Shown here: piece by piece, positions 1 to 64,000 of the stretch
Layout: the number at the start of each line of letters is the position of its first letter
Numbering within the stretch: position 1 is the stretch's first letter
IMG/VR virus record: IMGVR_UViG_3300024262_000015
Span: 1 to 64,000 of that record
Strand: one strand, 5' to 3'
DNA from: a virus
Length of the DNA: 64,000 nucleotides
Made by a program: the position numbers and the translations under genes
The notes under the pieces: generated by a model
The model's database searches: none
Told to the model about the DNA's origin: nothing
The model's input: only the letters and a program-made list of their open reading frames with translations

Positions 1-1098
1 CTTTTGACCAACAGTAGGAGCGGCCGACCCTATCCAAGTAGAAACGTCAACAGGAAGAAGAGTTCCGGATCCATCTCCTTGGACTGTTAAAACTCCTCCA
101 ACTGGAGAGCCAGCCGTACCTGCACCGACAACCAAAGGCCTTCCGCTTGTGTCAGATAAAATTGAACGTGTTAATCCACCACCATCAACCGCTCCAATTT
201 GAACGGGTGCAGAAGTAGTAGCGTAACCATCTTCATCTGCTCCTACTACTTGTTGATTTCCATCGACATCAGTAAGGAATGTTCTTATTGAACCAGCTCC
301 ATCTACGCCGCCTACAAAAACGGGATTGTCAACAGGAGAAGATCCTACCGTGTTAAATCCAGCTACATTAAGGCAGCCATGTGAATCTACATTAACTGGA
401 CGAATAACAGGAGAGCCGCTTTGATCGGTACCACCCATTCTAACGGGAGCTTCTGTGGGGGCGGCACCTACAGCATCTGGGCCCCGAACATTCATAGCGC
501 TCTGGTCCGAAGAAACAACAACTGGTAAAGAGGCAGTCATTGTCTTTTGGCCAACAGTGGGAGCGGCAGAGCCAATCCATTGAGCTATATTGTTATCTAA
601 TAAGGTTCCTCCAGAAACCCCTTGGATGCTTAAAACTCCTCCATCTGGGGTTCCTGCTATTCCGGCTCCCACAGCAATTTGTCTACGGGAACTATCTACA
701 GCCGGATCAGTAACTTTCCATTTATTAACGAGAGAAACATAAACTCCAGTAAATGAAGGAGTGGTTCCGCCCATTGTCCACGAAACACGCACACTAGAAC
801 TAGCATCCATTCGTAGGATAACAGTTTCATTCCCAGCCGCAGATATTACTGTAGAGGACTGAATAGCTCCTATTAAAGTTTCGCCATCACCTAAATCTAT
901 TTGTTGAAGGTCAAATTGGATAGTAGGACTGCCGCCTGTAGGGGTGCCAACTATGTTAATGGCAAGAACTGCATTAGGTGATCCAATATTTTCATAATCT
1001 GTATATCCATCAACCGTAAGAGTGGCGTTGGACTGTACGGTCCTCACATCTGTATCCGGATTAGAATATGGATTACCTACAATGACAACTTCAGACAT
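1..1098 (-). CDS. Repetitive Gly/Val/Thr-rich structural protein (fiber/decoration-like), runs off the window edge
   Basis: Not on the ORF track. Manual translation from ATG at 1098 (AGGA upstream) is open to position 1: MSEVVIVGNPYSNPDTDV... It has two copies of GAGxAGxPxGGVLxxQG...WIGSAAPTVGQK and three PVxxG[GA]xD units. Confidence 0.75.
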   Translation of the reverse strand, partial: MSEVVIVGNPYSNPDTDVRTVQSNATLTVDGYTDYENIGSPNAVLAINIVGTPTGGSPTIQFDLQQIDLGDGETLIGAIQSSTVISAAGNETVILRMDASSSVRVSWTMGGTTPSFTGVYVSLVNKWKVTDPAVDSSRRQIAVGAGIAGTPDGGVLSIQGVSGGTLLDNNIAQWIGSAAPTVGQKTMTASLPVVVSSDQSAMNVRGPDAVGAAPTEAPVRMGGTDQSGSPVIRPVNVDSHGCLNVAGFNTVGSSPVDNPVFVGGVDGAGSIRTFLTDVDGNQQVVGADEDGYATTSAPVQIGAVDGGGLTRSILSDTSGRPLVVGAGTAGSPVGGVLTVQGDGSGTLLPVDVSTWIGSAAPTVGQK

Positions 1099-1224
1099 TA
1101 GTTCCTAGCTTAAACACAAAATATTAGAAGGTTAACGCCCCTAAACCAAACTATTATAATAATGGTAAAAAAGTCATCGAAAGAAAAAATAGCTATAGTC
1201 TTTTTAATGTGATAGAATAATAGG

Positions 1225-2067
1225 ATGAGTAAATGGCGCCCCTCACCAGATTCAGGACTATATGTCATCCCCGATATCCATGGGGAATGGGGTCTTTTAC
1301 AAAATGTTCTTAAAAGGATTCTTCCCCTAAGAAAGAATAAGCAAATAGAAGACAGGGTAGTTCTTCTAGGAAATTTTATAGGGCGAAGTAATAAATCATT
1401 AACTTTACTAAAAGAACTAATTAAAATAAAAGAAAAATATCCTGATAGATTTACATTTGTACTAGGAGAAAATGAATGGAGGTTTAGAGAAGTGTTACTT
1501 AATCCGTCAGCCAAAACCTATATAGAATGGATAGAAAAGGGAGGAGGGCTATCAATGCTTTCTTCTTATATTGAAGAAAATGAAATCTCTGTATCCCATC
1601 CAATGGAAATTGACCATTACCGGTTACAATCCTTAGTTCCAGAAGAGCACAAAAGATTTATTTTTTCTTTGGTTCCCTTTGCTGAAATAGATAATTATAT
1701 ATTCGTTCACAAAGGCTGCGACCCTCTTTCTCCCTTACAAGATCAAAACGTTTCCTCTTTAGTTTTGGATCAGGGTCTTTGGGAATTGGCCTATGAAACA
1801 ACCGAAACCTTTACTCAAAAAACAGTGGTCATGGGAGGACATAAGGTTGGCCCTTGGATTTCGCCTAGCGTTATTATGTTAGATGGTTCTTCTCAAAATA
1901 GATTGCCAGTTATGGAGCTTAATTCTTTTTCTGTTTATGAAGCCAGAAAAGGACAAAATAGAATGGTGAAATTAGATGCTAGAGTTCCTAAAGGTAGTGG
2001 TTACAAATTAATTAGCGGATTTAATAAACGATTTGGAAAGAATAAAGATAAGATTTTAGATATTTAA
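1225..2067 (+). CDS. Lambda-PP/PPP-like metallophosphoesterase with degenerate active site
   Basis: DIHG, LGNFIGRS (canonical GDxxDRG), LGENE (canonical GNHE), FVH and GGH motifs in the expected order. Confidence 0.8.
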   Translation: MSKWRPSPDSGLYVIPDIHGEWGLLQNVLKRILPLRKNKQIEDRVVLLGNFIGRSNKSLTLLKELIKIKEKYPDRFTFVLGENEWRFREVLLNPSAKTYIEWIEKGGGLSMLSSYIEENEISVSHPMEIDHYRLQSLVPEEHKRFIFSLVPFAEIDNYIFVHKGCDPLSPLQDQNVSSLVLDQGLWELAYETTETFTQKTVVMGGHKVGPWISPSVIMLDGSSQNRLPVMELNSFSVYEARKGQNRMVKLDARVPKGSGYKLISGFNKRFGKNKDKILDI

Positions 2068-2465
2068 TCTAGTTTAGAAAACTGTTCTGCTATTTGATTA
2101 GATAGAGGAACAAAATTATCTGCCAATTCTTCATAAAGAACCCATTCTTTATTTAGTAATATAAAGCATTTTTTGTAACAACTTTGTCCGATCATTGAAT
2201 AAACTGTTTTATGTTGTTGAGCCGCTTCAGGAAAAACAGATGAAAGAAAAAAAATCCAGTCACCCAATTTTTGATACCCTGCAAAATTCATTTGTGCTTG
2301 GGCTTGGATAAACCGCAAAGTTACGCTATCCTTAGAGTAGTCGTCTTGAGCATGGATATATTGAGATAAAACACCTTCAATATATGGTCCTAGCTCTCTA
2401 GTTTCAGTTTTAATTTGAGACGTTAATTGGCGGAATAGGTCCTTAAGTTTAGTCGAGCACAACAC
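2064..2465 (-). CDS. Hypothetical helical protein
   Basis: 133-aa ORF filling the gap between + genes; QKLGDWIFFLSSVFPE and LYEELADNF segments resemble an uncharacterised bacterial family. Confidence 0.65.
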   Translation of the reverse strand: MLCSTKLKDLFRQLTSQIKTETRELGPYIEGVLSQYIHAQDDYSKDSVTLRFIQAQAQMNFAGYQKLGDWIFFLSSVFPEAAQQHKTVYSMIGQSCYKKCFILLNKEWVLYEELADNFVPLSNQIAEQFSKLD

Positions 2466-2488
2466 AGATTAATACGGTTCTAGCGGTA

Positions 2489-2704
2489 TTGATTCATTTT
2501 ACTATGAAGACCTTTGCAATCAATATCCTTAATGAGGTGGCCGAAGAATGTGAGAAAAAGCTAATTAAATCCAGTACACAAGACAGGGCTATTTTCTTAA
2601 ATAAGGTATCTCAAGAGTTAACAGAAATTGTAGAAGGACTATCAAAAAATGGGAGTAAGTTTAGTAATAGTAGAATCCCCGGCCAAAGCAAAGACAATAA
2701 ATAA
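2489..2704 (+). CDS. Hypothetical protein
   Basis: 71-aa ORF overlapping the topA start; ATG at 2504 may be the real start. Confidence 0.5.
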   Translation: MIHFTMKTFAINILNEVAEECEKKLIKSSTQDRAIFLNKVSQELTEIVEGLSKNGSKFSNSRIPGQSKDNK

Positions 2705-4796
2705 TTACTTAGGAAAAGATTTTGTTGTTCGTCCTACCTTTGGGCACCTAGTAGATTTAGAAAAATCTGGTCCTCTTAATATTGGGGTAAATATATTAAA
2801 AGGATTTAAGCCTAAGTACAAAGTTATTCCAGATAAAGAAGATAAGCTAAGAACGATTCTGTCTTGGGTAAAAAAAGTTGATGCCATCTATCTAGCTACA
2901 GATCCAGATAGAGAAGGAGAGGCAATAGCTTTTCATGTTTACGATAAGATTAAGAAACAAACTTCTGTACCAATTAAAAGATTAGAGTTTAAAGAAATAA
3001 CCAAATCTGGAATCCAAGAGGCTTTTAAAAATGTGAGAGATTTAGATGCTAATCTTTATGACGCACAGCAAGCTCGTAGAATAATTGATAGGCTTGTGGG
3101 TTTCATGACCTATCCTTTTCTTAAGAATGAGCTAGGGAAAAAGTTTTCAGCAGGAAGAGTTCAGTCCGTTGCTCTCAAGCTTGTTGTAGAAAGAGAACGA
3201 GAAATTGAAGACTTCGATTTAAAAACTTTTTATAGGATAGCAGTTGAGCTTAAAAAGAATAAAGACAAGATCATTGCAAAGATAGATAAGAAGCTTGATG
3301 AAGATGAAAGCAAATCTCTTGAAAAGGAACTCAAGACATCTACATTTAAAGTTAGTCAGATAAAAAAGAGTACAAAAAAAATCCCTCCATCTCCACCTTT
3401 AACAACTCCCAAACTTCAACAAATGAGTTCTGGCAGGTTTAAAATGAGCGTGGAAAAAACTATGAAAGTAGCCCAGACATTGTATGAAAGAGGGCTGATT
3501 ACTTATATGAGAACTGACTCTGTTAGTTCTTCTCCAGAAGCTATTACTAATGCTAGAGATTGGTTGGGTAAAAATAATTTCCTTTATCCAACTAAACCAA
3601 ATACTTATAAGAATAAAAACTCTTTAGCTCAAGAAGGCCATGAAGCTATCCGCCCAACTTTTATGGGTTGTACTTCAGAGTCTATGCAGGGCACTCCGGA
3701 TGAAAAAAAGATTTATGGTCTCATCTGGGAAAGCTTTATAACCAGCCAAATGAACCCGGCTATTTTTGATTTAGTCAATGCCCAAATTACAGCGTCTTCT
3801 GGAACCATACTAATGGCTTCAGGAAAGACCTTAAGAGATCCGGGATGGCTTAAGCTAGGAAAACAGGATGCAAAAGATAAATCCGTAACTCTTCCTCCTC
3901 TTTCTAAGAATGATATCTTAGATTTAGTCAAAGTAAATAGAGAACAAAAAACTACCCTGCCTCCTGCTAGATATAATGAGGGATCTTTAGTTAAGGTTCT
4001 AGAAGAAAAAGGAGTTGGAAGGCCGTCTACTTACGGAGCCATTATGACAAAGCTTAGTAAGTATTCAGATAAGAAGAGGAACGTTTTATCTCCCAAAGAA
4101 GATTCCTATAAATTAATTGATCTTTTAGAAGAGCACTTTTCTTTTATGGAAACTGCCTATACTAAAAAGATGGAGGAGCAGCTAGATAAAGTAGCTGCAG
4201 GAAAGCTAACTTACTTAAATATGATGTCCACATTTTTTGAAGGATTTAGAAAAGAATTAAGACACGCTTATTATACTAAGTATCCTTATGGAGGAAGAGA
4301 CTGTGAACATTGTGGTCTTCCAATGATTTTGCGTCATGGCAGTTATGGCTTTTATGTTTCATGTTCTGGCTTTCCAAGTTGTCAAAACATGGTCAGCGCA
4401 AAGCTAGAGGGCGAAAAAATAATTGAAGTAAATGAGCATGATATAATTGAAGGTATAGCCTGTCCCCTCTGTGAATCAGCTATGGTCCGCAAAGATGGAT
4501 TATGGGGTCCGTTTTATTGCTGTAAAAAATATCCGAGGTGTTATGGAAAAAGAAAAATGCCCTCTGGAATCAAATGCTCTAAATGTCGAGAACATGATTT
4601 ATACTTTACCTTATATGATGGAAACCCTAAGCTTCTATGTTTGGGCTTCCCTAAATGCTCTCACATAGAAGATTTGCCAGATGAGTTTAAGATTAATTGG
4701 GTAAATCCTGCCGTTTGGGGAGTAGCTGAAAAGAATAAGGTAGTAGAAAAATTTATGTTCAAACCTAAATTGGGCAAAGCTTCAAAAGTCAGCTAA
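2649..4796 (+). CDS. topA: Type IA DNA topoisomerase with C-terminal Zn ribbons
   Basis: IVESPAKAKTI, ATDPDREGE (TOPRIM), SAGRVQS, catalytic LITYMRTD, QEGHEAIRPT, GRPSTY, three C4 Zn ribbons. Confidence 0.97.
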   Translation: MGVSLVIVESPAKAKTINNYLGKDFVVRPTFGHLVDLEKSGPLNIGVNILKGFKPKYKVIPDKEDKLRTILSWVKKVDAIYLATDPDREGEAIAFHVYDKIKKQTSVPIKRLEFKEITKSGIQEAFKNVRDLDANLYDAQQARRIIDRLVGFMTYPFLKNELGKKFSAGRVQSVALKLVVEREREIEDFDLKTFYRIAVELKKNKDKIIAKIDKKLDEDESKSLEKELKTSTFKVSQIKKSTKKIPPSPPLTTPKLQQMSSGRFKMSVEKTMKVAQTLYERGLITYMRTDSVSSSPEAITNARDWLGKNNFLYPTKPNTYKNKNSLAQEGHEAIRPTFMGCTSESMQGTPDEKKIYGLIWESFITSQMNPAIFDLVNAQITASSGTILMASGKTLRDPGWLKLGKQDAKDKSVTLPPLSKNDILDLVKVNREQKTTLPPARYNEGSLVKVLEEKGVGRPSTYGAIMTKLSKYSDKKRNVLSPKEDSYKLIDLLEEHFSFMETAYTKKMEEQLDKVAAGKLTYLNMMSTFFEGFRKELRHAYYTKYPYGGRDCEHCGLPMILRHGSYGFYVSCSGFPSCQNMVSAKLEGEKIIEVNEHDIIEGIACPLCESAMVRKDGLWGPFYCCKKYPRCYGKRKMPSGIKCSKCREHDLYFTLYDGNPKLLCLGFPKCSHIEDLPDEFKINWVNPAVWGVAEKNKVVEKFMFKPKLGKASKVS

Positions 4797-4831
4797 GATG
4801 GGGATATATTAATCTCTATGGAGGCCCTATT

Positions 4832-5194
4832 TTGGTAAGTAGTATTATGAGTTACAAGGAAAAGCTTCGCGAATATGACCTAAAGCCTGCTGTAGTTAGG
4901 CCATTAGAAGTAGTTGTGGAAGGGAATAATTTTGAAGATGCTTTTAGAAAATTTAAAGCTATGTTTCAAAACGAAAAAGTAATCAGTGAAATTAAAAAAC
5001 GCGAGTTTTACGAAAAGCCCTCTGAGAAGAAACGGCGCAAAACCCGAGAGGCCATGGAGCGCAAATGGTTTTTAGAATTGCGTGATAAAATGATTAAGAA
5101 TGGCGAGTGGGAAAAGCGTATGAAAAAGAAAGACCAGCGCCGAAAAGAAAAGGTAGCTAAACGTCAGAACTCAAAGGATGATTATGGATTCTAA
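4832..5194 (+). CDS. rpsU: Ribosomal protein bS21 homolog with N- and C-terminal extensions
   Basis: VVVEGNNFEDAFRKFK...EIKKREFYEKPSEKKRRK bS21 signature; GGAGG upstream. Confidence 0.9.
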   Translation: MVSSIMSYKEKLREYDLKPAVVRPLEVVVEGNNFEDAFRKFKAMFQNEKVISEIKKREFYEKPSEKKRRKTREAMERKWFLELRDKMIKNGEWEKRMKKKDQRRKEKVAKRQNSKDDYGF

Positions 5195-5861
5195 AAATAG
5201 AGGCGTTATTCCCAGTTACTATCCCAGTGGTGGAATAGAGCCCGAATATCAGCGCCTTAATGTAACACCTGCCAGAAGCATTCCTTTTAAAGGCCCCGCG
5301 CAGCAAGAAGAGATAACGCGTCGAGGTGGTGGCATTAGGGTTAATCGCCAGCCCTCCCCTCAAAAGTTCGTCCAAGCCAATGAAGAATACCAACAGCCAT
5401 CTCAAAATCGGCCGGTTGAGCCAATTCATGAATTCCATTCTGTTGGAGGAGAGGATCAGCGTGCAATTCCTATGCAACGACCTCCAGAATGGGCAGCAGA
5501 AGAGCGGCCATCATTAAGTGATGATGATTTAAAACAAATGTTAAATGATGAACAACAACCAAGATACCGAGAGGCTCCACCACCCGCCCAACCTCTCCAC
5601 ATTGGTAATGAAAATGAGATGTGGAAAGACAAGAAGGTTGGGAACAGATTAGACCAATCATCGGGTGCTGAGCTTCTTCTTAATTTAGAGCCAGGAGAAC
5701 ATTGTTTATTGGTCAAATCATCACCATTTGAACGTTCTCAAAATCTACAGTGGCTTTTAGAAGAGGGCCAAAGATTGTTGCTTAGCGGCCAATGCCAACT
5801 AGATGATCTTTCTATTTATACCAAAGTAGCTTTGGATTTTGGTTTGGTAATTAAGACATGA
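5178..5861 (+). CDS. Hypothetical Pro/Gln-rich protein
   Basis: 227-aa ORF overlapping both neighbours. Confidence 0.7.
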   Translation: MIMDSKNRGVIPSYYPSGGIEPEYQRLNVTPARSIPFKGPAQQEEITRRGGGIRVNRQPSPQKFVQANEEYQQPSQNRPVEPIHEFHSVGGEDQRAIPMQRPPEWAAEERPSLSDDDLKQMLNDEQQPRYREAPPPAQPLHIGNENEMWKDKKVGNRLDQSSGAELLLNLEPGEHCLLVKSSPFERSQNLQWLLEEGQRLLLSGQCQLDDLSIYTKVALDFGLVIKT

Positions 5862-6148
5862 AAAGTTTAGGAAGCTTTTGCTTAAGTCAAATTATCCCTG
5901 CCAATGGAGTTGTGGCAGTCTTTGATATTTCTGAAGAAGAAGTAGAGACTCTGCCAGTTATTTGTTGGGGATTAATCATGAATCAAGACGGGTCAAAAAT
6001 CATGGGCATGGTTTTAGGGGAAGATAAAAAAAAGCTCATATCCGTTGAAGAAAGAGGAAAGTTTTTAAACTATGAACTTATGGAGTGGGGCTTAGACTTT
6101 GGTGAAGAGGGAGACGATATTGATGAAGAAGAGGGTTCTTTAAATTGA
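5858..6148 (+). CDS. Hypothetical protein with acidic tail
   Basis: ATGA-coupled 96-aa ORF. Confidence 0.7.
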   Translation: MKSLGSFCLSQIIPANGVVAVFDISEEEVETLPVICWGLIMNQDGSKIMGMVLGEDKKKLISVEERGKFLNYELMEWGLDFGEEGDDIDEEEGSLN

Positions 6149-6807
6149 AAACTCGTAGTTTAGAAGAAGTTGTTATTTCATTAGAAGGAAAAGTAAGTAA
6201 AACGCTTGCCCTATATTCTAATATGGATAATAATATTAAAGTTCTTTTAAACCAAATTAATCAAATTAATCAAACGCTTCAAGAGCCATTAACTGAAATG
6301 GAGGCTCAACAGTTTACTCAATCCCGCCCTCAAATGCCTGCCGAAAAGATCGCTCAACGTATAGAAGCTTTACCTCCAGAAGATTTTAAGAACCCTAATG
6401 CTATGGAAGGCTTTAAAGTTGGTTTTGAGCCCACTGACTTTGATGATGAGGGCAACCCCATTCTTCAGGAAGTAGCAGTACCCAAAGGCAATAGAAGGGG
6501 GGAAAGAAAGCTTGAAGGAGGGGCGCCACGAGTTGCCGTTTCTCAAAGAATAGTTTTCCCTAATGGCGACCCTCTTTTCTTAGGGGCGGTCTCTATAAAG
6601 GATTCTTCGGGAACAATATTAAGACAAACCCGTACCAATTCTCAAGGACGATGGGTAGCAGGATTAAGCCCCGGAGAATATTCAATTCAGATATCTAAAA
6701 GGGGTGGGGAAGACGGATCTCCAGAAGTAGAGCTAAAATATTCAATTAACGTTCCTGTCTCCAAAAAACCTGTAGAGTTTCCTTCTCCTCAATTGGAGGA
6801 GGGATGA
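6145..6807 (+). CDS. Protein with C-terminal carboxypeptidase-regulatory-like (Ig/prealbumin-like) domain
   Basis: N-terminal coiled coil; GAVSIKD...TRTNSQGRW..GLSPGEYSIQI pattern. Confidence 0.65.
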   Translation: MKTRSLEEVVISLEGKVSKTLALYSNMDNNIKVLLNQINQINQTLQEPLTEMEAQQFTQSRPQMPAEKIAQRIEALPPEDFKNPNAMEGFKVGFEPTDFDDEGNPILQEVAVPKGNRRGERKLEGGAPRVAVSQRIVFPNGDPLFLGAVSIKDSSGTILRQTRTNSQGRWVAGLSPGEYSIQISKRGGEDGSPEVELKYSINVPVSKKPVEFPSPQLEEG

Positions 6808-7166
6808 CACTTGTACTTGCATCTTATTTCGAGCCAGAAAATCATGGACCCGGAAGAAAGATAGGCGTTTCGATTAATAAGCCTGAAGAAGGATCGTGTG
6901 AATTTCGCTTCGACCCATTTGTTCCTAATGCAGATGTGTTTTGGGAATATCACAAAACAAAACAGACAGATCCTTTAGCTGGCAAAAAATTTTCTGATGC
7001 TTATAAAAAACAATTAGACGAATTTCTTGAGGTAGCTTCAAAAGAAGATCTGCCTTTTGAAGATGGCGATACTCTTTTGTCTTATGAACGTAAGGGACAT
7101 CTATCTTATAGAACCATTCTAGCCATCTATTTAGAAAAATTAGGCTATGAAGTAGAACAAAGATAG
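6804..7166 (+). CDS. DUF488-like protein (divergent)
   Basis: ASYF...RKIGVS...P...AYKKQL...LLSYE...SYRTILAIYL..LGYEV matches the DUF488-type layout, but with SYR for CHR. Confidence 0.5.
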   Translation: MTLVLASYFEPENHGPGRKIGVSINKPEEGSCEFRFDPFVPNADVFWEYHKTKQTDPLAGKKFSDAYKKQLDEFLEVASKEDLPFEDGDTLLSYERKGHLSYRTILAIYLEKLGYEVEQR

Positions 7167-7188
7167 CTATAAAACCTAATTTGTTTCT

Positions 7189-7560
7189 ATGGAAGATACA
7201 CGATTTGAAGACCCAAAATTTCTTAAATGGGCTTTTGCTGTTAAGAAACGAGATGGGTTTGTTTGCAAAATTTGTGGATTAAAAAACGTTGAATTAAACT
7301 CCCACCATTTAAATGCATGGGATACGTACGAGAGCCAACGTTATGATGTAAAAAATGGCATTTGCATTTGTGTTTATCACCACCAGCACTTTCATGATGC
7401 GTATGGGTATGGCGGAAATACAGAAGAACAGTTTGGTGAATATTATGATACCTGCAAGCTAATCCATAAGAGCGCGGCATTGCACTTTATATCAGATGAG
7501 CTAACCTCTGAGTTGGAGGTGCTCGATGGATATACCGAAGATTCAATTTCTGTGGCGTGA
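7189..7560 (+). CDS. HNH endonuclease
   Basis: KRDGFVCKICG...NSHH...NGICICVYHH. Confidence 0.85.
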   Translation: MEDTRFEDPKFLKWAFAVKKRDGFVCKICGLKNVELNSHHLNAWDTYESQRYDVKNGICICVYHHQHFHDAYGYGGNTEEQFGEYYDTCKLIHKSAALHFISDELTSELEVLDGYTEDSISVA

Positions 7561-7999
7561 AGATTTAGACTCCAGTTTTTTACCAACCAAAAGCGAACCA
7601 CAAGCTGCTGGATGGGATGTAAAAGCCGCAGAAGGAGTTTGGTTAAAAGAATATGATACTCAATTAATAGATATAGGAATCCGCTCTATCTTACCAGAAG
7701 GATGGTATTTAGAGCTACGACCCCGCTCTAGTACATTTTATAAGAAACATATTAATTGTTTATATGGAATCATTGACTCCTCTTATCGACAGTCTATTAA
7801 GCTTGCTTGCCAATACATTCCTCCATCAGCTTTTTCTCGCAGCACTTATGTGGAAAGAGGAGAACGTATTGCTCAGCTAATTCCAAGAAGAATAGAAAGC
7901 TTTGAGATTTCTGCAATAAGCAGTGAGGCATTTGATTCTTACTGTGAAAACGAAGAAAATGAGCGCAAAGGCGGCTTTGGCAGTTCGGGAGATCGGTGA
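7526..7999 (+). CDS. dut: Trimeric dUTPase
   Basis: All five motifs: AAGWD, RPRSS, GIIDSSY, RIAQL, RKGGFGSSG. Confidence 0.95.
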   Translation: MDIPKIQFLWREDLDSSFLPTKSEPQAAGWDVKAAEGVWLKEYDTQLIDIGIRSILPEGWYLELRPRSSTFYKKHINCLYGIIDSSYRQSIKLACQYIPPSAFSRSTYVERGERIAQLIPRRIESFEISAISSEAFDSYCENEENERKGGFGSSGDR

Positions 8000-8319
8000 T
8001 AAACTTGGGCATGGGCTGGGGAATGGATCTCTTAACTCGTAAGCAATTCTTTGATAACCGTCATGTTTTTGAGGATGAAGACATTGATCTCCTTAAAGAA
8101 CGTTGGCCAGAAATTTCTTTTAATAATATTCCTTTAGCTTGGGTTTTCCAGCTAGATGAGTTTCTTTGTAAAACCAAATATTCTTCATCCATAACTGAAA
8201 TAAGACAAGAGTTTGGGGAGGTTATTGTTCTTGGTGAACTCAATACTAAATTAAAAACGCGCATCCACGAATTAGAGGCCCAGACTTATTTAGTAGATTG
8301 GGATTTACATATGCAATAA
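7996..8319 (+). CDS. Hypothetical protein
   Basis: 107-aa ORF coupled to dut. Confidence 0.65.
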   Translation: MINLGMGWGMDLLTRKQFFDNRHVFEDEDIDLLKERWPEISFNNIPLAWVFQLDEFLCKTKYSSSITEIRQEFGEVIVLGELNTKLKTRIHELEAQTYLVDWDLHMQ

Positions 8320-8332
8320 TTAACATAAAGAT

Positions 8333-9337
8333 ATGGAAAGTTTGAACGCTCAATACCAGCGCCTTTTAAATAAAATTGCAAAATTAGAGAATCAAGAAGC
8401 TTTAATCAAAAGAGCTTTCATGAAAACGGCATCTCCTCCGGGCATTGATGAGGTAGCCTATCTTCAAAGAGTTATTCCTTTAGTAGCCAAGGAAATGAAG
8501 AAGATGGCAGAAACAGCCGAACTATCAGATTACGATAAGGAAGAGCTTTTAGAAATGATTTATTGGATGGAAGGTGTCGGCACGGTTGATGGCAAATGGG
8601 GAGCTAAACTAAATGAAACCATTTCCGGACTTATGGGTGCTTTTGATATTTTAGGACTTCCTACTAATGGTCTTGGGGAAATGCATTATGATTTCAAGCG
8701 TGATCCAAAAGATAAACAAATTAAATCTGCTAACGATTATTTGAATATGCTTAAGCCTTTTACTTCTAAAATGGGCAGCGGCTGGAAAAGAGGGCTTCCG
8801 AAAGCTACAAAGAAGCCAAAAGGAAAAGCTTTTGCGCCTGGTAAAGAGCATGACCACAAGCCCTCTGAAAGAGACTTGGCCGAATATCCTGATGAACAAC
8901 TATCAAGCCAAGCACCAGAAGGATGGATGGATGAACAACTATCAAGTCAAGAACCAGAAGAAAAAGGAAGCTCTCTTATAAAGGGGGGCTGGAGTGGTGG
9001 CCCGCTTCCTTGGACAGAATTAGTGGAAAAAATACTTGAAGACTTACGCGGGGCTAATCGGTTGTCCAAAGAAATAGCAGAAATAGGATATCGTACAAAA
9101 GCCAGCCATCCCTTTGGAGGCTATATGCGTCCTGATCCACTAGATACACCAGGAAGAACATCTGATGCCCGGCGATCTAATCCCACAGCCAGTCGAAAGA
9201 CAATTGAAAAAATATTTATGGATAGACTTGGGTTGACCAAAGAAGAAGCTAAATTTTATAGTGGTAATCTTAAATCTTATATGTCCGGGGGGAGGGAGTG
9301 GCCTCAAGCGGAAGATGATTACTTTCCGGATCGTTAA
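8333..9337 (+). CDS. Putative virion protein with K-x-A motifs and a degenerate PG-binding-like segment
   Basis: LIKRAFMKTAS near the N-terminus; VDGKWG segment; duplicated DEQLSSQxPE. Confidence 0.6.
   Translation: MESLNAQYQRLLNKIAKLENQEALIKRAFMKTASPPGIDEVAYLQRVIPLVAKEMKKMAETAELSDYDKEELLEMIYWMEGVGTVDGKWGAKLNETISGLMGAFDILGLPTNGLGEMHYDFKRDPKDKQIKSANDYLNMLKPFTSKMGSGWKRGLPKATKKPKGKAFAPGKEHDHKPSERDLAEYPDEQLSSQAPEGWMDEQLSSQEPEEKGSSLIKGGWSGGPLPWTELVEKILEDLRGANRLSKEIAEIGYRTKASHPFGGYMRPDPLDTPGRTSDARRSNPTASRKTIEKIFMDRLGLTKEEAKFYSGNLKSYMSGGREWPQAEDDYFPDR
8891..8960 (+). repeat. 39-nt-period direct repeat encoding DEQLSSQ[A/E]PE
   Basis: gatgaacaactatcaagccaagcaccagaag (8891) and gatgaacaactatcaagtcaagaaccagaag (8930). 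Confidence 0.9.
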
Positions 9338-9365
9338 GAAACTGATATAGACCTAAAGAGGTCTC

Positions 9366-10331
9366 ATGAGTTGGAAATGGAAAGCTTTATTTGCCGGGCT
9401 AATTGTTCTAGCATTTGGTACATTAATTTTTATAATCAAAGCCCAGTTTGATCTTATTGATAAGCAACAAACATTGCAAGAGTCTGTAATCCAAATGAAA
9501 GAGCTTCAGGATGGTTGGATAAGAAGCTCTTCCAGATATGTAACTAAGAAAGACTTAAACGGCTTTGCTAATGAACTGGGTGTTGATCTTGATCCCATTC
9601 AGAAAGACATCAAGAAGCTTAACGCTGAGATGAAAGGTCTTTCTTATGTTGTAGCCAAGACTAAAGGAATTAAAATAGTTGAAGTTCCATCAACCTCTGA
9701 AACTCCAAGAGAAAATCCTCCAGAAGATGTAGAAGACAAATATGGCTATCTAACCTCTACCCAGAAGCTAGAGCTTAAAGAGCCTCTCGGAGATAAGGCC
9801 GCTCCTGTAGGGTCCGTAGAGTTTAAGGCCTGGAAAGAAAAACCTTGGTCGGCAGAAATTTTGGCTCGTGAATACTCATCTACTACGGTTCTAAGCCGCA
9901 ATGAAGAGGGGCGTGCTATTGTAAATAACAAGCTCCAAGTAAAGGTGGGAGAAGAGATTTATGACATTCCTATTACACAAGGTGAGGTCGCTGAAGTCTT
10001 TCCTGAGTCTTCTTTTAGATTTAATCCAAGGCTTTTTATTGCTATTGATGGTGGAATCTATTTTAATAATGTTCGGGGAGAGATAACTCCTAATTTACAG
10101 ATGGCCCTTTTTTCTTACGGCAAACATAAGAGAGCATCAGATTGGACGTTCTTAGGATTAGGAGGCGGTTATGCTACTCAAGAAAATAATCTCGCTTTTA
10201 TTCTTTCTCCTGTCCGATATAACATCAGCAATTTTGTTCCTTATACCGAGAACTTATTCTTTGGTCCGTCGCTTACTGTAGATCTTAGTGGAAACTTTGC
10301 GTTGCTAGGAGGAATTGGAGTAGGGCTATGA
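9366..10331 (+). CDS. Membrane-anchored protein (N-terminal TM, coiled coil, beta-rich C-terminus)
   Basis: ALFAGLIVLAFGTLIFII; amphipathic strands ending FALLGGIGVGL. Confidence 0.7.
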   Translation: MSWKWKALFAGLIVLAFGTLIFIIKAQFDLIDKQQTLQESVIQMKELQDGWIRSSSRYVTKKDLNGFANELGVDLDPIQKDIKKLNAEMKGLSYVVAKTKGIKIVEVPSTSETPRENPPEDVEDKYGYLTSTQKLELKEPLGDKAAPVGSVEFKAWKEKPWSAEILAREYSSTTVLSRNEEGRAIVNNKLQVKVGEEIYDIPITQGEVAEVFPESSFRFNPRLFIAIDGGIYFNNVRGEITPNLQMALFSYGKHKRASDWTFLGLGGGYATQENNLAFILSPVRYNISNFVPYTENLFFGPSLTVDLSGNFALLGGIGVGL

Positions 10332-10537
10332 TAAATGCTATACTAATTTTTGTTATAGGAACCTGTTTTCCAATAAGTTTTTATTCTTTCTTTGTAGGCC
10401 TATTATGTTTACAAGTTGGACAAGATTTCGAAACCTTTCACTCCAATCACCTTAGTTGCGTAGGCTTTTTTTACTTTTGCCTTTCGGTTCTATTTTTTAC
10501 CTTGGCAACAAGCGCATTTGTTCCACTCCTGCTTTGA
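10328..10537 (+). CDS. Small two-TM membrane protein
   Basis: ATGA-coupled, GGAG upstream, two hydrophobic segments. Confidence 0.55.
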   Translation: MINAILIFVIGTCFPISFYSFFVGLLCLQVGQDFETFHSNHLSCVGFFYFCLSVLFFTLATSAFVPLLL

Positions 10538-10600
10538 TAAAGTGGGTATTGATAATCTGGCATACTATAGTAAGCTAAACCAACATGAGGAGTTTCCAAC

Positions 10601-10756
10601 ATGAGCAGAAAAGATAATAACTTTGAACAATTGCACCTCTACTTGGAAGAGAGCTACCTTTTAATCCCTCCAACTGAAGAAAAAAAGCGAAACGAAGAGG
10701 CAGAAAAGGATAGTGGCATAACCATCATTGAAGTTTGGAGCGACCCAGAAGAATGA
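10601..10756 (+). CDS. Small acidic protein (51 aa)
   Basis: Below the track cutoff. GAGGAG RBS; MSRKDNNFEQLHLYLEE...GITIIEVWSDPEE; stop overlaps the def ATG (ATGA). Confidence 0.7.
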   Translation: MSRKDNNFEQLHLYLEESYLLIPPTEEKKRNEEAEKDSGITIIEVWSDPEE

Positions 10757-11310
10757 TAATAACTGACGAAGCCCTCCTTCGGGTTGAGAGCGTTCCAGTT
10801 CTCCCCGAGGAGATAGGGCCTTTAAGGGATCAGCTAGAGCGCGAACTTATTCGTTCTGCCGCTAGAGGTCATGAAGGGGTTGGTTTGGCTGCCGTTCAAA
10901 TTGGCATTCCTCAACAGATGGCTATTGTAAGAACAAAAGACTATTCTGTTGATCTAATTAATTGCGAAATAGTTAAAGGATATGACAAAGCTATTTTTGA
11001 AAATGAAGGTTGTTTAAGTTTTCCTGGCCGATTTGAAAGAACTTGGAGATATCAGGAAATTCACATTAATAACAATGCTGAGCCTAAAAACAAAGAGTTT
11101 GTTGCAAGAGGATTTTTAGCTGTAATTTGTCAACATGAATTAGACCATCTTGATGGGCGCCTTTTGCCTGATGTTGCTATCCCTTCTTTAAATTTAAACC
11201 CGGAAAATTTAAATAAGACAGTTTTTAAAAGAGAAAAAAGAAGACCTAATGAACTCTGTTTTTGTGGATCAAGTGTTAAATTCAAGCGCTGTTGTGGTAT
11301 AAAAAGATAA
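10753..11310 (+). CDS. def: Peptide deformylase with C-terminal SEC-C Zn motif
   Basis: GVGLAAVQ, EGCLS, QHELDHLDG; tail RPNELCFCGSSVKFKRCCG; start moved to ATG 10753. Confidence 0.95.
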   Translation: MIITDEALLRVESVPVLPEEIGPLRDQLERELIRSAARGHEGVGLAAVQIGIPQQMAIVRTKDYSVDLINCEIVKGYDKAIFENEGCLSFPGRFERTWRYQEIHINNNAEPKNKEFVARGFLAVICQHELDHLDGRLLPDVAIPSLNLNPENLNKTVFKREKRRPNELCFCGSSVKFKRCCGIKR

Positions 11311-11314
11311 GAAC

Positions 11315-11617
11315 ATGAGAAGTAAAGTTACTGTGTATAAGTTTGGAGCAACTTGGTGTGGTCCATGTAAGGTTTTGGACACTAAGTTTTATAAGGTTTC
11401 CCAAGAGTTTCCCGAAGTTACTGTAATTGCTCTTGATGTAGAGCAGGATGCAAAACTGGCAAAACAACATAAGATAAGGTCAGTACCTACGGTTATATTC
11501 TTAGATGAAGGAAAAGAGGTAGAGAGGCTAGTAGGAGCGGTTCTTACTGGTCCTTTACGTAAGGCCTTCAAAACCCTCCAAGAAAGGCTAGATAATGTCA
11601 CGACCGACGACCAGTAA
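11315..11617 (+). CDS. trxA: Thioredoxin
   Basis: WCGPC, IRSVPT, G.EVERLVGA. Confidence 0.95.
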   Translation: MRSKVTVYKFGATWCGPCKVLDTKFYKVSQEFPEVTVIALDVEQDAKLAKQHKIRSVPTVIFLDEGKEVERLVGAVLTGPLRKAFKTLQERLDNVTTDDQ

Positions 11618-11885
11618 AAGCGAACCAAAAGAGCTTTGGGGAGCAATTAAAAACCAGAGTGTAAATATGTTTGGCCTTCCCGGTCAGACCTTAGAGGCTC
11701 ACATTACCGACCATAAGATTGTTGGAGATAAGCTTTATTTGCATCTCAAATCTACTGCTGCTTTGCGGGCTGTAGAAGAATCGGTTGCTAAAGTTCCACC
11801 ACCCGCTGGACAAAAATATGACGTACTACCTTTGGGCAGTGGCAACAATGAGGTTATGATAAGGCTCATTGAAGAAGAAGAATAA
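11595..11885 (+). CDS. Hypothetical protein
   Basis: 96-aa ORF in operon. Confidence 0.65.
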   Translation: MSRPTTSKSEPKELWGAIKNQSVNMFGLPGQTLEAHITDHKIVGDKLYLHLKSTAALRAVEESVAKVPPPAGQKYDVLPLGSGNNEVMIRLIEEEE

Positions 11886-11894
11886 AATTCCAAT

Positions 11895-12350
11895 GTGGAT
11901 GACAAAAATCAAAACATCTATCTTGTCTTAGGTTGTTTCGGAAGACGGGATGAAGACTTCATTAGTTGTGCGGGCGTTAGTAATAAAATTCTTATTATTG
12001 ATGAACGGTTGCAGCATATAGATGAAATATCTGAATACTTTGAAGGTCTTCGCTTATTTGACAGGCCCGTGTTTGATTTGAACGCAATTCGCCATGTTTT
12101 ATTTAACATGCAGGAGCGTTATGCGCAAGGACCACAGCCTTTATGGCGTCAAAATAAGTTTCATTTGTTAGAGAAATTTGTTTTAGATCATCGGGCTTGT
12201 GGCAATTTTATTAGACTGGTTGTTGATGGTCCTGACGAAATTGCTCCATCCTTAGAACAAAAGGTTCGTATTCCTGGTACTCCTCAATCTTTGGTTCCTT
12301 TAACTGAGCCAACTCGGTTTGAACTCAAAATGGTTCGGAATCGTAGATAA
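11895..12350 (+). CDS. Hypothetical protein
   Basis: 151-aa ORF in operon. Confidence 0.7.
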   Translation: MDDKNQNIYLVLGCFGRRDEDFISCAGVSNKILIIDERLQHIDEISEYFEGLRLFDRPVFDLNAIRHVLFNMQERYAQGPQPLWRQNKFHLLEKFVLDHRACGNFIRLVVDGPDEIAPSLEQKVRIPGTPQSLVPLTEPTRFELKMVRNRR

Positions 12351-12375
12351 TCTCTTACTACATTATCATTTAGAT

Positions 12376-12660
12376 ATGACTGAAAACGAAAAGCTTTATC
12401 ATGAAATCTATGAAAAGCTTCAACAATCTCGTCGGAAAAAGTTTATGCATCTCATGTCCAAGCTTGATGCGGGGCAATATGATTCTTGGCAACCGGTATT
12501 AAATAGAATGTACCAGCTTTATTCTACTGAAAGAGATAGGTATTTGAGTCAAATGGCATATCTTCATGGGCCTAGGCCACACTATATTAGCCCATTAGAT
12601 AGAGGAACTTATAATTACGGTTATGCTGATATTGGTCAGCTTATGGGAGACCCACAATGA
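12376..12660 (+). CDS. Hypothetical protein
   Basis: Track ORF 12319..12660; ATG 12376 removes the overlap. Confidence 0.6.
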   Translation: MTENEKLYHEIYEKLQQSRRKKFMHLMSKLDAGQYDSWQPVLNRMYQLYSTERDRYLSQMAYLHGPRPHYISPLDRGTYNYGYADIGQLMGDPQ

Positions 12661-13046
12661 GAACTATTTCAAATAAGGTTGCGTCACAGCTAGCTCTTCA
12701 AAAAGATGAAGCTAATGAATTAGGATTAACGAAGGTTGCTTCTTTTATAGATAAAGAATTAACCGCTCCAACTAGGGATAGTGATCAGCTTTATTCTTAC
12801 TCACAAGAAGAGCTTTATAGTGATATTGAATCTAAATTAGCGGAAGCTACTGTGAGGATTTGTGACTACTTCAATGTAGCTCCAGATTCGCGTCAAGTTC
12901 ATGATTTAGTAGAAGATATGAAGTCTCAATTGTTTTTTGAAGTAAAAGCTATGACAGGAGTAGAAGATGGTATTGGTCCTTATGAGCCATTAATTGTTGG
13001 GGAAAGACGAGAAGAGACTGCTATAACTATTAGTGAAGATGACTAA
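12657..13046 (+). CDS. Hypothetical protein with K-x-A motifs (possible virion protein)
   Basis: SNKVAS and LTKVAS in the first 28 aa; ATGA-coupled. Confidence 0.65.
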   Translation: MRTISNKVASQLALQKDEANELGLTKVASFIDKELTAPTRDSDQLYSYSQEELYSDIESKLAEATVRICDYFNVAPDSRQVHDLVEDMKSQLFFEVKAMTGVEDGIGPYEPLIVGERREETAITISEDD

Positions 13047-13503
13047 TGTAAATAAAAAAGCTTTTAATGATGACGAGCCGCTTCCCGATGGTACCCGCGC
13101 TTTAAGATTGGATAATAAAAAGTCTCGTTTTCGGCCCCCTCCAAGCAATGAGCCGCCTGATTATAATTTTGAGGAGCGGGCAAATGCATTAGCTCAAAAG
13201 ATTCAGGCAAGAAACCATAAGGGAATTGAGCTAGCTTCTCAATTTATGGAACTCATGAAGTCAAAAATACTTGATGAGAACCGAAGCAAATTGGCCAACC
13301 AAAGCGAGGGAGATCTTAGAAAGCAACTCATTAGCTGGCTTGTAGAAATTAATAATGATGAAGACGAAGAGCTAGATGGAATGGGCTCTGCTGGAGTTAT
13401 TACGCTTCTTCTTAAGACATTTTTTGTCCAAAGAGATAGAATCAATAGTCTTGAGTTTAGGCTAGCTTCATTAGAAAAGGAGCTAGGCGTTGAAAAACAA
13501 TAG
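13033..13503 (+). CDS. Hypothetical protein
   Basis: 156 aa; NKKAF near the N-terminus; C-terminal coiled coil. Confidence 0.7.
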   Translation: MKMTNVNKKAFNDDEPLPDGTRALRLDNKKSRFRPPPSNEPPDYNFEERANALAQKIQARNHKGIELASQFMELMKSKILDENRSKLANQSEGDLRKQLISWLVEINNDEDEELDGMGSAGVITLLLKTFFVQRDRINSLEFRLASLEKELGVEKQ

Positions 13504-13669
13504 TGATTTCGAGCGCCTCATTCAATGGATAGCCAACGAAAAAGAGGCCTTCTCCCAGTATAAGATTTTATGTGCTAAATATGGAGTGCCATGCGATCCG
13601 ATAGTCATAGCGGTCCACAAGGGGCGCTTAGAGGTAATGGAGATGTTTTCCAGAAACTCCTATCCTTAG
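13490..13669 (+). CDS. Small hypothetical protein (59 aa)
   Basis: Not on the track. TTG start 7 nt after AAGGAG; MKNNSDFERLIQWIANEKEAF...RNSYP. Confidence 0.6.
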   Translation: MKNNSDFERLIQWIANEKEAFSQYKILCAKYGVPCDPIVIAVHKGRLEVMEMFSRNSYP

Positions 13670-14142
13670 GATCCAATTTAACTCTTTTTAAGACACTCGC
13701 GCTTTATGGTATTCATTTAAAGCCGTCTAAAAGAGAATGGAGTCACCCAATTCGTTGTCCTTTTGATGAACACAAAGGTGGAAAAGAAAACACTTCTTCT
13801 TTTGGGTATAATTTTAATAAAGATTATTTTAATTGTTTTGGATGCGGCTCTGGAGGTGGAGTTGTTGAATTCATTTCTAAAAAAGAAGGTATCCCTAAAC
13901 AGGTAGTTCGAGATCGTTTACGCGGTAGGCTTTCGATTACCAATATTGTTTCTCCCAATTTAGATATACACCTAATAAAATTAGCTAATTGGTTACGTTC
14001 CCAAAATCAGACTGAGGACCTTCAAAAGGTTTTGTGGTGGTTCGATTCGTATCTGGACCAGGGCGAAAGCTTGGAGGAAGAAGAACTGTGCGCTAGAATA
14101 GCAAAGGTCTATCAAGTGTTGGAGGATAACCTTGACAAATAA
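13591..14142 (+). CDS. Stand-alone DnaG-type CHC2 zinc-finger protein
   Basis: CPFDEHKGGKENTSSF...FNCFGCGSGGGVVEFISKKEG; no TOPRIM domain. Confidence 0.85.
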   Translation: MRSDSHSGPQGALRGNGDVFQKLLSLGSNLTLFKTLALYGIHLKPSKREWSHPIRCPFDEHKGGKENTSSFGYNFNKDYFNCFGCGSGGGVVEFISKKEGIPKQVVRDRLRGRLSITNIVSPNLDIHLIKLANWLRSQNQTEDLQKVLWWFDSYLDQGESLEEEELCARIAKVYQVLEDNLDK

Positions 14143-15319
14143 GTTTATGGTTCTGGGAGACGTACATATCGGCCAAGGATTAAGTCTTGGCAAGCCCGGA
14201 ACTTTAGGTGCTTTAAATAGCCGTATAGAAGATCAGAAAAATCTCTTAACGTTCACCTTGAAAAAGGCCATTGAGCTAAATATTTCTTCTTTATTTTTAA
14301 CTGGCGATATCTTTGAAGAAGCCAAGCCCCATCCTCAGTTAATTAAACTCTTTCTAGAGTGGGTTAAAGAGTGTGAGAGCGCTGCAATAGATCTTCATAT
14401 TGTTGTAGGCAATCATGACATAATTAGGACTGGGGCATTTACACAATCAGCCCTAGAAATAATACCCACATTAAAGCTGAATAACATTCACGTTTATAAA
14501 GATCCTTCGCAAATTGAGTATAAGGATGTGGTTTTTACTCTTCTTCCATTTAGAGATAGAAGAATGTATGATAAGGACACTCCTCAATTGGCTCTTAAAC
14601 AATTAATCAAAGATCTTCCTAAGCCTCAAAAAGGTAAAACAAATATAATTGTAGGCCATTTGACTTTAGATGGTTCTATTCCTGTTGGTCATGAAATAGA
14701 CTCAAACTTAAACGAAATCTTTTGTCCTATGACCATGTTTAAAGGGTTTGATTATGTAGTAATGGGCCACATACATAACTTTCAAATCTTAGAAAATGAC
14801 CCTTTCATTTTCCATCTAGGAAGTATGGATCGTTCAAACTTTAGTAAGACCGAAATGAACGGCCAAAAATATCTCGCAGTTTTTGATTTCGCAAGCAAAA
14901 AGCATTTAGACTTTATCCCTTTACCTGTTCGTCCTCTAAAAAAAATTCTAATTGATATCCCTAAGGATAAAGAATTCACTACCGAATATGTATTAGACGC
15001 TTTAAACAATGAAGACCTTGAAAATTGCTTATTAAATTTAGAGATTAAAATATCAAGTACTCAACCGGAAGTAAACAAAGATATTGTGATGAACTTTCTA
15101 TCTTCTAAAAAGGTTTTTCACACTCCAAAATTTTCTCAGTCCCGTTCTATTCTTGTAGTTCAAGAAGATGCAGTTGTTTTAGAAAAGCAAACCTCTCCTA
15201 AGCAGGGAGTAGAAAAGTTTCTGGAAACTTTCTCTACGGAAATGGATCTTTCTGCTGAAGATGTTGAGAGAGTTATGGAACTAGCCAATGACTGTATTAT
15301 GGAGCTTGAAACTCTTTAG
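14132..15319 (+). CDS. sbcD: SbcD/Mre11/gp47-like nuclease
   Basis: GDVHIG, TGDIFE, VGNHD, VGH, MGHIH; adjacent to the SMC ATPase. Confidence 0.92.
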   Translation: MTNKFMVLGDVHIGQGLSLGKPGTLGALNSRIEDQKNLLTFTLKKAIELNISSLFLTGDIFEEAKPHPQLIKLFLEWVKECESAAIDLHIVVGNHDIIRTGAFTQSALEIIPTLKLNNIHVYKDPSQIEYKDVVFTLLPFRDRRMYDKDTPQLALKQLIKDLPKPQKGKTNIIVGHLTLDGSIPVGHEIDSNLNEIFCPMTMFKGFDYVVMGHIHNFQILENDPFIFHLGSMDRSNFSKTEMNGQKYLAVFDFASKKHLDFIPLPVRPLKKILIDIPKDKEFTTEYVLDALNNEDLENCLLNLEIKISSTQPEVNKDIVMNFLSSKKVFHTPKFSQSRSILVVQEDAVVLEKQTSPKQGVEKFLETFSTEMDLSAEDVERVMELANDCIMELETL

Positions 15320-15351
15320 TCTTAAATGGCTCACTCACAGGAGAAGACACT

Positions 15352-17493
15352 ATGAAGCCTGATAGATTGGTTTTGAAAAATTTTATGAGTCACGAGCTAA
15401 GTGACATTGATTGTGGACTATTTAATAGCGCTCTCATTGTTGCTAAAGAAAAAGGTGATGATGCAAAATCTAATGCGGTGGGTAAGTCTACAATATTTCA
15501 TGCTTTAGAATATGCTCTTTATGGAACCTATCCTACGGAGCTTCTAGAACAAATCGTTAGAGATGGAGCCGACAAGTGCACCGTAGAACTCATTTTCCAA
15601 AATCAGGGAGAGCACCTCAAGGTACTTAGAGGACGCTCAGCCAAGGGGCGCTCAGACCTTCGTTTATGGCGTTTGGTAGCGGGCAAGTGGGTATCGATAT
15701 CTGAGCGCACAATGCCTGATACAGATAAGAAGCTGGCTGGCATTCTAGGGATTTCTCAAAAGGCATTCCGATATTCTGTCATGTATGGACAGAATGATAT
15801 CTCAGCTTTAGCTTCTGCAAAGAAGCCTGAACATAGGAAAGAGATATTAAAAGAGCCATTGCAATTAGCTATCTATTCTAAACTAGAAAAGGCTGCCAAA
15901 AAGAAAATGGCCGATTCTAAGACAGAGCTTATTACAATTACAGGCACTACAGCTTTGCTAGGAAGACCGGATTTAGAACGCAAAGATTCAGAGATTGATC
16001 TAAAAGACATTAAAATAAAAATCGAAACAGTATCTAATAAGATTACAAAAATTGATTCTGCCCTGACTAGTGATAAGGCTTTATATATTTCATTGTCATC
16101 CTCATTAACTAATAAAAGCAAACAGATACAAGAAAAATATCATGAAACAAATGAGCGAATTAAAACTGTAAGCGTAGAGTTAACTACAAAAAAAACATCT
16201 CTTGTTTCCAGTATAAAAGATTTGAATACGGCTTCAGGTAAATTAGAAATAATCCAAATTGAACTTCAGCAAATTAAAGATACCCGAGAAAAGTGCGTCC
16301 CAGACACAGCTTCTAAGAAGAAATTAGAGAGCAAACTATCTCAGGCTGAACAAGATTATATAAATGGTAAAGAAATTATTGCTAAATTAGAAAGCAAAAT
16401 CTCTGATCTTGAAAACGTATTGCCCCATGAAGAAACTTGCACTCATTGCTTTCAAAAGATAACTGAAGAATATAGAAAAGAATTTCGTCAATTTAGAGAA
16501 GAACAAATTCAAAAACTAACCGTCAAATATAACTCTTTAAAAGAAAGTGTTGATAGTTGTAAAGAAAAAAAATTAGATATAAAGAAAAGGATCGCAGAAT
16601 ATATAGCTTTGGAAAATAAATATAACGATTTAAATTATCAGATAGAACTCAAAGCTGGTGCTATAATTAACTTAAATGAACATATCCAATATCTTGCAAG
16701 TCACAATAAGGATATTAAAAATGAAGCCGATATTCTAGAGAGCAGTTATCAAAAATTAAAAGAGGCGTCTAAGTCTTTTGAAGTTCAGTTAGCTAAAGAC
16801 CCTGAAAAGGAAACTTCTAAAAAAATCATAGATCTAAGTACTCGGATCACTAAAGGAGAGGGAACTCTAGAAAAGTATCAAGAAGTATTAAACGATCTTA
16901 AAGGAACAAAGACTGCGTTAACCTCTCGTATTGAAAAACTTAAGCTAGATGAAAATAAAATTCAAAATCTTATTAAAAAAACTAAAGATCTTAAGCACAC
17001 AATTCATTTACAGAAGATAGTGGTACAAGCTTTTGGTCCATCAGGAGTTCCAGCATTAATGATCCGTTCTATTCTCGATGAGCTTCAATGGGAATCTAAT
17101 GCTGTTTTACAAAGCTTGCGTCCTGAAATGGAGATTAACTTCTCAGCTAATCTTGATATGTCTTATCAAATACGAGGAGCAACTAGGGTTTACGACCAGC
17201 TTTCCGGTGGCCAAAAGGTATATGTAGCACTCAGTTTAAAAATGGCTTTGTCTAAAATCATCCAACGCAAAGTAGGGGTAGATATTGGGATATTGGCTTT
17301 GGATGAGGTTGATCAAAGTTTAGATAAAGCTGGGGTAGAAGCCTTTGCCGAGGTAATTAAAAGATGGGAAAAAGATTTTAAGATTTTTGTTATCACTCAT
17401 AATGATTCATTAAAAGACAAGTTTAGTCACGCCATTTTGGTTGAAGGAGATGGCAATGGAACATCTAGTGCTCAGGTAGTTAATAACTGGTAA
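15352..17493 (+). CDS. sbcC: SbcC/Rad50/gp46-like ATPase
   Basis: LKNFMSH, SNAVGKST, coiled coils with CTHC zinc hook, LSGGQ, LALDE, ITH. Confidence 0.93.
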   Translation: MKPDRLVLKNFMSHELSDIDCGLFNSALIVAKEKGDDAKSNAVGKSTIFHALEYALYGTYPTELLEQIVRDGADKCTVELIFQNQGEHLKVLRGRSAKGRSDLRLWRLVAGKWVSISERTMPDTDKKLAGILGISQKAFRYSVMYGQNDISALASAKKPEHRKEILKEPLQLAIYSKLEKAAKKKMADSKTELITITGTTALLGRPDLERKDSEIDLKDIKIKIETVSNKITKIDSALTSDKALYISLSSSLTNKSKQIQEKYHETNERIKTVSVELTTKKTSLVSSIKDLNTASGKLEIIQIELQQIKDTREKCVPDTASKKKLESKLSQAEQDYINGKEIIAKLESKISDLENVLPHEETCTHCFQKITEEYRKEFRQFREEQIQKLTVKYNSLKESVDSCKEKKLDIKKRIAEYIALENKYNDLNYQIELKAGAIINLNEHIQYLASHNKDIKNEADILESSYQKLKEASKSFEVQLAKDPEKETSKKIIDLSTRITKGEGTLEKYQEVLNDLKGTKTALTSRIEKLKLDENKIQNLIKKTKDLKHTIHLQKIVVQAFGPSGVPALMIRSILDELQWESNAVLQSLRPEMEINFSANLDMSYQIRGATRVYDQLSGGQKVYVALSLKMALSKIIQRKVGVDIGILALDEVDQSLDKAGVEAFAEVIKRWEKDFKIFVITHNDSLKDKFSHAILVEGDGNGTSSAQVVNNW

Positions 17494-17497
17494 AATT

Positions 17498-18127
17498 ATG
17501 TTAATAGGAATAGCTGGAGCCAAACAACATGGTAAGGATACTTTTGCAGACTTTATTTGCAAATACAATCCTGAGTTTAAAAAAACAGCTTTTGCTTTAA
17601 AGCTTAAGCTCCTAGCATCTAAAATTTTTGGTCTAAGGTTAGAGCTATTCAATAATCCTCGTCTTAAGGACAAGCCATTTAGTCACGACCCCATTGATAT
17701 GGACACTTTTTTACCAGCTATGGAGGTCTTTACAGGTCTATCTATGTCTCGGGAAGGCTTAACTGCTTTTAATCCAAGACAAGTGTTACAGCAATTTGGA
17801 TCAACCTATTGTAAAAAATATTATCCTAATTATTGGATTGATAGTGTTTTTAATTCTTATAAAGAAGGAGATAATTTAATAATTTCTGATGTACGCTTTC
17901 CCGATGAATTAGCCTCTATTAAAAGCAGAGGAGGAATTATAATAAAAATAATTCGCACCGACATAAAGTGTGACGATTCCCATATTTCAGAGTCTTATAT
18001 TGAAGACTTACCTTCCGATATTACAATAAGAGTGAAAACTGGAGAATTAGGTTTGCTTAAGGATAAGGCAAAGAGTATTTTTAATTTAGGGAAAGAATTG
18101 CATTTAGATAAATGCAATTATCCTTAG
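17498..18127 (+). CDS. Deoxynucleoside monophosphate kinase (T4 gp1-like)
   Basis: GAKQHGKDT, RQVLQQFG, ISDVRFPDE, HISE. Confidence 0.9.
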   Translation: MLIGIAGAKQHGKDTFADFICKYNPEFKKTAFALKLKLLASKIFGLRLELFNNPRLKDKPFSHDPIDMDTFLPAMEVFTGLSMSREGLTAFNPRQVLQQFGSTYCKKYYPNYWIDSVFNSYKEGDNLIISDVRFPDELASIKSRGGIIIKIIRTDIKCDDSHISESYIEDLPSDITIRVKTGELGLLKDKAKSIFNLGKELHLDKCNYP

Positions 18128-18405
18128 ACCCCTATATAACGCTATTAGAAGCGGAAGGAGAAGAGCGACTTTACCGTCGTGTTCTAGGGGATATAATTAT
18201 TAATTGCGATGAAGAATTTCCAGAACTTGGATTATTAACTAGAAGCGATAAGTTTTTTGCTTTATTCAGAAAAACTGGAGAAGAAAAGTTTTTTAAGACG
18301 GGAAAAATTCTAAGGAGAGCAGCGCATAAGCTTTATAGGGAGAGAAGAAGGACATTTGATAATTATCCAACTTTAAAAGACTTTTTAGATATTATTAAGG
18401 AGTAA
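18112..18405 (+). CDS. Hypothetical protein
   Basis: 97-aa ORF in operon. Confidence 0.65.
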   Translation: MQLSLDPYITLLEAEGEERLYRRVLGDIIINCDEEFPELGLLTRSDKFFALFRKTGEEKFFKTGKILRRAAHKLYRERRRTFDNYPTLKDFLDIIKE

Positions 18406-19389
18406 GTGGCAGTAATAAGTTTAAGTATCATAGATGGCGATTATGAAATCGTTGCCGGAACACCAGCGTTTGTAAGCTTTACAACCAATGTTCCTGCTAC
18501 AGTTTTTTATACTTTAGATGGTACAGAGCCTACAACTTCCTCATTAGTAGCAGTGGGAGATGTTTTCTTACCAACTACCGGCCTTTTAGTTCATTTAAAG
18601 GTTTTTGCTACTAATGGCACGGATACTTCTCCAATTATCGAAAAATGCTACGGCACTACAATAGCTTTTAACAGAAGACCACATGATACAGTTAAGGGTT
18701 TAAATACTGGCTTTCCCCCATCAGCACCCTATCCTTTTGGTTCCTTTAGCCAACCAAGGGGCGTTTATGGCAATACTGGGGGCCTAACAATCAAAAGCGC
18801 CAATGTAGAAGGGGTTCCGGATGGTTTTGATGCCGATGGAAACCCTGGAGCCTTTACAAATAAGCCATTTACGATTGAAAATTATGAAATAATCTTCTCA
18901 GAAACCAATCAAGCCGGAGAATATGGACGAGGTATAGGAAATTTGCCCTCTGAAACCTTCGTTATTCCTCCTCGCGTCAACCCTCCCGAAGAGTCAGAAA
19001 CCAACTCCCCATTTTTTAATCCTAAAGCTTTGGTTATTTACCAAGATGGAACAAAGCCATCTTTTGACCCGGCTATAGAGCCTATGATGCGCCACTCTTT
19101 TAGCCTTATGAACCCAGAGCGAGTAAGAGATGGAAACTATTTTTTTACTACTGGATTGGATGGAAATACGCCCACTGCTAATACTACCAAATCAATGTAC
19201 AATCCAAAAGATAATACAATGATTTATTATTATAGGGATAGAGATACTAATAGATGGATAATATCAAAAACTAAATTTGTATCTAAAGATCCGGGTTTGT
19301 TTAATTTAGGTGCTGTGGTATTTGGCAGGTTCAAAGATGCGCGCTATGTTTATCCTTGGGTAACTTACCTCTACAACAAGTTAGCATAA
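18406..19389 (+). CDS. Fn3-associated/CHB_HEX_C-like domain protein, possibly structural
   Basis: TNVPATVFYTLDGTEPTTSS...LKVFA motif; AAGGAG RBS. Confidence 0.7.
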   Translation: MAVISLSIIDGDYEIVAGTPAFVSFTTNVPATVFYTLDGTEPTTSSLVAVGDVFLPTTGLLVHLKVFATNGTDTSPIIEKCYGTTIAFNRRPHDTVKGLNTGFPPSAPYPFGSFSQPRGVYGNTGGLTIKSANVEGVPDGFDADGNPGAFTNKPFTIENYEIIFSETNQAGEYGRGIGNLPSETFVIPPRVNPPEESETNSPFFNPKALVIYQDGTKPSFDPAIEPMMRHSFSLMNPERVRDGNYFFTTGLDGNTPTANTTKSMYNPKDNTMIYYYRDRDTNRWIISKTKFVSKDPGLFNLGAVVFGRFKDARYVYPWVTYLYNKLA

Positions 19390-20210
19390 TGCACGCACAT
19401 ATAATCCAAAAAAAAGCCGAGTCTAAAGCTGATCTGCCATTATCGGTTAGCAAAGTAAAAACGTTTGAAGATTGTAAGGCCAAGTATAAGTATAATTATA
19501 TTGAAAAGTTACCAAGGAAAACATGGGACTTCCATGTTTTTGGACAATTTGTTCATGCGGTTTTAGAAGATTATCATAAAGAAGTCATGGAAGGCACAAC
19601 GGAATGGCCTCATGAAATAATGAGTAGGGCTTTTAATTACAGACGAAAGCGGTATAAGTCCTTAAAGCCTCCCCAAATTAAAGAAGGTTGGGAGATAGTT
19701 AATAATTATCTCAAACAAATAAGCAGCCACCACCCCAATGTAATGGCTGTAGAGCGTCACTTTTACATCGATGTTGACCAGTCGGTTTTAGTTAATGGTT
19801 TTATTGATCGCATTGATTTAGACGATGATGGCATCTTGCATGTTGCGGACTATAAAACAACCAAAAATAAAAAGTATTTAAAAGATTTTTTCCAGCTAAT
19901 CACTTATGCATGGCTTTTAATGTTAGAAGATCCATCTATCGAAATGGTTCGCGGGTCTTTTATCTTATTACGTCATAATTCAGAATGGCTAACTAGAGAA
20001 ATTAGGAGGGAGGATGTAGAGATTGTTTCAGAAAAATACCTGAAACGTGCAGCCGAGATAAGAACAGAAAAACTTTGGCGTACATCTCCTTCTCCTTTGT
20101 GTAACTTTTGTGATTTTCTTAGCAATTGCAAAGATGGTCGTCAATTTGTTAGCCGCTTAGGCAAAAATCGGAGCAATCCTACGCCACTATATGGAAAGCA
20201 ATCCTGGTGA
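19389..20210 (+). CDS. PD-(D/E)XK exonuclease (RecB/AddB-like, 4-Cys)
   Basis: LSVSKV..FEDC, GQFVH, GFIDRID, DYKT, QLITYA, CNFCDF..C; TAATG overlap gives start 19389. Confidence 0.9.
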   Translation: MHAHIIQKKAESKADLPLSVSKVKTFEDCKAKYKYNYIEKLPRKTWDFHVFGQFVHAVLEDYHKEVMEGTTEWPHEIMSRAFNYRRKRYKSLKPPQIKEGWEIVNNYLKQISSHHPNVMAVERHFYIDVDQSVLVNGFIDRIDLDDDGILHVADYKTTKNKKYLKDFFQLITYAWLLMLEDPSIEMVRGSFILLRHNSEWLTREIRREDVEIVSEKYLKRAAEIRTEKLWRTSPSPLCNFCDFLSNCKDGRQFVSRLGKNRSNPTPLYGKQSW

Positions 20211-20213
20211 GCG

Positions 20214-20405
20214 ATGACAAAAAAAACAGAGAAACGTGTCTTATTAGACGCTATTGAATTTTGGCAAGGCTTTTTAGAAGGCATCAACTGGAGTTTGGCA
20301 AACCCTTCTGAAACTGCTAAAGAAAGAATACTAGATGTAGAGGTATTAATTGATGAATACCGGTCTCGTCTAAAACAAACTAGTTCACGGAGGAGAAAGA
20401 AATGA
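20214..20405 (+). CDS. Small hypothetical protein
   Basis: 63 aa; stop overlaps the tig ATG. Confidence 0.55.
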   Translation: MTKKTEKRVLLDAIEFWQGFLEGINWSLANPSETAKERILDVEVLIDEYRSRLKQTSSRRRKK

Positions 20406-21655
20406 GAGTTGAAACGCAAGATTTAGGAGATTCATCGTTTTTGTTTCTCTATGAGGCAGACCCCGAGGTAGTAGAAGAAAAACTTGAAACTGCTATCGAC
20501 CAATTTAAAGACGTAGATATCCCTGGGTTCCGAAAAGGTAAGGCCACACCAAACGCAATTCGAGTTCATAAGAAAAAAGAAATTGATCAATTGGTAAAAC
20601 AAGAGCTTGCGGTTCAGGCGTATGATGAGATTCTGTATGACACAGGAATGAAGGTTGTAGGATCTCCACACTTTACAGAAGTAAAATTAACCGGTAAAAA
20701 GTTTAGTTGTAAAATGGCTGTTGTCAAACGGCCCGAATTTGAGTTAGTTGATTTAAAAGAGCTAGTCATCCCTCCTCTAGAAATACCTGAACAAGATTTG
20801 GAAAATACTTTAGATGTTCTCTGTCATCGCCATGGCTCTCTTAATCCGTTTGGGGAAGAAGATGTGGTAGGAGAAGGAGACAAATTAACTTTAGATATAT
20901 CTTATACGATTGACGAGGAAGAAACAGTCCTAGATTCACAGCCCTATGATGTTGGCTCCCAAGGCTATCCGGGTTTAGATGATGAGATAATCGGAATGAA
21001 GATTAATGAAGAAAAGGAATATACATTTAATAATGGCGGAAAGGACTATGCTTTTAAAGTTAAAGTTAAAATGGGATTAAAAAATGTCCCGGCTGATTTA
21101 GATGATGAATTAGCTAAGAAATATAAATTAGAAAATGTTGAACAATTAATTGGGGAAGTAGAAAAATCTCAAACAGCTTATAACAATAAAAAGCAGGCCA
21201 TGTATCAACGCACTGAAACCGCTCAATGGCTAGTTAACCATCATGAGTTTGAAGTTCCTGCTTCCCTTATCCTTGAGGAAACCAAAGTCTTTGCTGCTCG
21301 AAACGGGTTAGAGATAGCAAGCCTGGGAGAAGAAGAAATGAAGACCGTTGCATCAGAAGCGTGCAACTCTGTAAAATTAGCGCTAGTCTTAGAGGCAGTC
21401 AGAGAAGATCATCCGGAGAGCTTCTTGTCCGATCAAGAGGCGATCCAAGGATTAGCGGGAAGAGCAAAAGAAATGGGTCAAGATCCCCAGAAAACTATTA
21501 CTCTTTTGCAACAACGAGGGTTTCTAGCCTCGTCCCTTCAATCCGTTAAGGATGAATATACTCTTCATTGGATAACAACATTTACAAATAACGAGGTAAG
21601 AAATGTCCAAGTGCCCCGAGAACTTCCCCCCGAAGTGGTTCAAGAAACTAAGTGA
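20402..21655 (+). CDS. tig: Trigger factor
   Basis: Ribosome-binding signature IPGFRKGKA; FKBP-like middle (PGLDDEIIGMK); DLDDELAK; FEVPASLI; ~417 aa. Confidence 0.9.
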   Translation: MRVETQDLGDSSFLFLYEADPEVVEEKLETAIDQFKDVDIPGFRKGKATPNAIRVHKKKEIDQLVKQELAVQAYDEILYDTGMKVVGSPHFTEVKLTGKKFSCKMAVVKRPEFELVDLKELVIPPLEIPEQDLENTLDVLCHRHGSLNPFGEEDVVGEGDKLTLDISYTIDEEETVLDSQPYDVGSQGYPGLDDEIIGMKINEEKEYTFNNGGKDYAFKVKVKMGLKNVPADLDDELAKKYKLENVEQLIGEVEKSQTAYNNKKQAMYQRTETAQWLVNHHEFEVPASLILEETKVFAARNGLEIASLGEEEMKTVASEACNSVKLALVLEAVREDHPESFLSDQEAIQGLAGRAKEMGQDPQKTITLLQQRGFLASSLQSVKDEYTLHWITTFTNNEVRNVQVPRELPPEVVQETK

Positions 21656-21887
21656 TGATTTTGTAACAAGTGTAGAAACTCTATCATCCGAAGAAATAGA
21701 AAAAACCGTTCTAAAAGCTGAAGGCGTCATATCTGATACAGAAAAGGAAATGAGTGAAGACGCCAAACTCAATACTCTTAAGGAGGATGTTAAGTTTCTA
21801 AGCACTGGATATAAGGATGTCATCAGCGCAGAAAAGGCAAAGACCAAATATTGTCTTCACGTAATGAGGCTTAGAGGCTTGCGGTGA
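21603..21887 (+). CDS. Hypothetical coiled-coil protein
   Basis: 94 aa; GAGG RBS. Confidence 0.65.
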   Translation: MSKCPENFPPKWFKKLSDDFVTSVETLSSEEIEKTVLKAEGVISDTEKEMSEDAKLNTLKEDVKFLSTGYKDVISAEKAKTKYCLHVMRLRGLR

Positions 21888-22168
21888 TAACAAAAACAGC
21901 AGTTAAATCCTGCTGTGGGTCTGTGGGCTACACTTTAACTTTGTCCAAGGCTCTTCAAAAAACCCACTTATCGGTATTTGCTGGTGCCGGCTATGGCCTT
22001 TCTCCGGCTTATACTAAAAGTGGGGTTTTTTATGTCCAAAAAAAGGGCATTGCTGCCACTGGAGTCTTCGGAATGCGGAGGCTCCAGGTTAGGTGCAGTA
22101 GCAAAAAAATATGCGACTCGTTGGTTCAAGAATTAGAAACGCTTTTAGTTAAGGTTTTACATGGATAA
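21884..22168 (+). CDS. Small Cys-containing hypothetical protein
   Basis: GTGA-coupled; SCCG...C...C. Confidence 0.6.
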   Translation: MITKTAVKSCCGSVGYTLTLSKALQKTHLSVFAGAGYGLSPAYTKSGVFYVQKKGIAATGVFGMRRLQVRCSSKKICDSLVQELETLLVKVLHG

Positions 22169-22535
22169 GATATTAGAATTAGTTAATAACCTTCCTCGTG
22201 CAGGTCAGGTAGATTCTTTATCTGAATATTGTAGGAAACAAACCGAAACACCTGTTTATAAACAGCTTAATATGGTAGTTTCTAATTCTTCTTTTGGTCT
22301 TAAACATCTTCGTGAAGTAATTACTTATCTAATAGATTTAGATGAGTCTGTAGCTTTAACTAATAATACCGACCAAAAATTGGTTTTATGCCTTTTATTG
22401 CTTGCTGATTACGATAAACCCACTTTAAGCTGGGCCACGCAGGCGCTTCATGGGACCAATCATTTTTGGGCCTCTTGTGTTTCCAAATCCCTTGTTCTGA
22501 GTCAATATGTAAAGGAGGAGGCGCCCAAAGTATGA
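22161..22535 (+). CDS. Hypothetical protein
   Basis: 124 aa; stop overlaps the dnaE ATG. Confidence 0.6.
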   Translation: MDKILELVNNLPRAGQVDSLSEYCRKQTETPVYKQLNMVVSNSSFGLKHLREVITYLIDLDESVALTNNTDQKLVLCLLLLADYDKPTLSWATQALHGTNHFWASCVSKSLVLSQYVKEEAPKV

Positions 22536-25500
22536 GCTTTGTATCGCTACATAGCCGGACCTTTTTTTCTATCCTTCGAGCCCTATCATCACCGGAAGCC
22601 CTTTTTCAAAAGGCTAAAGAGTTAAATCAATCAGCTATAGCTATTACAGATTATTGTTCGGCTGCAGGAATGGCCGATGCTCTTCAGGAAAGTAAAAAGA
22701 CTGGAGTAAAGCTAATACCAGGGGTTGAGCTAAATTTCGTTCCTGTTATTTCCGAGGAGCAATCAAAAGATTATAGAACTCTGGTTTTTCTGGCTAAGAA
22801 TGAACAGGGATACAAAAATCTTTTATGTTTAATTAAAAAAGGTTTTGATAATCATGTTAGTGCGTTTAAGAAAGCTGTTCCTCAAACTACTTGGGAACAC
22901 TTAGAAGAATTTAAAGAGGGTTTGATTTGTTTAAGTGGAGATGGGCAAGGATATATATCTCAGCTTTTGATGGCACGAGAAACTGATCTAGCAACAACTG
23001 CAGCCCTCAAATTAAAATCTATTTTTAAAGATGATTTTTATATTGAGCTTAACCCCTCTTCTCTAAGAAGACTGGACAACCCTTGGTCTGGACCAATTGA
23101 CCAAAACTTTATCAATCGCAAGCTAAAAACTCTAGCTATTGAAAATGATCTTCAATGGGTTATTACCCCTACAACATTTTATACTACTCCAGAAGAGTTT
23201 GAGCTTCATGATGTTCTGTTAGCTATTAATTGTGGACACCCTAAGTTTGTTCAATCTAGATTAAAATTTAATACAAACGATTTCTACCTTCAATCTGAAG
23301 AACAAACTAAAAACTTTTTCCTCCGTCATAAATCCTTTTGGGGAGAAAGCTTCATTCAAAAAGGGATAGCCAACACTCAGATTATTGCTGATCGGTGTGG
23401 TTCGGCTGAGTATGTAGACCCCAAATATAGCAATCCATCAGGTAAAGAACTTCCAGTCTTTCCTGTAGAAAAGCAAAAAGACTATGAGCTTTTTGCACAT
23501 TGGAGAAAAAAGCTAAAGCCTCCAGGAAAATTAGATACCGATTACTTAAAATTTAAATGTATTAGAAAACTAATTTCTTTGGGCATTAGAGATCTTACAC
23601 CTTATAAAAAAAGATTGGAAGAAGAACTTGAAGTATTAGATTATAAAGGGTTTTGTTCTTACATGCTAATTGTAAGTGACTTCATGAGAGAGGCCAATGA
23701 TCGGGGCGTAAAAACTGGGCCAGGCCGAGGGTCAGTAGGCGGATCTTTGATTGGTTACTTGTCCGGCCTTCATAGGTTGGACCCGCTAAAATATGGATTA
23801 ATCTTTGAGCGATTCATTAATAAGTACAAAGAAGCCTACCCGGATGCGGATCAAGATATTGCTCCTTCAGGACGCGGGTACATTAAAGCTTACCTAGAAG
23901 ATCTTTATGGGGCTAATAATGTTGCTAACGTTAGTAATATTAATACGATTACTCCCAAAGTTTACGCTAGGGACATTTCTCGTTCTTGCCAATTTGGGGG
24001 AGATCGAGGGGCTGCCGTATATATAGGAGACCAAATTGCTAGCTCTATCCCTGATTCTGCCCATACTTTTGAACAAGCCTTTATTGAATCATTCTTATTT
24101 AGGGAGTTTTGTGAAAAGTATCCAGAGCTTGTAGAATACAAAGATTTATGTGGCCTTCCTAGAGCATGGGGCACACACGCTGGTGGATTTATTATAGGAG
24201 CCAGATCTCTAGTAGGATTGGTTCCAGTACGAAGAGATAATGATGGCAACTTAGTTTTGGAATATGATAAAGTCCGCGCTGAAGCTAATGGGTTAGTTAA
24301 AATAGATATTTTAGGGCTTACTACTCTAGACATCATTTCTCATACCCATGAATTAATCAAAGAGCAAGGCAAGCCCTTACCTCCCTCTCCGTTGCCCCTT
24401 AATGATCCTGAAGCCTATAAACTAATTAGTAAAGGCAAAACCGAATGCGTGTTCCAATTAAATGGGGCAGCGGTTCATTTATGTAAAAAGATTAAACCAA
24501 AAAACATTGAAGAAATTTCAATTATTAATACTTTAGTTCGTCCAGCAGCAAAAGATATTCAAGACGATTTCATTGCAACCAAGGATGGAAAAAAGAAAGT
24601 AGAACTTTTACATCCTCTTTTGGAACGAGCCTTTAAAGAGACTTACGGATTTGGCCTTTATGAAGAGTGTTTAATGGTCATTGCAGAAGATGTAGCAGGG
24701 TGGGATCTTAATGATGCTGATGCACTTAGGAAGCTCACGAAAGAAAAAGGAAAGAACCCTGAAAAGGTTAAAAAGTGGAAAGAAGATTTTATTGAGGGAG
24801 CGGTTAAAAATAAAAATCTTTCTCAAAAAGACGGGGAATTTATTTGGGACGAGGTAGTAGCCAAATTCGGAGCCTATTCATTTAATCATAGCCACTCTAT
24901 TGCCTACTCACTTACCTCCTATGAAACCGCTTATCTAAAAGCTCATTACTTTCTAGAGTTTTTGGTTTCCAATCTCAAGTTTAACCTTGCTTCAGCCAGC
25001 CCAAAAGCTGAAGGAACGGTTTTAGCGATTAAGAAAGAGCTACGACTTGGGGGGATAAACATTTTGCCTCCTGATATTAACTCTTCAGAAAATGGCTATA
25101 AAATTATTGATGACAAAACAATCCTTATGGGTCTGGACTCAATAAAGTTCGTTGGAAAACCAGCCCAGGAACAAATTCTTTTGCATCGACCATTCTCCTC
25201 ATTAGAAGATCTTTTAATGAGAACGGAAGGTCGTAAGCTTAGGATGCCCGCCATTCAAGCTCTTGCAGCTAGTGGAGCGCTACGATCTTTTAATCAAACA
25301 CGAAAAGAATTGTTTTTATATAGTGGAGATTTTAAAAAGAAACTTGCTTCTTATGACAAGAGAACGCTTCTTAACCAAACAGGATTTCATTATCCATGGC
25401 CTGAGACAGAAGAATGGACCGAAGTAGAACAGTATGGGTTGGAAAAACATTTTCTAGGAGAAGGTCTTTCTGCCAATGCCAAACGCCTTTATCCAGGCTT

Positions 25501-26098
25501 CTTTGAAGGGCCAGGAATGGAGGAAGGAGACGAGCTAGAGTTTTCTCTTTTGGGCAATGTGTTTCCTTACAAAAAGCGTCATTCGGTTCTTAAAGCAGAT
25601 AGAAAAGCTAATAGTCATAAAATAGATAGCTCAACTAATCCACCAGGCCTTAAGGGAATTCTTACTCAGTTTTACAGCTTCCGAGTTAAAAATCCAGATA
25701 GCTCTATATTTGGAGAAGAAATGGCCAGAGGTATTTTAGAGGATATTTGGGGCAACGAACTTATATTACTAGTCTTCCCTGAAGCTTTAGGCCGAGCGAG
25801 AGAGACTATTAGAAAACTGTCTAGAGGAGAGTCGTCACTAGATTCAGATCGTTTGGCTCTTTTAGTAGAAGGCACCTTTCAACATGAGGGCTCAACAGGC
25901 CAAATATTTATTTTAGAAGATATAGTAGACTTTAAAGAAGAACCACAAAAACCATCCGATAAAGACCTGAAAGCCCAAAAAGTAATTATGAAGATTGCAC
26001 CACCTAGGAAAAGAGTTAAACAATATACCAAAGAACAATTAAAAGAGCAACTGGAATTAGAAATGGTTGAACAAGGTTTCTCATTAGAAAAGTCTTAA
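22532..26098 (+). CDS. dnaE: DNA polymerase III alpha subunit (family C)
   Basis: PHP domain (MSFVSLH..., AIAITD, GVE), GPGRGSVGGSL, FERF, PDADQD, KIDILGL, YSFNHSHS, PPDINSS; AGGAGG RBS before ATG 22532. Confidence 0.96.
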   Translation: MSFVSLHSRTFFSILRALSSPEALFQKAKELNQSAIAITDYCSAAGMADALQESKKTGVKLIPGVELNFVPVISEEQSKDYRTLVFLAKNEQGYKNLLCLIKKGFDNHVSAFKKAVPQTTWEHLEEFKEGLICLSGDGQGYISQLLMARETDLATTAALKLKSIFKDDFYIELNPSSLRRLDNPWSGPIDQNFINRKLKTLAIENDLQWVITPTTFYTTPEEFELHDVLLAINCGHPKFVQSRLKFNTNDFYLQSEEQTKNFFLRHKSFWGESFIQKGIANTQIIADRCGSAEYVDPKYSNPSGKELPVFPVEKQKDYELFAHWRKKLKPPGKLDTDYLKFKCIRKLISLGIRDLTPYKKRLEEELEVLDYKGFCSYMLIVSDFMREANDRGVKTGPGRGSVGGSLIGYLSGLHRLDPLKYGLIFERFINKYKEAYPDADQDIAPSGRGYIKAYLEDLYGANNVANVSNINTITPKVYARDISRSCQFGGDRGAAVYIGDQIASSIPDSAHTFEQAFIESFLFREFCEKYPELVEYKDLCGLPRAWGTHAGGFIIGARSLVGLVPVRRDNDGNLVLEYDKVRAEANGLVKIDILGLTTLDIISHTHELIKEQGKPLPPSPLPLNDPEAYKLISKGKTECVFQLNGAAVHLCKKIKPKNIEEISIINTLVRPAAKDIQDDFIATKDGKKKVELLHPLLERAFKETYGFGLYEECLMVIAEDVAGWDLNDADALRKLTKEKGKNPEKVKKWKEDFIEGAVKNKNLSQKDGEFIWDEVVAKFGAYSFNHSHSIAYSLTSYETAYLKAHYFLEFLVSNLKFNLASASPKAEGTVLAIKKELRLGGINILPPDINSSENGYKIIDDKTILMGLDSIKFVGKPAQEQILLHRPFSSLEDLLMRTEGRKLRMPAIQALAASGALRSFNQTRKELFLYSGDFKKKLASYDKRTLLNQTGFHYPWPETEEWTEVEQYGLEKHFLGEGLSANAKRLYPGFFEGPGMEEGDELEFSLLGNVFPYKKRHSVLKADRKANSHKIDSSTNPPGLKGILTQFYSFRVKNPDSSIFGEEMARGILEDIWGNELILLVFPEALGRARETIRKLSRGESSLDSDRLALLVEGTFQHEGSTGQIFILEDIVDFKEEPQKPSDKDLKAQKVIMKIAPPRKRVKQYTKEQLKEQLELEMVEQGFSLEKS

Positions 26099-26107
26099 GG
26101 AAAAATT

Positions 26108-26860
26108 ATGATATGCCAAAACTGTTCTGTAGAAATACCTCCAGCTTGGGTTGCAGCTATTGCGTCTAACCAATGCCCAGCTTGTTCAGGGCCTATTATG
26201 GATGATGCCGCCCAAGCTCTGATGGAGGGTTTAGCTACGGCATTAAAACAAATGCCCAATAACCCTCAAGGAATAGCGGGATGGATTCTTAGCAACTTCC
26301 AAGTGCGTCAAATTGGCGACGCTCTGCCTGTAGATCATTTTCATGGAGACCGCCCACCTCAAGAACATCAGGCTCAAGCGGCTAATCCAAATTATCCATC
26401 TAGTCATCAACGATACTTGGGAAATAAACATGAGGCCACCAAAGGAATCCAGGCCACCAATGCTAAACTTGCACACTTAGCTCAATCCATTCAAGGAAAC
26501 CAAAATAGCATGTATGGTGGGGAAGAAGAAGAGTTAAATGTCACAGAAGATTTTGATCCTTCTGGTCCTAGTAAAGCCGATATTGAAGCTGCTGCAGAAT
26601 TAATGGGAACATCTCTACCTAGAAACAGGGAAGGTCAGTCCTCTCCACCAGTTAAATTAAAAGATCTTTTAGCATCTCAAGCGGGTGCCCTAGTTAATCC
26701 AAATGCTAAATCTTTAACTTCAGAAGAAATAAGCCAACTAGAAGCAATTAAGGACCGAGGATCTAATGAGTCAGATGCTCTTATGAAGGAACGAATGAAA
26801 AGGGTTAGTGCTCAAAAAAACTTCGATATGGGAACGGGAAGCTTTAGGAGATCAGAATGA
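26108..26860 (+). CDS. Zn-ribbon protein
   Basis: N-terminal CQNC...CPAC. Confidence 0.7.
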   Translation: MICQNCSVEIPPAWVAAIASNQCPACSGPIMDDAAQALMEGLATALKQMPNNPQGIAGWILSNFQVRQIGDALPVDHFHGDRPPQEHQAQAANPNYPSSHQRYLGNKHEATKGIQATNAKLAHLAQSIQGNQNSMYGGEEEELNVTEDFDPSGPSKADIEAAAELMGTSLPRNREGQSSPPVKLKDLLASQAGALVNPNAKSLTSEEISQLEAIKDRGSNESDALMKERMKRVSAQKNFDMGTGSFRRSE

Positions 26861-27225
26861 GCGTCCACTCTATTAAAATAATTGATAATAAACGTATTTT
26901 ATTAACTAATGATGAGTGGAAGTTTTATAAAAGTTTATGCAAAGCTTATGAAACAGATAACCAAAGAGGCGAAGAATTCTTTAAAGAACATTTCGAAACA
27001 AATAAACATGGTATACTAACCTTTGTTCGTCCTCCTCATAAAAGATATTCTAGCCTGGAAATTTATACTTTTCTAGTTTCTATCATGATTAACCAGCACT
27101 TGCGACTCATGCAAAGCCAGGTTGACACTCTTATAAAGGAAGCCACAAAAAAATATGGCGAAATTGTGGAGCAAGTCACTCAGAGTGCTAAACTAGCTGA
27201 GACCCCACCCCACAAGGAGAAATAA
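26857..27225 (+). CDS. Hypothetical protein
   Basis: 122 aa, ATGA-coupled. Confidence 0.7.
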   Translation: MSVHSIKIIDNKRILLTNDEWKFYKSLCKAYETDNQRGEEFFKEHFETNKHGILTFVRPPHKRYSSLEIYTFLVSIMINQHLRLMQSQVDTLIKEATKKYGEIVEQVTQSAKLAETPPHKEK

Positions 27226-27226
27226 T

Positions 27227-27682
27227 GTGGCTTTAAAAGATATCGAGAAAGCGTTTGAAGAGCAGGTCAAAGCTATTACTGAAGAAACGGATTCATTTTA
27301 CAAAGGAGTTAGCAACCCTGATGATGCAAAGAAGGTAGCGCTCTTATGTTTGAAAGCTAAATATAACGGAAATCTCCTGGTTAACCAAGCAGAGTATCGA
27401 GCCAAATGCATTAAGCGAGATATTGAGTTTGTTAAAACTGATACCTATTCTAAAATCCGCAAAGACTCTACAACTAAAATGACCGAGGCTACTGTAAATA
27501 ATGAAGTCATGATGGCAAAAGAGGTTAGAGAAACAATCTCCTCACACCTTAAACATGAAAAGGATGCTAAAAATTATCATGGCTTAATGGACTGGATCCA
27601 AGAAACCCACTTAACTTTTCGTCAGTTCTCTAAACAAGAAGACATGGCTAGGGAACGAATTGAGCAAAGTAAAAAACTATGA
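27227..27682 (+). CDS. UvsY-like recombination mediator (putative)
   Basis: All-helical 151 aa with KMTEATV motif, directly upstream of the recombinase. Confidence 0.5.
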   Translation: MALKDIEKAFEEQVKAITEETDSFYKGVSNPDDAKKVALLCLKAKYNGNLLVNQAEYRAKCIKRDIEFVKTDTYSKIRKDSTTKMTEATVNNEVMMAKEVRETISSHLKHEKDAKNYHGLMDWIQETHLTFRQFSKQEDMARERIEQSKKL

Positions 27683-28605
27683 TTGATGTTAGTGCTTTAG
27701 TAGCTTCTGTTAAAGGAAGATACAGCAAAAAAGAACAAGGTCTGGCCACAGCTATTACCTTAGGAAATGAGCTTTATCTTCCTACCCATGATGATGCTTT
27801 TGTCTTGGCTAGTGGTTTTCCTTTTTGGCAAGAACTAACTGGCCTTAAAGGTATCCCGTTTGGTAGGATAGTTCAGTTTTCTGGGCGTCCTGATTCCGGA
27901 AAGAGCACTATGGCCTGCCTTTTTATGAAGGCAGCACAGGAACAAGGAGTGCTTGTTGTTCTGTGGGATGCCGAAAAGAAGTTTGATTCTAAACGCCTTG
28001 CAAAGATGGGCGGTAAACCAGATGAGATTTTGGTATGCCGCTCTAAGCTTATTCAAGAGGGTATGAAACAATTTACCTTTGCTATTCAAGAAGCTAAAAA
28101 AATAGATCCTAAAGTAAAGATTTTATTTGTTTGGGACTCTGTAGCTGCCAGTCTTAATGCTTTAGAGTCTGAAGAAAAAGAAGACTGGTCTAATCAGCCT
28201 GGTGTTCAAGCTAAAGAAGTTAATCGAGTTTGTAAAAGAATAAACCAATTAATGGAAAAGTATCGAGATCCTGATACGGGAGAAGATACGATGTGTGCCA
28301 TTGCCGTTAATCAAGTTTATAAGAACATCGGAAGTGTAGGGGTTGTAGAAAAGGGTGGAGAGGGGCTATTCTATGCTTGCAGTCTTATTCTTCAACTAAC
28401 CCGCAAAAAAGATTTGGTGCGTCAGCGAAAAGGCAAATCCATGAAGTACGGAATTTTGTCTAAAGCTAAGGTTAAAAAGAACCATTTGTTTGACGCAGAC
28501 GAATGCGTGGCTACACTAGATATAGTTGTATCCGCCAAAACAATAGAGTTAGGCGAAGAAGTTAAACAACGTGCCGACATAACCGAAGAGGAAGATAATG
28601 AATAA
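27679..28605 (+). CDS. recA: RecA/UvsX recombinase
   Basis: GIPFGRIVQFSGRPDSGKST, WDAE, FVWDSV, VNQ, KGGEGL. Confidence 0.92.
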   Translation: MIDVSALVASVKGRYSKKEQGLATAITLGNELYLPTHDDAFVLASGFPFWQELTGLKGIPFGRIVQFSGRPDSGKSTMACLFMKAAQEQGVLVVLWDAEKKFDSKRLAKMGGKPDEILVCRSKLIQEGMKQFTFAIQEAKKIDPKVKILFVWDSVAASLNALESEEKEDWSNQPGVQAKEVNRVCKRINQLMEKYRDPDTGEDTMCAIAVNQVYKNIGSVGVVEKGGEGLFYACSLILQLTRKKDLVRQRKGKSMKYGILSKAKVKKNHLFDADECVATLDIVVSAKTIELGEEVKQRADITEEEDNE

Positions 28606-28915
28606 CCCAGCAAAAGAAGCAGCCAAAGCTGTTTATCTAATAAAAACAGAAGACCCAACAGAAAAAAAGGGAGTGGTTTATTACCGCTCTCAAGACGTAG
28701 AAAATCGAGGGACTTTTATTTCCCTTCGAGGCTCATTAATCGATGAGAAGGCTGTAGCTGATGTATTAGCCAATCCCCTAAATGAAATTGGGGAAGAGAT
28801 TAATGTTGAGCTACCTTTAAGCAGAGTTATTTCAATTCGAAATGCTACTTACTCAGGTACAAAGACAACAAAGCGCAAAGCAATCTTGCGCTCTGAAGGT
28901 GGACAAATCCTTTAA
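28598..28915 (+). CDS. Hypothetical protein
   Basis: 105 aa; GAGG RBS. Confidence 0.65.
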   Translation: MNNPAKEAAKAVYLIKTEDPTEKKGVVYYRSQDVENRGTFISLRGSLIDEKAVADVLANPLNEIGEEINVELPLSRVISIRNATYSGTKTTKRKAILRSEGGQIL

Positions 28916-28928
28916 GGAGAAAAAGACA

Positions 28929-29612
28929 ATGGTGAAATTTGGATTATCAAGCTGGGGCGGCAATGGGCAGGCTAAAAAACAAAACACTGGGGAACGAATT
29001 CCGTTTCTCAAAACTAAGAATGGTAATAACCTCATTAGAATTGTAACTGGCCCTTATGTTCAACAACAAGCCTGGGTAGTAAACGCCAATACGGGTAAAA
29101 AAATGCCTATTCGTAGTGCTGTTAATGACTGCCCTCTCAGGGAAGCGGGCATTGAAATTGACGAAAAAAGTCTTGTTGGGGTTCTAATGCGTCCTTCAAT
29201 TAATGATCCAGAAGGAAAGTCTTCTCTGGGAATCCTGACCCTCTCTCCTGGTCTCAAACGTCAAATCGATGACCTTGTAGAAGAAGAAGGCTACGAGGAT
29301 ATCACGTCCTATGATATCAACATTAAACGCAAAGACGGCGAAGTTCCGGCAAACTTTTATAAGGTTCTTCCACGGCCTGTGAAAGCTCTTTCGGATGAAG
29401 ATGAAACCATGCTTGAAGGAAGACGAGAAGATCTCCTGAACACCCTGGAGCGCATCACTACGCCTCTTTCTGTTGATGAGGTACGAGAGCAGATGATCAA
29501 GGCTGGAATTAAGCCTGGCTCCTCTCAGTCTAAGCCCAAGGAAGAAACTTCTTTCATTCCTCCTAAGGCCGATTCAGATGATGATGATATATATAATTTT
29601 GAACCCGCGTGA
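28929..29612 (+). CDS. Single-stranded DNA-binding protein (gp32-like, putative)
   Basis: FLK.KNG.NLIRIV, YDINIKR, acidic/aromatic tail DSDDDDIYNFEPA; TAAGGAG RBS; located near recA. Confidence 0.75.
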   Translation: MVKFGLSSWGGNGQAKKQNTGERIPFLKTKNGNNLIRIVTGPYVQQQAWVVNANTGKKMPIRSAVNDCPLREAGIEIDEKSLVGVLMRPSINDPEGKSSLGILTLSPGLKRQIDDLVEEEGYEDITSYDINIKRKDGEVPANFYKVLPRPVKALSDEDETMLEGRREDLLNTLERITTPLSVDEVREQMIKAGIKPGSSQSKPKEETSFIPPKADSDDDDIYNFEPA

Positions 29613-29661
29613 TCCTTGTGCAGTAGACTGTGCCTTAACTTAGTTGTAATGGGTGGGGGAG

Positions 29662-29694
29662 TCCCGCCTGGGTTAAACCAGGCGGGATTTTTTT
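29662..29694 (+). terminator. Rho-independent terminator
   Basis: Perfect 10-bp stem tcccgcctgg/ccaggcggga, 6-nt loop, then T7. Confidence 0.92.
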
Positions 29695-29707
29695 GTAGGC
29701 AGTTTCC

Positions 29708-30295
29708 ATGAAAATACTTGGCCTTGATGTGAGTTCTACAACCATTGGAGTGGCTTTATTAGACTGCAATTCTAAAAAAGCTACGCTGGTTGTGGGATCC
29801 TATTACAAGCCCCCAAAAGGAAAAAGAACAATTTATGAACGCCTATCTGAAACCAAAGCATCAGTAAAAAAATGGGTAGACGGGTATCAACCAGACTTTA
29901 TAGTTATTGAAGATATCTTATTATATATGGGAGGAAAAAAGGGCAGAAGAAAGTCTAATGCCCAAACAATTACCACCCTAGCTATTTGGAATAGGATGGT
30001 AGGCCTGACCTCTTTTGAGGCTTCTGGGAAGAATCCCTATTTGTTATCAGTGGAAGAAATACGCAAAATCCTTAAGCTCGATAAACACATACCTAAAAAA
30101 GAAGAGATGCCTGAATTGGTAGCAAAACATCTAGGAATGGACTTTCCTTGGGTTAAGTATTATAATATAAAAAAAAAGCTAGCTAATCGTAAAGAAAACT
30201 TTGATATAGCTGACGCTGTAGCGGTGGCTTTAGCTTTTTATAAAAAAGGGATGAATGATGACGGGTTCGCAGGCTTTCCAGGTTTTAGGAATTGA
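29708..30295 (+). CDS. ruvC: RuvC-like Holliday junction resolvase
   Basis: ILGLDVSSTTIG, IVIED, DIADAVAVA. Confidence 0.85.
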   Translation: MKILGLDVSSTTIGVALLDCNSKKATLVVGSYYKPPKGKRTIYERLSETKASVKKWVDGYQPDFIVIEDILLYMGGKKGRRKSNAQTITTLAIWNRMVGLTSFEASGKNPYLLSVEEIRKILKLDKHIPKKEEMPELVAKHLGMDFPWVKYYNIKKKLANRKENFDIADAVAVALAFYKKGMNDDGFAGFPGFRN

Positions 30296-31190
30296 TTCCT
30301 CTGCCTCTCCAGAAGAAATTAAAAAAGCCTTCAGAAAGAAGGCTGCTATATTACATCCTGATAGAAATAAGGCAGAAAATGCCGAAGATCAATTTAAAGA
30401 ATTAAATGAAGCTTATAGAGTGGCCTCGGCCCCTCCTGAAGCCTTTGGGATGAAGGACTTTTTTCAAAACGAAGGAGACTTTGCTTATAACGTTGAAGAT
30501 GTTTTTCGACAGTTTTTTGATCCTCCACAAGGCAATGATACGAAGCGTGTACGGTTTTGGAGCCAATCTCAAAGGCCCACCAAGATAGGTCTCACGCTTG
30601 AAGAGGCCGCAAACGGATGCAGAAAATCCGTTTCACTTCCTGGTACCCAATGTGAAAAGTGCCATGGTTCCGGACAAGAAGCCAGACACCAAGAGTGTCA
30701 GAGATGTGGAGGAAAAGGAAAGCAAGGAGAGCATTATTGCGCTACGTGTTCAGGACAAGGCCAAGTAGCTTATAGGGCTCGCTGTAGTGAATGCGTAAAC
30801 CAAAAGGGGTCTACTGTGGAAATAAACTTTCCCTCAGGAATTAGTCAGGGTTGGAAAGTACAAATTAATGGGCAGGTGGTTGTAGTCTACTTGTTACCCC
30901 ACTCTGAATTAAAAACTGACGGAGTAAATATTTTCTCTGTTTGTGAACTTACTTTACTGGAAGCATTAAAAGGTTGCACTAAAGAAGTTAAAACAGTCAA
31001 GGGAAAAAAGAAACTAAAGATCCCAGAGAGAAGAAAACAAGGAGATGATGTTGTTGCTTTTGAGCTAGGGTTAACTAAACAAGGCAAACATATCTTTAAG
31101 ATGGATATAGTTTATCCAGAAGATTTATCTAAAGTTATAGAGGCTTTAGAGAGTGATAGTTTAAACAAAGAGGAAAAAGATGGCATTTAG
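30255..31190 (+). CDS. dnaJ: DnaJ-type co-chaperone
   Basis: J domain with HPD, CxxCxGxG repeats, C-terminal LTLLEALKG domain. Confidence 0.92.
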   Translation: MMTGSQAFQVLGIDSSASPEEIKKAFRKKAAILHPDRNKAENAEDQFKELNEAYRVASAPPEAFGMKDFFQNEGDFAYNVEDVFRQFFDPPQGNDTKRVRFWSQSQRPTKIGLTLEEAANGCRKSVSLPGTQCEKCHGSGQEARHQECQRCGGKGKQGEHYCATCSGQGQVAYRARCSECVNQKGSTVEINFPSGISQGWKVQINGQVVVVYLLPHSELKTDGVNIFSVCELTLLEALKGCTKEVKTVKGKKKLKIPERRKQGDDVVAFELGLTKQGKHIFKMDIVYPEDLSKVIEALESDSLNKEEKDGI

Positions 31191-31668
31191 GATTTATTGT
31201 TCGAATATGGTAGAAGGAAAAAGGTGTAACAAGGAAATGGAGCCCACCATAGATCCTGCTACTGATGTTGTTTTTTGCGATTGTGGTAAAGAGTTAGAAG
31301 ACCAAGACGCCATCACCGTTTTCGCTCGCCGCCAAATGAAGGTTCTCAAACAAACCAATGTTCATGCTAAAATGCAAGCCAAAGTAAAGCAAAGCAATGA
31401 ATTCCTGGAAAAAATTCGAGAACGCCAAAAGCAGGCTTCAAAAGCGGCCAATCCTCAACGCCCTAAGTTTACCTCAGATGCTGATATTAATCAGTTTGCA
31501 GCACCTACCGAAGCTGCAGTTCCATTAGCAGACCTTAAGACCTTCCTAAATAATGATGTTAATGTAATTTCTTCCGAGCAGGTAGAACAAGAAAGTCTAG
31601 ATACTCCGTTACCTTCCGAAGAACGACCTTCTTTTGTAATTCCCCGCTCCAAAGGTTCTAATGAATGA
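31180..31668 (+). CDS. Zn-ribbon hypothetical protein
   Basis: YCSN...C...FCDCG. Confidence 0.65.
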   Translation: MAFRIYCSNMVEGKRCNKEMEPTIDPATDVVFCDCGKELEDQDAITVFARRQMKVLKQTNVHAKMQAKVKQSNEFLEKIRERQKQASKAANPQRPKFTSDADINQFAAPTEAAVPLADLKTFLNNDVNVISSEQVEQESLDTPLPSEERPSFVIPRSKGSNE

Positions 31669-32462
31669 ACGGCTTTGACACCATAATTGAAGGAGCAAAT
31701 TATATTCTCTATAATGATGAAAGCGCAAAATCAGCATTAGAATATTTAGATAAAAGAATTCCTAGGTCTATACAAAGAACCTTTAAGTTTGGATTCCTTC
31801 CATTATTTAAAGACCGAAAAACAATATTATCATTAGTAAGTCAACAAGACCTAGAAGAGTCTAAGATTTTTGTAAATTACAATAATGAATGGAGGAGCAT
31901 ATTTGATACCCATCAGCTTGTATTCCCTTACTCTAATTGTTTTGGAGAAACATTAGGAATAGTCGGACGAACGTTATTAAGCCAAAAGATTCAGAAAGAT
32001 CGTAAAATATCTAAATACAAAAACTCATTTAATTTATTAAAATTCCTTCATTTATTTGGCTTAGATAAAGCTATTCCAGAAATAATAAAAACCAATAATG
32101 TTTTTATTGTAGAGGGCCAGTTTGATGCCATGACCTGTATTAAAGAAGGCCTGACAAACACGGTTGCTTTAGGAGGGTCAAAAATAAGTATAATTCAATT
32201 TTTTAAACTATTAAGATATACAAACAACCTTTCTTTTATTTTAGATAATGATAATGCGGGCCATGAGGCAACAAATAAAATCAGGGAGAAATTTGGGTCT
32301 TCAGCTAACATTCGCTTCATTAATTTGCCTGCTGGATATAAAGATATTGATGAATGTTTAAGAAAATATAATAAAAAAGATAGCTTTATCGCCTTTCTTA
32401 AGAGCTTGCAACAAGGAGAAAATGAAAAAGAATCGTTCAGATCGTTATCAAAATATGTTTAA
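31665..32462 (+). CDS. dnaG: DnaG-type primase catalytic core (TOPRIM), lacking the Zn finger
   Basis: ALEYL..R, FKFGF, LVFP, GRTL, KYKNS, IVEGQFDA, VALGG, LDNDNAG, KDIDE. Confidence 0.9.
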   Translation: MNGFDTIIEGANYILYNDESAKSALEYLDKRIPRSIQRTFKFGFLPLFKDRKTILSLVSQQDLEESKIFVNYNNEWRSIFDTHQLVFPYSNCFGETLGIVGRTLLSQKIQKDRKISKYKNSFNLLKFLHLFGLDKAIPEIIKTNNVFIVEGQFDAMTCIKEGLTNTVALGGSKISIIQFFKLLRYTNNLSFILDNDNAGHEATNKIREKFGSSANIRFINLPAGYKDIDECLRKYNKKDSFIAFLKSLQQGENEKESFRSLSKYV

Positions 32463-32856
32463 TGAAATCTCCTATAGCCAAGAAATGTTGGCTGACTTTG
32501 CAATAGAAGCAGGCCTCACTGCTAAATTAAATTCTTATAATGAAGCATTGCTTGAATTAAAATCTCAATTACGGCGAGAACTTTGGCGGCTGGTAGATAC
32601 AGCGTTGACTCCTCGACAACGGCAAGTAATTAGACTTTATGCCCAAGGCTATACTCAGACGGAGATAGCTAAAATGCTTAATGTAAATCAGTCTAGCATT
32701 ACCAAATCTATCAATGGAAATTGTGATTACAGAAATGGAAAAAAGGTTTACGGTGGTGCTAGAAAAAAACTTAGGAAGTTAGCAGAAAAAGATCAAAAGA
32801 TTCAAGGACTAATTAAAAAGATGGTAGAACTGTCTGATGACGATATTTACTCCTAA
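32422..32856 (+). CDS. Stand-alone sigma70 region-4/LuxR-type HTH transcription factor
   Basis: LTPRQRQVIRLYAQGYTQTEIAKMLNVNQSSITK; AAGGAG RBS; no region 2 recognisable. Confidence 0.8.
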   Translation: MKKNRSDRYQNMFNEISYSQEMLADFAIEAGLTAKLNSYNEALLELKSQLRRELWRLVDTALTPRQRQVIRLYAQGYTQTEIAKMLNVNQSSITKSINGNCDYRNGKKVYGGARKKLRKLAEKDQKIQGLIKKMVELSDDDIYS

Positions 32857-32899
32857 AAAGCTAATTATTGTAAGGCTACAGGAAGAGCTATATATACGT

Positions 32900-32944
32900 A
32901 ATATAGATACATATAAATGCAGGGCTTAGGAATAACACAGCATA
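32900..32944 (+). promoter_or_regulatory. Two copies of a candidate late-promoter motif AATA-N5-RCATA
   Basis: AATAtagatACATA (32900-32913) and AATAacacaGCATA (32931-32944) in the gap before the head region; similar motifs before other virion genes. Confidence 0.45.
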
Positions 32945-32980
32945 ACAAATGATTCCGGCCTTTTACATGTTGAGGGACAA

Positions 32981-33469
32981 ATGACGCGAATTGTAGGAAG
33001 CGATTTCGAACTAAAAGATTTTGAACAGTTGAATAATAAGATCCACAAAAAAGCATACCGGCTAGAGGATGTTAAGGATAAGATTGAAAAAGTTGCTTTT
33101 GATGTCGTCCGATTTAAAGAGGACGATGATATCAACAACCTTTGGATAGTTCAGTCTACTGATGATGGGGATGTCATCGTGGGGTTATATGAAGACGCCA
33201 AGCTTCCTGAAAAAAAGGCTTCAGAACATGGGTGGTCTGCAGTCCCAGATAATAAAGGTAAAGAAATTAATATTTATTACCGAGGCGAGCCCATTCATAA
33301 AGTACTTCCTTCTAACTTAGGCGTTCCCTCTCATGAAGTTCATACTCTCTCAACTTCAATCAAAAGAAACTTGCAAAAAAGCGCCTCCTATCGAAAATCT
33401 CTTTTAGCAGCGCTTCCCCTACCCACTCAACAGCGTTTCGTTCGGAAGTACCCGGAACTAAAGGAATAG
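32981..33469 (+). CDS. Putative head-region protein
   Basis: HKKAY, EKVAF, EKKAS, QKSAS motifs; first gene after the intergenic promoter region. Confidence 0.7.
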   Translation: MTRIVGSDFELKDFEQLNNKIHKKAYRLEDVKDKIEKVAFDVVRFKEDDDINNLWIVQSTDDGDVIVGLYEDAKLPEKKASEHGWSAVPDNKGKEINIYYRGEPIHKVLPSNLGVPSHEVHTLSTSIKRNLQKSASYRKSLLAALPLPTQQRFVRKYPELKE

Positions 33470-33471
33470 GA

Positions 33472-35082
33472 ATGAATTTTAATGAGTTAAAAGGTGCTCT
33501 TTCAAGCTTGGCTACTGCTTTAGACAGTTCTGAAAAATTCTTTGCTGGAGCATTAGCACAACGAGCCAAAACCGCTGCATTAAAAGACCCTACCGATAGT
33601 TCGGTTTGTACGGCAGCAAAAGTTCTAGGAGATTGGGCTCAGAAAAAGCCTCTTATTACTCGTGCAGAGCTTAACAAGATTTATGACTCTCTTTATTCAA
33701 ATGGAACTGAATTAGGAGAGATTTTTAAACAAGAGCTTAAGCGGCCCGAGCTTCCTGAACCTACCCGAGCAAAACATGCAGAAGAGGAAGTTTACCTTAC
33801 TCAAGCTAATGCTAATACGGGCGATCCTCTTTTAGTCAATGCCTTACAGTCTTTATTGGATAATGAAACGCCACGTTTTTATTCAAAAGATATGGAAAAG
33901 CAAGCTCAGCGCGCCTGCTTAAATAAGCTCAGCAAAATTGCGGTTTACCCAAAAGACATTTCAGTTTTTATTGGTAGCCCAGATTGTATAATTTGTTCTG
34001 CAGCTTTTGAAACCCCTAAAGGAGTGGCTCATGCTTTAGTTCCAGTTCAGTTTAAAGAGAGCATGGCAATTCCTCCCAACATGTTTTTTTCACCAGTAGG
34101 TTTTGTTGACCTAGATAAAAGAGCAATTGATAACCACGTAAGAGCTACAGGGGGAAAATCATATAAGGTAGATGGTAAGCACCTTCTTAAAGTAATTGCT
34201 ACCGCCTCTTCTCCACTTCAAAAGCCTTTAAATAAAGTTGCATTAGCAGCTTATCAAATGAAAACCCAACAAGGCCAACAGACCATGAGTGGAGATTTGG
34301 TTTATGCGTCCATAGATGAACCAGTCCAAGAGATCACTCCTGCTTTTGATTTAAATCAAGAAGAGCTTACGTTTCAAGAACGGCTTAATACGCCAATTGG
34401 AATTGCTCAACATCTTCATGGTAAGCAAATTGTTGAAGCCGCTTATAATTCAGTTTTAAATAAATTAGCTCTTTATAAGTACAGCAATCCTCAAATCTCT
34501 TTGCAAAATGTAAAAGAAGACTCACTAGAGTTTGCTGTTTCTTTGGATGGCAATCAGGGAGTTTTAGTTCCTGTTAAGGTTTCTAATGGACTAGTTGTTC
34601 CTCCAAAAATTGCCATAGCTTCGGGCAAAATTGCAGCCTTTACTCCTGGTGGGCTAAGGCAACTCACTGCTGGAAAAACTGACGGCAGAGTAATGGCAAA
34701 AGCCTCTGCTGCTTATGGATCAAAGCCTCAAGAAGTCTTTGGGCTTTTTGAGAAAGCACTCTTAGAAAATAAAATATCTGTGGCTGAAGAACTCATTAAT
34801 GTTCTATCTACTCAGGATATTGGACTTTACCGCCAAGCTGTAAAGAAGATAGGCAAACATTTTTCTGGAGAACTGGTTAAAGAAGCCTCCGAAGAATCCA
34901 TTACTAAATGCTCTTTTGTTATGAACCACGCTCATTCTACTGAATCTTTGTGTGGACACTTGAATTTGCCTTTAACCAAAGTATACCAAGATGATAATGG
35001 TGATTGCCGGCCTCTTTATCGAAAAGGCATGAAAGACGCAACTGACCCTGTAGCTTTCATTAATTATCGGATGTATCTTTAA
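33472..35082 (+). CDS. Putative head-region protein with duplicated beta domain and C-terminal Cys/His cluster
   Basis: Two LVPV...PP units; LVKEAS then C...CGH...C. Confidence 0.7.
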   Translation: MNFNELKGALSSLATALDSSEKFFAGALAQRAKTAALKDPTDSSVCTAAKVLGDWAQKKPLITRAELNKIYDSLYSNGTELGEIFKQELKRPELPEPTRAKHAEEEVYLTQANANTGDPLLVNALQSLLDNETPRFYSKDMEKQAQRACLNKLSKIAVYPKDISVFIGSPDCIICSAAFETPKGVAHALVPVQFKESMAIPPNMFFSPVGFVDLDKRAIDNHVRATGGKSYKVDGKHLLKVIATASSPLQKPLNKVALAAYQMKTQQGQQTMSGDLVYASIDEPVQEITPAFDLNQEELTFQERLNTPIGIAQHLHGKQIVEAAYNSVLNKLALYKYSNPQISLQNVKEDSLEFAVSLDGNQGVLVPVKVSNGLVVPPKIAIASGKIAAFTPGGLRQLTAGKTDGRVMAKASAAYGSKPQEVFGLFEKALLENKISVAEELINVLSTQDIGLYRQAVKKIGKHFSGELVKEASEESITKCSFVMNHAHSTESLCGHLNLPLTKVYQDDNGDCRPLYRKGMKDATDPVAFINYRMYL

Positions 35083-35089
35083 AGGAAAC

Positions 35090-36433
35090 ATGAACGAAGC
35101 ATCTCATAAATTGTTAGAACTCGCCCGTGCTGTAAGAACAGAGTCTTCCAAAATCTTAGCTGAAGCTGAAGGAAGTTCTGAATACCCAACTCTATTAGCC
35201 TCCTTGGCTTCTTCCGTAGACTTTTTGGAAGAGCAAGCTGCTAGTCTGGGCCCAAAAACTTCCGCTAAAGAGCGCCTAGATGCTCTGGTAGCATTGGCCA
35301 ATGTCTTTGATGAAAGCCGTGATACCGTCTTAATGAAGTATGCTGCTGTTTTAGATGATATAATTCTTGAAGAGGGTTTAAAAAAAAAAGAGGCGCAGTA
35401 TAGCAAATATAACTTCCCCGAAGGATTTAACCAACTTAAAGAACGATTAGAAAAAGAAAAGGTCCAAAAGCCGGCCGCTAATGACTGGGAGGCTATAGAT
35501 AAAATTCGCCACACCGATAGAACTCAAGAAAGAGAAAATAACTACGGTGGCGCTTATAAAAAGCAAGTTGATTTCGAACGTCATCCAGAAAAAGTTAAAA
35601 AGCAATATGAGGAGCAGGTCTTAAATTATCGACCCCTCCAAATGCCTTTAAGCACTCGCACCTGTCCTGATCATCCTGGTGCTCAAATGATGCGTGTAGC
35701 GGACAATACCTACCAGTGCTCTCTTGATCATCGTATCTATCCCTGGCAACAAGGATTTGTGACCTATAAGGGCAATGTCGTTCCTGGTGGTGATTTAGCT
35801 AACCAAATTAAAGATTGGGATTCAGGAGTGGGTCATTACCTCTTTCAAACCCGTGAATCTAAGTTAACGAGCGCTTCAGATATAAGTAGTCCTTTTACTA
35901 AAAAAGCTAACGAAGTCACACCAGAACAGGCATCTAAAGCTTGGGAAGATCTTAAGCCGGGCATTAAAGGAGTTGATAATGTCCAAACAAAAATTGATAT
36001 TGTACAAAAATTTTTGGACCAAAACAAAGGAGAAGGTCACAGGATTAATTTAGATATTGCTTCGGTAGATGATTCAGATAAAGAACTAGAAGAAGAATCC
36101 CTTTCTATGGAACAATATGTTTATCTAACTAATACAGGCAAAGAAGTTCTTAAAGAAGGTGAAACCGAAGAAAAGTTTCCTGATACACCTGCGATTAGGG
36201 CCATGGAGGATCATGGGTGGAAAATGAGTCTAGAAGGACTCATTGATATTTTAAATGATAATAAACCTAAAGACTATCCAGAATATAATGAGGCCAAAAT
36301 TACTGAAGAACTTAATGGACGCAGAGAAGACGATCCATTCTTCACTTTCGGGCCTAATCCAGATGAAGGGGAAAAAGAAAGCTCAGAAACAAGAGCCAAG
36401 AAAGACAGAGATGCCGAGGAGGGCGTTTGGTAG
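35090..36433 (+). CDS. Putative head-region protein with Zn-ribbon-like motif
   Basis: PLSTRTCPDHPG...YQCSLDH; KKEAQ and TKKAN at junctions. Confidence 0.7.
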   Translation: MNEASHKLLELARAVRTESSKILAEAEGSSEYPTLLASLASSVDFLEEQAASLGPKTSAKERLDALVALANVFDESRDTVLMKYAAVLDDIILEEGLKKKEAQYSKYNFPEGFNQLKERLEKEKVQKPAANDWEAIDKIRHTDRTQERENNYGGAYKKQVDFERHPEKVKKQYEEQVLNYRPLQMPLSTRTCPDHPGAQMMRVADNTYQCSLDHRIYPWQQGFVTYKGNVVPGGDLANQIKDWDSGVGHYLFQTRESKLTSASDISSPFTKKANEVTPEQASKAWEDLKPGIKGVDNVQTKIDIVQKFLDQNKGEGHRINLDIASVDDSDKELEEESLSMEQYVYLTNTGKEVLKEGETEEKFPDTPAIRAMEDHGWKMSLEGLIDILNDNKPKDYPEYNEAKITEELNGRREDDPFFTFGPNPDEGEKESSETRAKKDRDAEEGVW

Positions 36434-37176
36434 ATGTTGGAAAATTTACTAAAATTCTCAGGCACCCACAAAAAGATTATATACTAAGCGAGCTTCTGAG
36501 CGGTACTTCTCCAGAAAAAGTTAGCGAATTCTTAAGCGTTAAATATTCCGGAGATAAATCTAGAATTGTAGGCAAATCCCTTCTCAGAGAGTTTAGGGAT
36601 GACCACCTTGATCAATATAAATTTCTTAAAAAGGTTATTAAAGGTAGTGCCGAATACGACCGCAACTTAGCAGAATCACTACTCAAAAATGATGTCTGGA
36701 AAACGCGCTTAGCCAGCTTTGTTGATGATGAACTAGATATCAAAAAGAAGACTGTTGATCTAATTAAAATAGTCGAAAGCCGTGTAGAACAGGTCTTTGA
36801 TAAAATTCAACAAGACCCTGGAAATTACAAGGGCGACTATGTTTTAATTAAATGGTTTGAGCTATTATTTAATGCTTTAGAGAAATTAGATAAGTTTGTT
36901 AATGGAGCGGGTGATACTATCATACAAAATAACATAACGGTTCAGATGGTTGAGCAACATTCATTGGCCTTTCAAAAAGCTATTACTGAAGTTCTTACAG
37001 AGTTTGATCCTGTCATATCTACACAATTTTTAGATCTTTTAGCCACCAAGTTACAGACCCTGGCTCCTCCTCAAATAGAAGCACCTGTCCAGCATAATTT
37101 GACAATTGAAGAGAAACGTAAGGAATTAAATAAGGTTATAGCCACCTTTGAGGATGAAGAAAATGAGGAAGATTAA
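36427..37176 (+). CDS. HTH + helical protein, possible terminase small subunit
   Basis: HP.KDYI...L.SG.S.EKV HTH-like N-terminus; helical core; NNITVQ strand; upstream of TerL. Confidence 0.4.
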   Translation: MVDVGKFTKILRHPQKDYILSELLSGTSPEKVSEFLSVKYSGDKSRIVGKSLLREFRDDHLDQYKFLKKVIKGSAEYDRNLAESLLKNDVWKTRLASFVDDELDIKKKTVDLIKIVESRVEQVFDKIQQDPGNYKGDYVLIKWFELLFNALEKLDKFVNGAGDTIIQNNITVQMVEQHSLAFQKAITEVLTEFDPVISTQFLDLLATKLQTLAPPQIEAPVQHNLTIEEKRKELNKVIATFEDEENEED

Positions 37177-39280
37177 TGATTATTTCAATAAGCAAATGGA
37201 AGCTCATGGGCCTTCCCTTCCTCGACATCTGTTAGAATCTTTTACGAGAGAGGCAGAAGTAATGTCTGAATTGGGAGTTAAGTGCCCAGAAGACCAGTCT
37301 CTTTATTTTGCTTTATCTCAACACGTTCCAGTTATTTTAAAAGAAATTGCAGCCGGGAACTTTGAAAAACAAGTAGCTAATTGTATTTGTGATGTTTTTC
37401 AAAAAAGAAAAGAACTTCCATTAAATAACTTAAGAGAATGGTTTTATTCCGTATCTAAAGTAGGAGACAAGCTAGGCATACCACTAAATTCAGGGGCAAA
37501 ACAGCTTCTTATAAGTGGGCCAACATTGCAAACAAAAAAGGAAATGATGGACAAAACAGCTTACCCTCAAGGCTCCATAGGAAAATATGTTCCTCCTCCC
37601 TATAATGTTTATAAGTGGGTTGAAGCCAGTCAGTCCTTACACATTCTAACCACCAAAATAGGCTTTAATGATGCGTTCGCCCAAGTTACTCAAGCTTGGA
37701 AAAATGATGAAATAGAAAGCTTTCAATACTGGCTAAGATTTTATGGCTCTGGCGAAGAAGTAAAGTACAAACTAGCTCAAGCCCAAATTCCTATAAACCA
37801 ATTGCGAAGTTCTCTACCACCCTCTACCATTTATCCTCCTCACATTCAGTCCCAGCAAGCAGCCCCGGCCCCCTCTTGTGTTATTGAACATACCCCTAAT
37901 GCTCGACCAATGTCTCCCGTACAGGTACAGTCTTTACGAGTTAAGATTGAAAACCAACGTCAGAAAATAATAAGTCGCTTAAATGCAGCCGAACGTTTGC
38001 TTACTACTCCTGAAGGCCAAATTTTTTGTGGAAACAGTTTAGGAGAGTGTTTAAAAATTCTCCATGAACTTAAACTTAAAATTCAAACGGCCCAAAAAAT
38101 AAGCGTGTCTTCAACTTTATTTGAAGATTTCATTTATCGAACAGCTAATTTATTAAAAGCCTCTGGACGCCCTAAGCTAGGTAACTTTTTTGTTAAAGTA
38201 GCACAAGCCCAAATTCCTGCCTCGCCTCCAGATGCAGCCCCTCCCTCAGACCCAGCAGCCACACCTGCTGGCCCTGGTATGGACGCCACCTTTCCTCCTA
38301 TGGAAGGAGACATGGGGCTAGAAGGAGAGGGTGCCTTTGCAGATGAGGAGCCAATGGATAAGGCACCTTCGGAATCTGAGGAAGAAAGCAAAAGCGATGT
38401 AGCCTCTAATACTAAAGGTGCTAATAAAGAGTTTTTTGCCAATCTTGAATCAGGTCCGGATATGTCTTTGCTTGATGACGAAGATACTCCCAGAAAACGC
38501 CATAAAAAAGCTGATATCGAAGTTACGGCTCAAGCTTTATTGCCCGGCCAAACCCAAAATGTTCCAACCCCTGTTCCTGCACGCGCCCCTCTTGCTGCAC
38601 CCGCTCCCCCACCGGACATTCAGGTTTCTGCACCGGCCGAAGAGGTTGTGGTTACTGAAACGGCTCCACTCCCCGGTGAAGAAGAAATAGTCGTAACAGA
38701 AACTCCTCCTGGTGAAGTAGATGAAGCTTTAGAGGCGGTTCTTTCTTCGGTTACTATTGAAGACGTACTTGAACGATTAGAAGAAGTCGAAGGAGAATTT
38801 AAACGTCGCGACACTGCAAGAAAACTTTCTATTATCGATCTTATGATGAATCGTCTTGGGATTGTTGGATTCTTCCCATCTTTAGGAGAATCAATGGGCA
38901 AGGCTTTAGAAGCAAACCAATACATCAGCACTCGCCTAGAAGACATCACCTCTCGTATCCGGGCTGCTGTAGAAGAAACTCAACAAACAGGACACCAGCC
39001 AAAGGTTCTTACTCCAGAAGCTAAAGCCTTGAGAAAAGAGTTCGATAGACAAGATGATATTGCTAACCTTCGACGTGAAAAGCGCCGAGCAAAAGAAGAT
39101 AAAAAGCTGTTGGGACCCGAAGCCGGACCCACAATGGAACAGCTTCAATCTGAACTTGCTCAACCCCTTAATGTAGAGGCCCCACCCGCTCCTCCAATTA
39201 ATCCCGGTGAACATGTGGCAACAGTTCCAATGACCGCTGCCCAAATAGCTCCACCGCCTGCACCAGTACCAGGAGCATAA
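37148..39280 (+). CDS. Large Pro-rich putative internal head protein
   Basis: DKTAY, YKLAQ, VKVAQ and HKKAD separate helical and low-complexity segments. Confidence 0.7.
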   Translation: MRMKKMRKINDYFNKQMEAHGPSLPRHLLESFTREAEVMSELGVKCPEDQSLYFALSQHVPVILKEIAAGNFEKQVANCICDVFQKRKELPLNNLREWFYSVSKVGDKLGIPLNSGAKQLLISGPTLQTKKEMMDKTAYPQGSIGKYVPPPYNVYKWVEASQSLHILTTKIGFNDAFAQVTQAWKNDEIESFQYWLRFYGSGEEVKYKLAQAQIPINQLRSSLPPSTIYPPHIQSQQAAPAPSCVIEHTPNARPMSPVQVQSLRVKIENQRQKIISRLNAAERLLTTPEGQIFCGNSLGECLKILHELKLKIQTAQKISVSSTLFEDFIYRTANLLKASGRPKLGNFFVKVAQAQIPASPPDAAPPSDPAATPAGPGMDATFPPMEGDMGLEGEGAFADEEPMDKAPSESEEESKSDVASNTKGANKEFFANLESGPDMSLLDDEDTPRKRHKKADIEVTAQALLPGQTQNVPTPVPARAPLAAPAPPPDIQVSAPAEEVVVTETAPLPGEEEIVVTETPPGEVDEALEAVLSSVTIEDVLERLEEVEGEFKRRDTARKLSIIDLMMNRLGIVGFFPSLGESMGKALEANQYISTRLEDITSRIRAAVEETQQTGHQPKVLTPEAKALRKEFDRQDDIANLRREKRRAKEDKKLLGPEAGPTMEQLQSELAQPLNVEAPPAPPINPGEHVATVPMTAAQIAPPPAPVPGA

Positions 39281-40015
39281 ATGGATATCCGGTCTCTTCT
39301 ATCGACCATTGAAAGCACGGCACAAGAAGAGCAAACAGGAACTCCCTATATAGTAGGTGGGCTTCCTAGAGACCGTGTTTTAAACCGCTCAGAAGTTATT
39401 AAAGATATTGATATTACTACTGGAGATGCGTCGGTTCGAAGATTAGGCCGTGAAATATTTAGAGATCTAAGGCCTTTAGGAGCATCTTTTGAATCCTTTC
39501 CAGACACTCATTCTACAATTAAAGTTGGAGATATAAGCATTGATTTCTCCAGTAATTTAATTAACCCAGATGCAGGGTGGCTTCTTAGAGGGCGCGGAAT
39601 AAAAAACCCAACCTCTATGGAACTAGAACTTTACAGCAGAGACTTTACTTGCAACACCCTTCTCATGAGCCTAGATTTAAGAACCATTAAAGACGTAACT
39701 GAAGAAGCGATTCCAGATATTAATGCTCGTCTTTTAAAAACCTGCCTGCCTCCTCAATACACTCTGGGCTCTGATCCAAGACGTATCATAAGAGCAATTT
39801 ACTTATCATCTAAATTAGATTTCACTTTAGACCCGGTTATGGTTAGATGGATTCAGGCACATCCAGAAGAAATATCTAAAGATGTAAAGCCAGGTTTCGT
39901 TGATGGGGTTTTAGGAAGAGCACTTAGCTATAACCGCGCCAATACCGAAGCTCTTTTAGATGAGCTTGGAGTATGGAAATACATTCCCTCTTTAGAAGAT
40001 TTGGAGCTTCGATGA
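39281..40015 (+). CDS. Class II (CCA-adding/poly(A) polymerase-like) nucleotidyltransferase, head/neck only
   Basis: YIVGGLPRD, DIDIT, SRDFTCN, SDPRRIIRA; 244 aa. Confidence 0.88.
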   Translation: MDIRSLLSTIESTAQEEQTGTPYIVGGLPRDRVLNRSEVIKDIDITTGDASVRRLGREIFRDLRPLGASFESFPDTHSTIKVGDISIDFSSNLINPDAGWLLRGRGIKNPTSMELELYSRDFTCNTLLMSLDLRTIKDVTEEAIPDINARLLKTCLPPQYTLGSDPRRIIRAIYLSSKLDFTLDPVMVRWIQAHPEEISKDVKPGFVDGVLGRALSYNRANTEALLDELGVWKYIPSLEDLELR

Positions 40016-40200
40016 GTCATCCAAAATCTAGACCACTTATGTTTTTTGATAACTATGATATGGCTCCAACTTCAACTGGACCAGGGGTGGGCCTATATTC
40101 GGGTAACATGGGAAAGTACAAAAGTGTTAAACAATTCTTAAAGCACAAAAAACTTTCTGAGCTTTCTCTTATCTTCATGAAGGCGGCTAATGGTTTGTAA
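40012..40200 (+). CDS. Small hypothetical protein
   Basis: ATGA overlap gives start 40012 (GGAG RBS); FDNYD...GPGVGLY...KYKSVKQF. Confidence 0.65.
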   Translation: MSHPKSRPLMFFDNYDMAPTSTGPGVGLYSGNMGKYKSVKQFLKHKKLSELSLIFMKAANGL

Positions 40201-40708
40201 AAAAAAATTAGTAAAACTTGCAGTCATAAGAAAGAATCATGAAGACGGATGTCCTTTTGGTTTAGATATTCCTATGGGATGCGAGGCTGCTGGTCAATGG
40301 ATTGATAGACTGGCTCCATTAGATGCGCTTCCAGATCTCACTGAAGAAGAGAAAACACAAGTTAAAGATCAAAACTTAAGACTTGTGGTGTGGGGAATTA
40401 TGCAAAGTGGACCGGCTTCTTGTAGATATGCCGGACAGCTTCTACCTCAATTTAACGGTGTGCAATGTACCTATGGAAGCACTGTCCCTGGTGAAAAGGG
40501 CAATGTCCCACTTAGAGGCACGCCTTATTTTGCAAGAATTATGAGTGGGATCGGATTAGATTCCCTTTATAATGTCCCAATGGGGTTTTATTCTGATAAC
40601 ACAATGCGTAACGGATATTATGCGCAGTATTCCTTGCAAGGAAGTTGTAAGTTAGAGGATGATATACTAGTTAAAGAAGGAGAAGATGAAAAACTCAAGT
40701 CTAAATAA
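40190..40708 (+). CDS. Cys-rich hypothetical protein
   Basis: LVKLAV; CPFGLDIPMGC...C...C. Confidence 0.7.
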   Translation: MVCKKKLVKLAVIRKNHEDGCPFGLDIPMGCEAAGQWIDRLAPLDALPDLTEEEKTQVKDQNLRLVVWGIMQSGPASCRYAGQLLPQFNGVQCTYGSTVPGEKGNVPLRGTPYFARIMSGIGLDSLYNVPMGFYSDNTMRNGYYAQYSLQGSCKLEDDILVKEGEDEKLKSK

Positions 40709-40988
40709 GTGGATAATTTATAAAGTTACATGTATCCCTTCTCAAAAAATATATGTAGGGCTTGGGGGTAAAGCAAAGAGTCCTGAATCTATTAAAAAAA
40801 TGGTTGAATCTTCAAAAAAAACAAGAGAAATTAATCGTTATAAACCTCGGAAAAAACCGGTTTATTTATCTATAGAATATAAACAGGATATAAAGACAGC
40901 TTTCCACCAAGGACAGTTTCAAACCATCTTAGCCAAAAAGTATAGAGTTACACAGGCTACTATAAGTAAAATTGTTTCCATTCCTTAG
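40686..40988 (+). pseudogene. Internally deleted GIY-YIG homing endonuclease (GIY-YIG N-terminus + NUMOD3 + HTH)
   Basis: IIYKVT...KIYVG joined directly to GKAKSPESIKKM (NUMOD3-like) and LAKKYRVTQATISKIV (HTH); catalytic Arg/Glu/Asn segment absent. Confidence 0.65.
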
Positions 40989-41026
40989 GAGCTACCAATA
41001 AAGCAGAATAACTTTAAGGAAAACTT

Positions 41027-41881
41027 ATGCCTAGTCACCCCGGAATCCCTGCTCGTCCCCCAAACACTGCGCCTCGTGCTCCTGCTGCACCCAGATTTCC
41101 AGGTGCCGATTTAAACAATCTTGTAGTTTTGGAAGGGCCTCCAGCGGCACCTGACAACAATAATCTTTTGGTTGTTCAAGAGTCCGCTACTCAACCCAAA
41201 TCTCTACCTGGAGAAAGGTCTGGAGAGCTTTCTGTTGATGAAGATTCCGAAATTGTTTTAGATGAAGATATTTGGAATTGGAAAGAAAATGGTTTAGGTG
41301 GGTTTTTGAAATGGGTAGCTAATCGTTTAGAGACTGTACCGGCTCATGATGGAAAAAAAACTACAGGTCTTGAAAGAGCCATTGCTTATTTTGAGAGAAT
41401 AAACAAAGAGATTACAGGAGCAATGCAGCAAGATTTTAGAAATCAAATCAATACTGCTGAAGCTGAAGTTTACAGAGACCAAGTGGAAGATGGTCTTGAG
41501 AGCCTACTTAAGCGTTTAAATCAAGTAAGAAAATCTAAATTTAAGCGGTACCGAAGAAATGATAATCAGCCTGAAGGCATTGTAAAGGAAGCAGCCGGGT
41601 CAACAGCTATTCATGGTATTATTGTAACGGTCCCTCTTATCATTTCTCGAATTGCTCGGGTATGTATTAACGGAACTGTAGCCTCTGGTCATAGCATTGA
41701 GGATAGTTTTTGGCGTCTTTCAGAAAAATATGAACTCACCAAAAGAGAACGTGCTGAGCTTGAACAGCTTCTAGCGGATATGGGCTATTGGATCCGAAGA
41801 GATAGAGGCTACCTTCTTGATGAAGATATCGTGCCCTCCTCTGTTGATAAATTCGACTGGCAGAGCAACGTAAACAGTTAG
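41027..41881 (+). CDS. Putative head-region protein
   Basis: TAAGGA RBS; DLNNLVV/DNNNLLVV; IVKEAAG junction. Confidence 0.7.
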   Translation: MPSHPGIPARPPNTAPRAPAAPRFPGADLNNLVVLEGPPAAPDNNNLLVVQESATQPKSLPGERSGELSVDEDSEIVLDEDIWNWKENGLGGFLKWVANRLETVPAHDGKKTTGLERAIAYFERINKEITGAMQQDFRNQINTAEAEVYRDQVEDGLESLLKRLNQVRKSKFKRYRRNDNQPEGIVKEAAGSTAIHGIIVTVPLIISRIARVCINGTVASGHSIEDSFWRLSEKYELTKRERAELEQLLADMGYWIRRDRGYLLDEDIVPSSVDKFDWQSNVNS

Positions 41882-41913
41882 AGTGATGGATAAGAATATT
41901 TAGGGAGGAACTA

Positions 41914-43056
41914 ATGGTTAGAGGTGGAGGAAAATTTTATCGGGCTCATGGTGGAGAACACGAGCGAGATCAGGAACAGGCTGATTGGCTTAAGTCTTTT
42001 GCTAATGAATGGGGCAAAACATCTACAGTTCCTAGAAATGCTGTTGAAGTAGCACGAAACCGCAACCAACCCTTACCTCTTACAACCCAAATTCAAAACA
42101 GTTTAAACCCCTCATCTCGTCCTAAGTTTAATAGTGTGGACGATGTTGTTTCTCATTATCGAGATGCTGTAGGAATGGATGATTTAGGAACCAAAACAGC
42201 AGAGTACCGTACCGATCATAACGAGAACCCATTAGTTCCCAATGAATTTCCTTATTTAGAGGACACATGGGATAAAATAATTGAAAACAACTGGGGACTT
42301 AGAAAATCAGACATATTAAACGATCCTTATCTTAAAGACCAAAACGAAGAAGAGCTTGACTCATGGTGGAAAAATTGGATGGAACCCTATTTTAATACTG
42401 ATGAAGATGATAATTTTGTTTACTTAAACCAATTGGGCAAAGAAAAGGTTCTTGATGCTTATCATAAGGCACAACAAAAGCCTTCAAGAAAACCAAAAGA
42501 AAAGGATGTTGAACCAGCAGAATCGTATTTGGGTGCGCCGTTTTTGGAAGAACAAGATCATCTATATCCCGAAGAACCATGGACAAACGAGGATGAGATG
42601 TCGCCGTATAAGAACGCCAGCGAAGACGAGCGAAGTAGATTGAAGATCTCTTCTGTTTTCACTCTTGCTAAAGCCAACAAAATCAAAAGGCTTGCTCAAG
42701 AGATCACTAGTAAAAAAAAAAATCTACTTGAACCAACAAACCTAGGGCCTCCAAAGCTTTTTATTGAGCTACCTGATGTTGAGAGATTTGTTATTAATAT
42801 AATTGAAACCAATCCCCGTATTCAAATTCCTGCCATTCTTCATTCTATTAAAGAAGTTTTTGGAATTGATGGGGTAGATGAGTCTCAATTAAACGATGAA
42901 CATCTAGCCAAAGTTTTAAACGCTCTTCTAATTTCTAACCATAAGCCAACTTTTAATAACTATACGCAACTAGGACGCGGAGTAGGACTGTCGGATCCTG
43001 ATAGCGGAAAAGTAGACAATCCCTTTGCTTCCCTTATGCCTGAACGTATTAGTTAG
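41914..43056 (+). CDS. Putative head-region protein
   Basis: GGAGG RBS; TKTAE, YKNAS, KRLAQ; immediately upstream of TerL. Confidence 0.7.
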   Translation: MVRGGGKFYRAHGGEHERDQEQADWLKSFANEWGKTSTVPRNAVEVARNRNQPLPLTTQIQNSLNPSSRPKFNSVDDVVSHYRDAVGMDDLGTKTAEYRTDHNENPLVPNEFPYLEDTWDKIIENNWGLRKSDILNDPYLKDQNEEELDSWWKNWMEPYFNTDEDDNFVYLNQLGKEKVLDAYHKAQQKPSRKPKEKDVEPAESYLGAPFLEEQDHLYPEEPWTNEDEMSPYKNASEDERSRLKISSVFTLAKANKIKRLAQEITSKKKNLLEPTNLGPPKLFIELPDVERFVINIIETNPRIQIPAILHSIKEVFGIDGVDESQLNDEHLAKVLNALLISNHKPTFNNYTQLGRGVGLSDPDSGKVDNPFASLMPERIS

Positions 43057-43063
43057 AGATTAG

Positions 43064-44911
43064 ATGGCAAAAAATAATGGTCTTAATATATTTGAAGAGT
43101 TTAAAGATAAACTGCTCAATATAGATCCCGTTTCTTATGCTGAACGAAATCTAAAGCTAGACGGGGAAAAATTTAGGATCAGTGGTAACGGGTACAAGCC
43201 CTTTGCAGATATCTATAGATACATAGGAATTCAAGCTTTACGCCGAGATTCTAAACCCATTGTCTTAGTTAAAGGAAGACAGGTGGGAGCTACTACAATG
43301 GCGGTCAACCTTGAATGCTACTTTGCTACCTGTGGACTTTTTGGAACCGCAGACAATCCTCCTGTTCGTATTTTTCATTTATTTCCTAGCCTTCCTTTAG
43401 CTGCTGGGTTCTCTAAGCAGAAGTTAGATGCAACAATTAAATTTGCTGTTGATTCCGGCTTAAAAGATAAAAGAGGAAGAACGCTAAGTATCATTGAATC
43501 CAAATTAGATAAAAGCACCCCCGCCAATGATACTCAACACTTTAAACGCTTTCTTAATGGATCTGAAATTTGGCTCGACTCCACCGGTCTAGATGGAGAC
43601 AGAATTCGTGGTCGTACCGGAGATATAGCGCTCTTTGATGAAGTGCAGGATATGAGCGCCAAAGCTTTAGGTGCAGTAGGAAAGATTTTATCCCAGTCTC
43701 ATTACGGTCCTATTGGTCAAGGAATTCAGGTCTTTTTCGGAACACCTAAACAAAAAGGAACCGCATATTTTAATCTTTGGAGAGCCAGTAGCCAGCAATA
43801 TTATTATTTACGCTGTGGCAAATGCAAAGAGCTTTTCCCCCTTTATCGCCCTGATGTTAAGTGGGAAGATGTTTGGCTTTATGGATACATAGTTAAATGC
43901 GGAGAGTGCGGTCATGAACAAGATAAGAGACAAGCAGCAGAAGATGGATGTTGGGTCGCATTAAATCCTGACGCTGATGAATCTGACTATATTGGTTATC
44001 ATATTAATCAACTTTACATTCCTACCTTTACTAAAGAAGTAATTCTAAAACAGAAGCCCGAAAATCATCCCACTAATACTGAGATGACTTACCAAAATGA
44101 AGTACTAGGAGAGTTTTATGATGGTGAAAGCGGGCTCATTACAGCACAAGAATTAGAAGAAAAGTGTGCAGATAAAGATAGATATTTCAGAAAAGAAATA
44201 ACAATTCATGAAGGCCATAAGGTCTATGCAGGATTTGACTGGGGACAAAAAGGTGAATGGAGTCAACTATCCGGAACTCAAAAGGGCCAGTCATATAGTT
44301 GTGCCGTTATCTTAAGCTCCATAGGCCCACAGCTTTTTAATGTAGAATTTGCTACTCGGTTAAAGAAAACCGACCCCGCTTATAAAGAAGAAGTGGTAGA
44401 GGAACTATTCAAACGTTACTCAATTAGTCATGCTGTTGGAGATATCGGGGATGCTCATGACTTAACTCATACATTACAGAAAAAATTTGGGGAACAATTT
44501 ATCGCCTCTAGAGCAGTAGCAAAATTAAATGGGCACGTAAAGTTTGACGACAGCATTTTCCCAAAAGAAATAAGATTTGAAAAAGATTATTATATATCAG
44601 AACTTGTAGGTCTTCTCAGAAAAGGAGCAATTAGATTTCCTTACGGAGATTATGATAAAATTTTCTGGCTTATTACTCATTGTACTTCCATGGATATTAA
44701 AGTCACTAAAGACAGATCCGGAGACCCAGTACGTAGATTTGTTAAAGGAACCTCACCTAATGATGGTTTTATGGCCCTTTTAAACGCATACCTAGCATGG
44801 AAGTTTGATGTTACCCAAAGGTTCGCTATCGCTAATCCTCAAAACATGGATTTTACAGCGCCCACTAAAAGAGCTAGAATACCTGCAATAGTTGGTCACG
44901 TAAAATTCTAA
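43064..44911 (+). CDS. terL: Terminase large subunit (lambda gpA-like ATPase with Zn ribbon + RNase H-like nuclease)
   Basis: Walker A VKGRQVGATT, RGRT, Walker B LFDEVQD, FGTP, CGKC..CGEC, NEVLG, AGFDWG, PNDGFMA. Confidence 0.9.
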   Translation: MAKNNGLNIFEEFKDKLLNIDPVSYAERNLKLDGEKFRISGNGYKPFADIYRYIGIQALRRDSKPIVLVKGRQVGATTMAVNLECYFATCGLFGTADNPPVRIFHLFPSLPLAAGFSKQKLDATIKFAVDSGLKDKRGRTLSIIESKLDKSTPANDTQHFKRFLNGSEIWLDSTGLDGDRIRGRTGDIALFDEVQDMSAKALGAVGKILSQSHYGPIGQGIQVFFGTPKQKGTAYFNLWRASSQQYYYLRCGKCKELFPLYRPDVKWEDVWLYGYIVKCGECGHEQDKRQAAEDGCWVALNPDADESDYIGYHINQLYIPTFTKEVILKQKPENHPTNTEMTYQNEVLGEFYDGESGLITAQELEEKCADKDRYFRKEITIHEGHKVYAGFDWGQKGEWSQLSGTQKGQSYSCAVILSSIGPQLFNVEFATRLKKTDPAYKEEVVEELFKRYSISHAVGDIGDAHDLTHTLQKKFGEQFIASRAVAKLNGHVKFDDSIFPKEIRFEKDYYISELVGLLRKGAIRFPYGDYDKIFWLITHCTSMDIKVTKDRSGDPVRRFVKGTSPNDGFMALLNAYLAWKFDVTQRFAIANPQNMDFTAPTKRARIPAIVGHVKF

Positions 44912-44970
44912 AATTAACATATATAGATAGCGAGATATATGTTTAATAAACCCTTCTCCCTAGGACGTAA

Positions 44971-47900
44971 GTGAATAAGAAATTTATCATCAAAAACACC
45001 AGCCGTGCAGAAGAGCTTTTAGAGAGCCGAAACACTACCCCTCCCTCTATCTCTCCTAAAATGGCTAAAGGAGTAAGCGACCACCGAAGAGAAGAGCTTC
45101 ATGACCAAGTTCTTAATGGTCAATATTCAGATGGAGGGGGTAGAGCTAAACCTATGTCCTCTATTTCCGACGAGCCAACTCTTGCTAGTGCCGTCAGGGG
45201 AAGCAGCGAAGGCCTACTGAAGCTCGCACAAGGATCAGGAGGAGGAGTAGTTGGAAAAGGTGGTCAGGGCTTTAGAGGAAGCGCTGGAGATACAGTCCGT
45301 CAAGGGCCTGAGGTTTATTCTCCTCTCTGGCTTAACAGTAACCTTAACCTTCCACGAGATAGAGCTACCCTTAATGCTTGGGCCCGATCTTTCTTCGCGC
45401 TTAACCCCATAGTACAAAACGCAATTAGTCTTCACTCCACTTATCCCATCTCTAAATTAAATATTAAATGTAAAAACCAAAAGGTAGAGGCCTTCTTCCA
45501 AGATATGGCAGAAGAAATGGATCTTCTTAATAAGTGTATCCAAATTGCTCAAGAATTCTGGGTTGTTGGTGAGGCCTTCCCCTATATGGAACTAGATGAG
45601 CGCCAAGGAAAATGGAGCCGCATCATTATTCAAAATCCAGATTATATTGTTGTCAAGCAGTCTGTCATTGCTGGAGAACCAATCATTAGCCTCCGTCCAG
45701 ATGAAAACTTGCGCCGAGTAGTATTTTCTAATAACCCCGTAGACCTTCAACAACGTAAACAATTAGATCCAACCATCATTGATCACGTTAAAAGAAGCGA
45801 AAACATCCCTCTTAATAACTTCTACATTTCTCATCTAGCTCGTAAAATCAGCCCGTATGAGGTCCGAGGAACAAGCATCATCGTTTCCTGCTTCCGTGAC
45901 TTAATGCTTTTTGACTTGCTTCGAGAGTCAAAATTTGCGCAAGCTTACAACATGATTAACCCTCTGACTCTTGTTAAAATTGGTGGAGCAGAATTCAAGC
46001 CCAACCCCACAGACCTTGAAGCTTGGCGAGAGGTCTTTGAATGTCATGATGAAGAAACCGAAGTCCTAACTGACCAAGGCTTCATGAAATTCGATGAAGT
46101 AATTGAATACCAAGAAGCTATGGATGGGACCACTGGAATGTCTCAAATCACCTGGAAACGACCAAAGCCCGGAATTAAGATTGCTTGCTTTAATCCAGAT
46201 ACTGAAGAACTAGAATATCACTTCCCAGATGCCGCCCATATTTATGATTATGACGGGGAGATGTATCATTTTGCTAATGACAAGATGGATATCAAGGTTA
46301 CCCCCAATCATAAAATGTGGGTACAAAGAAAAAGATTTAAAGGAACTACAGGTAAAGGAAAGAAACGAGAATCCTGGTGGGGAGAATGGGAAGCCATCGA
46401 GGCTAAGGATGTTAAGTTAGCGGACAGGCGTTTTCGTTCAAAAATTAACTGGAAGGGAAACGATGAGATTAAAGAGGTGGAAATTAAAGGAAATAAAGTT
46501 CCTATCGAGCTTTATTTAGAATTTTTAGGATACCTTTTAAGTGAAGGCTGTGTCTTTAATGATGACTCTCATTGTATGCTTACACTAGCTCAAACTACAA
46601 CAGTAAAGAATAAAGGGGCCAATCCTTTTTATCCAAAAATGAAAAAATGTTTAGAAAGTTTTGCTGAAATCTTTCAAGCTCGTGTAGGACATTCCTTTAG
46701 AAAAGAAGGAGAAACGACACAAGAATTATGGACGGGTCGTTTATCCCATCGCAATTTAGTATCTTTTTTTGAAGATGAAATCGGCACCGGACAAAGCGCG
46801 AAATCTTGGGAAAAATATATCCCGAGATGGATTTTAAATCTCAGCCCACGTCTTCTAAACATCCTTCTTTCAGCGTTATTAGCTGGAGATGGAAGCGCTT
46901 TTGAAAGACCAAAAAATAAAAGTTTAACAGGTTATTTTTACTATTCTACCTCTAAACAATTGGCTGATGATGTTTATGAAGTAGCGTATAAATGCGACTT
47001 TGTTCCAACCATGTTTAAACGAGATGATGAAAGATATCTCTATACTTATGGTTCTACAAAAGAAGAGCGCTCTACTCCAAGGAAAACTCCACGAAGAGTG
47101 TTGTATACGGTTCAATGGAGCAATTCTCATATAGGTGAGTTTCCTCTATTGAACAAAAACATTATAGACCCTCGCACAAAAATTCGCCGCCCACTTCTAA
47201 CTAATCCTCATTATTCAGGGAAGGTTTGGTGCTTTTCTACACCTACAGGGTTTATGATAACTCGTAGAAACAATAAGGTAACAGTCCAGCAACAGAGCGC
47301 CCAATATGACCGAGACTTCAAAATATTCACACATGACCAAGTGGCTGTAGAAAGAGTAGGATATGCATCAGGGATTTATGATACTTCTGCAGACATTACT
47401 CAAATCATAAAAGAAATTTACATTGGGCTAATGGTTCCCAGTGTAATCATGGATGGCAGTGACACAACCTATGCAACTGGCAGTGTGGCTCTTGATGTTT
47501 TGCGTCAGCGTTATTTGTCTTTTCGAGAGATGATGACGCTTTGGTTACGGCGTAAAGTGTTTGCTCCTATTTCTAAACTACAAAACTTTTATGAGTATAG
47601 GGAGGGAAAAAAAGAATTAATTATTCCTGACGTTGATTGGAACCACATGTCTCTATTTGACATGAATGATTACATCAGCAACCTTATCAATCTTTTGGGT
47701 ACGGAACCAGGAAAAGAAAAGGTTTCAATTCATACGGTTTATCGTTCTTTGGGTCTAAATTATGAAGATGAAGATCGTAAGCTAAGGTATGAAAGTGTAC
47801 AAAGAACAATCCGCAATAAGGAAACAGAAGCACTTGACAACTATTCATTAAATGAGCTTAGAGCGTTTGGTCCTGGGGATGAGGTAGACGATAGAAATAA

Positions 47901-47988
47901 GAAGGTGCCGGGCGAAACTTCTGAGGGAAATGACGAAGGAGAAGCAGGTGGAGGAGGGTTACCGTCTATGGATGACGCGCCAATGTAA
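44971..47988 (+). CDS. Portal protein (intein-containing; ~587 aa after splicing)
   Basis: Directly after TerL; NPIVQNAISLHSTYP, FWVVGEAFPY, ISHL...RGTSII, IGLMVP, LRQRY portal-type pattern. Confidence 0.85.
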   Translation: MNKKFIIKNTSRAEELLESRNTTPPSISPKMAKGVSDHRREELHDQVLNGQYSDGGGRAKPMSSISDEPTLASAVRGSSEGLLKLAQGSGGGVVGKGGQGFRGSAGDTVRQGPEVYSPLWLNSNLNLPRDRATLNAWARSFFALNPIVQNAISLHSTYPISKLNIKCKNQKVEAFFQDMAEEMDLLNKCIQIAQEFWVVGEAFPYMELDERQGKWSRIIIQNPDYIVVKQSVIAGEPIISLRPDENLRRVVFSNNPVDLQQRKQLDPTIIDHVKRSENIPLNNFYISHLARKISPYEVRGTSIIVSCFRDLMLFDLLRESKFAQAYNMINPLTLVKIGGAEFKPNPTDLEAWREVFECHDEETEVLTDQGFMKFDEVIEYQEAMDGTTGMSQITWKRPKPGIKIACFNPDTEELEYHFPDAAHIYDYDGEMYHFANDKMDIKVTPNHKMWVQRKRFKGTTGKGKKRESWWGEWEAIEAKDVKLADRRFRSKINWKGNDEIKEVEIKGNKVPIELYLEFLGYLLSEGCVFNDDSHCMLTLAQTTTVKNKGANPFYPKMKKCLESFAEIFQARVGHSFRKEGETTQELWTGRLSHRNLVSFFEDEIGTGQSAKSWEKYIPRWILNLSPRLLNILLSALLAGDGSAFERPKNKSLTGYFYYSTSKQLADDVYEVAYKCDFVPTMFKRDDERYLYTYGSTKEERSTPRKTPRRVLYTVQWSNSHIGEFPLLNKNIIDPRTKIRRPLLTNPHYSGKVWCFSTPTGFMITRRNNKVTVQQQSAQYDRDFKIFTHDQVAVERVGYASGIYDTSADITQIIKEIYIGLMVPSVIMDGSDTTYATGSVALDVLRQRYLSFREMMTLWLRRKVFAPISKLQNFYEYREGKKELIIPDVDWNHMSLFDMNDYISNLINLLGTEPGKEKVSIHTVYRSLGLNYEDEDRKLRYESVQRTIRNKETEALDNYSLNELRAFGPGDEVDDRNKKVPGETSEGNDEGEAGGGGLPSMDDAPM
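46042..47295 (+). mobile_element. Intein (418 aa) with LAGLIDADG endonuclease and C-terminal Gln
   Basis: E|CHDEETEVLT (block A), KVTPNH (B), FLGYLLSEG and LLAGDG, YSGKVWCF...TRRNNKVTVQQQ|S; removal restores WREVFE-SAQYDRDF. Confidence 0.92.
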
Positions 47989-48028
47989 TGAATATTTTGG
48001 TGTAAAAAGTATTAGGAGAAGTCTGCCA

Positions 48029-51000
48029 ATGAACCCTCAAGATCTACATAAACGCGCTGAAGTATTCTTAAAACTTGCTCAGACCCTAGAGCCTACCCAA
48101 ACGAATCTTCTGGGTCGTGGTTGGGAATCATTAACCGGAAAATCTCCTAGGTTAACAATGTTTCAGGCCATCCGAGATAAGATACCGCTTTTCTTTCCTG
48201 GTACTGAAAGGGCGCGGCTTTATAGAGAATTACAAACCGTAGATAATGCTATACGCAAAGGTCCATTAGAAGCGGGCAAAGCAGGATCAACTAAAGGAGC
48301 AACGGATTTAAGAGATTTGCTTCGTTCTGCTAAGGAATCTTTAAATGGTGGTTATTACTTAACTGAAGTTGGTGTTATTAAAAGAATTGGTGATATTATA
48401 GGCGCCATAGCTGAAAAAGCAACCGAGCTTCAAGGGTTGCGCGATGAAATTTTAGGTGACTTTTATGGAAGTCCGGGAGAGGCAGATCAAACTGAGGTTT
48501 TAGAAACTTTAGAAGAGATTCGTACTCCAGCACAAGTTAAGAAGAACAGAAGAAAGAAAAGTGATTTAGAGATAGAGGCTGAGCTTTTAAAAGAAGCTCA
48601 GTTATTTGATTATTTTTCCCAACGACAGAGGGATCGTAGAAGGCTTGATAAACTAGATAGGTCGCGCAGACTTCAGATGAAAGCTCTCTATGATGATGCG
48701 GCTCGGGCAGTAGATCAAACTATTGGTCTTCTTAAGGATCTTGGGTCTGATAGGGCAGGCGGTGAGATTACAGATTACTTAAACAAAGCTAGAAGATTTA
48801 ATAGCATTCATAACACTTTAGAAAACCAAATTTCTCAACGATATAATGCGGGTGCTGGTACGCCTGGAGGGTCAGTAAAAGAAATGGCTGATCGTCAAAG
48901 GGATGCTTTAGAACAAGAAATAAAGAGGGCCAAAGAAAAAGAAAAAGCAGATGAGGCACAGCGTAAAAAGGATGCAGAAGAATTTAATGAAAGTTCCCCA
49001 GAAGCCCAAGCGGCAGCAGTTAATCAAGCTGTAAACGAAGCCGAGTCGGATGTTGAGACAGATATTGATGACCTTGATGCCGAATTTCCTTATACTCAAT
49101 CTGATAAAGAATGGGCAAAAGATCTTAAAAAATATTTAAAAGAAAATGGTGTTGATAAGAAAGCGCGCAAAAATATCATAAGCGATATGATAACTCAGGT
49201 TCGCTCAACGGGTGACGCCATGGAGGCATTAGTAACAGAATATATAGAATTTAATGAAGAAAGAAAAGCCGAACAAGACGCTGCTATCATTGCTGAACTT
49301 CAAAAAAAGACTGATGAAGAAAATAAAGCACAAGAGGCGGCAGAAAAGGCAGCGGCCAAAGCTAAGCCTACTAACCCTCGTCCCAAGCCTAAAGATCAAG
49401 ATGAGTTAAAAGAACAAATAGAAAGTTTCTGGAAAGACATTGAAGCTATTGAAGAGACAGATCCAAAAAAGCACAGAGAGGCTTTCTTAGTTGCTGCTAA
49501 AAATTATGAACCTGTAGTTTGGCGCGAATGGGAACGAGTTCAAAACGCTCTTCCTGGATTCCAAACATCAACATCTATAGCTCCGTTTCCTGGCTGGGAT
49601 GCGGTTGAAAAAGGAGCCCAAGACCTTAAAGCAAAACAGGATGCTGCTGATAAAGCCGAGGCCGAGGCAGCAGCGGGAACTCTAGAGCCTACGGTAGAAA
49701 CTGTAGAAACCGCTGATGAGGATACGGCTACAGGAACAGGGGTTGCCGAAGAAAGTATCGTTGAAGAACCGCCCGTTCCTGCTCCCCTTTATCAACAGCT
49801 TGAACAAATGTGGAACCAAATTCGTGATGCTGAAATTGCTAATCCACAAGAAAAATTCTACGATTACTCTAAAAACAATTTCCAAGAAAACATTATTAAT
49901 CCTATTACCTCCGCATTTCCAAAAACCGTTGTAAATAAATTTGTAGAACTTGCGTCCAAAAATCGAGGACGTAATGGCACTCTTAACCCTTATCCTTTAA
50001 ATGCCGAAGGTGAGCCCAAAACTCCAGAAGAGATAGCGGCTGAGACTGTAGTTCCAGAAGTCGAACCGGAGACAGATGTAACAGAAGAAGACGTAACAGA
50101 AGAAGACGTAACAGAAGAAGATGTAACAGAAGAAGATGTAACAGAAGAAGATGTAACAGAAGAAGATGTAACGAGCGAGGTATCTCCCGTAGTCGATCCT
50201 ATTGTTCTTAACTCTGAGCTTTATAATACAATTATTTCTAACCCTGAGTACTTTAGTAATTTTACTGAAGAAAAAGGACAAGAAGCAGTTAGAGTTATGA
50301 ACGAGCTTGTAGAAAGTGCTGAAGGAGAAGATTCTTATTTAACCGACATTGAAGCTTTTCTAAACGAAACTTATGATAGAGATATTGATGAAGCTATTCG
50401 TACGTTAGAAATTGCTTTATCCAACGCCGGCCCCCAACCACAAATAGAAGCTCTGGAAGATGAAGGCGCTGAAAAAACAGGTCCCGAAGATAAGTTTATT
50501 CCGCTAGCTCAACATCAATTGGCAGGCCCTTTAGAAATGGGTATAAATGAAAATCATATTTGGATGAACAACGATATTGATTTTCTAGAACAAGGTTTTA
50601 CGGCTTCTGAAGAAGACATTCAGGCTTTAGCTTTAGACGCCATTACGGAAGCTAACATTGACCCGGAGGATCTTGATGATACCTCTTCGTTGACCTTAGA
50701 GTTTGAGGTTCCTGGACCTGACGGCAACCTTCTTTCTATGACCCTAGACCTAATTAAAACTCAAAATAGGGCTGGACAAGAAATTATTGCGATAACTAAT
50801 TTTACAGAAGAGGGAGTAGCAGAAGCAGAAACAATTATTGAGCCTTTTGATCCTGCTAAAAAAGAAATAACTCCTCTTTCTGAAGGAGTTAAAGAAGGCC
50901 ATTTATGGAAAGAGCCTAGTCTTTCAATTCCAGGCCGAACACCAGCAGCATCGATAAAAGCTTTCCCTGCTTTTGTGCGTGCAATTGCTTACGGACTTAA

Positions 51001-51886
51001 CGCTTTAGGCCCTCTAGAAATAGATAAACTAACATCTCTTGACATTGTATTGACTAGAGGGGACAAGAAGATCCCATTTGAAGTTTTAGTTACTCCTAAA
51101 ATCAAAGATGGAAAAGAAATAGTTGTTGTTGAGGCCATTGAAAGTCCAGTAGCCTCCACGCCATTGGAAGCAGCGGAACCAGAACCAGAACCAGAATCGG
51201 TTCAATCGGAAGAAGAAAAATTAAAAGATAAACCTACACCGGTCGCTACACCAAAAGCACAGCCCTTTACTGGATTTACTGTAGAGGACATTATTTGGCC
51301 TGAACCTGAAGCTACAATTGACCCAGTAATTATGCCAATGTACGAAGCTAATGCCCCTGCAATAATTAATGGTATTACTGCTTATATTATTGGGGACCGA
51401 TTTGTAACACCAACAGGACGCCAACCCAAACTTGGACAAAGAAAAATTAACGTCGAAGACAGGCTGAGAGTTACAGTAAATATTGTAGCTGATGAACAGG
51501 GAAATAGAAAAATTCAAATAGTTAATGTTTCTGGAACCCCTGTTAAACAAGTCAGAAAACCTAAAGAAACAGTTAACATTTTAGGGACCCCAGTGAAACG
51601 ACGCCAAAAGGAACATTCGGAAGAAGTTGAAAAAGCTTCCCCGGAAAAAACCCCTTCTCAGAAAGTCACCCCAGAGGCTCCACCAAAAGAAGAGCCTGCA
51701 AAGACCACACCAGAAGCTGTCTCAGAGGTGGCTGAAGTGGCTGAAGAATCAAGCGGAACCCAAACAGAGACAGAGGTCAAAACGGAGAAGGAGACGTACA
51801 ATCCTGATCCTGCTTCTCTTTTAATAGATGACCCCAATGTTCCTTCTTCTGAAGACGCAGGTCCCGCCCAAGGAAAGCTCTTTTAG
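48029..51886 (+). CDS. Very large acidic putative internal virion/ejection protein
   Basis: AGGAG RBS before ATG 48029; HKRAE, LKLAQ, LKEAQ; Glu/Pro/Thr-rich linkers. Confidence 0.7.
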   Translation: MNPQDLHKRAEVFLKLAQTLEPTQTNLLGRGWESLTGKSPRLTMFQAIRDKIPLFFPGTERARLYRELQTVDNAIRKGPLEAGKAGSTKGATDLRDLLRSAKESLNGGYYLTEVGVIKRIGDIIGAIAEKATELQGLRDEILGDFYGSPGEADQTEVLETLEEIRTPAQVKKNRRKKSDLEIEAELLKEAQLFDYFSQRQRDRRRLDKLDRSRRLQMKALYDDAARAVDQTIGLLKDLGSDRAGGEITDYLNKARRFNSIHNTLENQISQRYNAGAGTPGGSVKEMADRQRDALEQEIKRAKEKEKADEAQRKKDAEEFNESSPEAQAAAVNQAVNEAESDVETDIDDLDAEFPYTQSDKEWAKDLKKYLKENGVDKKARKNIISDMITQVRSTGDAMEALVTEYIEFNEERKAEQDAAIIAELQKKTDEENKAQEAAEKAAAKAKPTNPRPKPKDQDELKEQIESFWKDIEAIEETDPKKHREAFLVAAKNYEPVVWREWERVQNALPGFQTSTSIAPFPGWDAVEKGAQDLKAKQDAADKAEAEAAAGTLEPTVETVETADEDTATGTGVAEESIVEEPPVPAPLYQQLEQMWNQIRDAEIANPQEKFYDYSKNNFQENIINPITSAFPKTVVNKFVELASKNRGRNGTLNPYPLNAEGEPKTPEEIAAETVVPEVEPETDVTEEDVTEEDVTEEDVTEEDVTEEDVTEEDVTSEVSPVVDPIVLNSELYNTIISNPEYFSNFTEEKGQEAVRVMNELVESAEGEDSYLTDIEAFLNETYDRDIDEAIRTLEIALSNAGPQPQIEALEDEGAEKTGPEDKFIPLAQHQLAGPLEMGINENHIWMNNDIDFLEQGFTASEEDIQALALDAITEANIDPEDLDDTSSLTLEFEVPGPDGNLLSMTLDLIKTQNRAGQEIIAITNFTEEGVAEAETIIEPFDPAKKEITPLSEGVKEGHLWKEPSLSIPGRTPAASIKAFPAFVRAIAYGLNALGPLEIDKLTSLDIVLTRGDKKIPFEVLVTPKIKDGKEIVVVEAIESPVASTPLEAAEPEPEPESVQSEEEKLKDKPTPVATPKAQPFTGFTVEDIIWPEPEATIDPVIMPMYEANAPAIINGITAYIIGDRFVTPTGRQPKLGQRKINVEDRLRVTVNIVADEQGNRKIQIVNVSGTPVKQVRKPKETVNILGTPVKRRQKEHSEEVEKASPEKTPSQKVTPEAPPKEEPAKTTPEAVSEVAEVAEESSGTQTETEVKTEKETYNPDPASLLIDDPNVPSSEDAGPAQGKLF
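50075..50173 (+). repeat. 15-nt tandem repeat x6.6 encoding (DVTEE)n
   Basis: ga[t/c]gtaacagaagaa repeated in frame. Confidence 0.97.
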
Positions 51887-51893
51887 GAGATTT

Positions 51894-54188
51894 ATGAATG
51901 AAAAAGAGCAATGGATAAAGTGGGCAGCCGAAGATTTAAACAATACCTCCGATGATGATATTGTTAAAATGGCCGGAGTTATACGGCGCTTCAAAAACTG
52001 GTGGAGAGTTTTATTTAGTCCAGAATATCGAAGAGATCTAACGGACTTAGAACGAGAAAGCGCACAGTTTTTGGAAAGCATGGATGTCTTAGGGAAAAAC
52101 ATTATTCCTAAGCTTCAATCGGCTATTAAAGATAAAGACACAGAGGACTACCGGTTTTATATAACTGAACTTAGAAAATACGTTCCTGTTCTTCAAAAGC
52201 AATTAGCCAATCTTGGATCTTCCACCGAGTCAGCCATCGCAAATGTTCCTGTAGATATGGGCAACATTGAAAAGGGCAAAATAACAAAAGTTTATCGTGT
52301 ATCTAGAGACGATTTAGAAGACCCAGAGATATTAGAAAAACTCGAAATACAACGAGAAGAAGCTGGTTTTGATATCCCCCTTAATATTAAAATAAATAAG
52401 GACTTTAATTCCTTTGATTGGATTCAGGATTTAGGTAGAGATAGTATTAAAATTCAACCAAAAGCGTTAAATCAATTAATATCTGACATCATAATAAATC
52501 TACCTATGCCAAGCGAACGAAAAGCTGCGCAAAGCTTTCTTCAAAAATATAAAAATACAGAACTTACAGAAGATATTAAAGATGCTGTGTGGGATGGAAC
52601 GCTATTAAGTGTAGAACATGCAACAGGAGAAAAAGGCAAACGTTCTGCTAATGATCTTTTTTACTATATTGATGCTACTTTAAAAATTGATCTCCCAGAT
52701 ATTCAAGTTACTTTGCCGGTAACATTTAGAGTTGAAGATCCCAGCCTTACCTCTAAACCTACAGGATTAGATGTAGTAAATATATTTAAGCAAACTGGGG
52801 CAGATATCAAATTTACTAACCCCGTCGCTCTTGAGCTTATTGTTGAAGAGGAGTCAGAGCCCAAATCACGCAGCAAAGGTAAAAGCAAAAGCAAAAGCAA
52901 AAGCAAAAGCAAAAGCAAAAGTGTTGATCTTCCTCAGACTTCGGAAGAAGGGAAGGAAGGAGAGGCAGGGGAGCAAGAAGATGACAAGAAGGAAGATGAT
53001 AAGAAGGAAGATGGTGGTGGTGTTGAATTAGAATTTGATGATGTGGCAATAGATGAAGCTGCTTTAGCAGAAAAGGCTCGGGGACGTGCTGAAGCTGGAG
53101 GGACCATCTTTGATTCGTTTCTTACAAAGCTAGGTCAACAAAATTTTTTAAACTACTTAAACCAGCCTGCTCCAAGCAAATCTGTAAACCAGCCTGCTCC
53201 AAGCAAATCTGTAAACCAGAAAGCTCCTATCTCTGAAAAAGAGGTGGTGGTTAAAGATAAAGAAGGAGATGCAGCGATAGGAACATTTAAAGGAGAGCTT
53301 GCGGTTTTTCTTCCAGACCAAACTAGAGTTGGAGGCACAAAAGCCTGGAGAAACAATAACCCTGGAAACTTACGTTTGCCTACTGCATGGAAATTTTATG
53401 GCGCTGTAGGACGTGGCGGAAACATGGCCATCTTTCCAAATTTAGAAGCGGGTCGAGAAGCCTTAGAAAAATATATTCAGGTTCAAGGCATTAACAAAAA
53501 CTTTACTATTGCTAATTTTATAAAAATGTACGCCCCTGCTGAAGATTCCAATGACCCGAAGAGCTATGCAGCGTCAGTAGCTAGAGATCTGGGAGTGTCA
53601 GTTAACGCCCCTTTAAAGGGTCTTAGTATACCTGAGATTGCCGATGCCATTACTAGAGTGGAAGGATGGAGGGCTGGCCAGGTGCTTGGACCTACAGCAC
53701 CAGATGAGCCAGCTTCTACTCAAGAACGTTGGGCTCAATTTGATAATGCTAAACAAAATAAGCTTTTGATTAATGAACTTAATTCTCTACAGAATTTTTT
53801 TACCCAAGCCTCACCGGATGAAAAGCGCTTTCAAAAAGAGTTAATTCGCAGATCGTTGCCAGAAACCATTATCTCTATAAAGATAGGATCTCCTGATTAT
53901 CCACCTTACGCTTTAAAGGTAGCTGACGTAACTCGTTCAGCTTTAAGAGAGGAGCTTGGGGCAGAAGTTTCCATTAAAGGTGAGCCCAAAAGCTTTATCA
54001 TTGAGGCCGCTCTTCATGGCAGTCCTTCAATTGTTAAGAACGCTGTGAAAGAAGTTTGCTTAAGTATAAGTAAAAATTTTAATACTTTAAAACCAATAAC
54101 TTTCAATATAAACAATAGTACCGAGTCAGATTTACCGCTTATTAACTACGAGGATATGGAATGGCAACTGAACAAACTAAGAAGCTAA
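51894..54188 (+). CDS. Multidomain virion protein with lysozyme-like (RNNNPGN) domain
   Basis: AGGAG RBS before ATG 51894; AWRNNNPGNLR...AIFP..EAG..AL...TIANFI..YAP..SNDP.SY...AI..VEG at ~53320-53670. Confidence 0.75.
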   Translation: MNEKEQWIKWAAEDLNNTSDDDIVKMAGVIRRFKNWWRVLFSPEYRRDLTDLERESAQFLESMDVLGKNIIPKLQSAIKDKDTEDYRFYITELRKYVPVLQKQLANLGSSTESAIANVPVDMGNIEKGKITKVYRVSRDDLEDPEILEKLEIQREEAGFDIPLNIKINKDFNSFDWIQDLGRDSIKIQPKALNQLISDIIINLPMPSERKAAQSFLQKYKNTELTEDIKDAVWDGTLLSVEHATGEKGKRSANDLFYYIDATLKIDLPDIQVTLPVTFRVEDPSLTSKPTGLDVVNIFKQTGADIKFTNPVALELIVEEESEPKSRSKGKSKSKSKSKSKSKSVDLPQTSEEGKEGEAGEQEDDKKEDDKKEDGGGVELEFDDVAIDEAALAEKARGRAEAGGTIFDSFLTKLGQQNFLNYLNQPAPSKSVNQPAPSKSVNQKAPISEKEVVVKDKEGDAAIGTFKGELAVFLPDQTRVGGTKAWRNNNPGNLRLPTAWKFYGAVGRGGNMAIFPNLEAGREALEKYIQVQGINKNFTIANFIKMYAPAEDSNDPKSYAASVARDLGVSVNAPLKGLSIPEIADAITRVEGWRAGQVLGPTAPDEPASTQERWAQFDNAKQNKLLINELNSLQNFFTQASPDEKRFQKELIRRSLPETIISIKIGSPDYPPYALKVADVTRSALREELGAEVSIKGEPKSFIIEAALHGSPSIVKNAVKEVCLSISKNFNTLKPITFNINNSTESDLPLINYEDMEWQLNKLRS
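52881..52922 (+). repeat. (AAAAGC)n microsatellite encoding (KS)7
   Basis: Six perfect copies plus aaaagt. Confidence 0.95.
53158..53219 (+). repeat. 27-nt tandem duplication encoding NQPAPSKSV
   Basis: taaaccagcctgctccaagcaaatctg x2 plus a partial third copy. Confidence 0.95.
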
Positions 54189-54484
54189 CAAGCTTTGCGG
54201 AAGTAGCAGGCTCTAGATACAATGGCATAATGGTTCATGTTTATTTTTCCGAAAGTGCAGGTCGAACTAAGTGGGAACAGTTCGATATTGAAGAAAAGAA
54301 TGTAGTTACAGGAAAAATTATAGGAGCGGCAGGAGATTGCTTGTTCTTAGAGTGGAAAGGTAAAAGCGGCGTTTCTGTAGAGGTTTGTTTAAATGGTCTC
54401 TTAATCGTGGGAATTGCTCCTTACTCTAAGGACCTACCGGAAATTTTTGCAGAGGCTTGGAAGCTTGACAGAACAAGGTCTTAA
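54161..54484 (+). CDS. Small beta-rich protein, possibly Sm-like fold
   Basis: GIMVHVYF...VTGKIIGAAGDCLFLE...VCLNGLLIVGI. Confidence 0.5.
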   Translation: MATEQTKKLTSFAEVAGSRYNGIMVHVYFSESAGRTKWEQFDIEEKNVVTGKIIGAAGDCLFLEWKGKSGVSVEVCLNGLLIVGIAPYSKDLPEIFAEAWKLDRTRS

Positions 54485-54771
54485 TGTTGGAGAAACTGAG
54501 AAAATTAGCTCAATCTCTTCGGGAGGCTGGGGAAAACGAGCTTGCTGATGGGGTTTGTTGTGCTTTTGCAGCGCTTAGTGGCCAAAAACGTCCCCAAGTA
54601 GACTTAACTTTCTCATCAGTTTTAAGAGACTTAAGAAAAAAATCCCCTGAAAACGTTCGACCGTTCCAAAAGTTATTTAAAGAAAAGTTTGATGAAGCGT
54701 TAATAGCAGAAATTGATGATCCAGAAGAAGCCGCCCTAATGGAGTGTATTGGAAAGGGTAATTTTGTCTAA
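54484..54771 (+). CDS. Small helical head-region protein
   Basis: TAATG-coupled; LRKLAQ.L...GE.ELAD. Confidence 0.7.
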   Translation: MLEKLRKLAQSLREAGENELADGVCCAFAALSGQKRPQVDLTFSSVLRDLRKKSPENVRPFQKLFKEKFDEALIAEIDDPEEAALMECIGKGNFV

Positions 54772-55939
54772 ATTTCCTGTGCGCTTTTCTCAAGTGGACT
54801 CTAACCTTTTAAGGGGTGGCGAACCTAGTCCTAAGCATTTAGAGCTACTTAAGAAAATAGGAATTAAACGAATTGTGTCCTTAGATCAAGAAATTGGGGA
54901 GGAGATTGATCCATTTTGTAAAAAAAATAACATACAACATATTACATTACCACTACAAGATGGAGAAAGTTCTGCTGTTAAATTTTTGCCATTAGTTGCT
55001 AAAGCTCTAAATGATGTTCCAACCTATGTACATTGTCGCCTTGGTCGAGATCGTACTGGTATGGCTATAGCAATTTATAGAATGCTCGTTAATGGTTGGA
55101 GTCTTAAAGATGCTTTAACTGAGGCTAAAGGCTTTGGAATGGGCAATGGAATGTCCGATGAAGCGAGCAAAACCTTTTACGATGCAGTTAAAAGTTTTGG
55201 TCGAAGCGGAGAAGACATTAACAACGGCCTCTCTATTGTAGATATCCAAAGAGATGAATTTGCTTTTGATCAACGTCCTCCAGGCGTTGATGACCAATCT
55301 AAGGCTAATCCGCTGCTAAAATCACTGGCTCCTTACGGAAGCGCTGATAACTTTGGAGGAACAACCGAAATATATATAGACGAAGATCAAAGCAGCATGA
55401 CTTATCCGTATTGGAACAGTCCTCAAAAAGATAAATTATGGGATTTAACAAATAGAATTTATAAGTACTGCCAACCATCAGATGCATTAAGTAGAAATAA
55501 GCTTTGGTATGCCGATCCTGCTTCCGCTAAAGCTCATGCTGAAGGAAACTTAAAAAATGCTAAAATGTTTACAGCTTTAATTAGCCCCCTAGCTAAAGGA
55601 ATTACTCATCCTTCAAATGCCAATAAGCGTTTAGTTCATGATGCAATGTTCCAAGGTTATGATATTGTTTGTTTCGTTCCAATAATGGGAATAAAGGAGG
55701 CATTAGTAATTAACCCTACAGCCATAACTGATTTACAAAGCCCCCAAGAAAGAGAGGGAGAGGATGTAAATAACAACATGGGCATTCCTCTTCAGCCAGG
55801 GGTACAGAACTTTGCCCAATACAACGGGCTAGCTCAGTATAACTTTCCTGGAAGCTCTGCTGGAATGTCTGGGCTAATGGAGGGAGTCACTGGTGGGTTG
55901 GCTGGAGTAATGACTCTTCCATATGGTCTTAACTTTTAA
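54749..55939 (+). CDS. Cys-based (PTP/DSP-like) phosphatase fused to an ART-like domain
   Basis: LLRGGEP, GIKRIVSL, PTYVHCRLGRDRTG; second domain ...AKAHA...GYDIV...EALVINP. Confidence 0.85.
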   Translation: MERVILSKFPVRFSQVDSNLLRGGEPSPKHLELLKKIGIKRIVSLDQEIGEEIDPFCKKNNIQHITLPLQDGESSAVKFLPLVAKALNDVPTYVHCRLGRDRTGMAIAIYRMLVNGWSLKDALTEAKGFGMGNGMSDEASKTFYDAVKSFGRSGEDINNGLSIVDIQRDEFAFDQRPPGVDDQSKANPLLKSLAPYGSADNFGGTTEIYIDEDQSSMTYPYWNSPQKDKLWDLTNRIYKYCQPSDALSRNKLWYADPASAKAHAEGNLKNAKMFTALISPLAKGITHPSNANKRLVHDAMFQGYDIVCFVPIMGIKEALVINPTAITDLQSPQEREGEDVNNNMGIPLQPGVQNFAQYNGLAQYNFPGSSAGMSGLMEGVTGGLAGVMTLPYGLNF

Positions 55940-55959
55940 GCAATAAGAAAACATTTTTA

Positions 55960-56583
55960 ATGATGATTAAACGCGCTTATTCTGTCCAAATGTCTTTTGA
56001 TATTCCTGATGAGCAAAAGAATATTGCCCTTCAAGCTAAAAGAGCCTTCGAAGAGGTCATAAGTCGTCTTCGAATTGCTAAGCGATATTTAAATAAAATC
56101 TACGAACCATTTTCAGACTTAAAAGAATCTGACCCGGATGAAATCTACCAACACCGTTTAGTTTTTAGACGATATAGAAATCAAGTAAAGGAATATTATC
56201 AAGAAGTTTTAGCTCAAATACAGAAGGCCACTCTTTTAATGACTTCATTTTCTAGTGATTTGGATGTAGTAGAAATGTTGGATTCGTTTGCAAATATTGT
56301 TCATTATTTAAAAGATGATGTAAATACTTTGCTTGGTGATTTCTCTCAATTACGTAATCCTAAATTCCCTGAACTTTTAACTAAAGACATAGATCAAATT
56401 AAAGAAGACACAGATGAGATAAAGGAAATATTAAATGATAGAGTTTTAGAATACTTAGACACTAATATTTTGGCAAAGAATTGGATTAGCGGTATAACAA
56501 ACGAAGAAAGTACTAAGTTGTTTGAAAACTCTCCACTAATCGTTGAGCTTTTCAAGGAACGACAAAAGGTGTTAGGAAAATAA
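55960..56583 (+). CDS. Helical head-region protein
   Basis: Starts MMIKRAY. Confidence 0.7.
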   Translation: MMIKRAYSVQMSFDIPDEQKNIALQAKRAFEEVISRLRIAKRYLNKIYEPFSDLKESDPDEIYQHRLVFRRYRNQVKEYYQEVLAQIQKATLLMTSFSSDLDVVEMLDSFANIVHYLKDDVNTLLGDFSQLRNPKFPELLTKDIDQIKEDTDEIKEILNDRVLEYLDTNILAKNWISGITNEESTKLFENSPLIVELFKERQKVLGK

Positions 56584-56735
56584 TGGGTTTCATTAAACGC
56601 TCTGAAGGTCAAATAAAGAAAGTTGTAAAGCTTGATACGACTGAAGAGCAAGTTCAAGAAAAATTAGACCACCTAAAAGAGTCTTTAGGTATGGCGGAAG
56701 ACGAGCCTAAAGAAGAGGAGCAAGGTGCTAATTAA
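56583..56735 (+). CDS. Small protein (50 aa)
   Basis: Not on the track. TAATG overlap, AGGA RBS; MGFIKRSEGQIKKVV...EEEQGAN. Confidence 0.65.
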   Translation: MGFIKRSEGQIKKVVKLDTTEEQVQEKLDHLKESLGMAEDEPKEEEQGAN

Positions 56736-59700
56736 ACTTGGTGAAGCTCAAGAAATTAATCCGGCCTTTAAAAATGCTGATGAATTAGACCCTAATGCAG
56801 TTGAGGGCTCTACTGCCCAATATTTTAAGTCTTTTGGTGAAGGGAAAAGAATAGCCCCTAAAGCAAAAGATTTTCTTTATTTTACAGCCGTTATGATGCA
56901 TGCGGCCGAAGCTAGTTTGCTTGACGATCTTGGTACTTTTAAATGTGGTACAGACGGAAAGCCTTTAACTTCATATTGGGATAAAGGCGGGAACTCTTGG
57001 AAATGGGTTTGTTCTGATACTAACATCAAGCCTCTCAAAAATAATAATTGCTTCCCGCCTGGTACAAAAATATTGCTTGCTAATGGCTCTTCCAAAAATA
57101 TAGAAGATATTCAAGTAGGCGATGAGGTAATTACTCATAAAGGGCGCCCGCGAAAAGTACTAGAAACCTTTGTTACAGAGCATGATGGAGAGCTTTTAGA
57201 GTTAAAAATTAAAAACAATATATCTCTTTTTTGTACTTCAGAGCATCCATTTTATAATGTAGATTTTGATAATTTTAAAACCCAACGTCGTGGTTTAAAG
57301 CCCTTAACAGATAGGAAACGAAAAACCAACGGTGATTTTCAACCCACCTTTAAATTTACTCCTGCATCAAACTTGCAAGAAGGCGATCTATTAACATCTC
57401 CCCGTATTCATTTACACAAAGAAGCAAAAGATTTAAATCCTAATAGAGCTTTATTGTTAGGATATTTTGCTGCAGAAGGTTCTTTTTCTAAAAAATACGG
57501 TAAACGCCAATCGGCTGTCTTTACTTTAGGTATTACTGAAGAGGCAATTGCTGATACAATTAAAAATATTTTTGCCGAAGAGTTTCCAGAATGTTCAGTA
57601 CTTGTTACTCCCGAACCTTCTAGATCTGTAATTAGAATAACCGCTACAGGTCAAAATATAGCTGAGTATTTTTATCACTATGTAGGAGAATATTCAGATA
57701 GAAAGGTTCTCCATGAAAACCTTTGTTTCTCCTCTGATGAAAATAAAAAAGCTTTTCTCACTGGCTGGCTAGATGGAGATGGTTGTCTTTCTGATAATAA
57801 CAAGCTGGTAGGGATCACCACATCACCAGATCTTGCTTTTCAAGTACGTACCATTCTTCATTCATTAGGTATAAATAACTCCTTACGCCGCAATCTATCT
57901 CCCGGTAAAGTAACAATAAATAAACTTTATGGAGAATATGATGCAAAAGACCATTACAGAATTGAAATTTATGGAAATGGTTGGAAAGAAATTGGACTAG
58001 AAAAAACTAGTTCAAAATATGATTTTAGTTCTACAAAACTTTGTCAAGAAAGAAACTCCTTTACTCCCGATTATGGCCTTCATTATTTAAGAAAAATAAA
58101 TCGGATTCCATTTTCTGGGAAAGTTTATAATTTTGAGGTAGAAGAAGATCATTCATATTTGGCTGATAGCATCGCCGTACATAACTGTGATATATTTCCT
58201 GAAGAAGAATTGCTTCGAGCCCATAAAAAGTGGGTAGGAAAACCTTTGTGTTTAGACCACAAAAGCTCTTCGGTAGAAATGGTCCGAGGTATTATTGTAG
58301 ATACTTATTATGACCAAAAACATAAAAGAGTAGTTGGTCTTTGTGCTTTAGATAAAAAAAATTATCCTGATTTAGCTCGTCAAGTAGAGGCCGGATATTG
58401 CAATTCCGTCTCCATGGGCACCGCAGTAGGAAGAGCAATCTGTACTGATTGTGGGCGGGTAGCAAAGAGTGAACAAGAGCTTTGCGGCCACATGAAATCC
58501 AAAAGCTGTTACGGCGAAATCAATGTGGACCTAAATCCAATTGAGCTTTCTATAGTAGTTAATGGTGCAGATCCAAAAGCAAAAATTAAGCATATTATTG
58601 CAAGTCAATTAAGACAAGCCGAAAATCTGGACGCTGCACTAGCCGAAAAGATTTCTCAGGGCAAAGAAATTGATGATACAGAGCTAAAGGAGTTAAGGGA
58701 AGGATTACAGAGTTTGACCGATAAAGTTTCATCATTATTAGGAGATGAGCCTACTGATGAACAAAAACTTTATAATACAACAATCGGACCAACCAGATCT
58801 GTATCTTATATGACATCTCCTCAGGTAGAGCCAGCAGGCACCCTCGGAACAGTCATGAAATTTCCCGAACCTTTCCCAACGTATGCATCTCAAGTTACCA
58901 AGCATGAACTTACAGGACTTAAAAAGAAAATGGCTAAACTCCAAGGGAACTACCAAAAGCTAACAAACCAAGTTAAGGAATCAGAAATGTCGCAGCACAA
59001 AAAGGCTTACTTTCAGGGTGGGGGAGGCGTAAATGAGCCAGAACCCAATAAACAAGGACTACGGTATCCCAATACGGTAGATGCAAACTACATTCGGGAT
59101 CACGAAGATAAACAAATGGTGGGCCGTCCCCCGTTTCCCGGAGTAGGGCCTATTGATGGTCTTTATGGTGGAGGCCAGGAGCTAGAGCTTAAAAATCATC
59201 TCCAGCGTTTAGCGTCAGAAATTGAAGATCGAAAACTGCGCCGTGAAGCAGCCGCCAAACAAGCTGACAACAAACAGGCCTATTATCAAGGCGGCGGTGG
59301 TGTAAACGAGCCCGAGCCTAATAAGCCCGGCCTGCGTTATCCAAATACCGTGGACTACGAGTATATTCGAGACCATGAAGATAAACAAATGGTTGGGGCT
59401 CCTCCCTTTCCTGGAGTTGGCAACATTGATGGTCTTTACCCAGGCGATTTGCAACTAAAAGAAAAACTTCTTCGAGCAGAACTTAGTGCGCGTTTCATTA
59501 AAGCCTCTCTTCCTGATGGTAGTGCAGATCAAGGCGGCTCTCGATGGGATGTATACGCAAAGAGTGATGACAAGGATCATCTTATCCTAAGTGCTACGGT
59601 TAACGAGATCACAAAGGGAAATGCGACTTCTCTTTTTGAAACCGTTGCTACCCGCGACTTTGGTAAAAATCTAATCACTCAAATTCGTCGAGACGGCTTT

Positions 59701-61482
59701 GAGACAACGGCCGCGCGAATTAAACAAGCTCAGCCTGCTCCGGTTCAAGCTCCCGCTTTGGGACCATTGCCGGGACAAGCAGCCGGTCAGTTCCAGCCTC
59801 CTCCTGCGCCCCCTGCACCTGCTGGGCCGCCGGTAGGAGCTATGCCTGGAATGGATCCTGGTGCCATGGTCGGAATGGAAGGTCTAGAGGTTATTGAAGA
59901 GCCTCTAGCGGCTGGAGTTCCGGAAGAAACTATTGATCAATTAGCTTCAGAGGTTCGTGGGCTTGCTGAACAAACCGCACGTCGAGCATCAGATCTTGAA
60001 GAAGGAGTCATGGCTCTTACTGGTGAGGCTCCTGCTCTAGAAGAGGTGCCCCGTGCTGGTGAAGAGGAATTCCTGGAGGCAGAGGTTGGTCTGGAGCAGC
60101 CCACTGTGGCCTCGCTTCAAAGCATGCGCAAATCTCTTCATCATTGGATCCGTGAAGGAATGGAAGATGGAATTTCCCGGCTTAACAATCATACAAAAGA
60201 ACTGGAGATTGCATACAAAGTAGCTCGTAATAATTCTTCAGACTTTACCCCTCAAACCGGTCGTCATTTTGTTGGCCTAGTAAAAGAGGCTCTGGAGTCT
60301 GCTCATCGTTCTTTGGAGAGCACTGCTGATATCCAAGATGCGTTTAAAAAATATGCACATGGAACGGCTGGCCTTTTAAAGAGAGTAAAACAAGCTGCAG
60401 ACGTAGCCGAGGAGGAGATTCAAACCATGGACAAATATTCCGATGAACGGGATGCGCTTCTAATCGCTATCGCCGCAAAAAAGAAAAAGACCACAAAAAA
60501 GAAAGCGCCGTCTAAAAAGGGTAAATTGCCCCCTTGGCTTCAAAAGGATAAAAAAGATCTTGATGCCCAGGAACACGATGAAGATGGTGGCGAAGATGAT
60601 GCCGCTGATGGGCGATGTGGAGATAAAAACAGCGCTGCAATGAAACTAGAACTAGGACCTGATGCTCTAAAGGGTGCCAAGGTTACTACAGCCGCTCAGC
60701 TTGCTGCTCGTTATGACCTACAAACCAAAGAAGGTCGTGCCGCTTTCCGCTCTAAGTGTGCTCAAACTGGCATCAAATGGGCTCCGATTCTAGACGCCGC
60801 TCATCCCGATGGCTCTGCAGAACTTGAGTTCAAATTCCCTCATTCAACCATGAAAGGGGTAATGAACGATATCCGTGAGACTCATAAGAGAATGATGGAT
60901 GTTGTTGAAACCGAACCTAAATATGATCGTGACTCAGCACATGACGAAGGTGGAGATCGTAATACGGTATACGCCGCCAGTGATGCCCGAGATATTCATA
61001 AGATGGTTTCAGAAGGACGCCTTGATGCTTCAGAGGTAGATGGGTTGGCCGCTTTTGGTGTCGATCAAGAGGCCATTAATTACTATAAGAATTACTGGGC
61101 AGAAGCTGGGGATTCCGAAGCTACTGAGTTTGCTAAGCAACTAGTAGAAAATTATACGTCAGATAAGACCGCTCAAGATAACCAGGCAACGGAAGCTCGC
61201 CTAAAGAGAGCGTATGATTTGGCTTATGAAATGCGTGATAAAAGCATTATCGATAAAGAACAAATCCCAAATCAAGTTAAAGAAATCTTGTCTTGGAATG
61301 ATGAAGGTTACGAAAGTGTCAAGAAGATTGTTGCCAAACAATCAACCGGACAAACAAAAAATGCCATGCCTCAAGTGGGCTTTATGGACTCAGAAAAACT
61401 TATGCTTCCAACCCAAGAGGCTCCGCAAACCAGCGATCTAAAAGATTTGCTTAGCCAGTGTTTCGCCAATCGTCGCTACTAA
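56725..61482 (+). CDS. Prohead protease fused to a long scaffold-like region (intein-containing)
   Basis: After splicing: NNN-CDIF.EEEL...GKPLCLDH...RGIIVD...VSMG...CTDC...CGH...IELSIV..GADP (PH/assemblin-fold protease with His and Ser), then ~850 aa of repeats and coiled coils. Confidence 0.85.
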   Translation: MLIKLGEAQEINPAFKNADELDPNAVEGSTAQYFKSFGEGKRIAPKAKDFLYFTAVMMHAAEASLLDDLGTFKCGTDGKPLTSYWDKGGNSWKWVCSDTNIKPLKNNNCFPPGTKILLANGSSKNIEDIQVGDEVITHKGRPRKVLETFVTEHDGELLELKIKNNISLFCTSEHPFYNVDFDNFKTQRRGLKPLTDRKRKTNGDFQPTFKFTPASNLQEGDLLTSPRIHLHKEAKDLNPNRALLLGYFAAEGSFSKKYGKRQSAVFTLGITEEAIADTIKNIFAEEFPECSVLVTPEPSRSVIRITATGQNIAEYFYHYVGEYSDRKVLHENLCFSSDENKKAFLTGWLDGDGCLSDNNKLVGITTSPDLAFQVRTILHSLGINNSLRRNLSPGKVTINKLYGEYDAKDHYRIEIYGNGWKEIGLEKTSSKYDFSSTKLCQERNSFTPDYGLHYLRKINRIPFSGKVYNFEVEEDHSYLADSIAVHNCDIFPEEELLRAHKKWVGKPLCLDHKSSSVEMVRGIIVDTYYDQKHKRVVGLCALDKKNYPDLARQVEAGYCNSVSMGTAVGRAICTDCGRVAKSEQELCGHMKSKSCYGEINVDLNPIELSIVVNGADPKAKIKHIIASQLRQAENLDAALAEKISQGKEIDDTELKELREGLQSLTDKVSSLLGDEPTDEQKLYNTTIGPTRSVSYMTSPQVEPAGTLGTVMKFPEPFPTYASQVTKHELTGLKKKMAKLQGNYQKLTNQVKESEMSQHKKAYFQGGGGVNEPEPNKQGLRYPNTVDANYIRDHEDKQMVGRPPFPGVGPIDGLYGGGQELELKNHLQRLASEIEDRKLRREAAAKQADNKQAYYQGGGGVNEPEPNKPGLRYPNTVDYEYIRDHEDKQMVGAPPFPGVGNIDGLYPGDLQLKEKLLRAELSARFIKASLPDGSADQGGSRWDVYAKSDDKDHLILSATVNEITKGNATSLFETVATRDFGKNLITQIRRDGFETTAARIKQAQPAPVQAPALGPLPGQAAGQFQPPPAPPAPAGPPVGAMPGMDPGAMVGMEGLEVIEEPLAAGVPEETIDQLASEVRGLAEQTARRASDLEEGVMALTGEAPALEEVPRAGEEEFLEAEVGLEQPTVASLQSMRKSLHHWIREGMEDGISRLNNHTKELEIAYKVARNNSSDFTPQTGRHFVGLVKEALESAHRSLESTADIQDAFKKYAHGTAGLLKRVKQAADVAEEEIQTMDKYSDERDALLIAIAAKKKKTTKKKAPSKKGKLPPWLQKDKKDLDAQEHDEDGGEDDAADGRCGDKNSAAMKLELGPDALKGAKVTTAAQLAARYDLQTKEGRAAFRSKCAQTGIKWAPILDAAHPDGSAELEFKFPHSTMKGVMNDIRETHKRMMDVVETEPKYDRDSAHDEGGDRNTVYAASDARDIHKMVSEGRLDASEVDGLAAFGVDQEAINYYKNYWAEAGDSEATEFAKQLVENYTSDKTAQDNQATEARLKRAYDLAYEMRDKSIIDKEQIPNQVKEILSWNDEGYESVKKIVAKQSTGQTKNAMPQVGFMDSEKLMLPTQEAPQTSDLKDLLSQCFANRRY
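57049..58185 (+). mobile_element. Intein (379 aa) with LAGLIDADG endonuclease
   Basis: N|CFPPGTKI (A), CTSEHPF (B), LLGYFAAEG and GWLDGDG, KVYNFEVEEDHSY...VHN|C. Confidence 0.96.
58999..59445 (+). repeat. Two ~58-aa internal repeats in the protease/scaffold
   Basis: KKAYFQGGGGVNEPEPNKQGLRYPNTVD...DGLYGG (58999-59172) and KQAYYQGGGGVNEPEPNKPGLRYPNTVD...DGLYPG (59272-59445). Confidence 0.95.
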
Positions 61483-61502
61483 AAGAAGAAAAGGTCTCAA
61501 AA

Positions 61503-63710
61503 ATGTTCAGTGATAACGGTGATCAATACGCCGCCGAAATGGCCAAACTACTAGCCGCTCCCGAAACCCAAGCTCTGTTTGCTGCAGCACGTCGAAAAAC
61601 TGCCTCAGATACAGGACTAGGGAGGCTAAGTTTCGATAAAGTACTAAGCCACTTTATCACTGTAGCTGATTGGTGTGCTGACAATAAGCATGTGAGTCTT
61701 GCAAAGCGTCTTCTAACTCTAGGTATGAGCTTAGATAAAGAACACAGCGGAGCAAAAGACAGACATAAAGAAGCAGCCAGCTTTTTATCAGTAGCCAATG
61801 AACTAGACCGCCCTCTTAAGATTAGCTCTCTAAATGAAGCCGTTTACTGCATAGAAAAGTGTGCAGAATGGCTAGACGAATATACTCCAAATAAACTTGG
61901 AGCATATTCTGAAGAACTAGGCAAAATAGTTTCACTCGCTAAAATCGCCCAAGAAGTAGCAGAAGAAGAGATTTCCCTAACTCCCGATTCAGTCTTAATT
62001 GAAGAGGAGGTTATCACTGGCGACCCCGAAAAGGGCAGCGCTGACGCTCTCTATGGGGTTTTGTATCAAATGGCCCAGTACGCACACAAAAGGGGTCATA
62101 GCAATATTGGTGATAAAATAATTGATATTGCTAATGATTATGCAGACACTCAAGAAATGGATGATACTCAAAAGAAAATGATCCAGAAAGACTCGGCAAC
62201 AGTAGATAATGAAGAGGAATTTATGTCTGCTGCAGCAAAAGTTACTACAAAGATGCCTCTTGAAAGCGCTCATTTGCTTGATCACCATGATATGACCACT
62301 GGTAAAACAACTAACTCTTTAGCTACTTGGACCAAAGAAATGACTGGTAAAGACCTTTCAAACTCTGATGATCAAAACTGGCTTATGGCCTTTGAAGAAC
62401 TAGATGAAGAGGAAGAAGGTATGGATGACGATGGTGAAGAAGAGATGAGCTTTAGCGAAGAAGAGATGAGCTTTGGAGATGAGGATGAGGATGAGGACGA
62501 TGAAGATACCCTCAAGATTGAAGTCGAAGAAATCTCTGATGACCGCGCAAATATTGTTTTTGTAGGTGGCGGACGCTCTCTTCCTTATGAGTTAGATAAA
62601 GACGATGCTATGGGTCTTGCTGCTGCTCTTTGTGAAACCTTTGGAATGGACACAGGTCTTTTTGAGGGCGATGGTGAAGGCGATGAGACAGTAGACTATG
62701 ATCAAGAAGACTATGAAGGCGATAATGTCGTATCTATTAGTCTTATGGAAGAAGACGAAGATGACGAAGATGACGAAGTAGTAGAGCTAGACATGGAAGA
62801 GGCTGGAGGAGAAGGTGTTGCCGGAGCCCTCTCAGCTATCCTAAAAGAAGTTGGCGCTTCCGATAGGCTTCGAGAAAACCTCTATTCTTACGGTGCTAAA
62901 GAGAAAGAGAAAAAGAAGAAGAAGCCTAAAGCTAAAGATCGAGGGTATGTAGTTTTCAAAGCTACCGACAATGATGTAAATGATAACAAAAACCATTTCC
63001 CTCTTAACTCTGCTGGCCAAGCTCGCTCTGCCTTAAGCTATGCTAACGTTTATAAGAAATCTCCCCCTTGGTATGATGGTAGTCTTAAAAGCCTCCTAAA
63101 GAAGGTCGCAGATGCCGTAAAACGCCGCTCTAAGGAAAAAGGCTGGGGTATCGAGGTTAGCCCAGCGTCCTATAAACCTGGGGCTGCTAAAAAAAAAGGT
63201 AGCTTAAGCAATTATGGGCTAAGAAAAAGAGCAGAAGATGAAGATGATGAGCGTGATTCTATCCAAAAAGCTAAAGATAAAGAAGAAAGCTTAACTTTTG
63301 ATGAACGAAGAGAGAGGATGTGGAACGAAAGAGTTAGTGCTGGTAAATACCACCAATTATTCCAAGATTTAGATGCTGAAATTGTTACTCTTGCAAATCT
63401 TGGAGACGTTTTCGAAGGCAGGAGTGATAAATTTGTAACAAAAAAAAATATAAATCAAATAAGGGCGGCTGTAGACAAATCTAATGGGCGACTTTGGGAC
63501 TACTTTTATACAATTCTTCCTGGCCATCATAAAACTATCGGAACTCCAACGTGGCTTTTCTATAATTTAATGCCCAAAGAATTGAATCTTACTTACGATC
63601 ACGACAAACGTATGAAAGGCTTTTTAGAAAAAGCCATAGCAGTTATACAAAAAAACATTAATGAAAATGTTGAACTCTTAGAGAAAGAAGAAATAGCTTC
63701 TCTCTCTTAG
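61503..63710 (+). CDS. Acidic multidomain head-region protein with DUF6582-like domain
   Basis: RKTAS, AKIAQ, RKRAE; long D/E tracts; RGYVVF...D.KNHFPL.S..QARSALSY. Confidence 0.7.
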   Translation: MFSDNGDQYAAEMAKLLAAPETQALFAAARRKTASDTGLGRLSFDKVLSHFITVADWCADNKHVSLAKRLLTLGMSLDKEHSGAKDRHKEAASFLSVANELDRPLKISSLNEAVYCIEKCAEWLDEYTPNKLGAYSEELGKIVSLAKIAQEVAEEEISLTPDSVLIEEEVITGDPEKGSADALYGVLYQMAQYAHKRGHSNIGDKIIDIANDYADTQEMDDTQKKMIQKDSATVDNEEEFMSAAAKVTTKMPLESAHLLDHHDMTTGKTTNSLATWTKEMTGKDLSNSDDQNWLMAFEELDEEEEGMDDDGEEEMSFSEEEMSFGDEDEDEDDEDTLKIEVEEISDDRANIVFVGGGRSLPYELDKDDAMGLAAALCETFGMDTGLFEGDGEGDETVDYDQEDYEGDNVVSISLMEEDEDDEDDEVVELDMEEAGGEGVAGALSAILKEVGASDRLRENLYSYGAKEKEKKKKKPKAKDRGYVVFKATDNDVNDNKNHFPLNSAGQARSALSYANVYKKSPPWYDGSLKSLLKKVADAVKRRSKEKGWGIEVSPASYKPGAAKKKGSLSNYGLRKRAEDEDDERDSIQKAKDKEESLTFDERRERMWNERVSAGKYHQLFQDLDAEIVTLANLGDVFEGRSDKFVTKKNINQIRAAVDKSNGRLWDYFYTILPGHHKTIGTPTWLFYNLMPKELNLTYDHDKRMKGFLEKAIAVIQKNINENVELLEKEEIASLS

Positions 63711-63744
63711 TTCCTAAAGGGGCGATTGAAGGACCAAAAGTCAA

Positions 63745-64000
63745 ATGATAAAACGCGCTGCCAACATTTCCCCTTTTGAAAAGCTTTGGCTCACCAAGAT
63801 GGGCGATGAAGCGGTAACTCAAATTGACGAAGGAGGGGGATCCGAAGCAGTGACCCAAATTGATGAAGGGACTTTTCCATCAGTTTTGGAAGAGTATAAA
63901 TGGCAAGAAACCGCTACCCATAATCCTGAGCTTCCTGAGCACACACAAGGCCAGCGTATAGCAAAAAAGTTTCGTACCCTCCTTCGCGATACAATGACCC
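63745..64000 (+). CDS. Head-region protein, runs off the window edge
   Basis: Not on the track. MIKRAANISPFEKLWLTKMG..., EAVTQIDEG x2, open to the end of the window. Confidence 0.65.
   Translation, partial: MIKRAANISPFEKLWLTKMGDEAVTQIDEGGGSEAVTQIDEGTFPSVLEEYKWQETATHNPELPEHTQGQRIAKKFRTLLRDTMT

Follow-up and report, generated by a model that had tools for sequence, protein, structure and literature searches.

A conserved Lys-x-Ala motif in the head proteins of a large phage as a candidate cleavage code of its assemblin-fold protease

In tailed phages, the proteases that mature the capsid are known to recognise very short motifs; the consensus of the herpesvirus assemblins is V/L-x-A↓S. For T4, one report gives the motif of the protease gp21 as L/I-x-E, together with a 10-residue targeting leader and a copy of the motif (LIE-9) at the N-terminus of gp21 itself, and describes the capsid-targeting sequence as one leader that both targets a protein and gets cut off (PMC9026906). 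The SPN3US protease motif is given as A-x-E (PMC10052503), and phiKZ gp175 and SPN3US gp245 (A-x-E, S/A/G-x-E) cut after Glu; a single short motif serves for the processing of numerous head and internal proteins, and extra copies of it lie in propeptides (PMC10052503, PMC5694885). The PrV assemblin is a protease-scaffold fusion whose C-terminal residue in vivo is Ala225 (PMC4498786). The characterised gp21-type phage enzymes in the literature that we found all cut after Glu, and a literature search on prohead-protease cleavage motifs and phage G gp19 found no Lys-x-Ala rule for phage head proteases.

The locus analysed here, referred to as the window, is a stretch of 64,000 nucleotides (positions 1 to 64,000 of IMGVR_UViG_3300024262_000015) from a phage genome of 139.6 kb, and its predicted protease lies in ORF 56725 (Table 1). 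This ORF matches phrog_18299 'head maturation protease' (6e-15), gave no match to Pfam protease families including Peptidase_S77 up to E = 1, and has 1395 homologues, mostly of 1100-1600 aa. The catalytic candidates are the His in CLDHKSS and the Ser in VSMG, and these residues (H134 and S185) are invariant across 74 aligned sequences, with the His preceding the Ser. An AF2 model of residues 1-340 of the intein-less homologue L004 (pLDDT 84) was compared by VIA-align with T4 gp21 (5jbl_A; Z 10.0, rmsd 2.8, 132 aligned), the VZV protease (1vzv; Z 10.0, rmsd 2.3, 113 aligned) and the PrV protease (4v08; Z 9.5). Rows 1-36 of the VIA-align result were all T4 gp21 or herpes proteases, with unrelated MCE-type rows from Z 6.5, and the best Foldseek match was likewise 5jbl_A (E 3.5e-3, prob 0.98). 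As modelled, the protease domain has the T4 gp21/herpes assemblin fold, which agrees with the attribution of an assemblin-fold protease to this phage in a preliminary description of the locus. The gene order also corresponds to that of gp21/assemblin-type proteases, in that ORF 56725, with its fused scaffold, is placed between the portal gene (44971) and a capsid gene downstream at ~75-77.6 kb of the genome. The first residue of the intein within the protease is Cys and its last two are His-Asn, with Cys next, and the insert is missing from the L003-L005 homologues. The portal also carries an intein; its relatives match aa 11-367 and 775-983 contiguously.

To gauge the motif, we counted K-x-A (K.A, with a dot for any residue) in the head block (22 proteins, 10,308 aa, 33-64 kb) and in the replication block (44 proteins, 10,304 aa), with expected counts taken from 400 shuffles of each protein. 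The head block holds 88 K.A versus 64.2 +/- 7.4 expected (z 3.2), and the surplus is also seen for [LIVMFYW]K.A (36 versus 18.8), K.A[QSYEA] (42 versus 19.7, z 5.3) and K.AQ (15 versus 2.7, z 7.7). K.AQ ranks top in an unbiased scan of x.yz patterns in the head block, and 15 of the 22 K.AQ in the whole genome fall within 33-64 kb. Control patterns gave 58 versus 63.9 (A.K), 51 versus 65.1 (KA) and 62 versus 64.8 (K..A), and K.E was rarer than expected (35 versus 74). The replication block showed no excess of K.A (62 versus 54.2, z 1.1) or K.AQ (4 versus 2.2). The motif instances on which the preliminary description drew were all found in the translated ORFs at the genes named, and the enrichment of head over replication proteins that it proposed to test is borne out against shuffled controls.

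Several results set bounds on this enrichment. The raw K.A surplus inside the window alone is modest (~23 sites), and four large head-block proteins are without one, namely 47930 (9 versus 9.2), 61458 (6 versus 6.2), 37148 (5 versus 4.6) and 51828 (6 versus 5.6). The statement that most head-region proteins carry the motif was too broad, as K.A is absent from 36427, 39281 and 54161 and not in excess in the terminase. The K-x-G/S variants admitted to the motif contribute nothing overall, since K.[AGS] occurs 178 times versus 169.6 expected in the head block, and K-x-G does predominate at the protease N-terminus. Within the first 30 aa, counted from the starts of the ORF caller, the head block is enriched (8 versus 3.4); the replication block is enriched too (14 versus 5.8), so the N-terminal signal in this form is not head-specific. 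A profile of site flanks, trained on the protease family, separated head-block K.A sites weakly from those of early genes (Mann-Whitney p 0.11) and of late genes (p 0.04), and given this weak discrimination it was rejected as a substrate predictor. Most head-block proteins have no match in Pfam, and no tRNA genes were found in the window.

The motif was then followed in relatives. In close relatives, whose TerL is 50-60% identical, K and A of the window's K.A sites were conserved together at 0.36 (n = 35), rank 8 of 326 pair patterns, compared with 0.10 for KA, 0.14 for K..A and ~0.14 expected from single-residue values; the middle residue and the residue after the motif vary. In the protease-scaffold family, counted over the last 800 aa of the 130 homologues of at least 1000 aa among 150 listed, K.A occurs 1974 times versus 1258 expected (1.57x, z 20, rank 2 of 400). 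Helix periodicity was rejected as the cause of this excess because the other spacings are flat (KA 0.97x, K..A 0.90x, K...A 1.13x). R.A is also raised in the family (1.32x), and the flanks of K.A are hydrophobic at P5/P4 with Y, Q or S at P1'. About 12 hot columns are spread along the scaffold part, which in the window protein itself (aa 701 to the end) holds 16 K.A versus 8.2 expected. The K-K-A of internal repeat 1 coincides with a hot column in 58% of 113 aligned homologues, the K-Q-A of repeat 2 with one in 59% of the 113 (relatives have KEA, KKS, AKG or RRA) and the K-C-A-Q site with one in 76% of homologues. Catera gp94 is similarly rich in K.A (18 versus 8.2), and the more distant locus L008 has no excess (30 versus 31.0). 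The mature capsid protein yields no avoidance signal, with K.A undepleted over 120 homologues (125 versus 131.8), and the idea that this protein avoids the motif was dropped.

The closest cultured relative that we found is Bacillus phage G (Donellivirus gee), whose capsid protein gp27 (PDB 6wkk) is 53% identical to that of the window's lineage, with 35% identity for the portal (gp14) and 38% for the protease domain (gp19). Its head block, gp4-gp21, contains 53 K.A versus 26.1 expected (z 5.4), compared with 27 versus 24.7 in gp22-gp64, and Ser is the most frequent residue after K-x-A (12 of 53). Phage G differs from the window in that gp19 is a stand-alone protein of 300 aa and not fused to a scaffold, and its capsid protein is without the 43-residue N-terminal segment that bears K-Y-A in the window's lineage. 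The K-x-A motif is a real signal, with specificity for the head block and for i,i+2 spacing, and it is conserved over three depths of relatives.

By position, the motif is found at N-termini, ahead of the portal core and at repeated sites along the scaffold part of the protease. In the Gly/Ser-rich extension of the portal, the LLKLA↓Q site is K.A in 8 of 9 aligned portals and KMG in the other, and K102 and A104 are invariant in portal alignment A2. Across 80 loci, 48 of 52 portals have K.A 16-42 aa before the core motif (three have only K.G and one has neither), inside a Gly/Ser-rich segment with x and the following residue free, and the counterpart in phage G gp14 is RKMA↓SP. A complex prediction of the protease domain (A1, residues 1-300) with a portal segment (A2, residues 84-124, including K102-x-A104) scored 0.01 and 0.30 against a mark of 0.32 and speaks neither way. 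The highest flank-scored site of the genome is FFV-K-V-A↓Q in 37148. Conservation, which had been suggested as a check on the motif, was mixed: K-x-A with a free middle residue is kept in many homologues, but site 7 of 54484, site 232 of 51828, and sites 16, 1000 and 1222 of those listed for the protease are unconserved.

Table 1. Positions of the protease and portal ORFs, their inteins and the K-x-A-type sites in the window (↓, predicted scissile bond).
Feature	Position	Strand	Match or state in homologues
N-terminal L-V-K-L-A↓V in 40190 (aa 9)	40214..40222	+	LKLAE in 2 homologues, shifted KVLAN in 1
K-T-A↓YPQ in 710-aa protein 37148 (aa 136)	37553..37561	+	PK[IL]AYPQ in 3/3 homologues, ~30% identity
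K-L-A↓Q in 37148 (aa 208)	37769..37777	+	KLA[ST] in 3/3 homologues
FFV-K-V-A↓Q in 37148 (aa 350), opening Pro/Ala-rich segment	38195..38203	+	FF[FY]K[IL]AQ in 3/3 homologues
V-K-E-A↓A in 41027 (aa 187)	41585..41593	+	[VT]K[NE]AQ in 4/4 homologues
Portal protein, 1005 aa	44971..47988	+	phrog_16240 portal, 5e-44
Second basic-M-A site in portal extension (SPKMA↓K, aa 30-32)	45058..45066	+	N[KR]MA[KR] in 8/9 portals
K-L-A in Gly/Ser-rich portal N-terminal extension (LLKLA↓QGSGGG, aa 84-86)	45220..45228	+	
Intein in portal, ~aa 368-774	46072-47292	+	LAGLIDADG_3 match
HKRA↓E and FLKLA↓Q, large acidic protein, near N-terminus if start is 48029	48050..48079	+	present; homology too weak to align
IKWA↓A and VKMA↓G near N-terminus of 51828/51894	51918..51974	+	LR[HT]AA, V[RK][VI]AG in 5 homologues
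L-R-K-L-A↓Q at 54484 N-terminus (site 7), from the preliminary description	54502..54510	+	K.A kept in 0/5 aligned homologues
N-terminal tag M-M-I-K-R-A↓Y, 207-aa protein just upstream of protease gene	55969..55977	+	present
N-terminal M-G-F-I-K-R-S, 50-aa ORF 56583-56735	56595..56603	+	relatives MLIKTGDAE, MGFVKKGDAE, MLVKTGDAE
Predicted head-maturation protease with long scaffold-like C-terminal region, 1585 aa including intein	56725..61482	+	
N-terminal K-L-G of protease (V-L-I-K-L-G-E-A)	56734..56742	+	K5 invariant, 74 aligned homologues
Intein in protease ORF, aa 109-486	57049..58182	+	Hom_end_hint, LAGLIDADG_3, Intein_splicing matches
K-M-A after protease domain, aa 735-737	58927..58935	+	aligned TKLA↓S / TKIA↓S, L003-L005
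K-K-A opening internal repeat 1 (KKA↓YFQGGGG, aa 759-761)	58999..59007	+	K[NTE]AY[FY] in L003-L005
K-Q-A opening internal repeat 2 (KQA↓YYQGGGG, aa 850-852)	59272..59280	+	partly conserved
K-Y-A in scaffold part, aa 1209-1211	60349..60357	+	VKYAYGTA kept in L003-L005; family consensus FVKYAxG
K-C-A-Q in scaffold part, aa 1344-1346	60754..60762	+	VKLAQ in L003-L005
R-K-T-A↓S in 61458/61503	61596..61604	+	present, high flank score; one partial homologue
AKIAQ in 61458/61503	61941-61949		
N-terminal tag M-I-K-R-A↓A of ORF 63745	63751..63759	+	relatives MIWKQA↓S, MIFKRG↓S, MSRIFKQG↓S

A narrower N-terminal interval separated the head block from other genes. With the gene starts of the preliminary description, K.A lies in residues 2-12 of 7 of the 22 head-block proteins versus 1.24 expected (p ~0.001), compared with 3 of 46 early genes (2.0 expected) and 4 of 69 genes past 64 kb (2.7 expected), and the controls A.K, KA and K..A show no surplus. 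At three of those starts (48029, 51894 and 61503) the longest ORF begins further upstream and the Met codon is internal to it. Among non-protease ORFs of the 80 loci, K.A falls in residues 2-12 in 187 of 1154 versus 72 expected (z 14), with controls below expectation (KA 61 versus 81, A.K 35 versus 73), and the signal stays after local shuffling of residues 2-30 (z 15.7). In 24 families with at least five members, delimited by a crude clustering with ORF starts set by the longest-ORF rule, K.A is present in at least half of the members in 2 families and K.[AG] in 6; control patterns reach half of the members in 0-1 families, versus at least 6 for K.[AG]. The N-terminal tags are non-independent events, amounting to only ~6-8 families.

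All five aligned homologues of the protein with the M-M-I-K-R-A↓Y tag have K.A at residues 4-6 (x = R, K, K, H, L), and the family of the 50-aa ORF has K.G in residues 2-12 in 9 of 9 members. K.[AG] occurs in this interval in 54% of the 69 members of the ORF 63745 family, and K.A in 62% of the 64 members of the 48029 family; the protein after the portal in relatives begins MSTDKYAQ, MTDFTKEAQ or ..MEKEAQ. At the N-terminal sites of 51828/51894, Lys is often replaced by Arg in the 5 homologues. For the protease itself, among the 150 homologues listed, the first Lys within residues 1-9 precedes x-G in 90 and x-A in 30 (120 in all), and residues 1-12 are modelled as coil (pLDDT ~63). Genes 55960 and 63745 share ~12 bases round the start codon and nothing upstream, and a DNA-level cause of the MIKRA starts was rejected. 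ORF 63745 continues past the window, to 64128.

Set beside T4, the window's lineage has a similar protease fold (Z 10.0) and a three-residue motif with a free middle residue, and as in T4 the motif is common to scaffold, portal-proximal and internal proteins, with short leaders on unrelated proteins. The leader common to otherwise unrelated head proteins ends in K-x-A, resembling in this the T4 capsid-targeting sequence, and a motif copy stands at the N-terminus of the window's protease as LIE-9 does in gp21. In contrast to T4, Lys-x-Ala takes the place of Leu/Ile-x-Glu, a scaffold of ~900 aa is fused to the protease, and leaders can be as short as 5-6 residues. The head block resembles those of phiKZ and SPN3US in being large and rich in proteins of unknown function, but the conserved last motif position is Ala and not Glu. 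The motif resembles prohead-protease motifs in that one short sequence recurs on several head proteins, above chance and conserved; with regard to Glu cleavage, the lineage is a variant of the T4, phiKZ and SPN3US systems and not a member, because the last residue is Ala and K.E is depleted. Like herpesvirus assemblin (pUL26), the window's protease has this fold and lies N-terminal to a scaffold within one polypeptide. Unlike assemblin, its candidate P3 residue is Lys/Arg and not hydrophobic, its scaffold has many sites and not two (R-site, M-site), and its lineage consists of bacterial viruses. Compared with V/L-x-A↓S, the conserved Ala fits, Y, Q or S follows it, and P3 would be Lys/Arg, the scissile bond being a prediction only.

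We favour, with moderate confidence, the explanation that K-x-A is the cleavage code of the phage's own maturation protease, with Lys as P3 and Ala as P1, and that the N-terminal tags resemble T4 targeting sequences. The enzyme would be ORF 56725, which would recognise Lys at P3 and Ala at P1 with a free residue between them. In this scheme, the scaffold, the portal, small core proteins and large internal proteins would co-assemble in the prohead, and cutting at K-x-A would follow. The scaffold part would be fragmented at its roughly dozen conserved sites, the portal would lose ~86 N-terminal residues, and short M-x(1-8)-K-x-A leaders would be removed from several head proteins. By analogy with the T4 capsid-targeting sequence, the short leaders probably also bring proteins into the prohead. 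From the sequences we infer all three elements, namely the cutting itself, its position after Ala and the targeting role; the 'polyproteins' of the preliminary description had motif position as their sole support. A precedent for the cleavage code comes from proteases of the same fold, whose motifs span three residues with P2 free (T4, SPN3US). Counting against it are the weak flank discrimination, the undepleted K.A of the mature capsid protein, the large proteins without excess, the unconserved sites, the L008 locus, the small number of tag families and the missing match to Pfam protease families. A bolder form of the proposal, that M-(hydrophobic)-K-x-A of 5-6 residues could be a minimal portable load-then-cut prohead signal used across the large-phage clade and cut after Ala as by assemblins, is tentative and in our estimate rather doubtful.

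The excess, the conservation and the N-terminal and linker positions would fit binding equally well, and K-x-A might then be an uncut short linear docking motif that attaches head proteins to the scaffold, the portal or the capsid interior. The prevalence of K-x-G at the protease N-terminus (a possible docking form) and the undepleted K.A of the mature capsid protein also fit such a role. We nevertheless consider docking unlikely, as about a dozen conserved sites along a scaffold that must leave the capsid fit fragmentation better, and same-fold proteases read just such a P3-x-P1 arrangement, in which the middle residue is free. Binding and cutting share one leader in T4, so that docking is more a sub-case of the cleavage explanation than an alternative to it. 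Less probable still is that the proteins are cut differently, either by a bond broken after Lys (K↓x-A, trypsin-like) or by a host or second phage protease. HK97 gp4 cuts after Lys, the sequences leave the scissile bond unfixed and fit that cut equally well, and a specificity pocket for basic residues would typically give both the raised R.A and the Arg found in place of Lys at some aligned sites. However, Ala at +2 is as conserved as Lys, which makes a P1-Lys enzyme hard to reconcile with the data unless P2' is read. In line with a second protease, phage G encodes ClpP/ClpX, which were detected in virions (PMC12484599), but no ClpP homologue was found in the window's head block, and the motif tracks this protease family in the window's relatives, phage G and Catera.

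We regard it as very improbable that the motif has no specific function and reflects composition and the secondary-structure habits of Lys/Ala-rich helical scaffolds, plus shared descent. The head proteins are indeed rich in K, A, E and Q, the z of the excess within the window alone is only ~3, K.L is also somewhat raised near the proteases (1.20x), and pooled counts are inflated by homologous families. Against this, the excess is limited to i,i+2, with KA, K..A, K...A and A.K flat or depleted, and K and A are invariant about a free middle residue within poorly conserved Gly/Ser-rich segments. The signal also recurs where identity is only 30-40%, as in phage G, and its N-terminal component survives the local shuffle.

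If the cleavage code is true, Lys-x-Ala would be a new specificity for this fold, in a clade that is large and mostly uncultured, with contigs up to ~480 kb, and that includes the only cultured megaphage. Head-packaged proteins would become predictable from sequence, and among the cargo candidates in the window would be one protein with a phosphatase domain and another with a cell-wall-hydrolase-type domain. The code would also suggest a very short tag with which foreign proteins might be loaded into capsids, and would link phage and herpesvirus proteases by specificity besides fold. In the bolder form of the proposal, a cut after Ala would suggest an old Ala-P1 specificity in the gp21/assemblin lineage, which would then be no herpesvirus speciality. 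The Lys-x-Ala rule is directly testable in phage G, whose genome is 498 kb.

The window covers the opening 64 kb of one phage contig of 139,564 bp, and the head-block genes under study, which encode 22 proteins at about 33-64 kb, all lie on the + strand (table).

Features of the head block within the window
Feature	Position	Strand	Match
Several proteins of unknown family	32981-43056	+	
gpA-type large terminase	43064	+	Pfam
Portal	44971	+	phrog_16240, 5e-44
Very acidic protein, about 1300 aa (1318 aa)	47930/48029, ORF 47930-51886	+	
786-aa protein with endolysin/tape-measure-type domain	51828-54188	+	
Small proteins	between the 51828 protein and 54749	+	
Dual-specificity phosphatase-domain protein	54749-55939	+	Y_phosphatase2, 3.5e-14
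207-aa protein	55960	+	
50-aa ORF	56583	+	
1585-aa ORF (protease)	56725-61482	+	
750-aa acidic protein	61458	+	
ORF 63745	extends beyond window end	+	

The phosphatase-domain protein, which is kept in relatives, is a candidate for an enzyme that is packaged or ejected. The 786-aa protein, whose residues 502-615 match endolysin and tape-measure families of phages (phrog_873, phrog_2276, ~1e-13), is a candidate ejected cell-wall hydrolase; (KS)x7 forms a run in it, and its NQPAPSKSV unit is duplicated. Mid-block, at 39281-40015, is a poly(A) polymerase/CCA-adding 'head domain' protein that is likewise kept in relatives and contains zero copies of Lys-x-Ala (K.A, where each dot is any residue).

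ORF 56725, a fusion of a protease and a scaffold region, matched phrog_18299 'head maturation protease' (6e-15), and no Pfam protease family matched it. An AlphaFold model of the protease domain, built from the intein-less homologue in the related locus L004 (mean pLDDT 84, core above 95), found its best PDB matches in VZV protease (Z 10.0, rmsd 2.3 over 113 aligned residues) and T4 gp21 (Z 10.0, rmsd 2.8 over 132), with further herpes proteases at Z 7-9.5 and unrelated folds starting only at Z 6.5, which supports the assemblin fold that the preliminary description had assigned to this domain. His134 and Ser185 (in VSMG), here putative catalytic residues only, are invariant in a 74-sequence alignment, as are three Cys and Lys5 of an N-terminal M-h-h-K-x-G/A. 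A search at E <= 0.001 with the N-terminal 340 residues of that L004 homologue retrieved 1395 proteins, of which the best 150 are mostly 1100-1600 aa long and therefore comprise a protease and a long C-terminal region.

The preliminary description had proposed K.A as a maturation code shared by head proteins, and every instance it listed is present in the translated ORFs. We compared motif counts with expectations from per-protein residue shuffling (400 rounds) in the head block (22 proteins, 10,308 aa) and in a replication block of 44 proteins (10,304 aa). The head block contained 88 K.A (64.2 +/- 7.4 expected), 36 with a preceding hydrophobic residue (18.8 expected), 42 K.A[QSYEA] (19.7 expected) and 15 K.AQ (2.7 expected), and the controls A.K, KA and K..A were flat. 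The replication block held 62 K.A (54.2 expected) and 4 K.AQ (2.2 expected). When every gapped tripeptide was scanned without bias, K.AQ came out at the top in the head block, and 15 of the 22 K.AQ in the entire genome fall at 33-64 kb. The raw K.A excess within the window amounts to just ~23 sites and is absent in four large head-block proteins (47930, 61458, 37148 and 51828). The acidic protein at 47930-51886, in which EDVTE is repeated seven times in tandem, has 9 K.A overall against 9.2 expected.

The K-x-G/S variants did not hold up as a class, since K.[AGS] is not enriched in the head block (178 against 169.6 expected). The argument from N-terminal position stood for residues 2-12 but not for the first 30 residues, in which, with ORF-caller starts, the replication block is also enriched (14 K.A, 5.8 expected). 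With the starts of the preliminary description, K.A occurs in residues 2-12 of 7 of the 22 head-block proteins (1.24 expected), compared with 3/46 early proteins (2.0 expected) and 4/69 proteins encoded beyond 64 kb (2.7 expected), and control patterns in these residues were flat. The 50-aa ORF resembles the protease over ~16 N-terminal residues, whereas other tagged proteins share just 5-6.

We also counted motifs in the last 800 residues of the 130 protease homologues of at least 1000 aa among the best 150 listed of the 1395. The count for K.A was 1974, compared with an expected 1258 (1.57x, z 20), which makes it the second of 400 i,i+2 pairs, behind P.P. Because KA (0.97x), K..A (0.90x) and K...A (1.13x) were not enriched, both helix periodicity and plain Lys/Ala richness are ruled out as causes of the excess; R.A was likewise enriched, at 1.32x. 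Numbering Ala as P1, these sites feature F, R, I or L at P5 and V or I at P4, and Ala is followed by Y (3.5x), Q (3.2x) or S (2.2x). Across 113 aligned members without an intein, 19 columns had K.A in at least a quarter of sequences, about a dozen of which are distributed along the scaffold part, and there are ~20 K.A per protein. In 120 of the best 150 listed homologues, x-G (90) or x-A (30) comes directly after the first Lys of residues 1-9.

Searching viral contigs with the terminase yielded seven syntenic loci with terminases 50-60% identical and one at 33% (L008), and these encode homologues of most head-block genes at 25-60% identity. Some of the window's K.A sites are kept in these relatives and others are not. 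Portal site 84 is K.A in 8/9 aligned portals and K-M-G in one; also kept are a basic-M-A site at portal residue 30, three K.A of the 37148 protein, site 187 of 41027, the N-terminal K.A of 40190 and that of 55960 (5/5), and protease sites 735, 759, 1209 and 1344, with the middle and following residues varying at kept sites. Site 7 of 54484, protease sites 16, 1000, 1165, 1187 and 1222, and site 232 of 51828 were unkept in the alignments. Over all alignable window sites, joint conservation of Lys and Ala was 0.36 (n=35; rank 8 of 326 residue-pair patterns), compared with 0.10 for KA, 0.14 for K..A and ~0.14 expected from single-residue conservation. The relatives also bear N-terminal leaders that are partly lost from the window, for example MxKxAY[YF]QGT in a small protein, MVEKxA[QY] in the 41027 family and M..K[YE]AQ in the protein after the portal, and K.A lies in residues 2-12 of 5/15 ORFs in L003 (0.87 expected) and 4/14 in L004 (0.92 expected). 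The small ORFs that open with the first of these leaders (L003:5622, L004:5174 and L005:4147) thereby share the start of both internal repeats of the protease-scaffold (K-x-A-Y-F-Q-G-G), and their window counterpart, 39973, is without it. The IMG/VR contig L008 showed no overall K.A excess (30 against 31.0 expected), and its lineage may have a different motif. The protease N-terminus of L008 is the same as in the window (VLIKLGEA), and its portal site reads K-M-G.

A profile search, which found 333 protease-bearing contigs, added 80 further loci on contigs of up to 459 kb, in which 1154 non-protease + strand ORFs were counted. K.A was again elevated (2754 against 2217 expected; 1.24x, z 11.4, rank 7 of 400), as was K.L (1.20x). 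Residues 2-12 contained K.A in 187/1154 ORFs (72 expected, z 14) and K.[AG] in 282 (119 expected), and both KA (61 against 81) and A.K (35 against 73) were depleted there; shuffling residues 2-30 alone gave the same N-terminal result (z 15.7). Lys is most often residue 3 in these tags, with Q, S, Y or A after Ala. The tags are not independent events. When ORFs were grouped by crude single-linkage clustering, with longest-ORF start calls that in some members visibly extend the N-terminus by false residues, at least half of members were tagged with K.A in 2 and with K.[AG] in 6 of the 24 families of at least five members, compared with 0-1 of 24 for six control patterns; a further 17/152 small families have a tagged member. 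Portal homologues carry K.A 16-42 residues upstream of a conserved core motif, within a Gly/Ser-rich stretch, in 48/52 cases, K.G only in 3/52 and neither in 1/52, and at least ten different residues occur at the middle position.

Bacillus phage G provides a cultured relative. Its gp27 (PDB 6wkk) is 53% identical over residues 44-327 to the capsid protein of the window's lineage, which matches phrog_2522 (1.9e-78); identity is 35% for its portal gp14, in which R-K-M-A stands directly before residue 58, and 38% for its stand-alone protease gp19 (300 aa). The phage G head block (gp4-gp21; 18 proteins, 4929 aa) contained 53 K.A (26.1 expected, z 5.4) and 32 K.A[SQYNTAG] (9.9 expected, z 7.5), with Ser most frequent after Ala (12/53), compared with 27 K.A (24.7 expected) in the next 42 genes. 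The homologous protease fusion of mycobacteriophage Catera, gp94 (1369 aa), has 18 K.A (8.2 expected), and its neighbours show little excess. The lineage's capsid protein carries TL[VA]-K-[YF]-A-[AS]-[VI]LEEN near residue 25, and a pattern for it is matched in 84/120 homologues, all >80% identical; the segment with this K-[YF]-A is absent from the phage G protein. In the mature capsid protein, K.A shows no depletion (125 against 131.8 expected, 120 homologues). As far as the text and supplements of a 2025 phage G study go, proteins are reported as detected only, without peptide tables (PMC12484599).

The herpesvirus assemblin consensus is V/L-x-A, cut before S. T4 gp21 is described as cutting after L/I-x-E, fragmenting the scaffold and removing 10-residue N-terminal capsid-targeting leaders, and its own N-terminus carries a motif copy, LIE-9 (PMC9026906). 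SPN3US gp245 cuts after A-x-E (PMC10052503), and herpesvirus pUL26 is a protease-scaffold fusion for which the release site in PrV leaves a C-terminal Ala (PMC4498786). The known enzymes with this fold read a three-residue motif whose middle position is free. The window protease belongs with them by fold and gene context, and K.A, as a variant of systems in which one short motif marks head proteins, fits their logic if Lys takes P3 and Ala P1. However, the characterised phage enzymes cut after Glu, a feature that K.A does not have; its likeness to the herpesvirus assemblins is the Ala. A literature search did not find a Lys-x-Ala rule for phage head proteases.

We consider it somewhat probable, from sequence patterns, that K.A is a cleavage code with a putative Lys at P3, a free middle position and Ala at P1. 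Many sites along the fused scaffold and one ahead of the portal core would then be cut by the phage protease, and the short leaders that small head proteins and the protease carry would be read under the same code. Counting against cleavage are the undepleted capsid protein, the lack of excess in L008 and a profile of flanking residues, trained with the protease family, which separated head-block K.A only weakly from other genome sites (p 0.11, 0.04). K.A might instead be a docking motif that stays uncut, which we regard as unlikely, and it is a little less likely still that the cut is made at a different bond or by some other protease. That K.A has no function seems very improbable, as the family-wide controls speak against plain Lys/Ala richness.

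The portal and ORF 56725 each contain one intein that is missing in relatives. The portal intein (~46072-47292 within ORF 44971-47988), missing in six related portals, has a LAGLIDADG-type domain; its C-terminal junction reads ...VTVQQQ/SAQ, split after QQQ, and therefore a terminal Asn is not apparent. A portal intein in the related locus L007 has a different insertion site. The protease intein (57049-58182) is of the standard Cys...His-Asn/Cys type with a homing-endonuclease domain and sits within the protease domain, ~77 residues upstream of the putative catalytic Ser; L003-L005 are without it. The terminases of those loci (L003:8402-11308, L004:8402-11317 and L005:8396-11317; ~970 aa) carry a ~350-aa insert, probably another intein, after the position matching residue 184 of the uninterrupted 615-aa window terminase. 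Beyond the window, the capsid gene is split (75169-75399 and 77115-77594, with two ORFs between), compared with a single 336-aa gene in relatives, and a GIY-YIG-like ORF lies between two other conserved head genes (64492-65172 / 65285-66406 / 67610-67996); both look like intron or homing-endonuclease insertions.
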